This document shows positions 1 through 36,901 of a stretch of 36,901 nucleotides of DNA, one piece after another. The position numbers and the translations under genes are program-made. The first letter of the stretch is position 1; each line of letters starts with the position of its first letter. The DNA is from a virus (Duplodnaviria > Caudoviricetes), in the IMG/VR virus record IMGVR_UViG_3300033076_000336, positions 1-36,901 of that record; one strand, given 5' to 3'. The notes below the pieces were generated by a model, which did no database searches, was not told the origin of the DNA, and saw nothing but the letters and a program-made list of their open reading frames with translations.

Positions 1-154
1 TGAGTATTACCATCTGGCAAGACAACACAAACCAGGCAAGAGGCCTGGCATCGGTAAATTAAGAAGTTTGGTCCAGGATTTATTGGTAGACCCGTTAGAA
101 AAAATAAGACCAAAAACAAAGAAACAAATATTATTGGAAAGGATGAAAGCATGA
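1..154 (+). CDS. 3' end of a truncated CDS, probably a primase (C-terminal region)
   Basis: Frame 2 is open from the window start to TGA 152-154 (EYYHLARQHKPGKRPGIGKLRSLV...ERMKA*) and overlaps the helicase ATG (ATGA). The primase call rests on position before the helicase and loose resemblance to PriCT domain ends. Confidence 0.45.
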   Translation, partial: EYYHLARQHKPGKRPGIGKLRSLVQDLLVDPLEKIRPKTKKQILLERMKA

Positions 155-1827
155 GAGAATTAACAGCAATAACTGCTGAAAAAACAGCAGTCAGTAAACA
201 ACTTGCTAAAGCGCAAGTTGAATTACAGGATGATCCTGAAAGTGAAAAAAGACAACAGGCAGTTGCAGAATTAGAACAGCGATTGGCTGCCTTAAAACAA
301 GAGTATGACACAAATAAATTAACCATCAAACAACGCAAGGCAGAAGCCGAGGCTGAAGCCGATGCAGAGTATCGCAGACAATTGGCTGCTACTACACAGG
401 CAAAGATAGAAGAATATGATGTTGTTCAGTGTGTGGCTACAAAAAATTACTTTGTTAAAATTGATGGCAAATATTACGACCGTGATTTAACACAAATTGA
501 CCGTGAGATTTTTAGATTTGTTAACAAAGCACATCAGAACGATTTTCACGCCTTGTTAGAACAAATGGGCAGAAACTACCTAAGTTACACCTACAGTTTT
601 ACCAATGATAATCCTAAGATTTTTAACTTAGCTGAGGGTGTTAGAGAGCGTTGGTTAACACCAATACCTTATACTGGTGAAGTCGCAGACTATCAGTGTC
701 CCACGGGCATTGATATCTTGTTTACCAGTTTAAGTGCTGGTGATCCTGAAATTCGTAATCACCTAGAAGAAGTGGTTATCAGGAAGTATCGCAATCCTGG
801 CGATTACAAAATCCCTAATTTGTTCCTGTTTGGTGAAGGGGCTGTGGGTAAAAACGAATTTGTTACGGAATTTTTAGGCAAAATATTTGTAGACAGTTGC
901 ACAGTTACTAACTTTAAAACTCTTACAGAAAATGCTTGGAGTCTAGTAGGCAAGTGTTGCGTATTAGTTGACGAAACTATCAGTAGTAAAACAGACTATG
1001 ACAAGTTCAAAAGCATTGCTGGTAACCGTGAGTTCTTGGTCAAGAAACTATACAGCGATGTAGTCAGTATCCCTAACATCATGCATCTGGTGGTCAGCGG
1101 ACAGGGACATGATGGACCGTTAAGCATCAGCGATGACGCTACTACCCGCAGATTCAGTGCTGTTTACTATACTCGTCACATTTTTAACTGGTTTGCAGAT
1201 TACTTAAACTGGGGTGATTTTGACAAGGCTAAAGATGAGGCTGCATTCAAAGAAAGTTGGGAAAAAATTAAGCAGGAAGATTTTACCCCAGAAAAAATTG
1301 CTGGCTGGTTAGGCTGGGTTGCGGCAAAGTTTCCAGAAGATAAGCCTGTTCAAGCCTACCATGGTAGTGCTTATCAGCGCATGGTTGAAGCTCATAAGAG
1401 TCCGCATGAAACCATATTGAACCGAGTTGTTGTAGCAGATTATGCGCAAAAACCCCGTGCGTTTGCCATGGATGAACTGTTCATTCTCTACAAAGAGTAT
1501 GCCAGGATTTACTTCCCTGGTAGAACGATCTTGGGTAGAAACAAGTTTAATGCCGCAGTCAGTGGTTTAACAGACAGTGGTAAGGTTCCTGGCTGGGAAT
1601 TTCGTGATCGCCAGCGTTGGACCAAGGCAGGCAGTCGGGGCGATATGCCTATGTTAGTGCCTGTTGGAACTCAAGGTAGCATAGAACGAAACTACGATCC
1701 AGAATTATACATGGAAATGGATAATGGGCGTTGTGTGTCTTTTCGTGAATGGAACCAAGATCAGGCAGGTGGACCTGGACCCAACCAAACGGTGTCTAAC
1801 AAGATTTTCACGCTCAAAGGGCGTTAA
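151..1827 (+). CDS. SF3/D5-like (DUF5906-type) replicative helicase/NTPase with N-terminal coiled coil
   Basis: Walker A LFGEGAVGKN, Walker B VLVDE, and downstream FKSIAG...VKKLY and RRF motifs typical of primase-associated SF3 helicases. SD-like GGAAAGGA upstream. Confidence 0.85.
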   Translation: MRELTAITAEKTAVSKQLAKAQVELQDDPESEKRQQAVAELEQRLAALKQEYDTNKLTIKQRKAEAEAEADAEYRRQLAATTQAKIEEYDVVQCVATKNYFVKIDGKYYDRDLTQIDREIFRFVNKAHQNDFHALLEQMGRNYLSYTYSFTNDNPKIFNLAEGVRERWLTPIPYTGEVADYQCPTGIDILFTSLSAGDPEIRNHLEEVVIRKYRNPGDYKIPNLFLFGEGAVGKNEFVTEFLGKIFVDSCTVTNFKTLTENAWSLVGKCCVLVDETISSKTDYDKFKSIAGNREFLVKKLYSDVVSIPNIMHLVVSGQGHDGPLSISDDATTRRFSAVYYTRHIFNWFADYLNWGDFDKAKDEAAFKESWEKIKQEDFTPEKIAGWLGWVAAKFPEDKPVQAYHGSAYQRMVEAHKSPHETILNRVVVADYAQKPRAFAMDELFILYKEYARIYFPGRTILGRNKFNAAVSGLTDSGKVPGWEFRDRQRWTKAGSRGDMPMLVPVGTQGSIERNYDPELYMEMDNGRCVSFREWNQDQAGGPGPNQTVSNKIFTLKGR

Positions 1828-2090
1828 AGCCAAAAAACACACACAAAAGACACACATTTGTGTGTCTTTTTTTTGGTTTTGTGTTTCTTTTTTTTAAAAA
1901 GACACACAGCAAAATCGCCATCCTAGATACCTAGGATGCAGGTTTTATATACTTTGTGTTTCTTTTGTGTCTTTTTTTTATAAAAGTTTTATATACATAT
2001 ATCATATACTCTAAAAAAAATGTATATGTGGTGTTTTTATAAAAAAGTCTTGGAGTTAAAAAGAAACACAAGAAACACACACAACTTTTT
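1828..2090. repeat. Putative replication origin: iterated AAAAGACACAC/AAGAAACAC motifs in both orientations, palindromes and an AT-rich tract
   Basis: Perfect inverted repeat AAAAGACACACA-TT-TGTGTGTCTTTT (1845-1870), hairpin CATCCTAG-ATAC-CTAGGATG (1919-1938), further motif copies to ~2082, and an AT-rich stretch ~1970-2046. Lies directly after the helicase gene. Confidence 0.7.
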
Positions 2091-2104
2091 GGTAATCTTG
2101 TCAG

Positions 2105-2133
2105 TTGCAGATAATTAAAACAGAACATATAAT
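2105..2133 (+). promoter_or_regulatory. Sigma70-type promoter
   Basis: TTGCAG (2105-2110), 17 bp spacer, TATAAT (2128-2133), then SD AAGGA and ATG 2151. Confidence 0.7.
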
Positions 2134-2150
2134 AAAGCAAAGGAAACAAA

Positions 2151-2600
2151 ATGGCAAACTTATGGAATAATCCAGGTGTCCCACATACTGGTTGGCTGAT
2201 AGCAGGTAACGCAGTTGATGGCGGTAGTCCGATACACCGATGTGAAATGTGTAATAAACCAGACATTAGATATTTGCATCCAGTTACACATCCAGACTAC
2301 GGAGATTTAACTGTAGGCAGTGAATGTGCTGAAAAAATGACTGCTGACGCTAGAGCAAAATATGAACGCCAAAACTTAGAAAAAACAAAAAATAAACTCA
2401 AACACTTTAGTGATAAAGGTTGGAAAAAAATAGCCAACGATTTATGGAGGAGAGATTACCACGGTTACACGGTATCCATCATATATGTAAATGGCTTTTA
2501 TCGTTATAGTATTTTTAGTAATCTTCGCCCCTGGCATTTTAAAACTATGGACCAAGCAAAACAAGCCAGTTTTGAGTATATCACAAAACGGCTATCTTGA
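2151..2600 (+). CDS. Hypothetical protein with probable Zn-binding motif
   Basis: CEMC...H...VGSEC pattern, with its own promoter and SD. Confidence 0.7.
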   Translation: MANLWNNPGVPHTGWLIAGNAVDGGSPIHRCEMCNKPDIRYLHPVTHPDYGDLTVGSECAEKMTADARAKYERQNLEKTKNKLKHFSDKGWKKIANDLWRRDYHGYTVSIIYVNGFYRYSIFSNLRPWHFKTMDQAKQASFEYITKRLS

Positions 2601-2645
2601 TGCTGTGATTTACCTATAAAGCGTGCATATAACCGAATCTAGGAC

Positions 2646-2651
2646 TAAATA
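2646..2651 (+). promoter_or_regulatory. TAAATA late-type promoter motif
   Basis: CTAAATAC in an intergenic gap; ATG 2679 is 28 nt after the motif end. Confidence 0.55.
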
Positions 2652-2678
2652 CTCAGCAAGAACAAAAAGGAGCATAGC

Positions 2679-2756
2679 ATGGTAGATTTAAGAGAAAACA
2701 ATTACAGAGACTACGAACAAGTTTATGAATGGCTAACAGAAGGAGAAGCAAGATGA
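2679..2756 (+). CDS. Small 25-aa ORF (MVDLRENNYRDYEQVYEWLTEGEAR), not in the ORF track
   Basis: SD AAGGAG upstream; stop overlaps the next start (ATGA 2753-2756). Confidence 0.55.
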   Translation: MVDLRENNYRDYEQVYEWLTEGEAR

Positions 2757-3082
2757 CAGAAGATTTAGGCATAGACATACCCAACACATTTCAATTCATG
2801 GGACAGACCTGGCAGATCAAACCAGGCACAACCAGAGACTTGGGACAAGACCTGGGCATATGCAACCGTGATGAAATGACCATTTACATCAACCCAGCAT
2901 ATCCTACACAAACTATCGTTCAAACCCTGTTTCACGAGATTGTGCATAGTTGGGAAATTACCCTGAACATGCACCTAACCGAAGATCAGGTAGACAACCT
3001 AGCAACCAGTATGATCCACTGGTTTAAGAGTAATCCAGAGTTTATCCCTGTGTTGATACAAGACGAGGACATTGAAGAATGA
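2753..3082 (+). CDS. HExxH zinc metallopeptidase-like protein (ImmA/IrrE/SprT-like fold)
   Basis: TIYIN...QTLFHEIVHS and downstream EDQVD. Start moved to 2753 (SD AGGAG 2741-2745). Confidence 0.7.
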   Translation: MTEDLGIDIPNTFQFMGQTWQIKPGTTRDLGQDLGICNRDEMTIYINPAYPTQTIVQTLFHEIVHSWEITLNMHLTEDQVDNLATSMIHWFKSNPEFIPVLIQDEDIEE

Positions 3083-3279
3083 TAGAACGCAGAATCAGTG
3101 AACATCGCTGGAATGACTTAGACGAAGATGAACAGCACCAGATCAAACGAATAGTTAGACGATACGCCAGCGATTTTGGTTTTGATTTTGAGTTTCAATA
3201 TTACTGGATGCGATTTACACCAGAAAACTGGTTACTAGCAAACCTAGCAGATACTAAAATAGAAAGGCAAATAACATAA
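3079..3279 (+). CDS. Hypothetical protein
   Basis: 66-aa ORF with SD GAGGA, overlapping neighbours at both ends. Confidence 0.7.
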   Translation: MIERRISEHRWNDLDEDEQHQIKRIVRRYASDFGFDFEFQYYWMRFTPENWLLANLADTKIERQIT

Positions 3280-3587
3280 TGGCAAGACCAGGACCAGAAA
3301 TAATACTAACCAAAGATACAGAAGATGGTGGTAGCCTAGAAGTGCTACACAGTCAAGGAGTTTGGGTATTGGCTTACAAAGGCATACCCTGTGCCCTAAA
3401 AGAACGCTACTATGCGGCAGATGGTGAGCACATCAAATATCCCAGAACAGGCTACAATAACGAAGCACATTGCGTTAGATTGGCTGAAAAGTTAAACAAG
3501 CAATTCAATACCAACAAGTTTACCTGCATGGAAGTGGTAAGATACACGGGTGAAAAGACCCTAATTAGACGCTTGACAAGTGAATAA
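3279..3587 (+). CDS. Hypothetical phage protein (MARPGP...LAEKLNKQF)
   Basis: TAATG coupling. From memory it resembles an uncharacterised family of large uncultured aquatic phages (MSRPKP...LAKKLN..F); not verified by search. Confidence 0.7.
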   Translation: MARPGPEIILTKDTEDGGSLEVLHSQGVWVLAYKGIPCALKERYYAADGEHIKYPRTGYNNEAHCVRLAEKLNKQFNTNKFTCMEVVRYTGEKTLIRRLTSE

Positions 3588-3601
3588 AGCGTATATATAA
3601 T
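3573..3601 (+). promoter_or_regulatory. Perfect consensus sigma70 promoter
   Basis: TTGACA (3573-3578), 17 bp spacer, TATAAT (3596-3601), upstream of ORF 3637. Confidence 0.88.
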
Positions 3602-3636
3602 ACACACATAAACAATCAATTTAGGACATTAACAAC

Positions 3637-3972
3637 ATGAAGATCACCCAAGATATATTTTACAAAACTCTTAAGACTGGCAGCACACCATGGAGTGTAG
3701 ATGATATCTACAATGAAATCAATACTCTGCTTGAAAATAAAAACTACCGTTGGACTAATCATTACTTCCAACGAGATCACGATGAGAAGTATTGGTTCAT
3801 CTACGATAACGAATGCTACTTGTTTGTGTTTGATGACAAGATCATAGTTCGCTGTGATCGTGATAATGTTAACAGTAGTGGCATGACGCACACTATTACC
3901 ATAAAGAAGCGTAGTGACATTGAGCGTGCCTACGATGAATTTAGAATGATGACAATGGAAGATGAGGAATAA
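3637..3972 (+). CDS. Hypothetical early protein
   Basis: 111-aa ORF, SD AGGA, first gene after the consensus sigma70 promoter. Confidence 0.75.
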   Translation: MKITQDIFYKTLKTGSTPWSVDDIYNEINTLLENKNYRWTNHYFQRDHDEKYWFIYDNECYLFVFDDKIIVRCDRDNVNSSGMTHTITIKKRSDIERAYDEFRMMTMEDEE

Positions 3973-3973
3973 T

Positions 3974-4165
3974 ATGAAAAAGACTATGGGTAAGTTTGAG
4001 ATCAAGGCTCGCAGACAAGAATACATGACAGCATTGGGTATTTTGGCTTCAATCAAGGAACACCTAGAAGCAGAAGAACCAAGTAGAGCATTAGCCTACA
4101 TTGAAATCTGGGACAAACAGTATACAGATTGGTTAGAAGAATTAGACCTTCAGGAGAAAAGATAA
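3974..4165 (+). CDS. Hypothetical protein
   Basis: Start moved to ATG 3974 (SD GAGGA 3964-3968). Confidence 0.65.
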   Translation: MKKTMGKFEIKARRQEYMTALGILASIKEHLEAEEPSRALAYIEIWDKQYTDWLEELDLQEKR

Positions 4166-4389
4166 TGCAGAAATATGTTACACCACATCCAGGCAGAACA
4201 CCAGGTGCAAATGTTATTGACACACTAAACTACAAGGTCAATGTTAAGTTAACTGAACTCAGGAATGAGAACTGGCAACTAGAGTTTGAAACATGGATAC
4301 CTGAGCATGGTTGGACCAGACGAGAATTGTTCCTGACCATGGAAGAACTTGAGAGATTTCAACAGGCTGTTAGCATAAAAAAACCATAA
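4165..4389 (+). CDS. Hypothetical protein
   Basis: Start moved to 4165 (TAATG overlap, SD AGGAG). Confidence 0.65.
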   Translation: MQKYVTPHPGRTPGANVIDTLNYKVNVKLTELRNENWQLEFETWIPEHGWTRRELFLTMEELERFQQAVSIKKP

Positions 4390-4392
4390 ATA
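4387..4392 (+). promoter_or_regulatory. TAAATA late-type promoter motif
   Basis: CATAAATATT overlapping the upstream stop; nozzle ATG is 24 nt after the motif end. Confidence 0.55.
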
Positions 4393-4415
4393 TTAGATTA
4401 TAATGGAAACCCAAT

Positions 4416-6335
4416 ATGCCACAAATTAAGAAAAGTTATGATGAAGTCGCTGTGCCATTTACCAAGATGACTTTCACTCCAGATGTTCCCAGTTCAGCAC
4501 TGGGAGCCAACGAATACAATGCAGGTGAGAATGTAGAAACCGATGTCAGAGGTATTCGTAGTGTTCTTGGAGAAACCGAAATTCTGCAAACTGTTCCTGG
4601 AGAACCTGTGTTTGTCACTGGTGGTTTTAGACAGGGTGGAGACTTTTACTTTATTGTGGCTAACACCTTGGGTGCATGGTATATGAACAAGGGAGATGGT
4701 TGGACCCTAATCACTCCACCAAGTCCTTATATCAACACAGGTTACACTCAAGACCTAGACATTACTGAATCATGGAACGGAACCGTGGTGATCTTTAATG
4801 ATGGTATCAATCCACCGTTCTTCTTACCTGATGAAGCAAACACAAAACTGGTCAACTATAAAAACAATATCACTGCTAACCAGATTACCACTATCGGAGC
4901 ACTGGCTGGTGGACAAAGAACCATCACGGTAGCCACAGCCTATGCTACTGCACCATTTGTTGCTGGTGATAGAATCTCAATTACCATGACTGCTGGTTCA
5001 ACGACATTCACTGGAATTTACCGTGTGGTCAGTTCAACAACCACAACCATTACCTACGAAACAACCAACGCTACAGCATGGGGTGTAACTGAAGCAGGCA
5101 CGGTAACCGCAGCCTACATATGGAATTATAATCCAGACTGGAAATCATTGACAGCAGGATTTGTCAGGATTTATTCTACACCTAATGTGGGTAACATCTT
5201 GGTAGCAGGTAATCTTACTGTAACAGATCAAAATAATGTAGTGAGTAATTATCCAATCACTGTGCAATGGTCACAAGCGTTTGGACTTAACGCCGCACCA
5301 AGAACATGGGAACCAACATTACTGAATGTGGCTAACCAAGTTGAAGTTCCGCTACGAGGCAAAGCACTGGACGCTTTCCCTAGCAATGGTCAGTTATACA
5401 TTTCAAGTTACTGGGACACCGCAGTTCTTACACCTATGAACTATGCAACAACATCAGCACCTATCCTGGGTATTAGACTGTTTAACCAGGGCAGAGGATT
5501 GTTAAACGCAAACTGCTGGGCAAATACTGATGACATGGTGTATGGTATTGATGCCCGTGACATTTGGGTATTCAACGGACAGACATTTCAGGGTATTGGT
5601 AACCAGCGTGTCAAGCACTACTTCTTTGACCAACTTGATCCACAATATGTAGACCGTGTTTATGTAGACTGCAACACAGAAAAGAATCAGGTAGAAATAT
5701 ATTATCCAGATAAGACAGCATACTTGCAGGGCGGACACCCAAACAAGATGTTGAGTTATCGTTATGACCTAGACTGTTGGAATGCTCCCAGAGATGTTAG
5801 CAAGGCTAGTTTTGCCTGCGAAAGCCCTGTGTGGAATCCTGATGATAACACTTACAACCGAGCATCACGAACAGTGGTTTACTGTAAAGGTGCAGAAGGT
5901 TTCAAACTGATCCAGAAAGATTATGGATACTTGTTCGTTGACGGTCAAGCAATCAACAGCACATTCCGCAGAGACAATATCAAACTGTTAAAAGATTACA
6001 GCAGTAAAACCATGGTTCATCGTATTTTACCTGAAGTGGTAAACTTGAACAACAATAATGTGGAGATTGATCCTACACTAAACCCAGAACTTATTGGCAA
6101 CATTGAAGTCACTGTAGAAGGTGCAAACTCAGTGGGTCAACAACCACAACAGGTAACTGGTAAAGTTATATCAACTGATACAGATTATCCATGGGTGCAG
6201 ATTGACCAGAATGCTCATCGTGTTAACAGCATTGAGATCAAGAATCCTATTGATCCTGCATTTGAAACTCCAGGCACAATCTGGATGGTTAATAGTGTGA
6301 CCTGGCAGTTTACAGAAACCGAGGACGACAGATAA
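4416..6335 (+). CDS. Tail nozzle / tail tubular protein (P22 gp10 / T7 gp12-like)
   Basis: 639 aa and beta-rich. N-terminal DVPSSALGANEYNAGENV, internal VQWS, and late EIYYP...YRYDLDCW segments fit podovirus nozzle propellers. Precedes the ejection protein genes. Confidence 0.72.
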   Translation: MPQIKKSYDEVAVPFTKMTFTPDVPSSALGANEYNAGENVETDVRGIRSVLGETEILQTVPGEPVFVTGGFRQGGDFYFIVANTLGAWYMNKGDGWTLITPPSPYINTGYTQDLDITESWNGTVVIFNDGINPPFFLPDEANTKLVNYKNNITANQITTIGALAGGQRTITVATAYATAPFVAGDRISITMTAGSTTFTGIYRVVSSTTTTITYETTNATAWGVTEAGTVTAAYIWNYNPDWKSLTAGFVRIYSTPNVGNILVAGNLTVTDQNNVVSNYPITVQWSQAFGLNAAPRTWEPTLLNVANQVEVPLRGKALDAFPSNGQLYISSYWDTAVLTPMNYATTSAPILGIRLFNQGRGLLNANCWANTDDMVYGIDARDIWVFNGQTFQGIGNQRVKHYFFDQLDPQYVDRVYVDCNTEKNQVEIYYPDKTAYLQGGHPNKMLSYRYDLDCWNAPRDVSKASFACESPVWNPDDNTYNRASRTVVYCKGAEGFKLIQKDYGYLFVDGQAINSTFRRDNIKLLKDYSSKTMVHRILPEVVNLNNNNVEIDPTLNPELIGNIEVTVEGANSVGQQPQQVTGKVISTDTDYPWVQIDQNAHRVNSIEIKNPIDPAFETPGTIWMVNSVTWQFTETEDDR

Positions 6336-6336
6336 G

Positions 6337-6504
6337 ATGCAAACTACAATATATATTAAAGAAGATGATGATGGTAATGAAGAAATTAAACATATTCACG
6401 ATCATCCTGAATTTGACAATAGTAAAGATGTGGACATTTTAGAAAAGATGGGACAGATTAGATTAATGCGATTTTTGCGTGAATCACAAAAGGATAAACA
6501 ATAA
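6337..6504 (+). CDS. Small 55-aa acidic ORF (MQTTIYIKEDDDGNEE...), not in the ORF track
   Basis: Fills the gap between two tail genes exactly; stop overlaps the next ATG (TAATG). Confidence 0.6.
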   Translation: MQTTIYIKEDDDGNEEIKHIHDHPEFDNSKDVDILEKMGQIRLMRFLRESQKDKQ

Positions 6505-7433
6505 TGGCACAGTATCCAGTCAGTGACCAACAAGGTTTAATTGATGGTCTTAATTATGTTTTATCTGGACCAGGCAGTCTAGGACAAAGTTTTCAAGGTT
6601 ACAGCAGTAATAATACCAGTGCCCTAACTGGTGATATCTTTGATCCTAACACTGGACAGGTTGCCAGCGGATTACCTATTACAACAGGTTATCTTCAATA
6701 TTATCTAACAGACTGTCAGGTAAGAAACAGCGTCAGTGGAGGCACTGATAAAGTTGTGGTCAGCGGTCAAGTCAACATAGACTTTGATTATGAAAGTTTA
6801 GCGGATAGTGGTTGCCAATACACCGTGGCAATTAATCGTTATCGTGCATACCCTAACACATCTACAAACTATTATGACTATTTGTGGTTTGAACAAACTA
6901 CCGTAGCCAGCCATACCTATAGTTTTGATTTGCCAACTACAACGCAAGGCTTGATGACGGTGACAGCAAGTGGAACTAAAATAGGTTACACACAACCATC
7001 TACAGGCAGTTTAGTATATCCTGTGGATTATATCCAACCAGGAGTTAATGCATTTACTGGTAGTGGCAGTGACGCAGTAATCCAAATTCAGATAGCATAT
7101 GGCGTAGCAGGCACTTACAATAATCTCAACACCAAGATCACAGTAATTTCCGCAGGCAGTGATTGGAGCATTGGAGATACCATTAAGATACCTGGAGCAG
7201 ACCTAGGTGGCATTACTGGTGTCAATGATTTAATCTTGACAGTTACAGGATTAACAGGTGCTACACCTACGATTACACAAGAAACGATATTCACAAACAT
7301 TATTGATACGCCACCGTTAGGCTATTATCTGTATGTGATTGAATTACAATGGTATGCCCTAACAGGTATGTTTACCATAGGCTCAACCAACATGAATGTG
7401 CGAAGCATTAGTGCTCAGGTTGTCAAGCAATAA
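6504..7433 (+). CDS. Putative virion/tail-associated protein
   Basis: 309 aa, Thr/Gly/Ser-rich beta character (AGSDWSIGDTIKIPGADLGG), SD AAGGA, located in the tail module. Confidence 0.6.
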   Translation: MAQYPVSDQQGLIDGLNYVLSGPGSLGQSFQGYSSNNTSALTGDIFDPNTGQVASGLPITTGYLQYYLTDCQVRNSVSGGTDKVVVSGQVNIDFDYESLADSGCQYTVAINRYRAYPNTSTNYYDYLWFEQTTVASHTYSFDLPTTTQGLMTVTASGTKIGYTQPSTGSLVYPVDYIQPGVNAFTGSGSDAVIQIQIAYGVAGTYNNLNTKITVISAGSDWSIGDTIKIPGADLGGITGVNDLILTVTGLTGATPTITQETIFTNIIDTPPLGYYLYVIELQWYALTGMFTIGSTNMNVRSISAQVVKQ

Positions 7434-7435
7434 AC

Positions 7436-7443
7436 TATAAATA
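7436..7443 (+). promoter_or_regulatory. Full T4-type late promoter consensus TATAAATA
   Basis: Exact TATAAATA in an intergenic gap; ATG 7468 is 25 nt after the motif end. Confidence 0.65.
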
Positions 7444-7467
7444 TAGATATTATTAAGGAACAAGAAC

Positions 7468-9261
7468 ATGGGTTTTATCGCAGACGCCATTGAAGATATT
7501 GGAGATTTTATCGGTGATACCGTAGAAGCAATCGTTGACAATCCTATCGGAGCACTGGTCAGCGTAGGCGGTATGGCACTGGGTATTCCTCCAGTTTATG
7601 CAGGTGCCCTAGGTGGTGCCGCAAATGCCGCAGCCCACGATGGTAACATACTAGAAGGAGCACTTTTGGGTGGTGCTATGGGTTATGCAGGTGGTGCCGC
7701 AGGATCAGCCGCAGCCGAAGCAGGAGCAGGATCAGTATTATCAGGAGCCGCAGGTGGTGCAGCCGCAGGCGCATTAGGAGCAGCCGCAACTGGTGGTGAC
7801 ATTATTCAGGGTGCATTAACAGGTGGTTTTGCTGGTGGAGCAACTGGTTTTGTCGCTGGTCAAGTTATGAACCAAGATGGAACTTATACTAGAACCAATG
7901 ATGATGGCAGCGTGGTAAGATTTACTGGAAACGGTGATATCCTACAAGTTAGCCCTGCTACAGATGGAACACTGGCTCCAGTTTACGATTACAATCCTGC
8001 AACACAACAATTAGAATTAGTCAGCGGTAATGGCACACAAGCCTTAAACATTTTAGATCAACAACAAACTGCTGATTTAATGAAAAACATTGATCCACGC
8101 ATGATTAACAGTCTTGCTGATACAGGTGCAGGTGAACAACCATTCCGTGTTGAAGTTGGTGGATTACCAGGAACAGCAGAGAATCCAGGTTATGCAAACA
8201 TTGAAGCCAGAACACCAGGAACAAACCTAGCAACATTTGACCAGATTGATGCTGGTCTAGCACAATGGAATCCTGCGGCTAACGCTTGGGAAGTTGGTGA
8301 TTTCTCTACATTCAATCCTACGGAAAATAACTTTGGTGCATTTGGTGAACAACCTACTGGTGGCACTGGTCCAGTATTGCCAGGAGAAATTGTCACACAA
8401 CCATATAACGGCAGTGACACTTACACATTTGATGATGGTAGCACAATTAGTATTGGCAGAGATGGTCATGCCACAAGCACAGATGCTATGGGTAATATTC
8501 GTGACTTTGGTGGTGGAACAGCCTATGCCAGCGAAGGTGGTGCAACAACCTACAGATTTGATGATGGAAGTTGGATGACAATTAATCCTGATGGTTCAAG
8601 CATTGTTGCTGACAGTAGCGGTAATGTAACAACACATGGTAGCGGAACTTATACTGGTGCAGGAAATAATGGTGGCACTACAGATTTAGGTAATCTTGAT
8701 ATTGTTGCTGATAGACCAACTACAGGCACACCAAACCTAACTGATGTTACTGTAACTCCTATAGATACTACACCTGTTGATACTACCACACCTACTGACG
8801 GAACAATCCCTTACAATCCTGTTGTTACTCCAACACCAGTTACTCCAGTATTCCCAGTGATTGTTGATCCTAATAATCCTACAACACCTACAGATGGTGG
8901 TGGAACACCAACAACAGTAAATCCTGCAACCATCGCTAAAGTCAATCCAATGTCAGGATTAAATCCAGGCTGGATTGAGCCTACACCATTTTACAATACA
9001 ACAAGTCCTGCACAATCACAATATTATTGGGGTGCTCATCCGTTCCAAGCAGGACCACAGTTTAATGCAAAACTATATAACCAAAGTAGTGCAGCCCCTG
9101 CGACACCATGGGGTATACAAAACATTGCTCAACCACTAACTCCGCAAGAAGTCCAAAGAGCATACCAAGGTCAACCTATTGTTAGACCACCGTTACCAGT
9201 TGCAACACGCTATGAAGCACCGTTAGCACAAACAGTAGCAGGTCCAGTGGTGCCAGCCTAA
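7468..9261 (+). CDS. Probable ejection / internal virion protein
   Basis: N-terminal Gly/Ala-rich hydrophobic glycine-zipper region, DDGS repeats, Pro/Thr-rich linker; located after the nozzle. Confidence 0.6.
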   Translation: MGFIADAIEDIGDFIGDTVEAIVDNPIGALVSVGGMALGIPPVYAGALGGAANAAAHDGNILEGALLGGAMGYAGGAAGSAAAEAGAGSVLSGAAGGAAAGALGAAATGGDIIQGALTGGFAGGATGFVAGQVMNQDGTYTRTNDDGSVVRFTGNGDILQVSPATDGTLAPVYDYNPATQQLELVSGNGTQALNILDQQQTADLMKNIDPRMINSLADTGAGEQPFRVEVGGLPGTAENPGYANIEARTPGTNLATFDQIDAGLAQWNPAANAWEVGDFSTFNPTENNFGAFGEQPTGGTGPVLPGEIVTQPYNGSDTYTFDDGSTISIGRDGHATSTDAMGNIRDFGGGTAYASEGGATTYRFDDGSWMTINPDGSSIVADSSGNVTTHGSGTYTGAGNNGGTTDLGNLDIVADRPTTGTPNLTDVTVTPIDTTPVDTTTPTDGTIPYNPVVTPTPVTPVFPVIVDPNNPTTPTDGGGTPTTVNPATIAKVNPMSGLNPGWIEPTPFYNTTSPAQSQYYWGAHPFQAGPQFNAKLYNQSSAAPATPWGIQNIAQPLTPQEVQRAYQGQPIVRPPLPVATRYEAPLAQTVAGPVVPA

Positions 9262-9271
9262 TTTGCTAGGC

Positions 9272-9277
9272 TAAATA
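9272..9277 (+). promoter_or_regulatory. TAAATA late-type promoter motif
   Basis: GGCTAAATATT; ATG 9300 is 23 nt after the motif end. Confidence 0.6.
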
Positions 9278-9299
9278 TTAAAGTTAAGGAAAAACACAT

Positions 9300-10046
9300 A
9301 TGGGTAAGAGTTCACAAACTTCATACACAACACCACAACTGACTCAAGAACAAAAAGACCAGATTAAAGCACAAACTGACTTTTTTACTGGAACGATTAA
9401 ACCAACTTATGAGTCAGCAGTTAAAGGTGCTACAGACATTTACAACTGGGCTAGTCCTGGTGTTTTAAATGCCGCACAGAATCAGGCTGGTGTTGCTCGT
9501 CAAGTTCAAGAAGCAGTAGGTAGCACTGGTGAAAGTGCTTTACGAACAGGTATTGCAGGATTAGAAAGTTTATTTGATCCTAACTATGAAGCCAATCAAA
9601 TTCAGGCTGCTCTAGCACCTGCTCAAGCACAATACATGCAGAATGCCGCAAATCAGGCAGCAATGTTTGGTGGTGCAGGACAATTAGGTAGTGCAAGACA
9701 AGCACTGGCAGATCGTCAACTTGCTGGTGCAACTCAGGCTGCACAGATGCAAACTGCCGCACAAGTTCAGCGTGATATTGCCGCACAGCGTATGGGTGTT
9801 GGTTCTACTCTAGCACAACTTGGCTCAGGCAATTTGGGTCAAGCACTTGGTGCCGCAGGCAATGCTGTTAGTGCAAGTATGATTCCACAACAATTATATA
9901 ACCAATATGCAAGCGTTATATTTGGAACACCTGCCGCAAGTTATAACCCTGACTTCCGTGGAACACAAGGTAGCACAAAATCCGAAACTGGATACAGTTT
10001 AAAAGCGGGCGTTGATATTCCTGGTTTTGGAAGAATAGGGGGTTAA
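9300..10046 (+). CDS. Probable ejection (DNA pilot) protein
   Basis: 248 aa, Ala/Gln/Gly-rich and helical, with MGKSSQTS start and FGGAGQLGSARQALA, typical of small podovirus ejection proteins. Confidence 0.65.
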   Translation: MGKSSQTSYTTPQLTQEQKDQIKAQTDFFTGTIKPTYESAVKGATDIYNWASPGVLNAAQNQAGVARQVQEAVGSTGESALRTGIAGLESLFDPNYEANQIQAALAPAQAQYMQNAANQAAMFGGAGQLGSARQALADRQLAGATQAAQMQTAAQVQRDIAAQRMGVGSTLAQLGSGNLGQALGAAGNAVSASMIPQQLYNQYASVIFGTPAASYNPDFRGTQGSTKSETGYSLKAGVDIPGFGRIGG

Positions 10047-10048
10047 CG

Positions 10049-12364
10049 ATGGCAGCACAATACGATGCATTAGGTAATTACCTAGGTGACTGGGAAACGG
10101 AAGAAGAACGATTAAAGCGTGAAGAAGAAGAACGCAATCGCACAGTCCATACTCAAGAAATTAAAACATACGGTGATGGAACCGTAGAACGAACTACGAC
10201 TGAAGAAATGTCTCCTGCAATTAGACCAGTTGCAGTTAAGCCTGTTCAACAAATGCCTGTTGCACAACCTGTTGCACAACCTGTTAGTCCAGATACATTT
10301 CAACGAATGATTCAGGCAGAAAGCGGAGGCAGAAACTTTGATGCACAAGGTCGCCCTTTGACCAGCCCAGCAGGTGCTATGTTTGCCAATCAAGTAATGC
10401 CCGCAACGGCTGCACAACCAGGTTTTGGTGTTCGTCCAGCACAAGCACAGACTCCTGAAGAATATAACAGAGTTGGTGCAGATTTATATCAAGCATTACT
10501 AAAACAATTTGGTGGTGATGAACGCAAAGCCGCAGCCGCATATAATGCAGGCTATGGTAGAGTTAATCAGGCTCAGGCACAAGCACAACAAACTGGTCAA
10601 AGTTGGGAAAACTTTATACCAAAAGAAACCATGGGCTATCTTGGTAAAGTATTTGGTGGTATGATTCCCAGTGCCCAAGCAGGCACATTACCAGCACAAC
10701 GAACAGTTCCACAAGCATTTCCTGAAGATGGTGTTGCAGTTGCTACAGGCAAAGGTGTTCAAGGCACAACTGACACAGCCGCACAACGACAAATGGCTAT
10801 CGTCACTGGACAAACACAACAACAAGCACAACAGCAATCCATGATGAATCGTTTTGTAGATTTACAAGATGATGATATTGGTTTGCTTGCAGTAAGAAAT
10901 AATGACAATGCCACAGAATTTGAACGAGCATGGGCAGGTAATCGCTTATATGATCGTATGCGTAGAAACTACGAAGAAGCACAGGCTAAACAACAGGCTA
11001 AGGCATTAGTCACTGCCGCAGGTCAAGGTGACAGACAAGCCAGCAACGCTTTGGCTAAAGAATTACAAAAACAAGAAGGATCATGGGTTAAAATGATCTT
11101 GTTGAGTTTTATCAGTCCCCAAATGGCTGGTGAAGAAGCCGTTAAACTAGGCTATGGTAATAAATGGGTCCAAGGTTATAATGACGAAGGCAAACCAGCA
11201 TTAATGCAGGTCAATGCTTTTGGTAAGCCATTACAAGGATTTACTCCAGATGGTAATGCTATTGCCACTAATGATTTGGCTGCATATGCTGTTGGCGGTA
11301 AAGCAGGTGTTAAGGCTGATGTCAGCACACAAGATGTAGAACGCAATGGACAAGCAGGTAGAGTCGTTACACAACACTTGCCTAACGGTCAAACACGCAC
11401 CATGGTTGAAAGTGGTGGCAAAATGTTCCCGTATGATACAAGTTGGAAGCCACGCAGTATTGCTACAAGTCAAGCCAAGGCTGATTATGGTCTTATCACT
11501 GATCTTAAGAAGAAACATGGTGGTAATGTATTGGATGCTGAAAAAGATTATGTCAGTATCAATGGTCCATTTAAGACACCAGAAGATCGTGCTCAGTTCC
11601 GTCAAGCATATGGTTTTGATCTAGCACAACCAAGTGGTGCTGTTCAAGGTGGTGCTGTTAATGCTCCTGCTGTTCCACAGCCTCAAGGTGCTGTTCAAGG
11701 CGCACCAGTTAGCGCACCTGCTGTTCCAGGTCAAGCACCTGCACAGGCTGCACCAAGCAATGTTACAGTCCCATTATCCCAACAAAAACAAAATGTTGAA
11801 GTTGGTGAAGCAGCCAGAAAAGAAGTAGTTAAGAAGGCAGGCGACATTGTTGCAAGCAGTGATAAACTAGTTACTGAAATTATGAAAACAGAGCAGGCTG
11901 CTCAAGATGCATTGACTAAGCCTAATAACTTTGGCACATTAATCCATGGTATGATACCTGGAGAGCAAACTGTTGGTAAGTTCTTTAAAACACAAGATCA
12001 TATCAACACGCAAAACATTCTTGATGTTGTTAACAAAGTTGCCGCAACCAATGCTAAGATGTTGGGAACAAACCCAACTGATCGTGACTTGCAATTCGTT
12101 ACATCTACCAAACCAGATGAAACATGGAGTCAAGAAGCAGTTGCAGAATGGTTACGCCGTAGTGCAGAAGGCACACGCAGAACACTAGACTTTGCCCGCA
12201 AGCAAATGGAAACTGGTGGTAAGTTTGTTCCTGAAACTCCACAACCTAAAGAAGAAACTCCTACAAAGAAGTTAAGTAGAGAAGAACAACAAGCAGTTGA
12301 ATGGGTCAGGAAAAATCCTAATGATCCAAGAGCCGCAGAAATTAAAAAACGATTAGGACTATAA
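10049..12364 (+). CDS. Ejection protein with soluble lytic transglycosylase (SLT) domain
   Basis: MIQAESGG (catalytic Glu), SPAGAMFANQVMPATA, AAYNAGYGRV and PKETMGYLGKV match SLT motifs. Confidence 0.85.
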   Translation: MAAQYDALGNYLGDWETEEERLKREEEERNRTVHTQEIKTYGDGTVERTTTEEMSPAIRPVAVKPVQQMPVAQPVAQPVSPDTFQRMIQAESGGRNFDAQGRPLTSPAGAMFANQVMPATAAQPGFGVRPAQAQTPEEYNRVGADLYQALLKQFGGDERKAAAAYNAGYGRVNQAQAQAQQTGQSWENFIPKETMGYLGKVFGGMIPSAQAGTLPAQRTVPQAFPEDGVAVATGKGVQGTTDTAAQRQMAIVTGQTQQQAQQQSMMNRFVDLQDDDIGLLAVRNNDNATEFERAWAGNRLYDRMRRNYEEAQAKQQAKALVTAAGQGDRQASNALAKELQKQEGSWVKMILLSFISPQMAGEEAVKLGYGNKWVQGYNDEGKPALMQVNAFGKPLQGFTPDGNAIATNDLAAYAVGGKAGVKADVSTQDVERNGQAGRVVTQHLPNGQTRTMVESGGKMFPYDTSWKPRSIATSQAKADYGLITDLKKKHGGNVLDAEKDYVSINGPFKTPEDRAQFRQAYGFDLAQPSGAVQGGAVNAPAVPQPQGAVQGAPVSAPAVPGQAPAQAAPSNVTVPLSQQKQNVEVGEAARKEVVKKAGDIVASSDKLVTEIMKTEQAAQDALTKPNNFGTLIHGMIPGEQTVGKFFKTQDHINTQNILDVVNKVAATNAKMLGTNPTDRDLQFVTSTKPDETWSQEAVAEWLRRSAEGTRRTLDFARKQMETGGKFVPETPQPKEETPTKKLSREEQQAVEWVRKNPNDPRAAEIKKRLGL

Positions 12365-12367
12365 TCC

Positions 12368-14590
12368 ATGGCTGAGTTTGATCCAGATGCATTCCTTGCT
12401 AAACAGGATAAGCGTAAAGAACGAAACACAGGTTTTGATCCTGACGCTTTCCTTGCTAAAACTGCACCCGAAACTGCCGCACAGACTTTCGGGCGTAGTG
12501 CCGCAAGTTTGGCAGATACTGCATTAAATGCAATCACAGGCACATTAGATTATGGTGCTTATGCACTGGCTCGTGCCGCTGGTAGAACTCCTGAACAAGC
12601 AACTGCTGAAACAACAAGTCCAAAAGATGTTGTTGGTAGAGCATTTGGCGTTACAGGCACCGCAGGTTATGAAAATGCACCGTTGCGTAGTGCAGGTAGA
12701 TTCATTGGCGAACAATTAGGCGAAAATGTCATTCAGCCTGTTGCCAGTGCTACTGGTATTCCTGAAGCAGATGTTGCAAACATGCTTAACAGTTTAGCAA
12801 TGGGTGTTGCACCTGTTGCTGGTAAGGTTGCCGCACCTGTTGCAAGAACAGCGGCTAAAGTTCCTGGAGTTGTTGCACAAGTCCCAGGTGCAGTCCGTGA
12901 TGTTGCAGGTGGTGCTTATGGATCATTTACTGGTAAGACTGCGGCTCCTGGTGCTGTTCCAGAACCATGGCAACAACCTAGTGTTCGTCAGCCTGTTAGC
13001 AAAACATATTATACACCAGAACAAATTACTGCTTGGCGTGCTGGTGAATTACCCACAGAACAATTAACACCACAACCTATTGAAAACCTAGGACCACAAG
13101 CCTTGGCTGCATTACAAAAAACAGAAGGTAATGTTCCTTATACTGGTCAGGGTTTTAGAGCATTTGGTGAACAACTAGGTGAAACTTATCGTAATCCATT
13201 AAACTTATTAACTGATGTTGGCTTAGATGTGCTGACTAGTGGTGGTTTGCCTACTATGGCTCGTATGGGTTATAAAGGCATTAAAGGTGCTCAAGGTGCT
13301 ACAGCCGCAAAAACTCTTGAAGGTGCAGGATTTACTAGATTATATCCAGCAGAATTAGCGGCATTGGAAAGTGGACAACCACATCCAAGTGCATTGGGTC
13401 CAATTGCACCAACTGCACAACCTACTGCAACCGCACCAACAGTTACTACACAACCTGTAGTGCCACAACCTGTTCCAAGATTAGGTTACAGTCCAACTCC
13501 ATCCGTAATGTATGGTAGCGAAACTGGTATTGTTGGTAAAACACCACAAGAAGTAGTTACTGCTGATCTTGCACAACGATATGCTCCACAACCTGTTGCC
13601 GCAGTAGCACCAGAAACTGTAGTTGCACCTGCGGTAGATGTTGCCGCACAAGAAGCAGCCAAACAAGCAAGTAAGCAAAAAGTTTTGGACATGATTAATG
13701 CAAAACGAGCACAACAAGCACAACCTGAAGTTCCTGCAACTACAATTACTCCTGTTGAGCCTACTGCATTACCAGAAACACCAACAATTACTACTGCACC
13801 AACACCAAGTGCAGAAGTTATTGCCGCTGTTCCAGAAATGGCTAAGAAAACATTACCTGAAATTCGTTTTGATGTTAAAAACACAGGTAAAGGTGCCATT
13901 ACAACTAAGAACAACATTATTCAATTAGACAAAGCCGCATATGATGAGTTGGCTGCGATGCATGGTGCTACACTAGACTGGTCAAAGTTAGGCGAGTTGA
14001 AAAAAGGTGCCGCAGATGCTCGTGAACAAGTCAATAACTTTGTTATGCAAGCAATTAAAGAAGCCCGTGGTCCAGAAAAGCGTGGTCCACAGATGCGAAC
14101 ACTTCAAAAACAAGCAGAAGCAGAGTTGGGCATTGGCAAAGATACAGAACTTACACCTGAACAACTTAAACGAATTGGCTCAACAGGCAAACCACAGCCT
14201 GCACCAACAATAAGTCCAGCATTACAGGCAATGTTGGACAAGCAAAAAGCCGCAGGTAACTATCGTGGACCAAAAGATGTAAGTCAAATGATGACTAGTG
14301 AAACGGTATATCCATCGTTGGAAGAATTTAACAAAGCAACTATGATGGATGTTCTTGCTGGTAAAGAACAACTTGGTGCTTACAGATTAGGTGATAAAAT
14401 TATTCAGCGTATACCTAATCCAGAAAGAGCAAATGTGCCTGATGTGTTTAAAGATAGATTTTCACCAGTAAAAGAAATTGCTTATGATGCAAATACAGGT
14501 GAGCGTGTGCCAGTAGGCAGTGATTGGACAGAAATTGATCCAAAACCATTCAAACAGCAGGTTGAAGATAAGTTAAAGAAGCGTAAATAA
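12368..14590 (+). CDS. Probable large ejection / internal virion protein
   Basis: 740 aa, Ala/Pro/Thr-rich, duplicated N-terminal FDPDAFLAK, follows the SLT protein. Confidence 0.6.
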   Translation: MAEFDPDAFLAKQDKRKERNTGFDPDAFLAKTAPETAAQTFGRSAASLADTALNAITGTLDYGAYALARAAGRTPEQATAETTSPKDVVGRAFGVTGTAGYENAPLRSAGRFIGEQLGENVIQPVASATGIPEADVANMLNSLAMGVAPVAGKVAAPVARTAAKVPGVVAQVPGAVRDVAGGAYGSFTGKTAAPGAVPEPWQQPSVRQPVSKTYYTPEQITAWRAGELPTEQLTPQPIENLGPQALAALQKTEGNVPYTGQGFRAFGEQLGETYRNPLNLLTDVGLDVLTSGGLPTMARMGYKGIKGAQGATAAKTLEGAGFTRLYPAELAALESGQPHPSALGPIAPTAQPTATAPTVTTQPVVPQPVPRLGYSPTPSVMYGSETGIVGKTPQEVVTADLAQRYAPQPVAAVAPETVVAPAVDVAAQEAAKQASKQKVLDMINAKRAQQAQPEVPATTITPVEPTALPETPTITTAPTPSAEVIAAVPEMAKKTLPEIRFDVKNTGKGAITTKNNIIQLDKAAYDELAAMHGATLDWSKLGELKKGAADAREQVNNFVMQAIKEARGPEKRGPQMRTLQKQAEAELGIGKDTELTPEQLKRIGSTGKPQPAPTISPALQAMLDKQKAAGNYRGPKDVSQMMTSETVYPSLEEFNKATMMDVLAGKEQLGAYRLGDKIIQRIPNPERANVPDVFKDRFSPVKEIAYDANTGERVPVGSDWTEIDPKPFKQQVEDKLKKRK
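14584..14589 (+). promoter_or_regulatory. TAAATA motif before a probably leaderless gene
   Basis: ATG 14595 is 6 nt after the motif end, with no SD in between. Confidence 0.5.
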
Positions 14591-14594
14591 AATT

Positions 14595-15026
14595 ATGAAC
14601 ACAGCAGAACTATTAACCCAAGTTTTTTATAACAACTTTACTGCCTACTATCGCAGTCATGTAGCCCATGTTAACACCGTGGGCAGAAACTTCAAAAGCG
14701 ATCACGCATTGTTACAAGGTATCTACGAAGATTTACAAGATCAAATTGATACCATTGCAGAATTGCTACGCACGCTAGACGAATTCATGCCCAGCGAGAT
14801 TCAGTTTGTTTTGAATGAAAGCACAATTAGCACAGCCATATTTGAAGGCACGGCTGATGAATTATTGGCAGGTGTAAGAGATGATTTAGAAACCCTAAAA
14901 GGTTTTTATGAAGATTTAATGGAGGAAGCAGAACTAGATGGACATAAAGAAATAGCCAACTACAGTCAGGACCGTATATTGGCTATTGCTAAACATATTT
15001 GGATGTTAAACGCTACTCTTGACTAA
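14595..15026 (+). CDS. dps: Dps-like (ferritin superfamily) protein
   Basis: HVAHVNTVGRNFKSDHALLQGIYEDLQDQIDTIAELLRTL aligns with the Dps signature HWNxxGxxFxxxHxxxxxxYxxxxxxxDxxAERxxxL. C-terminal KHIWML; 143 aa. Confidence 0.85.
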   Translation: MNTAELLTQVFYNNFTAYYRSHVAHVNTVGRNFKSDHALLQGIYEDLQDQIDTIAELLRTLDEFMPSEIQFVLNESTISTAIFEGTADELLAGVRDDLETLKGFYEDLMEEAELDGHKEIANYSQDRILAIAKHIWMLNATLD

Positions 15027-15275
15027 CTTATCGTTGGTTCTTTTTAAGCGGTAGCGATATTCGCCCCAGATATCAACAATGTCATCATAGCCACGAATAC
15101 CAGAAAATACTTCACAGCGTTCTTTGTTATAATGTGGATAGAATAACACAATGGCATCGTCCATGACTTCTAATCCACATAAGAAGTTTGCTTCAGTGTA
15201 TACATAGCGTTCATCGTCTATGGTGATATCTGGACAAAAGCCAGCGATGTGTCGTAGAATTTCTTGTTTGTTCAT
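15006..15275 (-). CDS. Hypothetical protein
   Basis: 89 aa, ATGA-coupled to the upstream minus-strand gene, converging on dps. Confidence 0.65.
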   Translation of the reverse strand: MNKQEILRHIAGFCPDITIDDERYVYTEANFLCGLEVMDDAIVLFYPHYNKERCEVFSGIRGYDDIVDIWGEYRYRLKRTNDKLVKSSV

Positions 15276-15772
15276 TGTTGTGCCTCTAGGTTAAGTCGTT
15301 TATATGCAAAACTGCCACGAACATCATAGCCGTTGCGTTTGTGCATTTTTAAGAAAGTTTGTTGATCGTTACGCATAGTAGTTGAGCAAATGATAGGTGT
15401 TTGAGAAAAGATTGCAAATCGTTCCCACAAAGTCATCATGTCATTAATTAATTCAATGCGTGTGCGAGCACTAAGGTCTAGTGCAACATGAGCCATGCGG
15501 ATAGATACCATTCTATCATCGCTCCAAGCGGCACGCTCATTTGCTCTAGCCCAAGTGTATGCTATCATTTCCCCATTATCGGTGGTAGCAACACTAAGAA
15601 GTTCGGTAGTGGGAAGATAGAATTGGTTGACTACTGCCAGAGTAATATTTCTGCTGTAGGCAACAGGGTCGGGTGTGAAAATTAGGTCAATCTCTTGCTG
15701 GAAATGGTCTTGTGCCATTTTTACAATGCTGTTAACATCATTGCCAGTAGCAGGTCGCCAAGTGTGTATCAT
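15272..15772 (-). CDS. GNAT-fold acetyltransferase-like protein
   Basis: N-terminal WRPATGNDVNSIVKM, central LLSVA...GEMIAY and C-terminal KMHKRNGY follow GNAT topology. SD AGGAG upstream. Confidence 0.6.
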   Translation of the reverse strand: MIHTWRPATGNDVNSIVKMAQDHFQQEIDLIFTPDPVAYSRNITLAVVNQFYLPTTELLSVATTDNGEMIAYTWARANERAAWSDDRMVSIRMAHVALDLSARTRIELINDMMTLWERFAIFSQTPIICSTTMRNDQQTFLKMHKRNGYDVRGSFAYKRLNLEAQQ

Positions 15773-15797
15773 ATGCTATTCTCCTATGCTATACACT

Positions 15798-15837
15798 TAT
15801 TTACCATCCTTGACCATGATATAGAAAGGCATAAATA
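15798..15837. promoter_or_regulatory. Back-to-back TAAATA motifs (minus 15798-15803, plus 15832-15837)
   Basis: One motif faces each divergent gene: 26 nt before ATG 15772 (-) and 6 nt before ATG 15843 (+). Confidence 0.65.
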
Positions 15838-15842
15838 TTAGT

Positions 15843-16208
15843 ATGGAAACAGAGAAACCAAAAGCCCCATTAAAGGGCAGACAGAAAAGTGCTAATCACG
15901 GTGGCAAGCGTGAGGGAGCAGGTCGCAAAGATGGCACTAAGAACATGATTACAGTCAAGGGCTTGATGGAAGCCGTTGAAGCAAAAAGTGGCGGAGAAAG
16001 TTACACAGACATTTTAGTGCAGGACTTTCTTGATGCCAGAGCAAGAAAAGATACACAGTTGATGATGAAGTATCACCAACTTATCCTACAAAAAGTCTTG
16101 GTCAATGTCAGCAAGATTGAGATTGCCGAAAGCACTGATGCTGTTCAAGCAAAACAGGCTGCATTTGCAGAAGCATTAGCAAAACTCACAGCCATTGCGA
16201 AAGAATAA
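15843..16208 (+). CDS. terS: Probable terminase small subunit
   Basis: HGGKREGAGRKDGTKN motif typical of TerS N-termini; 121 aa; upstream of TerL. Confidence 0.6.
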   Translation: METEKPKAPLKGRQKSANHGGKREGAGRKDGTKNMITVKGLMEAVEAKSGGESYTDILVQDFLDARARKDTQLMMKYHQLILQKVLVNVSKIEIAESTDAVQAKQAAFAEALAKLTAIAKE

Positions 16209-16211
16209 ATA
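16206..16211 (+). promoter_or_regulatory. TAAATA motif before a probably leaderless gene
   Basis: Overlaps the upstream stop; ATG 16217 is 6 nt after the motif end, no SD. Confidence 0.5.
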
Positions 16212-16216
16212 ATACT

Positions 16217-16363
16217 ATGCCGTTAATTAAATCCACTAGTAAAAAAGCATTCCAGAAGAATGTTAAAAAGGAAATCGCCGCAGGCAAGCCTCCAAAACAG
16301 GCTGTGGCTATAGCGTATTCAACTAAGCGTGAAGCCGCAAAAAAGACCAAGGGGAAAAAATAA
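16217..16363 (+). CDS. Small basic protein, 48 aa (MPLIKSTSKKAFQKNVKKEIAAGKPPKQAVAIAYS...), not in the ORF track
   Basis: Read manually. Lys-rich; KQAVAIA pattern recalled from small phage proteins near packaging genes; TAATG-coupled to the next ORF. Confidence 0.8.
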   Translation: MPLIKSTSKKAFQKNVKKEIAAGKPPKQAVAIAYSTKREAAKKTKGKK

Positions 16364-16521
16364 TGGCAAAGCCTGGACTATATGCGAATATACATGCCAA
16401 GCAGGAAAGAATTAAAGCAGGCTCTGGAGAGCGTATGCGTAAGCCTGGCACTAAAGGTGCTCCTACCGCCAAGGCATTTAAACAGGCAGCAAAAACTGCT
16501 AAAAAAGGAAAAACCAAATGA
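16363..16521 (+). CDS. Small basic protein, 52 aa (MAKPGLYANIHAKQERIKAGSGERMRKPG...), not in the ORF track
   Basis: Read manually. GLYANIHAK pattern recalled from aquatic phage small proteins; coupled to neighbours at both ends. Confidence 0.8.
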   Translation: MAKPGLYANIHAKQERIKAGSGERMRKPGTKGAPTAKAFKQAAKTAKKGKTK

Positions 16522-16850
16522 GTAATTTAGATTTTGATGGAATGGCTGGCACTGGAGTTAATCGTAAAGCCAATCGTTTAGCACATAATCAATGGAGTGG
16601 TCACAGTAATGATGGTCGCTTAGTAAACAAAGGTCGTGGTCCTACTAAGGGCAACCAAGACTATGATGCTATGCAGGGCGCACACAAAGAGCCAGTAACT
16701 CGTGCATTACCAGCAATTCCAAAAGGTAAAGACATGTTTACAGGCACAGCACAATATCGTGGTCAAGGTGGCACACAGGTTAAAAAGCCTGGAGCAGAAG
16801 CCAAGATCAATGCTGGTCGTGGACCAACTAAAGGCAACTGCGGTTGCTAA
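16518..16850 (+). CDS. Small basic Gly-rich protein with two GRGPTKGN repeats
   Basis: 110 aa, SD AAGGA, ATGA overlap. Confidence 0.75.
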   Translation: MSNLDFDGMAGTGVNRKANRLAHNQWSGHSNDGRLVNKGRGPTKGNQDYDAMQGAHKEPVTRALPAIPKGKDMFTGTAQYRGQGGTQVKKPGAEAKINAGRGPTKGNCGC

Positions 16851-16862
16851 TCGGAGAATATA

Positions 16863-17117
16863 ATGGCAACTAAATCAATCAACCAAAAGCGTGGTCCTAC
16901 CACTGGTAACATGGGTAATGCTGAAAAGCGTGACTCATTTATGGCTGAAAAAAGCAAAACTAGCAGTCAGCGTGCCGCACTTGCTAAAGTAGTCACAGAC
17001 GCACTAGAAATGCGTGGTCGTGGTCAAGGTGGCAAGACTAATCCTGCACTTGAAGGTATGCACAGCAATACCAATGTAGGCAGAGGTCCAACAAAAGGCA
17101 ACGCAGGTAGGAAATAA
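16863..17117 (+). CDS. Small basic Gly-rich protein with RGPT(T/K)GN repeats, probably related to the previous gene
   Basis: 84 aa, SD GGAG. Confidence 0.75.
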   Translation: MATKSINQKRGPTTGNMGNAEKRDSFMAEKSKTSSQRAALAKVVTDALEMRGRGQGGKTNPALEGMHSNTNVGRGPTKGNAGRK

Positions 17118-17119
17118 TT

Positions 17120-17905
17120 ATGAGCATGTCAGCAATGCCCATCATGGGCGATATCGGTCAATCCATAGGCGGTAGTTTAGGTGGAGGTTTTGGCTTGGGC
17201 TTGCCCATGGAGCCTGGACAAAATCCAGTTGCTGACCAAACTCAACAAATGGCTAACAATCCTATCTATGGTCAACAAAGCCCATTTCAACCACAACAAA
17301 ATCGCAATGTTGGTATAGGTTTTGGTCCAGCACCAATTGACAGTGGTATGGGCGGTGGCAAGAGTTTTGGCGGTGGAATGCTTCCACCTAATTTTGGTAT
17401 AGGCTTGCCAATGGAACCTTACCAACCTAATCCATTAGAGGGTAGTCCAATAGCAGATATCGGTGGTGGTGGATTACCTAATCCTATCGCTGGTATGCCA
17501 AATATAGGTGCAGGCGGTCAACTAATAGGTGGTCCAGCAGGTAAGCCAATCCTAGGTCCAGGTCAACAAATGCCTCTACCCATGATGCCACCTGGCGGTT
17601 CCGTAGGTCAGCAACAAATGCCTCTACCCATGATGCCACCTGGCGGTTCCGTAGGTCAGCAACAAATGCCTGTAGGCAGACCCTTACAAGGAAAACTTCC
17701 TGGATCAAACATTCCATATACAATTGGTGATGAGCCAATTCCACCAATATCAGGTGCAAGAAATATTGGACAAATCGCAGGTGGTCCAGTAGGTAAGCCA
17801 ATTACTAATCAGCCACAACCGTTCCGTGGTGGATTAAAACCAGCACCACGAAATTATCGTCCACCTCAGCGTGGCGGTAACTTAAGATCATTTATTGGTC
17901 GCTAA
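17120..17905 (+). CDS. Gly/Pro/Gln/Met-rich low-complexity protein
   Basis: 261-aa ORF that fills the gap between neighbours; in-frame internal repeats. Confidence 0.7.
   Translation: MSMSAMPIMGDIGQSIGGSLGGGFGLGLPMEPGQNPVADQTQQMANNPIYGQQSPFQPQQNRNVGIGFGPAPIDSGMGGGKSFGGGMLPPNFGIGLPMEPYQPNPLEGSPIADIGGGGLPNPIAGMPNIGAGGQLIGGPAGKPILGPGQQMPLPMMPPGGSVGQQQMPLPMMPPGGSVGQQQMPVGRPLQGKLPGSNIPYTIGDEPIPPISGARNIGQIAGGPVGKPITNQPQPFRGGLKPAPRNYRPPQRGGNLRSFIGR
17564..17671 (+). repeat. Exact 48-bp tandem repeat (2 copies plus 12 bp), encoding QQMPLPMMPPGGSVGQ
   Basis: Units 17564-17611 and 17612-17659 are identical. Confidence 0.95.
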
Positions 17906-17934
17906 ATAAAATGGACGACACTATGTTGTCCATT
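17903..17934 (+). promoter_or_regulatory. TAAATA motif followed by a hairpin
   Basis: TAAATA 17903-17908 overlaps the upstream stop; stem AATGGACGAC / GTTGTCCATT (17910-17934) has one G:U pair. Confidence 0.5.
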
Positions 17935-17962
17935 AGCATTTTATAGTATAGAAAGGTATCGT

Positions 17963-18757
17963 ATGAAAAAGAATGCAACTACTTCCAAACAGGAAGAAAG
18001 TATCTGGGACGAAGCACCCACACAAGACTTTGCAGAAGAAACTGCAACAGCAGAACCAATTAAAACCCCACAAAAACCACAAAGCATTAGTAATGCAGAG
18101 TATGACCTTGAAGGTCTAATGACTGACTTTCCTACAGCCAAAGAACTAGAGCGTTTTGTATTTGACGAAACAGGTATTGTTCTTAACCTAAAGGGCAGAG
18201 CCAACAAACTCAAATATCAAGTAGCCATGGATGTGCTTAATGGTGTTGAAGTTGAAGAAAAATTCATTGGCAATGAAAATCCATATGTTGATAAGAACGA
18301 TATGGTGCCAGAAGAACCCCTACGAGCACGACCAGAGCGTGATAAGAATTTACCAGATCGCAAGCATGTTCAAAATAGTTTCTGGGTCGGTAATGCGCCA
18401 CATCCAGACCATGATGCTAGATCACAAGATAAAAAGTGTCATTTAACATTCCGCAAATATAACAATGGCGTAATTAGTTACGAAATTGAAGGACCGCTTG
18501 AACTAATACCTCATGGCGAAAAGATTGACAAGTTTGGCAGAGTGCGTCCAGAAATTATGAAATGGCTTGACCCACGCACAGGTGAGCAAATTGTTCAGCG
18601 TGAAGATGGCACAATGACACCACAAGGTAAAAAATTACGAGCCATGATGCAGGGCAAGCGAGTTAACAATGGTAACTTCTGGGATGTATTCGTTGATCGT
18701 GAGTTTATCAGTCTAAACGAAAGCGTAATTCATAACCCATGGGATGTGGACAAATGA
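17963..18757 (+). CDS. Hypothetical protein
   Basis: 264-aa charged ORF, SD GAAAGG. Confidence 0.8.
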   Translation: MKKNATTSKQEESIWDEAPTQDFAEETATAEPIKTPQKPQSISNAEYDLEGLMTDFPTAKELERFVFDETGIVLNLKGRANKLKYQVAMDVLNGVEVEEKFIGNENPYVDKNDMVPEEPLRARPERDKNLPDRKHVQNSFWVGNAPHPDHDARSQDKKCHLTFRKYNNGVISYEIEGPLELIPHGEKIDKFGRVRPEIMKWLDPRTGEQIVQREDGTMTPQGKKLRAMMQGKRVNNGNFWDVFVDREFISLNESVIHNPWDVDK

Positions 18758-19050
18758 CAACCAGAGAAGCAATTATAGACCAAGCACAGCAACAACGCAT
18801 TGCTAGGGATACTGTAATCATGCAAAAGGTTAATCATGCACACAGGGAAGCGTTTAAAACCCGCTTTCCTGGGCAGATAGAACATTGTATGCGACTAACT
18901 GCTGAACGCTTGCATAAGATGTTGACCAATACTCCCAGCGATCAAAGCGATCCTGCTACTTGGTGCGCTACTGCCCAAGAATTGCGAGATATGGCAACAG
19001 CCTTACATTTGTTGAGTGATATAAACCAACGATATCCCGCAGGAGAGTAA
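18754..19050 (+). CDS. Hypothetical protein immediately upstream of TerL
   Basis: Start moved to the ATGA overlap at 18754; helical; alternative TerS candidate by position. Confidence 0.7.
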   Translation: MTTREAIIDQAQQQRIARDTVIMQKVNHAHREAFKTRFPGQIEHCMRLTAERLHKMLTNTPSDQSDPATWCATAQELRDMATALHLLSDINQRYPAGE

Positions 19051-19051
19051 T

Positions 19052-20665
19052 ATGCTTGGCACAGAAACATTGATGGCTCGTGCCTTGCGTTATGCTGTAG
19101 AAACTAATAATTTAACGGTTGATGCATTAAACACAATACCAGGACCGTTAAAGGCACAACTACAGGATTTAACTGTAACTATCGCAGATGACATGCGATA
19201 TAACCAGTTGCGATATTTTCGTCCATTTGAGCATCAATTAAAGTTCTTTGCTACAGGCAACAGTGAACGCCGTGGTATTCTAGCCGCAAACCGTATTGGT
19301 AAAACAGTTTCTACCTGTTATGAAACAGCCATGCACTTAACTGGCTTATATCCAGAATGGTGGAATGGCTACAAGTTTGACAAACCTATTACCTGCATGG
19401 TTGCAGGCGAAGGATGGAGCCAGGTAGCCTTGGTTTTGCAACAAGAATTACTAGGCACACAAGATATTAAAATTACCGAAAATATTGGCACAGGTGCTAT
19501 TCCCAAAGATTGCATCATTGTTGATACCATGCGTAACGATGGTGCTAACTGTATTGGTGTTGAAATTAAACACAAATCAGGTGGCAAGAGTTATCTGTTG
19601 TTTGCCAACTACACACAGGAAGTTCGTCAGTTGCAGGGTTTTAAATTGAACCTAGCAGTATTTGACGAGCAGCCACCAGATGACTTCTTCAGTGAAATTG
19701 TAACCAGAACTGCTACCACACAAGGTAAAGTCTTGTGTTCTTTCACGCCCCTAAAGGGTTTAAACGGATTGGTCAGCAAATTCTGGAATCGTGAAGAAGG
19801 TTATGAGTATATTCGTGTAAGTTGGGATGATGTGCCAGAATACGATCCATGGGGTCAGCCATTCTTGTTAATGAGCACTAGACGCCAGTTGGAAAAAGAC
19901 TACTTACCGCATGAGCGTGAGGCTCGTATTGCTGGTAAGCCTGTTATGGGCAAGGGCGCAGTTTTCCAGTTAAATAGTTTCCCAACTTATAAAACAGGTG
20001 ATTACAAGTTTAGTGAGATGAAAAATCTCCACAGAGTAATTAGTCTGGACTTGGGCTTGGTTAATGACAAGACTGTTATTAGTTTAATTTATTGGGAACC
20101 GTTTGAAAAGACTGCTTGGTTACATAAACAGATTGTGGTGCAAGGCACTGACGAGGCTGTTCCTACTCAGTATATCAACCATTTACTTCGTCCTGAAGTG
20201 TTTGGCACTCCTATTGTGCTACCTGCTGACGCAAATACTGCTGGCAGATACACCATGAGTAGTGCAAGTATCAGGGAATTATTTGAAAGTTACGAACTAA
20301 ATGTATATGACAAGGCGATTATGAATCCACCTGATCCACAGGGCAGACAAACCAACCATAAAGCATACGGCATTAACCAGATGCGACAAATGATGGAAGT
20401 TGGTAGTTTAATGATAAACGAAAACTGCACTCAATTCTTAAGTGAAGCACAAAACTATTTCGTAGATGAAAAAGGAAGATTTAGTGACCCTGATGACTGC
20501 ATTGATAGTTGTCGCTATGGTATACTCGCTTGCTTACAGGGCATCGCAGAGCCTTGGGACAACAGAACTCCACAGCAACGAATGATGGCTCAACGAGATA
20601 GATATATTCGCCGAGATGATAGCAATAAACCTGCTTGGAAGCAGGCATACAATCCTGCACAATAA
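19052..20665 (+). CDS. terL: Terminase large subunit (P22-like)
   Basis: Walker A AANRIGKT, Walker B LAVFDE, motif SFTPLKG, RNase H-like nuclease ISLDLG...DDCIDSCRY. Confidence 0.95.
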   Translation: MLGTETLMARALRYAVETNNLTVDALNTIPGPLKAQLQDLTVTIADDMRYNQLRYFRPFEHQLKFFATGNSERRGILAANRIGKTVSTCYETAMHLTGLYPEWWNGYKFDKPITCMVAGEGWSQVALVLQQELLGTQDIKITENIGTGAIPKDCIIVDTMRNDGANCIGVEIKHKSGGKSYLLFANYTQEVRQLQGFKLNLAVFDEQPPDDFFSEIVTRTATTQGKVLCSFTPLKGLNGLVSKFWNREEGYEYIRVSWDDVPEYDPWGQPFLLMSTRRQLEKDYLPHEREARIAGKPVMGKGAVFQLNSFPTYKTGDYKFSEMKNLHRVISLDLGLVNDKTVISLIYWEPFEKTAWLHKQIVVQGTDEAVPTQYINHLLRPEVFGTPIVLPADANTAGRYTMSSASIRELFESYELNVYDKAIMNPPDPQGRQTNHKAYGINQMRQMMEVGSLMINENCTQFLSEAQNYFVDEKGRFSDPDDCIDSCRYGILACLQGIAEPWDNRTPQQRMMAQRDRYIRRDDSNKPAWKQAYNPAQ

Positions 20666-20853
20666 TGTTTAAAACTTTCTTTACTGATCTAAAAGGTAAT
20701 TTCAGCATGACACGCTTCTGGACAGCGGTGTGTTATGCTACCTGCACCTGGGTTATCATCCACAAAGTTGATACCCTAGACTGGACATTATTATTGGTTT
20801 ATGCTGGTATCGTCAGCGGAACAGACTTGGCTAAAAAATGGATTTTAAAATGA
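20665..20853 (+). CDS. Small two-TM membrane protein, holin candidate
   Basis: Start at the TAATG overlap; 62 aa with two hydrophobic segments and a basic C-terminus. Confidence 0.55.
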   Translation: MFKTFFTDLKGNFSMTRFWTAVCYATCTWVIIHKVDTLDWTLLLVYAGIVSGTDLAKKWILK

Positions 20854-21065
20854 CAGACAAACAAGCATTATTTGTAGTAGTTGTGGAAGATGCCGCAACC
20901 ATATTATGTGAGCCACATGCTAAAGCATATGCTGAAATTATGGCAAGTATGGACAAAGATTTTACCATAGTTGAAATGGCAGCGGAAGATGCAGAAGAAC
21001 ACAAATGCATGGCATGTGACATGCAGGATGAACTAACTCGTCCACAAATTATATTAATGCACTAA
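20850..21065 (+). CDS. Small acidic protein with CxxH...CxxC motif
   Basis: LCEPH and CMAC; ATGA overlap start. Confidence 0.65.
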   Translation: MTDKQALFVVVVEDAATILCEPHAKAYAEIMASMDKDFTIVEMAAEDAEEHKCMACDMQDELTRPQIILMH

Positions 21066-21074
21066 GGAGAAATC

Positions 21075-21206
21075 ATGGGCAAAGGCAGCACCCCTAGACC
21101 ATTTGAAATTCCCAAGGACCAATTCAGGGATAATTGGGATGCCATCTTTGGCAAGAAAAACAAGCCGCAAGATGAGCAAAAGCCCCAAGATAAACAGGCT
21201 AAATAA
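21075..21206 (+). CDS. Small 43-aa protein (MGKGSTPRPF...NWDAIFGKK), not in the ORF track
   Basis: Strong SD TAAGGAG; GKGS.PRP...NWD.IF pattern recalled from small phage proteins. Confidence 0.8.
   Translation: MGKGSTPRPFEIPKDQFRDNWDAIFGKKNKPQDEQKPQDKQAK
21200..21205 (+). promoter_or_regulatory. TAAATA late-type promoter motif
   Basis: GGCTAAATAAT; portal ATG is 26 nt after the motif end. Confidence 0.55.
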
Positions 21207-21230
21207 TAGATTAAAAGGGCAATAATACAT

Positions 21231-23516
21231 ATGCTAGATATTAAACAAATTCCTGTTAGCGACATTAATCAAAACACAAAGACTAATGCCCGTTTTGTCA
21301 GGATGAAAAACCAAATGGATGTCAAAATGGCATCCTATCTTCGTTACCTAGGAACAAAGAATGCTGTAAACCGTGCCAGCGATTATCACTATTTGTGTCT
21401 AGCAGTTACTGACTCAACTGCTCCTGTTAATGGTATTGATTACATTCACCCTAGTGTAAAACCTTGTGTAGACTACGCAACCGCAGTTATTGCCAAGGGC
21501 TTAATGCCCAATGGCGAAATTAACTTTGAATTCGTTGCTGATACAGAAGAAGATGAAGTAGCCGCACGCCAAGCAAGTTCAATGGTCAATAAAGTGGTCA
21601 ACAATATGAATGACCCGCACTTTATCCTAGAGCGTTGGATTATGGATGCCGCAATGCACAAAAACGGCATGATGATGATTAAGCCAGTGCGTGAACAGAT
21701 TACTCGTTATATTGAAACAGAAGGCACAAGTGCTCAGTTAAAAGCATTTGAATTACAGGCTGCTGAAAGCGGATTAACTGCCCTACGCCAAAGCCGTAGA
21801 CGCTCTACTGTTGATATGGAAAAAGTCCTAGAAGAAGTTAAAACAGTTCTAGGTGAAAATCAAATGGGCTTTGCCGAAGAAATGTTGACAAAGACCATGG
21901 ATAGTTTTAAAGAACTACCAGAAGATCAAGAAAACCCATTAGGTGCAGATCAAACTACACTAATGGCAGATTACATTGGCAGTCAGCAAGAAATCCTTGA
22001 TGAAGCCATTAAACGCAACACAATCTACAAAGCCAAGTATAAACTAACTGGCTATATGATTAACATTAAATTCCATCCTATTGCACAACACTACTGGATT
22101 TGTGATCCAACTGTGCCTGAGATGAAAGACCAGCCATTCTGCGGGTATTACGACCCAATGACTATTCAAGAAGCAGTAGAGTTATATCCTGGCATTGCTG
22201 ATAACCTAGAAGCATTCCGTGAACACGCAGAATACAACATGAACGGTGCTTATCAAGCAGGTTCAGTATTAAACAACTTGGCTATTCACGCCAGAGATAG
22301 TGTGCCTGTTATGGGTATCCCTGTTAGTTCAGCCGCAAGTGCTGACCCAGATAGCAGACAAGTTTCAATCGTTACTGTTTGGAACAAGTATGATATTGAC
22401 GGAGATGGCGAATTAGAATTAGTTGAGTTAATTTATAGTGGCAGTTACATCATCAGTGCAAGGGAAGTTGAGTTCATTCCTGTTGCCAACATGTGCCCAA
22501 AGCCTCTACCTGGTAATTTCTACGGAATGAGCATCGCAGAAAGTGTTATCCCAATGCAAGAATATAACACAGCGGCTGCTCGTGCTGAAATTCAGTTAGG
22601 ATTGTTAACTGCCACACCTCGTATTGGTGTTAAGCCAGATCGTGTTGACTTTGAAATGATGCAAGACGGTGAGGCTGCAATTTTCATTCTTGACAGCAAG
22701 TTTGACCCAAGCAAAGATGTGTATCCAATGCCTGCTCCTGCTGGTAATCTACAGTTCTTGGAAGTTGCCATGAACCGTATTCAGCAAGATACTATGAGCA
22801 TGATTGGTATGACTACACCGCAGGATGTATTCAATCCAGAAGTCATGGCTGCTGGTAATAGTGGTATTAAACTACAACTTGCCTTAACTCCTAACCAGAT
22901 CATTCAGGACAACACAATTCGCAATGCCGCAGAAGGCTTAAAAGAAGCATTATGGCTAGTATGGCGAACACTAATCCAGTATGGTGATGACTATGGCGTT
23001 AAGAAATTAGCACAAGAATATCACCCAGATCGTCAAGCAGAATTCCTAGACTTCAAGGCTTGGGATGACATGAACTTCTGTGACCGTAAACAAATTCACC
23101 TAGAACTTGCTATTGGTATGATGAGTGATGAAAACGCACTTGGTAGATTACAGATTATCCAGAAGTGTCAGCAAGACTTGTATGCAACTGTTACACAAAT
23201 GGCAGGTGCTGGCTCGTTAACTCCTGAAGTGTATAAAAAGGTCAAGAAGCCTTTTGAGGACACTCTGTATGTTTTAGGTGTCAAGGATTGTAATGTTTAC
23301 TTGCCTAGTGATGATGAAGTTGTTGCCATGATTGAAAGTGCCAAGAAAGCACAAGAAGGTAAGCAACCAAGTCCAGAAGATCAAAAGGACATAGCACAGG
23401 CTGCGCTAAGTCAGGCTAAAGTTCAACAAATCATTGCAGAAATGCAGGGAACAGATGCTGAAACTAAACTTGATATGGCTGCTCTGTTGCAAGGTAAGCC
23501 AAAGGTCTATTCTTGA
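21231..23516 (+). CDS. Portal protein (P22/podovirus-like)
   Basis: 761 aa after TerL, with YDIDGDGELE, PLPGNFYGMSIAE and a C-terminal helical QKDIAQAALSQAK segment. Confidence 0.9.
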   Translation: MLDIKQIPVSDINQNTKTNARFVRMKNQMDVKMASYLRYLGTKNAVNRASDYHYLCLAVTDSTAPVNGIDYIHPSVKPCVDYATAVIAKGLMPNGEINFEFVADTEEDEVAARQASSMVNKVVNNMNDPHFILERWIMDAAMHKNGMMMIKPVREQITRYIETEGTSAQLKAFELQAAESGLTALRQSRRRSTVDMEKVLEEVKTVLGENQMGFAEEMLTKTMDSFKELPEDQENPLGADQTTLMADYIGSQQEILDEAIKRNTIYKAKYKLTGYMINIKFHPIAQHYWICDPTVPEMKDQPFCGYYDPMTIQEAVELYPGIADNLEAFREHAEYNMNGAYQAGSVLNNLAIHARDSVPVMGIPVSSAASADPDSRQVSIVTVWNKYDIDGDGELELVELIYSGSYIISAREVEFIPVANMCPKPLPGNFYGMSIAESVIPMQEYNTAAARAEIQLGLLTATPRIGVKPDRVDFEMMQDGEAAIFILDSKFDPSKDVYPMPAPAGNLQFLEVAMNRIQQDTMSMIGMTTPQDVFNPEVMAAGNSGIKLQLALTPNQIIQDNTIRNAAEGLKEALWLVWRTLIQYGDDYGVKKLAQEYHPDRQAEFLDFKAWDDMNFCDRKQIHLELAIGMMSDENALGRLQIIQKCQQDLYATVTQMAGAGSLTPEVYKKVKKPFEDTLYVLGVKDCNVYLPSDDEVVAMIESAKKAQEGKQPSPEDQKDIAQAALSQAKVQQIIAEMQGTDAETKLDMAALLQGKPKVYS

Positions 23517-23519
23517 TAC

Positions 23520-23525
23520 TAAATA
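23520..23525 (+). promoter_or_regulatory. TAAATA motif before a gene with no SD
   Basis: ATG 23533 is 8 nt after the motif end. Confidence 0.55.
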
Positions 23526-23532
23526 ATAGTAT

Positions 23533-23877
23533 ATGATTAACGAAGATAGCATAGAATTTTTTAATACACGCCTGACTTATGACTTGTCGCAGATTAGTAA
23601 GTTAACTACTGCACAACAAGATAGAGTCAGGCATTATGGTAGCCAAGCAGAAGCATTGTTAAAAAACAAAGACTTTGCCATGTTTGTGCACCATTTCAAA
23701 TTCAGTGTGGCTGATGACCTTGGTAATATTAGAGGTCACCAGTCAGATGACAATGCTCGTAGAGTAGCGTTAAGTAACGAACTTACGGGTATTGACAATT
23801 TTGTGAACAGTCTTAAAAGGGCTGTTTATTATAAGAATCGTCTAGGTAACACTAACGAAGTGCCCAAAGACGAATAA
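23533..23877 (+). CDS. Hypothetical head-module protein between portal and scaffold
   Basis: 114 aa with AEALLKN pattern; occupies a usual slot in podovirus head modules. Confidence 0.75.
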   Translation: MINEDSIEFFNTRLTYDLSQISKLTTAQQDRVRHYGSQAEALLKNKDFAMFVHHFKFSVADDLGNIRGHQSDDNARRVALSNELTGIDNFVNSLKRAVYYKNRLGNTNEVPKDE

Positions 23878-23887
23878 GGAAAATTAA

Positions 23888-25057
23888 ATGGAAACAACGA
23901 TCACCCCTAATGCTCCAGTGAGCACGGGCAATGACCAAAGTGCAGTTCCAAGTATGGATTCAATTGCAGCCAAGATGACCGCTATGCGAGAGCAAACACA
24001 GCGTAATCAACTTAGACAGCAACCAGACCAGACTGCGACAGGCGAAGATGATGCGGCAGCAGAATCTGCTCCTGTGGCTCCCAGTGAAACTGGTGCCGAA
24101 ATTGATGATGCCAATGATACTTTTGTTGACGAAAGCAATCAAGAGGTAGAAGCCCAGACTGATGAGTCTGTAAGCGATGACCAGACTGATTCTACAGCAG
24201 ATGAATTAATTGACTTTTTGGAGTTTGCTAATGACAATCCAAATGCCAAATTCAAGTTTATGAAGAATGGCAAAGAAGTCGTAATTGATGCTAAGAAAGC
24301 CGCCGCAATATTAGGTCAAGGATCAGCAATACACGAAGAAGCAAGACAACTCAAGATTGAGCGTGCCGAGTTTGATGAATATATCAATGAGATGCGTGCC
24401 AAACAGGAGGGTTTGACTTTAGCAATGGAATTTACCGTTCAGCCTAAGTTGCGTCAGGCGTATGATGAAATTGTGAAAACACAAGGTTATCAAACAACTT
24501 TCCAACAACAATTGGCAAGAACAAATGATCCTGCACAGATTGCTCGCATACAAGCCAGTATGCAACAAAATGAGCAGTATATCAGGCAACAACAAGCCGT
24601 AATTGGTCAGTTGAAGCCAGCGGTAGACCAATTCCAAGCAATTCGTAGCCAACAGGTTACGGCTGCACTAGAGAATGCTCGTAAAAGTTTTACAGACAAA
24701 GAGTTGAAAAACGAATATGTCTATAACGAATTGCGAGACAAACTAGGAAAAGTTTGGAAAGACGCTAAGAGTCAAATGGTTCCAGGTGTGGACAACATTG
24801 ATTTAGTCAGTAGTGACGAAACTCTTATGAGTTTGGTTAGAGATGGGTTAAGATATCGTGACCGTCCTAATGCAAAATCAGCAGGAGCCAGTATCGCTAC
24901 ATTAACTCAGCGTAAAGGCAGTTCTACTAGCCAAAAGTCTCAAAATGATGAAATCGGCAAACTTCGTGAACAAGCCAATAAAGGCGACAAAAAAGCCGCC
25001 GACAATCTGCTAGTAGCACGACTACAGAGTATTCGTGGTAGCAGAGGTTCAAGATAA
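23888..25057 (+). CDS. Capsid scaffolding protein
   Basis: Acidic disordered N-terminus, KNGKEVVI, long Gln-rich coiled coil, basic C-terminus; directly before the capsid gene. Confidence 0.8.
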   Translation: METTITPNAPVSTGNDQSAVPSMDSIAAKMTAMREQTQRNQLRQQPDQTATGEDDAAAESAPVAPSETGAEIDDANDTFVDESNQEVEAQTDESVSDDQTDSTADELIDFLEFANDNPNAKFKFMKNGKEVVIDAKKAAAILGQGSAIHEEARQLKIERAEFDEYINEMRAKQEGLTLAMEFTVQPKLRQAYDEIVKTQGYQTTFQQQLARTNDPAQIARIQASMQQNEQYIRQQQAVIGQLKPAVDQFQAIRSQQVTAALENARKSFTDKELKNEYVYNELRDKLGKVWKDAKSQMVPGVDNIDLVSSDETLMSLVRDGLRYRDRPNAKSAGASIATLTQRKGSSTSQKSQNDEIGKLREQANKGDKKAADNLLVARLQSIRGSRGSR

Positions 25058-25083
25058 TAGCCCATTTATAAGGAGAATTTAAA

Positions 25084-26253
25084 ATGGCAGAAATTACAAC
25101 CAGTCAAATTGGTAACGGCACAACCGCATACGGTAGTGACATCGTTGTCAAGGATTTGGACCTAGATGTGTCCAACCGTGTTAAGGACGATACACCTGTC
25201 CTAAACATGGCTATGAGCAAGAAGCGTAAAGTTAACAGCACACTACCATTGTGGACTGATGACATTTACCGCACTCCTGCTGTTCAAGCCCAAGTTGAAG
25301 GCGCAGCCGTTTCTACAAGCAACGCAGAAAGCAACAGCCGTTACAACTTAGGTAACTACACACAGATTTTCAGCACTACAATCGCTAGTTCTGGAACTGC
25401 TCGTGCGGTTATGCAAAGTGGTGGTGATCCACAGGCTTACCAAGAAGTTAAGCAATTGATCGAATTGATGTTCGATGTTGAACTACAATTAGTTCGTAAC
25501 GACCAGATCGGCACAAAGTATGCTGGTCAAAGTGGTTCCGCTACTGGTCTACCAAGCGGTCAAACTGGTCGCCGTATGGGTTCTTTGACTGCTTTCGCAG
25601 GCACATTGAGTTTTAACGGTAGTGCTGGTGTTAGCGACATTACATCTAATGTCAACAACGAAAGCACAGACACAGCAACTGCTACAGCAGGTGCATTGAA
25701 TGTATATGGTAACGGTTCTAGTTTCTATTCTGGAACATTCACAAACCAATACTTCAGCCCAGCGTTATACAAGCAGTTGGTAACTGTTGCTGAACAGCGT
25801 TACAATGCGAAGATTCGCACAGTTGTTGCTCCTACAAGTCTACGCACAAGTATCAGCGATAACATTCCTCAAAGCCGTAGTATCAACCGTGTAAACAGTG
25901 AGCGTGGTGACACAATCCAGACTTACGAAGGTGATTTCAACTACACTTATGAAATCTTTGATTCATGGATTATGGATCAAACTAACCCTAACAGCATCTT
26001 CTTCTTGAACGAAGATGTAGTTCAGTGGGGTTCCTTGCGTGATCTTGGTCCTAACAACGAAGTATTCAGCAATGCTGACGCTTCTCTAGACCAGTTCATC
26101 ATGGAAGGCACATTGATCGTTCGTAACCCTGCTGGTGTTGGCGTTTTAGGCAACATCAAGGCTAACGATACAACTAACCCAACACTACCTGGTGCTCGTG
26201 CGAGTGCTATGGTTCAGCGTGTCAACGCTGGTGCTGGCGATGTTACACCTTAA
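25084..26253 (+). CDS. Major capsid protein (DUF5309/SU10-like, HK97 fold)
   Basis: 389 aa with DTPVLNM, GNYTQIFS...SGT and EGTLIVRNP; strong SD TAAGGAG; followed by a terminator. Confidence 0.88.
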   Translation: MAEITTSQIGNGTTAYGSDIVVKDLDLDVSNRVKDDTPVLNMAMSKKRKVNSTLPLWTDDIYRTPAVQAQVEGAAVSTSNAESNSRYNLGNYTQIFSTTIASSGTARAVMQSGGDPQAYQEVKQLIELMFDVELQLVRNDQIGTKYAGQSGSATGLPSGQTGRRMGSLTAFAGTLSFNGSAGVSDITSNVNNESTDTATATAGALNVYGNGSSFYSGTFTNQYFSPALYKQLVTVAEQRYNAKIRTVVAPTSLRTSISDNIPQSRSINRVNSERGDTIQTYEGDFNYTYEIFDSWIMDQTNPNSIFFLNEDVVQWGSLRDLGPNNEVFSNADASLDQFIMEGTLIVRNPAGVGVLGNIKANDTTNPTLPGARASAMVQRVNAGAGDVTP

Positions 26254-26279
26254 TTCCCAAAAGGAATTATTTTGTGAAC

Positions 26280-26305
26280 AAAAGGCTGCTTCGGCAGCCT
26301 TTTTT
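26280..26305 (+). terminator. Intrinsic terminator with C(UUCG)G tetraloop
   Basis: AAAAGGCTGC-TTCG-GCAGCC-TTTTTT after the capsid gene; a second small hairpin TAATTCC/GGAATTA at 26251-26269. Confidence 0.9.
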
Positions 26306-26322
26306 GTTGGTGTCAATGAGCA

Positions 26323-26328
26323 TAAATA
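26323..26328 (+). promoter_or_regulatory. TAAATA motif restarting transcription after the capsid terminator
   Basis: GCATAAATACT; ATG 26336 is 8 nt after the motif end, no SD. Confidence 0.65.
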
Positions 26329-26335
26329 CTAGACT

Positions 26336-26920
26336 ATGAACGATATTAATAAACCTGAATACCTAGATGACAGTGATCCAGAAAAGAACTGGAATTATTA
26401 CAGGCAAGACCACGGTGGTATGATTACTAACCATAATGGTGTTGCGGATAAGTTATTGAAAAATGATGACCTTTATCGTAGCATGAAAGGTGATTGGTCA
26501 AGAACCAGCACCAATGCCAGTGGTAATATTGTGGTAACAACTGGTAGAGAAGATGGTAAGTTTTATATCAAGCGTGAGCAAAAGAATGCTGAATTTATAG
26601 CACAAAGATGCCAAGCATACAGAAAAGCCGCAGAACAAGGTTATCCTGATCCCATGGCACCAATTGGTGAAGATGGAAAACTTCAACACAAATGGATGGA
26701 ATTACCAAATGTGGTAAGTATAAGAATCAGTGACGAATATTTTGGCGGAATGCCATGGAGTGCTATTAAGCACGACAGAACACTCAAAGCACAGTTTTAC
26801 AAGGTTGTAGAACGAGAATACAATCAGTATGTTTGCTATCCAGGTGGCAAATTACCTATTCCAGTAGATGTGCCATACCCTACAAAGCGTGGGGAAAAAC
26901 GCTTCTTTCAAGGACGATAA
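26336..26920 (+). CDS. Hypothetical protein between capsid and adaptor genes
   Basis: 194-aa ORF in the morphogenesis module. Confidence 0.8.
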   Translation: MNDINKPEYLDDSDPEKNWNYYRQDHGGMITNHNGVADKLLKNDDLYRSMKGDWSRTSTNASGNIVVTTGREDGKFYIKREQKNAEFIAQRCQAYRKAAEQGYPDPMAPIGEDGKLQHKWMELPNVVSIRISDEYFGGMPWSAIKHDRTLKAQFYKVVEREYNQYVCYPGGKLPIPVDVPYPTKRGEKRFFQGR

Positions 26921-26923
26921 TAA

Positions 26924-28135
26924 ATGTTTACAATACCCAACGCTAATGCCTTAGTTGATTATATCAGGGACTTTACTGGTAGTGGCACAAGTGCGGCAGC
27001 AACAGCAGAAATCAAACAATGTATCTTTTTGGGCGAGTTATCAATGCGTAACTTGGAAATCCCTGCCCTGCGTAGTGACCCTTATGATCCGCTTTATATT
27101 GGCGTGGTTGATAGTCAAGGCAGCGTGCCTATCCCTGGTGACATGAACAAGCCTATTTTGTTTTTTAAACAAGGTCAACAATATATTACTAGTGCAACTG
27201 CTACAGGAACAAGCGGTGCTAATACAATTACCATAACATCTACACCTAATCGTCCACTAACTCAGGGTATGACTGTAACTGGCACGGGTATTGCCGTAGG
27301 TGCTACGATTACTCAGGTCAACGGTAACACTATTACACTAAGTCTTGCAAATACTGGCACAGTCAGTGGCACAGTAGTTTTCCAGACTCCTGCGCCTGCA
27401 ACTCAACAAAGTCAAACAGGTCCATGGATTGTTTATGATCGTATTGGTGATCGTGATATTATCACACAAAGTATGATTGCTCAATTATACTTACAACCAG
27501 TGAATGTGCCCGCAGTTATTCGTGGTAAATTCAGTGAAGTTGGACAAAAATACAAGTTCTTGCCTTACACAGCCGAAGGCGACCTAATCAACATGTATTA
27601 CTACAAAGCATGGGCATTGTTATTCGCACCTGTTGATGACATTTTTATCAGTGCTACAGGCACAGTTGGTAGTATTACTGGCACTGGACCATGGACTGCT
27701 ACTATTACTGGTATGACAACAACTGATGGTATTGAAGTTGGCAATCAGATTATTGCCACAGCAGGCACTGGTAGTTTGGGCACAGGTGGCACAGTTGAAG
27801 TATTAAGTGTAGATAGCGCCACACAAATTACCATTACTAAAACTGGTGGAACTATACCTACTGCTGGAACCATTACTGACATTTACCTAACAAACTTGGA
27901 TACACAGACAAATCCAGTTTTACAAACATTCCCTGAAGGTTATGTTTACGCTACACTTCGTGAATACTACCTTAAGCGACACAACGAGGCAGATGCCGCA
28001 ACCTACGAAGGAAAATTCCAACAGGCTGTAGCAACTGTCAGTGACCAGAATAACCTGGCAAAATGGAGTGGAGGTCACACACGATTGACCAGCGTTTGGC
28101 AACCTAGACAATATCGCCAATATAACATCAAATAA
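26924..28135 (+). CDS. Head-tail adaptor protein with two inserted Thr/Gly-rich beta domains
   Basis: N-terminal IKQCIFLGELSMRNL and C-terminal TNPVLQTFPEGYVYATL...YEGKFQQAV fit podovirus adaptors. Confidence 0.72.
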   Translation: MFTIPNANALVDYIRDFTGSGTSAAATAEIKQCIFLGELSMRNLEIPALRSDPYDPLYIGVVDSQGSVPIPGDMNKPILFFKQGQQYITSATATGTSGANTITITSTPNRPLTQGMTVTGTGIAVGATITQVNGNTITLSLANTGTVSGTVVFQTPAPATQQSQTGPWIVYDRIGDRDIITQSMIAQLYLQPVNVPAVIRGKFSEVGQKYKFLPYTAEGDLINMYYYKAWALLFAPVDDIFISATGTVGSITGTGPWTATITGMTTTDGIEVGNQIIATAGTGSLGTGGTVEVLSVDSATQITITKTGGTIPTAGTITDIYLTNLDTQTNPVLQTFPEGYVYATLREYYLKRHNEADAATYEGKFQQAVATVSDQNNLAKWSGGHTRLTSVWQPRQYRQYNIK

Positions 28136-28145
28136 GGATTAACAC

Positions 28146-31100
28146 ATGCCAAGTTTATACGAAACAACCGCCGCAGTAGGTGATGTAAGTTCTAGTAACT
28201 TTACAACACTTTACAACAGCAGTGGATTAAGTGCACCAAATACAGGTGGTGGGGCTGTTGGTGGTAACCTTAATGTTGCTGGTAATCTAACAGTTCAAGG
28301 AACAAGTTTATTACAAGGTGCTGTTACACTAGGCAGCACCCTAAGTTTGCCTAACTATACATTCCCATCAGGTGATGGTGGAACGGATCAGGTTTTAACC
28401 ACTGACGGTAGTGGTAACTTAATATGGCGAAATGTTCAAACACTTCCAGGTGCTGAATATAATATCAGTGCAACTACAGCCACTGGCGGTGCTAATTTAA
28501 CATTAGCCAATACTGCTGGTGATACAGATTCAGTTAAGTTTGCAGGTGGCACAAATATTACTGTTAGCAGAACAGACGCTAATACAATTACTATTTCTAC
28601 AACTGCTGATGATATTCCCAGCGGCACAGCCAATGGTCAAATGCTTGTCTGGGAAAACTCAGCATGGACTGCAACTAATGATGTAGTTTGGACCGATACT
28701 ACACAAAGAACAGCAATTACGGGTAAAGCAGGTATCAATGGTAGAGTAAACAGCGCATTGCGATTGGTTAATGACACAGGTGCAACACCATATACCACAA
28801 ATGATGGCACTGGTATTTTAATATCTCTTGACAGTGACAGTCAAGCGGTTAGTGCATATGCGGCATTAACAGGGGCTTATAACAGCACTAATAACCATCA
28901 GTTCCGTTTTAGCACAAGTAAAAGTAGTTTTTCCACAGATATCGCAACCAGCATTACAGGCGGTAACACATTAGTATTCAGTGCGCCACACGGCTGGAGT
29001 GCTGGACAAAATTACACTTTTGTAAGTGTATCAGCAAACGGTTTAACTACTGGCACAACATATTATGTTTTAGCCAGTGGTTTGACCGCAACTCAAGCAC
29101 AAGTTAGTTTAACACTAGGTGGCAGTCCTGTAGCTTTAACCAACGGCACAGGCTTAAATCTTGTATTCCAAGACAGTGAACGAATTATCACAGCGGATCA
29201 AGATATCTTTAATGTTGCAGGTAAAACTTTAACTCTTAACAGTTTGGGCACAGGTGTTGCTGGTGTTGATTCAACTATTGCATTTGAGCGTGGCACTAGT
29301 GGCGCAGATGCAACATTTAAATGGAGCGAAACAGATCAGCGTTTTGAAGTTAATCAACCATTCTGGGCACAGGGTATAATTTCTACAGATGCTGAAAGCA
29401 TCAGCATGAATGCTGACAACACAGCCACTGACAGTTATTTGAACTTCAAGGGCTTTACACAGTATTTGAAATGGGACAATGCTAACCAACGATTCCAATT
29501 AAGTGACAAACTTTATATTTCTACAGATGCTATTCCTCCTGCACTATTTGAACGCAGAGTAGTGAGCAGTGATGTAAGCGCAAATGAAGGTAAGAGTGCC
29601 CTGCGTATTTTTGAGCGTGTAACGGATGTTGCCAATAACAACAATGATATCGGTGGTCCAGCAATGTTGTTTGGACGAACATATGGTGCCAGTGGTGGCA
29701 CTGAGCGTTTATTTGGTAGTATCGCAGGTATTTGGCATGGCACAACTACAACAGCAGATTTAAACTTTGCATGGAGTAATGATAACTTTACTGAAACTAG
29801 TCCAGGCGTATTTCCTGGCAGTTATACATTGTTGCGTCTTGGCAGCAATAATGCCGAGTTTTTCAATAACAGTTTGTATGTAGATTACAGCACACTAGGT
29901 TCTACTAAAGTTGGTATTAATAATGACACTCCTGCTTATACATTAGATGTTACAGGCGATGGTCGTATCACAACTAATTTAACAGTGAATGGTAGTTTGA
30001 CAGTTAATAGTGGTATTGTTAATACAACTAACACTACTGCCACATTATTCAATACTACAGCAACAACTGTAAATGCATTTGGTGCGGCAACAGCAGTTAA
30101 TTTAGGTAACAGTGGCGGCATAGTAACTGTTAATGGTGATTTAGCAGTTAATGGTGGAGACATTACTACCAATGTAGGTGCAGGTGGTATTGCTAATTTA
30201 TATAACAGCAATGCAATTGGCACTATCAACATTGGTGCTAGCGTAGTCACTGAAGTTAATATTGGTAATACCAGCGGCAGCAGAGTTCAAATCAAATCGC
30301 CTACTATTGTAGGTGCTAATACTACACAAGCAGTATTCAACACCGTAGCAACTACTGTTAATGCGTTTGGTGCGGCAACTACAGTCAGCATCGGTGCTAA
30401 TACTGGCACAACAACTATCAACAATGATTTGGTTGCTGACAATTTTGATACTACAAACATTCGTGCAACTGGTTATATCACAGCAGGTTATGGTGGTGCG
30501 GCTCCAACAACATTAGCCGCAAATGGCGATGTTACTGTTGGCAATGATTTAACTGTTACTGGTAATGACATTAAATCTAGCACTGGCTTAACTGCAATTA
30601 CACTAGACAACAACAACATAGTTGTTGCGGGTGATATTACTGTTACTGGTAATGACATTAAATCTAGCACTGGTTTAACTGCAATTACACTAGACAACAA
30701 CAGCATAGTTGTTGCGGGTGATATTACAGTTAATGGACAAGATATTAAGAGTCTTGGTGGCACAACTGCTATTACTTTAAACGGTGCTGACATCGCCACA
30801 GGCGACATTACCTTAAATGGTGGTGATATTCGCAGTAGTGGTGGAACTGTTGCCGTTAGTGTTAGCGGTGCAAATGCAACTGTAGTAGGTGACTTGGCAG
30901 TTAATGGTGGAGATATTACAACTACTCAAACAACTGCTAGTGTATTCAATACAACTGCTACTACATTGAATGTAGGCGGTGCGGCAACTACTGTTAACAT
31001 TGGTGCAACAACTGGCGGAACTATAATCAACAATGATTTGAGTATTCGTCCAACTTCTACATCTACACTAACTGTAATTGGTTCTATTTCAACTCTGGTA

Positions 31101-31397
31101 ACAACTCAATTAAATACTACATCAACTGCTACATCAGTAGTTGTATCTACTACAAGAAGCAGTATGAACGGTAGTGTAACCGTTAAAGACAATGTAACCA
31201 ATGCGTTGCATACTGTTAACTTTACTGCACTTAGAAATGGTGCAACTGCCATGTTAACCACATATGGCGAATTATATACTGCGGCTGCATTGGCAACATT
31301 TACAGTTGATATCAGCGGCAGTGACATGAGATTGTTAGTGACTCCAGCAAGTGCTAACAGCACAACATTTAACGCAGTTAGAACTGCTATATCTTAA
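28146..31397 (+). CDS. Tail fibre / long virion fibre protein 1
   Basis: 1083 aa, Thr/Gly/Asn-rich, with repeated GDLAVNGGDI and [17 protein letters not shown] units. Confidence 0.8.
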   Translation: MPSLYETTAAVGDVSSSNFTTLYNSSGLSAPNTGGGAVGGNLNVAGNLTVQGTSLLQGAVTLGSTLSLPNYTFPSGDGGTDQVLTTDGSGNLIWRNVQTLPGAEYNISATTATGGANLTLANTAGDTDSVKFAGGTNITVSRTDANTITISTTADDIPSGTANGQMLVWENSAWTATNDVVWTDTTQRTAITGKAGINGRVNSALRLVNDTGATPYTTNDGTGILISLDSDSQAVSAYAALTGAYNSTNNHQFRFSTSKSSFSTDIATSITGGNTLVFSAPHGWSAGQNYTFVSVSANGLTTGTTYYVLASGLTATQAQVSLTLGGSPVALTNGTGLNLVFQDSERIITADQDIFNVAGKTLTLNSLGTGVAGVDSTIAFERGTSGADATFKWSETDQRFEVNQPFWAQGIISTDAESISMNADNTATDSYLNFKGFTQYLKWDNANQRFQLSDKLYISTDAIPPALFERRVVSSDVSANEGKSALRIFERVTDVANNNNDIGGPAMLFGRTYGASGGTERLFGSIAGIWHGTTTTADLNFAWSNDNFTETSPGVFPGSYTLLRLGSNNAEFFNNSLYVDYSTLGSTKVGINNDTPAYTLDVTGDGRITTNLTVNGSLTVNSGIVNTTNTTATLFNTTATTVNAFGAATAVNLGNSGGIVTVNGDLAVNGGDITTNVGAGGIANLYNSNAIGTINIGASVVTEVNIGNTSGSRVQIKSPTIVGANTTQAVFNTVATTVNAFGAATTVSIGANTGTTTINNDLVADNFDTTNIRATGYITAGYGGAAPTTLAANGDVTVGNDLTVTGNDIKSSTGLTAITLDNNNIVVAGDITVTGNDIKSSTGLTAITLDNNSIVVAGDITVNGQDIKSLGGTTAITLNGADIATGDITLNGGDIRSSGGTVAVSVSGANATVVGDLAVNGGDITTTQTTASVFNTTATTLNVGGAATTVNIGATTGGTIINNDLSIRPTSTSTLTVIGSISTLVTTQLNTTSTATSVVVSTTRSSMNGSVTVKDNVTNALHTVNFTALRNGATAMLTTYGELYTAAALATFTVDISGSDMRLLVTPASANSTTFNAVRTAIS
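30552..30727 (+). repeat. 87-bp tandem duplication (29 aa) in fibre 1
   Basis: Units begin at 30552 and 30639 and differ at two positions. Confidence 0.9.
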
Positions 31398-31416
31398 AAT
31401 AGGGATTGTGTGAACT

Positions 31417-34400
31417 ATGAGTAACGAAAAATTCAAAGTCAAGTTTGGCTTGGCGGTTGGCGATACAGCCGCAACAGTGGATGGAACTACTGGTGATATC
31501 TATACCAGTGGTAGTGCTATCATTAATCAAAACTTACAAGTTAACGGAGCAACTACATTAGGTAATACTCCTGCTGATACTGTAAGCATTAATGGTGATA
31601 CGCTAATTAACAATGCACTTACTATTGGTAGTGGCAGTGGTGATACTGTAACTGTAAACAGTCAAGTAAGCGGCAACATTACATTCAGTGATAATAGCAC
31701 TACAACAAGTCGTGGTGTTACGGGCACAGTAGGAACCAACGACTATTGGAAGTATGGTGGTGGTGCAACTGGATCAAATGCTGGCTATGCTGAAATTGCT
31801 ACAGGTGATGATGGCACTGAGCCTATCTATGTTCGTCAATACAGTGGCGGTAGTATCGCTAAACAATTTACATTAATGGATTCAAGTGGTAATACACAAA
31901 CTGCTGGTGATTTAACTATTAATGGTAATGGTTACATTTATAGTTCAACAAATCTAGCACTAGATTTAACAGGTGCCGATGTTAGTGTAGCAGGGGACCT
32001 AAGTGTTTTAGGTGGGGATATTAATGTTCCTACTGCAACAGCCAACATTGCAAACACAACTGCTACAACTGTAAACTTTGCAGGAGCCGCTACTACTGTT
32101 AGCATTGGTGCCAACACAGGCACAACAACCGTTAACAACAGTCTTGTTGCTGATGATATTAGCATTGCTACTGTTGATACAACTACTTTGAAAGTTACTA
32201 ACATACAAGCAAAAGATGGCACAGCGGCTGCTACTATTGCTAACGGCACAGGCATTATTACTGTTAGTAGTCAATTGAATGTAGATAACATTAATATTAG
32301 TAACAATACAATTAGTAGCACAGACACTAACGGTAATATTGTTTTAACTCCAAACGGCACTGGTGTTATTAGTGCAACCAACAACATTACAGCAGGTAAA
32401 GGTCAAACTACTACTAGAACAATTACAGGTGGTGGTAAAGCTGTTGACAGTAATGGTGATGTTTTAATTTTACCTATTTCATCAGCAAATACTGTAAGTC
32501 CATATGCCGCCTTTTTTGATAATACAACCACAAACAGAAGTGGTCGTGTTTTAATGCGTGAATACGGACAAAATACACCTGGTGGCACAAGTTCTACGCA
32601 GGGTAATGCAAACATACAACTTGAAGGTAGTCGTGGAACAGCGGCTAGTCCTTTAGCACCTAACACAGCCAACACTAGTGTTGCTACTATGGCATTTGGC
32701 GGTTATGATGGCAGTCGCTGGAGCAGTGAAAACGCTGTAGGCTTACCATTAGCCTCAGTAGTTCAAGCCACTGAAGCATGGGGCAATGAAACCAGTAGTT
32801 TTACTGGTAGTATCAGTGGAACAACATTAACAGTTACGGCAGTGGCTAGTGGCTCAATTTGGCTTGGTCAAGTAATTACTGGCACTGGTATTACTGCTGG
32901 CACAACAATCACGGGTTTTGGTAACAATACTAACGGTGGCACAGGAACTTATACAGTAAGTTTTAGTCAAACAGTAGCATCAACAACTATTACTGGTGTT
33001 GGCACAACTGCTAGCGGATCACGATTCTTAACTATCCAACAACCTACAGGTGTTAAATTAAGTGGTCAAAGCCGTAACACTACTTTTGGTCTTGTTAATA
33101 CAGCACCATCAACTTCTACCGTTAATACCGTAAGCGTTCCAGTAGCACCAGGTCATCAAATTATTTTAGGTAATAACGATAGTGGTGACATTACTATGTT
33201 GGGTAGCACCAGTAACATTGTTTACAAAGGTAGAGGTCAAACACAGTTTAGTCTTACTGGCGGCAGTATAACACATATCGGTGTAACAGGACAGGATACA
33301 GCAAGTTTTACAGGTTATATTGACAACGGTGCTGGTTCAGCAGGTAATACCTTAACAGTTACCGCAGTAAGTTCAGGCACTATCAGCGTGGGTCAATTGG
33401 TTGTGGCAACTGGTATTCAGCCTGCTACATTTATTACTGCGCTGGGCACAGGCACAGGCGGTGTAGGAACTTATACTGTCAGCACAACATTTGCCACAGC
33501 AGGTCAAACTGTTGGTAGCAGTGGCACGCCAGTTGCCATGGTAACTACACCAGATAACTATGGTTTGCGTAATAGTAACTTGTTCTTTACAAGTGCAAAC
33601 CGTAAAAGTCCTGTAAGTGGTCGTCGTGCACCATTAAAGAACAATGACATAATATATTCATTTAGTTTTAATGGACAAAACGGTAGCGGTGTAGCCAACA
33701 CTGGTCTTGGAGTTTCAACTGCTGGCATGTCATTTACAGCGGCTGGAGATTTTACTCCAACCAGTGCACCAAGTGCATTTAACTTAAACTTAACACCAGT
33801 CAATTCAGTTACAAGTAAATCATATCTTGGTATACTTACAAACGGTCAAACCAATTTCAGCGATCCAAACGGTTACAGCAGAGAAGGTTTAAATTACACA
33901 CCAAGAACAGCCAGTGTTGATAATAGTGCTAGCCTTAACTTAAATATGGTGAATAATGGTGCGTCTGCTTATTCACAACCGCTGTTGAACTTTATTAATG
34001 TGCGTTCTACTGATGGTATTAACTATACACCAACACAGGCAAACGATGTTATCGGTGGATATAAGTTTAACGGTAATGCCTATACCAGCACAAACCCTGG
34101 TGTTCCAGCAGGTCCAGCGGCACAGATTACTTGTTATGCTACTGAAAACTGGACTAGCACAGCCAACGGTGGTGGTTTCCGCTTTACTGCTATTAAAACT
34201 GGCACATTAACTGATGTAACTGTAATTGATGGTAACAGTAGCAATACACAATTCGCCAGCGATCAGTTTACATTTAAGGATACCAGTGGCACAAACATTA
34301 CTGGTAACAAGATCAACTACAACCGTGTATATGGACAATGGCAGTATGATGCTACTATTACGCCTGCGGCAAGCAATACCGCTTATGTGTTCCCACTAGG

Positions 34401-34776
34401 CACCGCTGATTATGCTAACATTGCCAGCGTTGGTAGCACAAGTAGATTGATTCCAGGTGCAATTGGTCAATTCAACATGCAGTTCAGTGTTCAAGTTGCC
34501 AACAGCGATAACGGCACTGAACATACTGCATACATTTGGTTGCGTCAAAACGGTGTAGATGTGGCTGGTAGTATGGGTAGAATCACTGTGCCAAAAGGTG
34601 GTGCAACAATTGCTGGTTGGAATAATCTTTGTGTAACTACTGCTACAACAGATTACTTTGAATTGGCTTATGCAACAGATGATGCTACACATATTTCATT
34701 CCCATTCTATGCAAGCACAGCATTTGGTCCAAGCACAGCCGCATTGTTTACAACATTAACACCAGTAGGTGCATAA
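31417..34776 (+). CDS. Tail fibre protein 2 with C-terminal C1q/TNF-like (BclA C-terminal-like) domain
   Basis: 1119 aa; C-terminal [10 protein letters not shown]...YIWLRQNG...DYFELAY jelly-roll pattern; shares shaft repeats with fibre 1. Confidence 0.8.
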
Positions 34777-35126
34777 TGGCAGAACTAGACGAAAATTACA
34801 TGGACAGCCGCATATGGAAATATGCGGTCCAACACGCTAACAGAGAAAGAAACATGGACAATTTTAAAGAGACAAGCCTGAAAGGTCATATACAACTTTG
34901 CGAATTACGCTATCGTAGTCTGGAGGAAAAGATCAATGCAGTTGAAACTAAACTCGTTAAAGTGGAAGATAAAATGTCTACACTTAAGGCTGAAATGCAA
35001 ACAGGTTTCAGTGAAATTAAGTTGCTCATTGAACGACAGAACAACGCCAGGACCATTCAGTTAATTGCCACCATTGGCACAATAGCGGCTGCTATAGTGG
35101 CAGGCTTATTTGCTTATTTAAAATAA
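34776..35126 (+). CDS. Coiled-coil protein with C-terminal transmembrane anchor
   Basis: HIQLCELRY followed by a heptad region and hydrophobic tail LIATIGTIAAAIVAGLFAYL. The true start could be a later Met. Confidence 0.7.
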   Translation: MAELDENYMDSRIWKYAVQHANRERNMDNFKETSLKGHIQLCELRYRSLEEKINAVETKLVKVEDKMSTLKAEMQTGFSEIKLLIERQNNARTIQLIATIGTIAAAIVAGLFAYLK

Positions 35127-35127
35127 T

Positions 35128-35565
35128 ATGGGCAGAATGAAAAAACGAGAAACCTGGCTTACCAAGTCAGGTCAAACTCTAATTGACTATGGCTTACACC
35201 CTGGTGCATTGCTCAGTCAGTATATTACTTGGCAGCGTCCTGCGGGCGGCTATGCTACTATTCCTGATCCAGAACCAGATACTATCAATGTTGCTATCTT
35301 GGCAAAGAAACCTGTGATGTTGGATTTACCGCATGTCTATTTCATGCAACCACAGCAGGATAAGCGATTCTGGATTAGTTTTGGTAGAAGCGATAATCCA
35401 CGCAAGACTGTTGACGGTGTAAAAGATTTTTGGATTGCACACTGGATTAATCCTACGGCAGCAACACCAAGACCTTATATACATCAAGAGTTTCAGGTAA
35501 TAAGTTTGGCAAAAGATATACCTGCTGGCACTAGATGGAAATACATGGAACAATTTGTTGAATAG
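35128..35565 (+). CDS. Hypothetical protein
   Basis: 145-aa ORF closing the fibre operon. Confidence 0.7.
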   Translation: MGRMKKRETWLTKSGQTLIDYGLHPGALLSQYITWQRPAGGYATIPDPEPDTINVAILAKKPVMLDLPHVYFMQPQQDKRFWISFGRSDNPRKTVDGVKDFWIAHWINPTAATPRPYIHQEFQVISLAKDIPAGTRWKYMEQFVE

Positions 35566-35576
35566 CACGCTAAATA

Positions 35577-35654
35577 CTTTTACTAAAGTTAAAGTTTAAA
35601 GACATTTTAGTATCCTTTCCGTTCTTAAACCCCTGTTCGCAGGGGTTTTCTTTT
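35577..35654 (+). ncRNA. Candidate small RNA 1 (~70 nt) with anti-SD/anti-AUG segment
   Basis: TAAATA 35571-35576, no + strand ORF, GACATTTTAGTATCCTTTCC (35601-35620), then a terminator. Confidence 0.55.
35627..35654 (+). terminator. Intrinsic terminator with UUCG loop
   Basis: AAACCCCTG-TTCG-CAGGGGTTT followed by TCTTTT. Confidence 0.85.
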
Positions 35655-35657
35655 GAC

Positions 35658-35691
35658 TAATACTAAAGTATAGGGGTATATTTTAGTATTA
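35658..35691. repeat. 15-bp inverted repeat (operator-like or hairpin)
   Basis: TAATACTAAAGTATA-GGGG-TATATTTTAGTATTA with one G:T mismatch. Confidence 0.75.
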
Positions 35692-35716
35692 TATAGACTT
35701 TAGTGATAAATATTAT

Positions 35717-35892
35717 TGACCGCTGATGGCAGTAATTTCTATCAATAAAGCCATTTTGAGTATCCTCGATTGCTGTCGGCGGTCACTCTTGTAGACATTT
35801 AGTGATGTTCAGCACTAAATATTTTGTCAGTGCAATGCTGACAGTTATCCTTTTTGTAAATCTCACGCCATACGCCCCGCAAGGGGCGTTTT
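35717..35892 (+). ncRNA. Candidate structured RNA(s) 2/3 with anti-SD/anti-AUG segments
   Basis: TAAATA 35707-35712; 17-bp stem 35717-35733/35769-35785 with four G:U pairs; hairpins 35797-35820 and 35825-35843; terminal GNRA hairpin 35872-35889. Confidence 0.65.
35872..35892 (+). terminator. GC-rich hairpin with GCAA tetraloop and short U tract
   Basis: ACGCCCC-GCAA-GGGGCGT-TTT. Confidence 0.65.
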
Positions 35893-35911
35893 GGTTTATG
35901 GTCTATAAGGC

Positions 35912-35917
35912 TAAATA
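35912..35917 (+). promoter_or_regulatory. TAAATA late-type promoter motif
   Basis: GGCTAAATACA after the terminal hairpin, upstream of GTG 35953. Confidence 0.55.
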
Positions 35918-35952
35918 CATGGTCAGTGAGATGACAGGAAAGGAATAGCATA

Positions 35953-36246
35953 GTGAAAGATGACTACAATCCCCGTGATATTTTAAAAGCCTTGAACCAA
36001 CGAGTTCAAGAGCGTTGCCAATATGAATGGCGTGTGCATATTCACATGCCTGTTGAAGATGTTTTGGACATGGTGCAAAACAGATACAATGCTGAATGGC
36101 AGGCAAAAAGAAAAAACCAACCATACACAGTTACTGCTAATTTTTCAACGCTTGATGAAGCAAAAGAATATGCTTACATGGTCAGGTTAACTGGTCGCAG
36201 GTGTAGCATTAATAATAATTGGACAGGAGATGTATATGAAGAATGA
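35953..36246 (+). CDS. Hypothetical protein
   Basis: GTG start with SD AAGGA; 97 aa. Confidence 0.7.
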   Translation: MKDDYNPRDILKALNQRVQERCQYEWRVHIHMPVEDVLDMVQNRYNAEWQAKRKNQPYTVTANFSTLDEAKEYAYMVRLTGRRCSINNNWTGDVYEE

Positions 36247-36901
36247 AACACATCACATTTATGGTTTACAATTTCAGGTAGGTGATGACGCCGTTATATT
36301 TTATGTTGGGCACACCAACGATCTAGAACGCCGAGCCACTGAACATAATGTAAACTCTGCAAACCCTAGACACGCTGAATATAACACTGAAAAGTATCAG
36401 TGGTGTAGAAGTCTGCGTGAGCAGGGTCTGGAGTTTGAATTGGTTCCGCTTCAATTATTTGCCAGCACCGATGAAGATAGCGAATATGAATGGATACTGC
36501 GACAGGCTCGCCAAAATATTCAGCAAGGAATTAGTTTTTATAATGACAGCCCGTTATGCAACATGAAGGGCGGAGACTTTATCTGGGAAATGATGGCTGA
36601 CCCGAGCATTAGAACAGCCAAGGATATAAAGACTTTTAGACAAAATAAACATAAGATAGCCGCAGAACGCAGAAGTTATCTTAGAGATTTTTCAGGCACA
36701 GCAGAACCAACTGCACAAGCCCAAAAGATTATAGATTGGCTGCACCGAGATGGTGAAAGAAGGCAGCAGTTAGCCGATGTTGAAGCAAAAAGACAACAGG
36801 ATCGTGCCGCTAAGTATGCAACAATGCTCAATGATCCAGAGCGTATAAAAAGGATCAAACAAGAAACAGAAAGGATGATGAATGGCGACAAAGAAGAAAA
36901 C
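36236..36901 (+). CDS. GIY-YIG nuclease family protein (3' truncated), not in the ORF track
   Basis: Read manually: HIYGL...FYVGHTNDLERRATEH...EYEWI...LCN. SD AGGAG 36225-36229; frame open to the window end. Confidence 0.8.
   Translation, partial: MKNETHHIYGLQFQVGDDAVIFYVGHTNDLERRATEHNVNSANPRHAEYNTEKYQWCRSLREQGLEFELVPLQLFASTDEDSEYEWILRQARQNIQQGISFYNDSPLCNMKGGDFIWEMMADPSIRTAKDIKTFRQNKHKIAAERRSYLRDFSGTAEPTAQAQKIIDWLHRDGERRQQLADVEAKRQQDRAAKYATMLNDPERIKRIKQETERMMNGDKEEN

Follow-up and report, generated by a model that had tools for sequence, protein, structure and literature searches.

A TAAATA box heads the operons of a clade of podovirus-type genomes and points to a possible dependence on large phages

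Organisation of the window

The window, by which we mean the whole stretch of 36,901 nt that was analysed (58% AT), belongs to a clade of podovirus-type genomes of 33-40 kb, which encode their own capsid, portal, terminase, tail and fibres and for which 560 capsid-gene stretches are found in IMG/VR. Its features are collected in Table 1. The portal and the major capsid protein are of the SU10 type by profile (PF23899, E 2e-48 and PF17236, E 2e-35); the GNAT label was given on motifs judged by eye, with no HMM match. No recognisable endolysin adjoins the holin-like gene, and the Dps gene is found in all 21 clade genomes. The repeats behind the helicase are likely to form an iteron replication origin. 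The operon after 35912 consists of a 97-aa gene, a GIY-YIG gene, a small ORF and prim-pol falling in the missing part of the genome, and the helicase. This missing part, which the original prediction had named as a place where a sigma factor might lie, amounts to ~1 kb and, judging from two relatives, most likely holds the small ORF and the primase only.

Table 1. Genes, promoter-like sites and other features of the 36,901-nt window
Feature	Position	Strand	Remarks
Prim-pol C-terminus	2-154	+	73% over 30 aa to G001
DUF5906 / P4-family primase-helicase	151-1827	+	DUF5906 match; TIGR01613 weak, below cut-off
Opposed direct and inverted repeats, AT-rich core	1826..2091		directly after helicase
TAAATA box for small-gene block	2646..2651	+	15-aa ORF 2681, SprT-like 2729, ORFs 3079 and 3279
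102-aa protein, predicted beta-rich	3279..3587	+	in 12/21 clade genomes; not sigma-like
Perfect sigma70 promoter TTGACA-17-TATAAT	3573..3601	+	precedes 3 small non-universal genes (3637-4389)
TAAATA	4387..4392	+	23 nt upstream of tail gene 4416-6335; site in 19/20 orthologues
TAAATA, full TATAAATA	7438..7443	+	24 nt upstream of 597-aa gene 7468
TAAATA	9272..9277	+	22 nt upstream of 248-aa gene and SLT-domain virion gene block; 21/21 orthologues
TAAATA	14584..14589	+	5 nt upstream of Dps 14595-15026; predicted leaderless
TAAATA	15798..15803	-	25 nt upstream of GNAT-like gene 15272-15772; 15/18 orthologues
TAAATA	15832..15837	+	5 nt upstream of putative small terminase 15843-16208; 16/20 orthologues, all 4-5 nt
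TAAATA	16206..16211	+	5 nt upstream of 48-aa basic ORF 16217-16363; 15/16 orthologues
TAAATA then hairpin	17903..17908	+	54 nt upstream of 264-aa gene and terminase operon; 21/21 orthologues within 100 nt
TAAATA	21200..21205	+	25 nt upstream of SU10-type portal 21231-23516; 19/21
TAAATA	23520..23525	+	7 nt upstream of 114-aa gene, scaffold, major capsid operon; 17/21
Capsid terminator 26280-26303 then TAAATA 26323	26280..26328	+	7 nt before 194-aa gene, adaptor, tail-fibre operon; 17/20 at 5-7 nt
Virion module: large terminase, SU10-type portal, scaffold, SU10 major capsid, adaptor, 2 long tail fibres	19052..34776	+
Putative holin-like coiled-coil and transmembrane protein	34776..35126	+	family in 20/21 genomes
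3 TAAATA boxes (35571, 35707, 35816)	35571..35897	+	head short hairpin/terminator units; candidate small RNAs
TAAATA	35912..35917	+	follows terminator 35872-35889; last promoter-like site ahead of replication operon

The original prediction had listed 15 copies of TAAATA just before gene starts, and all of them are present on the strand claimed, including the full TATAAATA at 7438, the minus-strand copy 25 nt upstream of the GNAT gene and the copy that directly follows the capsid terminator, with an ATG 7 nt on. Two of these, at 35571 and 35707, lie 376 and 240 nt from a long ORF and instead head short hairpin/terminator units, where a weak sigma70-like site is also seen at 35653. Altogether the window holds 20 copies (18 plus, 2 minus), where shuffled sequences would lead one to expect 34.6; one copy overlooked earlier is intergenic and lies at 35816, and the remaining four unlisted copies are intragenic. 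The suspected overlap with stop codons affects five of the 15 sites (4387, 14584, 16206, 17903 and 21200), leaving ten clear of it. With upstream stop codons fixed in 20,000 shuffles, TAAATA occurred in 10 of 40 upstream regions of 45 nt as compared to 2.7 in the shuffles (P=0.0003), and it ranked first among upstream hexamers in the window. As had been claimed, no -35 element is conserved with it. Of the two sigma70 promoters proposed earlier, the one at 3573 scores 12/12, whereas that at 2105 (TTGCAG-17-TATAAT) has a perfect -10 with a -35 matching at only 3/6 positions, and is absent from the promoter scanner's list.

The TAAATA box across the clade

The clade was compared with a sister clade (MW202484, G050-G077) of 40-45 kb genomes, which has the virion module in common with it (capsid identity 61-65%) and forms a separate branch of the capsid tree. 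Among the core promoter genes of the 21 clade genomes 163/199 carry TAAATA, as against 1/93 orthologues in the sister clade, and every gene common to all 21 genomes lies in a TAAATA-headed block. Prim-pol operons have TAAATA upstream and no canonical sigma70 promoter within 2.5 kb in 8/10 cases. The distance from box to ATG falls into two classes, 4-7 nt and 15-32 nt, and is exactly 5 nt at 123 of the 463 non-genic sites in 80 loci, where a -35 is again missing. The same 5-nt peak is observed in 80 gp55 loci (53/102 sites), in HTVC008M (11/37) and in the jumbo contigs G046 (11/82), G047 (7/53) and G049 (3/18). It would agree with a transcript beginning roughly one helical turn from the box; the two RNA runs contained only contigs of relatives.

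The designation as a T4-type late promoter holds for the TAAATA core and for the lack of a conserved -35, but the octamer TATAAATA accounts for just 19 of 224 clade sites and is less common than ACTAAATA (57) and GCTAAATA (35). With its flank the box most often reads RCTAAATA or RATAAATA, with C at -1 in 43% of clade sites versus 13-35% in jumbo contigs. By its purine at -2, the clade flank is a better fit to the gp55-like jumbo phages than to the T4 octamer.

Outside promoters the motif is avoided. On the antisense strand of the clade 52 copies were observed against 223 expected, which makes TAAATA the most depleted hexamer (rank 1 of 4007), and in the jumbo contigs G046, G047 and G049 it ranks 1, 2 and 1; TATAAT, in contrast, is not avoided in clade antisense (251 observed, 274 expected). 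Genome by genome, TAAATA is at or below 0.44 of expectation in 21/21 clade genomes, with sigma70 -10 variants at 0.77-1.15, and the sister genomes are reversed, having the sigma70 -10 variants at or below 0.61 in 13/13. Pooled palindrome avoidance in the clade correlates with that of the jumbo sets at r 0.39-0.70, as compared to 0.28 for the sister clade, a difference that is weak per genome (P=0.12) and reaches P=0.006 only in the subset of overlapping GC.

Gene content and the search for a reader of the box

Relative to the sister clade plus outgroup, the clade genomes are depleted in recombination, SSB and lysis genes: Erf (0/21 vs 13/13), SSB (0/21 vs 11/13), RusA resolvase (0/21 vs 9/13) and GH19 or lysozyme endolysin (0/22 vs 11/12), and the sister clade carries regulators and is without the TAAATA layout. 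An endolysin is recognised in one of 21 clade genomes, as an M15 enzyme in G002. Prim-pol occurs in the window and 10/20 relatives and was not recognised in the DTR genomes G008 and G018. Tyrosine integrase (PF00589) was found in 0/22 clade genomes with controls at 14/14, and GTDB yielded no prophage of the clade, the sole match being a 3.2-kb binned contig.

The claim that no sigma factor is encoded is borne out by profile searches for sigma70 and gp55, which were empty across the clade, DTR-complete genomes included: sigma70 region 2 (PF04542) matched 0/20 clade genomes, phrog_234 0/45 records with its control matched, phrog_12791 0/44 records with both controls matched, and purpose-built gp55 HMMs found nothing in the clade. 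Such absence by HMM is not airtight, because a terS profile from the sister clade missed the terS of the clade and most small ORFs are without assigned function. These many unassigned ORFs leave room for a phage that is autonomous: it would encode a -10-only sigma factor or an activator, not recognised as such, whose expression comes from a sigma70 promoter or from read-through and which steers host polymerase to TAAATA. The role could fall to the 3279-3587 family and a zinc-finger-like family, whose distributions (12 and 8 genomes) are complementary, to HTH-bearing genes found after the holin in four genomes, or to an uncharacterised family of 355-580 aa with what we take to be polymerase-A-like motifs. 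However, the last occurs in 4/21 genomes, and the window and 16 others are without it; across the clade the box is identical, yet none of the candidates is universal, and profile merging gave no further universal gene family in the clade. The two best-conserved proteins of unassigned function have predicted folds that are beta-rich, with no helical sigma domain (the 264-aa model is of low confidence, pLDDT 58.6). Since this reading also gives no account of why endolysin, SSB and Erf were lost, we regard an own sigma factor as unlikely.

A possible dependence on large phages

The presence of TAAATA before almost all genes, together with no recognisable reader, suggests that the clade probably consists of virophage-like satellites of a gp55-like jumbo or T4-like phage, from which they borrow transcription. 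The original prediction of helper-sigma borrowing gains from the enrichment, the empty sigma searches and the sister clade, which is devoid of the motif and retains the lysis, recombination and SSB genes, but the flank is closer to that of jumbo phages than to the T4 octamer and the lifestyle itself is one that we infer. In such a cycle, a particle would enter a cell also infected by a jumbo or T4-like phage, whose -10-only gp55-like sigma, on host RNA polymerase, would transcribe the satellite genes, turning on the operon for replication (prim-pol and helicase, with the iteron origin) and every virion operon, with leaderless messages arising from the 4-7 nt spacing class. The satellite would package its own DNA and exit when the helper endolysin lyses the cell; lysis too is probably borrowed from the co-infecting phage. 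We lean slightly towards the wider proposal of a widespread bacterial virophage lineage, hundreds strong, in which nearly the whole genome, replication included, has been rewired to a clamp-independent gp55-like jumbo sigma, with the virion kept complete, the replicon minimal and swappable, and the own endolysin given up.

Jumbo phages of the PA5oct/Atu_ph07 kind, whose gp55-like sigma is without detectable gp33 or gp45 partners and could for that reason work on DNA other than its own, are the best candidates for the helper. With the 3279-3587 protein of a clade member as tblastn query, only jumbo phages are matched among cultured records (15/15 rows), namely the PA5oct group, Atu_ph07, SCTP-2 and Phosso; these encode a gp55-like sigma, as do 5/5 large contigs with a gene of this family. 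Gene sharing with three jumbo contigs showed no excess, the clade and the sister clade each having 1-5 genes per genome. The available text on jumbo phage CBB describes an ATAAATA motif and a gp55-like sigma, with no gp33 or gp45 detected (PMC5259590), and T4 gp55 alone is described as supporting a basal level of transcription from supercoiled plasmids (PMC2988020). CBB and GAP32 (the same text of PMC5259590), PA5oct, Atu_ph07 and contigs G045-G049 resemble the clade in the TAAATA core, the purine at -2 and the two spacing classes, and further likenesses are the strongest antisense avoidance, composite sigma70 and TAAATA promoters and a common 90-100 aa gene; they differ in having contigs or genomes of 106-490 kb and in encoding the sigma themselves. 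The accessible portion of the PA5oct paper gives only TATAATA and TTGAC motifs (PMC7318152). T4 late promoters (TATAAATA; gp55, gp33, gp45), as described in parts of PMC2988020, share with the clade a -10-only box, no -35 and AT-rich flanks, and the cyanophage late promoter NATAAATA can be grouped with them on the available text of PMC2984593. As in the T4 type, the clade box stands ahead of virion operons on either strand; unlike it, the clade box also heads the replication operon, has mostly the flanks given above and is without any reader by profile search.

In its SU10-type portal, capsid and adaptor the clade resembles the Kuraviruses phiEco32 and SU10, although in phiEco32 both a sigma and a DNA polymerase are self-encoded, neither of which is recognised in the clade. 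P4, PICIs and PLEs have a primase-helicase and an iteron origin, to which the primase-helicase (weak TIGR01613 match) and the putative origin of the window may be comparable, and P4 late promoters are activated by the helper's Ogr. Expression of PLEs hinges on the programme of ICP1, according to the text available (PMC13595925). The clade differs from these elements in having no tyrosine integrase and not taking the helper capsid or tail; what it would borrow is a sigma factor. Virophages of the Mavirus/CroV system carry their own virion and replication genes and are transcribed from helper-type late promoters; they are however eukaryotic, borrow the giant virus's own RNA polymerase and have no homology to the clade. 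Own capsid and packaging genes are also reported, in the texts available, for MiniFlayer and MulchRoom (PMC10690885), Ando (PMC13587820) and Aci01-2-Phanie (via PMC13587820). According to the same texts, MiniFlayer does not integrate and its tail is podovirus-like, as in the clade, and Ando is without lysis genes, comparable to the clade without recognised endolysin; MiniFlayer and MulchRoom are without primases and Ando, at 13 kb, has no tails, whereas the clade often has a primase-helicase and has the full virion set. The words "promoter" and "sigma" are absent from the main texts of PMC10690885 and PMC13587820.

The virion-encoding phage satellites described in these papers amount to a few cultured examples from Streptomyces and Acinetobacter, in which replication, tails or lysis are borrowed. 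The present clade is large in number and resembles a normal 35-kb podovirus, yet for its sigma factor it seems to rely on another phage. If this is true, some counted lytic podoviruses would be parasites of jumbo phages, shifting estimates of jumbo-phage and host control, and a 6-bp signature would reveal hidden satellites among ordinary-looking metagenomic podoviruses, for which upstream enrichment and antisense avoidance of TAAATA in genomes that carry neither gp55 nor endolysin could serve as a screen.

A host sigma factor, alternative or of relaxed specificity, might also read TAAATA for an autonomous phage with a novel lysis system. Some bacteria tolerate promoters without the -7 T, the outcome of the GTDB search would fit and the universal Dps gene could hint at stationary-phase hosts. 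No cellular sigma whose consensus is TAAATA alone is known to us, however, and the same genomes carry canonical TTGACA-17-TATAAT promoters. As the box has no -35 or other conserved second element, and its sequence, spacing and avoidance are all like those of gp55-encoding phages, we consider a host reader quite unlikely.

Sigma70 promoters also occur in relatives, 6/89 of them enclosing a nested TAAATA, and with the one at 3573 they make part of the genome readable without a helper. A slow solo cycle driven by these promoters and read-through, in which TAAATA only sustains transcription under large-phage takeover, would agree with such sigma70 and composite promoters, the own replicon, the full virion set and the endolysin of one genome. 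Against it, strong terminators separate operons with only TAAATA behind them (26280-26328; 35872-35917), no avoidance whatever of sigma70 -10 boxes is seen and the other 20 of 21 genomes have no recognised endolysin, so that this facultative cycle seems very unlikely. Dependence on a helper sigma remains our preferred reading. That TAAATA is no promoter and only reflects AT-rich spacers, the use of stop codons or a signal for translation is highly improbable, for although the genome is AT-rich and 37/163 core sites overlap a stop, 126 are stop-free, a TAA stop followed by ATA is seen in 46/544 cases in the clade versus 4/300 in the sister clade, the motif is depleted genome-wide and most of all in antisense, and leadered sites have a separate AGGA-type ribosome-binding site downstream of TAAATA.

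The TAAATA hexamer in the window and its relatives

The window carries 20 copies of the putative late-promoter box TAAATA (18 on the plus strand and 2 on the minus strand) against 34.6 expected, and all 15 sites of the original prediction were found at their predicted places. When 45-nt windows upstream of 40 genes were compared with shuffles in which stop codons were kept fixed, TAAATA emerged as the top hexamer, being present at 10 of the 40 genes against 2.7 in the shuffles (P=0.0003), which bears out the expected enrichment over a stop-codon-matched background. The caveat that copies may overlap TAA stops holds for five of the 15 sites, the other ten being stop-free. The distance from TAAATA to the ATG is 5-7 nt or about 22-25 nt, and the copy at 35912, located behind a terminator, is the last one ahead of the replication operon. 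As for the two sigma70 promoters predicted in the window, that at 3573 is perfect and that at 2105 has a weak -35.

Across 80 loci of the clade, which comprises the window and related small podovirus genomes of the same layout, 463 of the 604 copies on the plus strand fall outside the long ORFs, which make up 80% of the DNA; 123 of the 463 lie exactly 5 nt before an ATG and, as predicted, no -35 is conserved. In the 21 whole genomes TAAATA precedes the orthologues of the 248-aa and 264-aa genes of unassigned function (21/21 each), portal (19/21), tail (19/20), the post-capsid gene (17/20), terS (16/20) and the minus-strand gene (15/18). It was found at 163 of 199 core promoter genes of the clade (126 of these sites being stop-free) in comparison with 1 of 93 orthologues in the sister clade, the related phages without this layout. 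Among 77 further loci with 70-83% capsid identity, every one of the 45 long loci has TAAATA upstream at one site or more, and 35 at two sites or more; two such sites occur in none of 61 sister loci. The two clades form separate branches (FastTree support 0.89 and 1.0); the deeper outgroups P0246 and P0252 yielded no loci. Genes universal in the 21 genomes sit in TAAATA-headed blocks, with no universal early gene, and of the 10 replication operons in genomes with a primase-polymerase (prim-pol), 8 are preceded by TAAATA, a canonical sigma70 promoter being absent within 2.5 kb. The RNA runs X19 and X20 hold contigs of relatives only, with no transcription starts or strand in them.

In G012, G018, G002, G011 and G020 of the clade, TAAATA is nested in the spacer of TTGAC...TATAAT, forming composite promoters; the large jumbo contigs G046 and G047 have such promoters too, and of 17 sister-clade promoters none is composite. 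Near the right end of the window, three TAAATA boxes precede short hairpin/terminator units with folds of -17 to -29 kcal/mol, which are candidate small RNAs. These units are identical in the close relative G021, their conservation goes no further, and an Rfam search gave no match.

The reader of the hexamer

The original prediction held that no sigma factor is encoded, and this agrees with the profile searches of the clade genomes. The sigma70 region 2 profile matched none of 20 genomes, phrog_234 none of 45 records and phrog_12791 none of 44 (positive controls matched for both), and custom HMMs of gp55, the T4 late sigma factor, run in six frames gave a best E no better than 0.11. General scans against Pfam, PHROG and NCBIfam likewise turned up no RNA polymerase or sigma family; they took in 41 ORFs of the window and, out of 154 cluster representatives chosen at lengths of 70-700 aa, all except four long ones and a single one of 70 aa (149). 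By the evidence of profiles, the clade would encode no reader of TAAATA. A self-encoded factor that goes unrecognised is conceivable, though unlikely. The model of the 264-aa gene (pLDDT 58.6) had no match in PDB or Atlas. That of the 102-aa gene (pLDDT 87) had none in PDB (best Z 4.7) and matched uncharacterised phage proteins only; the tree of its family has long branches and identified no donor.

On the antisense strand of clade genes TAAATA is the most depleted of 4007 hexamers (52 observed, 223 expected), and TATAAT is not depleted (251 observed, 274 expected). The sister clade shows the reverse pattern, with TAAATA at 87 against 102 expected, TATAAT at 5 against 26 and TAAAAT at 23 against 74, and the contrast persists genome by genome (21/21 clade, 13/13 sister). 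Among phages encoding gp55-type factors, antisense TAAATA ranks 1 in depletion in G046, 2 in G047, 1 in G049 and 6 in HTVC008M, and the 5-nt spacing peak is found in such phages as well. The hexamer seems to act as a promoter by itself; we infer a -10-only sigma as its reader, because an activator requiring a second site would leave lone hexamers unpurged. That a host sigma fills this role is unlikely. The reading as an archaeal TATA box was rejected by inference, since the spacing peaks at 5 nt, no upstream element is conserved and sigma70 promoters occur alongside.

A probable satellite and its candidate helpers

The clade element is probably a non-integrating satellite virus of a large phage. 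It would wait for the large phage or enter the cell alongside it, whose late sigma would then turn on the satellite replicon and virion genes, and helper-driven lysis would free the particles. The two might meet by attachment, in the manner of the satellite MiniFlayer (PMC10690885); alternatively, a few sigma70-driven genes may aid brief persistence. Satellites that encode a virion are already known, as are satellite promoters activated by a helper; a literature search, with subscription papers outside its coverage, found neither this clade nor sigma/gp55 borrowing described.

Compared with the sister set (12 whole genomes and the record MW202484), which carries Erf (13/13), SSB (11/13), RusA (9/13), RuvC, replication initiators and regulators, none of these was found in 21 clade genomes. 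Of 12 sister genomes, 11 have a GH19 or lysozyme endolysin, which none of 22 clade genomes has; within the clade an M15 peptidase was found in G002 alone. A holin-like gene is kept in 20 of 21 clade genomes. A caution applies to absences by profile: the sister-clade terS profile failed to detect clade terS, so that genes evolving fast can be overlooked. Facultative use of TAAATA and the large phage is very doubtful. That TAAATA is an artefact and no promoter is hardly credible, a stop-codon or AT origin being rejected by the stop-fixed shuffles, the sister-clade contrast and the antisense depletion.

For a satellite, jumbo phages come forward as candidate helpers. A member of the 102-aa family, searched against 50,697 cultured-phage records, matched jumbo phages only (15 rows, 42-54% identity), and a gp55-like sigma is encoded by the cultured jumbo phages PA5oct and Atu_ph07 and by all five large contigs with this gene. 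Jumbo-phage and clade boxes have a purine at -2 in common, with less C at -1 in the former. Searches for the gp55 partners gp33 and gp45 in five jumbo contigs were blank, having been run without a positive control. A paper on the jumbo phage CBB describes ATAAATA with a gp55-like sigma, gp33 and gp45 not being detected (PMC5259590), and T4 gp55 alone gives basal transcription of supercoiled plasmids (PMC2988020).

Other comparisons added little. Clade and sister clade share equally many genes in total with three jumbo contigs, and no spacer-like DNA match with the three was found. Palindrome similarity to jumbo phages is weak, the match in codon usage (r 0.95 vs 0.65) is GC-confounded, and a search of the first tail fibre for a helper link found no match. 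Shared IMG dataset numbers are uninformative on the helper because sister-clade contigs share these too. Kyanoviridae-type phages such as HTVC008M, which have the 5-nt layout in common, remain candidates.

Genome, replication module and accessory genes

The window record (36,901 bases) is rated complete by CheckV and lacks end repeats. Family scans gave terminase, an SU10-type (kuravirus) portal, capsid, adaptor, an SLT-domain virion protein, two long fibres, Dps, a GIY-YIG nuclease and a DUF5906 primase-helicase. A capsid gene query of IMG/VR returned 560 related stretches, with whole genomes of 33-40 kb, and a 10-kb stretch has 0.2-0.5 of its words in runs labelled freshwater, aquatic or estuary. 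A GTDB scan found no clade prophage; a Dechloromonas bin contains a sister-type contig at 62% identity.

Synteny with G001 places about 1 kb outside the window, corresponding to a 61-aa ORF and prim-pol, and G021, 99.4-99.9% identical to the window, reads across the junction, where it has an 80-aa ORF and another prim-pol allele. These relatives indicate that the missing part probably holds a small ORF and prim-pol, on which ground a sigma factor or RNA polymerase there was rejected.

Opposed repeats that flank an AT-rich core directly follow the helicase in the window and in most helicase-bearing relatives, the central CCTAGnTAnCTAG-type core of this putative iteron-like origin being common to the window, G001 and G021. 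G021 carries another prim-pol, helicase and origin cassette; the module is therefore swappable, and this difference between near-identical phages suggests a recent swap. G009 has the module inverted, and in G012 the helicase lies ahead of prim-pol. No replication gene was recognised in the DTR-complete genomes G008 (L085-L086) and G018 (L093-L094).

Locations of features in the window and related loci
Feature	Location	Remark
Putative iteron-like origin	window 1826-2091; L460:11060-11320	repeat unit varies with helicase allele
Replication cassette of G021	L460:11302-13799	
Uncharacterised family, 355-580 aa	L095:9635-10753 (G019); L099:15521-17266 (G003); L105:1431-3071 (G006); also G020	
102-aa gene	window 3279-3587	
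Dps-like gene	window 14595-15026	143-159 aa
Small-ORF run	window 16217-17905	between terS and 264-aa gene
Hairpin/terminator units	window 35571-35897	no long ORF
Zinc-finger-like gene, ~95 aa	L115:12673-12960 and 7 relatives	CxxC..HxxxC; ahead of tail gene

The 355-580 aa family has 421 homologues, and its four genomes lack prim-pol. Its YDI, R...K and HDG motifs resemble a family-A polymerase palm; the family had no Pfam, PHROG or PDB match. The Dps-like gene is present in 21/21 clade genomes, leaderless in six, and its matches among cultured phages reach 27-32% identity only. The zinc-finger-like gene occurs in eight genomes lacking the 102-aa family. The ORFs of the small-ORF run are basic or rich in Gly/Pro and bear GRGPTKGN-type repeats; two paralogues among them are kept in 21/21 genomes.

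Follow-up and report, generated by a model that had tools for sequence, protein, structure and literature searches.

The present study describes a non-coding locus near the end of a freshwater phage genome whose RNAs appear to mirror translation starts. Sequence comparison indicates that the RNA family to which they belong is real, conserved and undescribed, no description having been found in the open literature searched. The explanation that we favour, with moderate confidence, is that these are late antisense RNAs which would keep a larger co-infecting phage, on which the small phage likely depends, from translating its structural genes. A T4-like or PA5oct-like helper, candidate target genes and late transcription by gp55 are each proposed from the comparisons given below.

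The window, i.e. the whole stretch of 36,901 nucleotides that was analysed, is a podovirus-like record of 36.9 kb from a freshwater phage, and its capsid protein has 560 relatives in IMG/VR. Genes for primase-helicase, terminase, portal, major head, internal virion and tail-fibre proteins were found, and no window gene matched an RNA polymerase, DNA polymerase, sigma factor or integrase. The motif TAAATA occurs 18 times on the + strand versus twice on the - strand, and 9 of the 31 genes carry it within 60 nt upstream. TAAATA is described as the core of T4 and cyanophage late promoters, and T4-type late promoters, TATAAATA / NATAAATA, as being read by gp55 (PMC2984593). With those promoters, as that source presents them, the window shares the TAAATA core upstream of structural genes and a strong strand bias (PMC2984593). 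The motif stands upstream of late genes and a few nucleotides before the predicted RNA 5' ends; the first stem begins 3-5 nt past TAAATA in 31 of 35 units. Unlike T4, the small phages have no detected gp55 homologue. A search with T4-like gp55 (phrog_234) found none in the window or in 60 fetched stretches of relatives, and the same search found homologues in G006, G007, G008, G010 and G023, of which four are T4-like and one is jumbo; both kinds of large phage encode gp55. Since neither a polymerase nor gp55 was detected despite the presence of capsid and primase genes, the phage likely borrows the late transcription of a large phage, helper dependence being argued from this absence.

Other features were also observed in the window. 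A repeat-rich and strongly folding intergenic region after the primase (1830-2100), with ACACAC/GTGTGT tracts, is a candidate replication origin. A Dps/ferritin-like gene behind a TAAATA (14595-15026) is present in many relatives and resembles a gene of the jumbo record G022. Two short basic ORFs, at or below the ORF length cut-off, lie at 16215-16520 behind a TAAATA at 16206.

The locus itself (35571-35896) is non-coding and lies between the genes at 35128-35565 and 35953-36246, after a holin-like gene and one further gene. It folds far better than its shuffles (z -6.7; 0 of 100 shuffles as good) and consists of two or three units, each comprising a TAAATA, a hairpin or long closing stem, an unpaired anti-SD (UAUCCU) and a terminator. 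In unit 1 a motif search placed the late-promoter motif TAAATA at 35571-35576 (+). It is followed by a hairpin at 35581-35613 (+; fold z -3.0), whose loop and 3' arm form the putative guide and whose stem is compensatory in G036, then by the unpaired UCCUUUCC and an intrinsic terminator at 35627-35656 (+). Guide 1 (35588-35616, +) is composed of anti-codons 1-6, an anti-spacer and an anti-SD. Unit 2 has its TAAATA at 35707-35712 (+) and a 17-bp closing stem around the guide loop at 35717-35785 (+), which is replaced or covarying in G036, X3 and X10, and it folds to -29.4 kcal/mol on the + strand versus -19.4 on the - strand. Inside the closing stem are a small GCCA-loop hairpin and UAUCCUC; guide 2 (35746-35766, +) consists of a GCCAU loop (anti AUG-GC), an anti-spacer and an anti-SD. 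A third TAAATA at 35816-35821 (+), which lies within a hairpin, is a possible promoter of unit 3. At the 3' end of the locus a GCAA-loop hairpin that covaries in G036 and an unpaired anti-SD tract without contiguous anti-AUG (35825-35853, +) are followed by a terminator common to units 2 and 3 (35872-35896, +), the order being GCAA hairpin, UUAUCCUUU, terminator. A fourth TAAATA is found at 35912. An earlier note on this DNA had described the segments as flanked by TAAATA motifs and stable hairpins, and both were located, together with + strand terminators called at 35627-35648 and 35872-35889. Rfam gave no match at the gathering score and two weak matches below it. Between units 1 and 2 an AT-rich palindrome (35658-35691), which has a 9-mer in common with the unit 1 stem, is possibly a DNA operator. 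A similar palindrome was also seen after RNA units in L034, L049 and L050, and may be an operator or origin element.

Three segments of the locus had earlier been read as antisense guides, and two of these readings stood. Positions 35588-35616 and 35746-35766 are exact reverse complements of SD-spacer-ATG, with spacers of 7 and 8 nt. The third, an M-S-T guide, is composite: its piece at 35790-35800 and the anti-SD at 35844-35853 are parted by two hairpins and the TAAATA at 35816, and 43 nt would have to be skipped along with the two hairpins. Because it is not contiguous, is absent in the closest relative G036 and is altered in the Logan contig X3/11, it was rejected, and the M-S-T piece with its hairpin (35790-35820, +) is unsupported as a guide. 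Homologous loci were compared, as had been proposed, for stems that covary while guides change. G036 has both units, with other stems and with guides reading M-P-L and M-A-T. In X3/11 and X10/3, Logan contigs of diverged relatives, the stem arms change, and no difference over 35740-35768 is among the differences listed; guide 1 of X3/11 carries indels that would break the M-S-L-N-F reading. It should be noted that X10 and X11 probably derive from DNA, and that expression is not something a contig can reveal.

A degenerate pattern of guide 1 gave 114 loci, the largest cluster of which (6 loci) is the DUF4815 virion gene of T4-like phages, where it sits behind the baseplate wedge gene gp8. Guide 1 pairs with the start in L234 over 29 bp (18 + 11 bp around an 8-nt bulge, -34.9 kcal/mol), and the best of 45 DUF4815 family starts (-32.2) outscores every one of 1600 starts sampled from elsewhere, the top matches of guides 1 and 2 having come from patterns built on those guides. 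The homologous unit of G042 (L096:5014) was kept out of the search design. For this unit 1.6% of other starts beat the DUF4815 family median, compared with 36-75% for nine non-homologous units, and it has two anti-SD blocks, like the two AGG blocks of DUF4815 starts. The unit 1 homologues of G036 and G054 show a weak preference for DUF4815, whose median is surpassed by 16% of other starts. In the 80 DUF4815 loci examined, of about 1400, the starts read M-S/P/A-L-N-F and three show the compact SD arrangement mirrored by guide 1; none combines both features, and none of the 80 holds a perfectly contiguous target. The exact guide 1 target had 0 matches in metagenomes, and with up to 3 mismatches there were 0 in 10 MAGs holding jumbo contigs. 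The best target candidate of unit 1 is the T4-like DUF4815 gene after gp8.

Guide 2 has two candidate targets, a siphovirus tail-tube start and a jumbo-phage tail-fibre start. In a scan that covered 28 of 64 parts, its exact 21-nt complement was found at 33 of 119 loci, and 29 of these 33, those where the ORF is full-length, mark the start of a single 164-aa gene that likely encodes the tail tube of a lambda-like siphovirus. With the late tail-fibre start of the jumbo record G023, guide 2 can pair along 19 nt, one of the pairs being G-U (-35.7 when the duplex is extended). The siphovirus match could mean that the RNAs are directed against small competitor phages, such as this siphovirus or others that use TAAATA, whether or not a helper is needed, and the capsid start of the siphovirus-like family described below is the best partner (-30.8) of one relative's guide. 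This is unlikely, in our view: a 21-nt match of guide 2 could arise by chance in some family about 1 time in 7 (a rough estimate), the siphovirus is devoid of TAAATA promoters (0 of 47 genes) and so of a late-promoter link, and a T4-like gene is indicated both by guide 1 and by its homologue in G042.

Guide 2 had also been read as M-A-L-L-I-E, which proved over-extended, since the M-A-L-L-I/M pattern gave 64 loci and no convincing target family; the full 29-nt complement matched only a twin of the window phage. The guide 2 19-mer gave 22 matches in metagenomes, mostly unrelated bacterial starts and one a phage late gene already found, and with up to 3 mismatches there were 2 matches in 30 large-phage records. 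BLASTN against GenBank phages gave chance-length matches only. The host had been named among the possible targets as well. Guides 1 and 2 do match phage starts, but guide 2 with up to 2 mismatches had 0 matches in 401 genomes from the order to which G122 belongs, which may not be the order of the host. When 38 guides were scanned for duplexes with 3929 starts, no phage group was clearly enriched among the top matches, and most guides of relatives had no convincing target among these starts. Two M-A-L guides of relatives rank the jumbo late family M-A-L-x-x-R-R-G-T first and two guides place tail-sheath families among the top three; these are leads only.

The units were also examined as a family. 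Non-coding units started by TAAATA and ended by a terminator were extracted from the fetched relatives (55 non-redundant), and 43 were kept after removing 12 reverse-strand reads of ordinary genes; the counts are not independent because the 43 units are related by descent. The pattern CAT-N4-12-TCC[TC] has 35 matches in 25 of the 43 units versus 7.2±2.6 in shuffles (maximum 15 in 300 shuffles), and [AT]TCCT has 46 matches in 34 units versus 16.8±3.8, while control patterns of wrong order and wrong distance gave 11 matches each versus about 6.5-6.8 expected. Of the trinucleotides that precede the anti-SD, CAT is the most frequent (29 of 60). The anti-SD has an unpaired probability of 0.79 versus 0.43. 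The implied second codons resemble those of real starts (log-odds 0.38 versus -0.40±0.18; 0 of 2000), with M-A in 13, M-S in 6 and M-Q in 4 of 36, and the implied spacers are most often 6-8 nt long, which is also where 742 real starts have their peak. Chance is excluded for the anti-start pattern at the level of the family, though not for a single locus. A common subtype, TAAATA-N2-6-TGTAG, is present in 20 of 50 records (27 matches versus 3 for the control), and 5 of the 12 pairs of its closing helix are compensatory, with 97.9% paired in 4 alignable copies. Covariation was counted on 4 sequences, since 8 divergent units could not be aligned reliably by an automatic method.

Of the 23 near-complete small-phage records, the window included, 14 yielded anti-SD units and the other 9 none. 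The units are conserved in relatives and recur in two unrelated small-phage families. The second is siphovirus-like (G079, G080, G082; L554-L557) and shares the holin, the promoters and a 90-100-aa protein. This sharing of promoters, holin and RNA units with the podovirus family suggests module exchange among phages with a common helper. In the siphovirus-like family more TAAATA-started, terminator-ended structured RNAs occur which lack an anti-SD and have conserved, covarying hairpins. RNAs without an anti-SD were located in L085, L086, L094 and L105 (about 5040-5180) and in L084, L087, L103, L108 and L110.

The same statistics bear on whether the RNAs have dedicated targets at all. They could be broad-range RNAs against ribosome sites, like NfeR1 or RsaE, in which short SD and AUG seeds damp many host or phage mRNAs. 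Several units are anti-SD only (34 of 43 have the anti-SD and 25 also CAU), the arms that face the spacer vary greatly and are for the most part paired (unpaired probability 0.24), and long matches are missing for most guides. We nevertheless hold this to be quite unlikely, on account of the codon-2 bias, the M-Q plus M-A twin modules conserved among units, and the long match, in two blocks, that ties both guide 1 and the G042 unit to a single gene family. In addition, generic seeds would strike the AAGGA starts of the phage itself, the SD type used by its own genes and mirrored by the units. That shared SD type could also speak for autoregulation, in which the RNAs tune the phage's own genes. 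This is very unlikely: as had been stated earlier, no window gene start fits the guides well, the best own duplexes being just -16.6 and -19.7 versus -49.6 and -54.2 kcal/mol for perfect complements, and own starts were better than the median of other relatives in only 11 of 23 guides, i.e. there is no own-genome preference. It is likewise very unlikely that no antisense RNA exists and that terminators, DNA operators and minus-strand micro-ORFs are being read in reverse, for although the unit 1 stem shares its 9-mer with the palindrome and weak sigma-70-like matches occur on the - strand, the minus-strand ORFs from mirrored ATGs have 1-64 codons and no common length (6 of 36 end within 2 codons), promoters and U-tails are oriented for +, G-U pairing is in favour of +, and in 35 of 43 units the fold is better on the + strand. 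The proposal of late antisense RNAs against the starts of another genome is supported by family statistics, covariation, strand asymmetry, lack of self-preference and natural matches to phage starts.

As to the helper, guide 1 points to T4-like phages and gene sharing points to jumbo phages. The latter link arises from a 102-aa protein (3279-3587, +) that is common to both small-phage families and PA5oct/Paride-like jumbo phages; homologues are present in the jumbo records G022 and G023 (G023:31137-31415) and in 0 of 6 T4-like records. When the G023 copy was used as query against 50,697 GenBank phages, it matched only 15 genomes of PA5oct/Paride/Atu_ph07 type. The protein is small alpha/beta, and the half most conserved in jumbo phages diverges in small phages. 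It was considered as a self-made late factor and rejected: its model is confident (pLDDT 88) but not sigma-like, with no fold match above Z 4.4, although it could still be playing that role. The main text of the PA5oct paper gives other promoter motifs, and TAAATA is absent from it (PMC7318152). A protein of the same 102-aa type was also found in Caballeronia temeraria, in a 40-kb integrase-bearing podovirus-like prophage with 19 TAAATA motifs, which precede early and late genes alike; such a promoter pattern fits helper induction. In this prophage (G131:C2, about 402600-442000; L668, L690, L691) short TAAATA-started, terminator-ended units were observed, one of which mirrors an SD-ATG start (414582), and its host is cultured.

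If the favoured explanation of late RNAs against a helper is correct, the gp55 holoenzyme of a T4-like or PA5oct-like helper would transcribe the units at a late stage, from the closing stem onwards, and the stems would protect the RNA ends. The unpaired UCCU and the GCCA/GACA loop would nucleate on SD and AUG, after which the 3' arm of the hairpin would be displaced and zip onto the spacer. Loading of the 30S subunit would be blocked, and the baseplate or tail output of the helper would fall.

In the literature searched, the only satellite-to-helper sRNA found is SviR of the Vibrio cholerae satellite PLE. It is reported as abundant and late, is predicted to occlude the RBS of the ICP1 morphogenesis gene gp120, and lowers the protein (10.1101/2022.04.08.487710). 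Going by that description, the RNAs described here may be likened to SviR, as predicted late sRNAs of a putative phage parasite that would be aimed at the RBS of a helper morphogenesis gene (10.1101/2022.04.08.487710). Guide 1 is complementary to the RBS and start of such a gene of a larger phage, DUF4815, the identity of the helper being only a candidate. No gp55, RNA polymerase or DNA polymerase was detected in the small phage, though its dependence on a helper is not provable from sequence. There are differences as well. As described there, SviR is one RNA with two seeds which also regulates PLE genes, whereas here arrays of promoter-terminator units carry variable long guides. PLE resides in the chromosome as an island and is packaged with parts of the helper, and PLE/PICI satellites are integrated by an integrase and lack full virion genes; the window has its own capsid (major head), portal, terminase and tail-fibre genes and no integrase match.

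The bacterial alpha-r14/NfeR1 'cuckoo' sRNAs are described as carrying an unpaired anti-SD on hairpins with variable stems and as silencing at the translation start (PMC10746234). The display of unpaired anti-SD motifs and the variable stems are shared with the present units (PMC10746234). The cuckoo RNAs, according to that account, have an invariant CCUCCUCCC in the loops of repeated hairpins; this motif is absent from the units, which gave no such Rfam match at E<=1 and have UAUCCU/UUCCUU 3' of a hairpin with an anti-AUG loop, variable guides, and phages as carriers. A parallel in life style may be the satellite of actinophage MindFlayer, which is reported to encode a capsid and to parasitise a larger virus, as virophages do (PMC13359090). 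The window phage would resemble it and the virophages in being a small virus with its own encapsidation genes and, to judge from late promoters without gp55, in parasitism on a larger virus (PMC13359090); sRNA arrays go unmentioned in the part of that source consulted.

A wider view may tentatively be put forward, and we think of it as possible rather than probable. According to this view widespread virophage-like freshwater phages, podoviral as well as siphoviral, would hijack the gp55 late machinery of T4-like and jumbo phages and deploy exchangeable guide-RNA cassettes, protein-free ribosome mimics made of anti-SD and CAU, which are retuned against baseplate and tail genes of the helper. 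A 2026 review counts the parasites of jumbo phages among the questions still open (PMC13282480). The units are short and self-contained and suggest a natural scaffold for programmable translational silencing. If the findings are true, this RNA family would be spread over hundreds of contigs of freshwater phages (560, judged by capsid) and two unrelated virion types, and the guide sequences could be read to name the helpers and their vulnerable genes.
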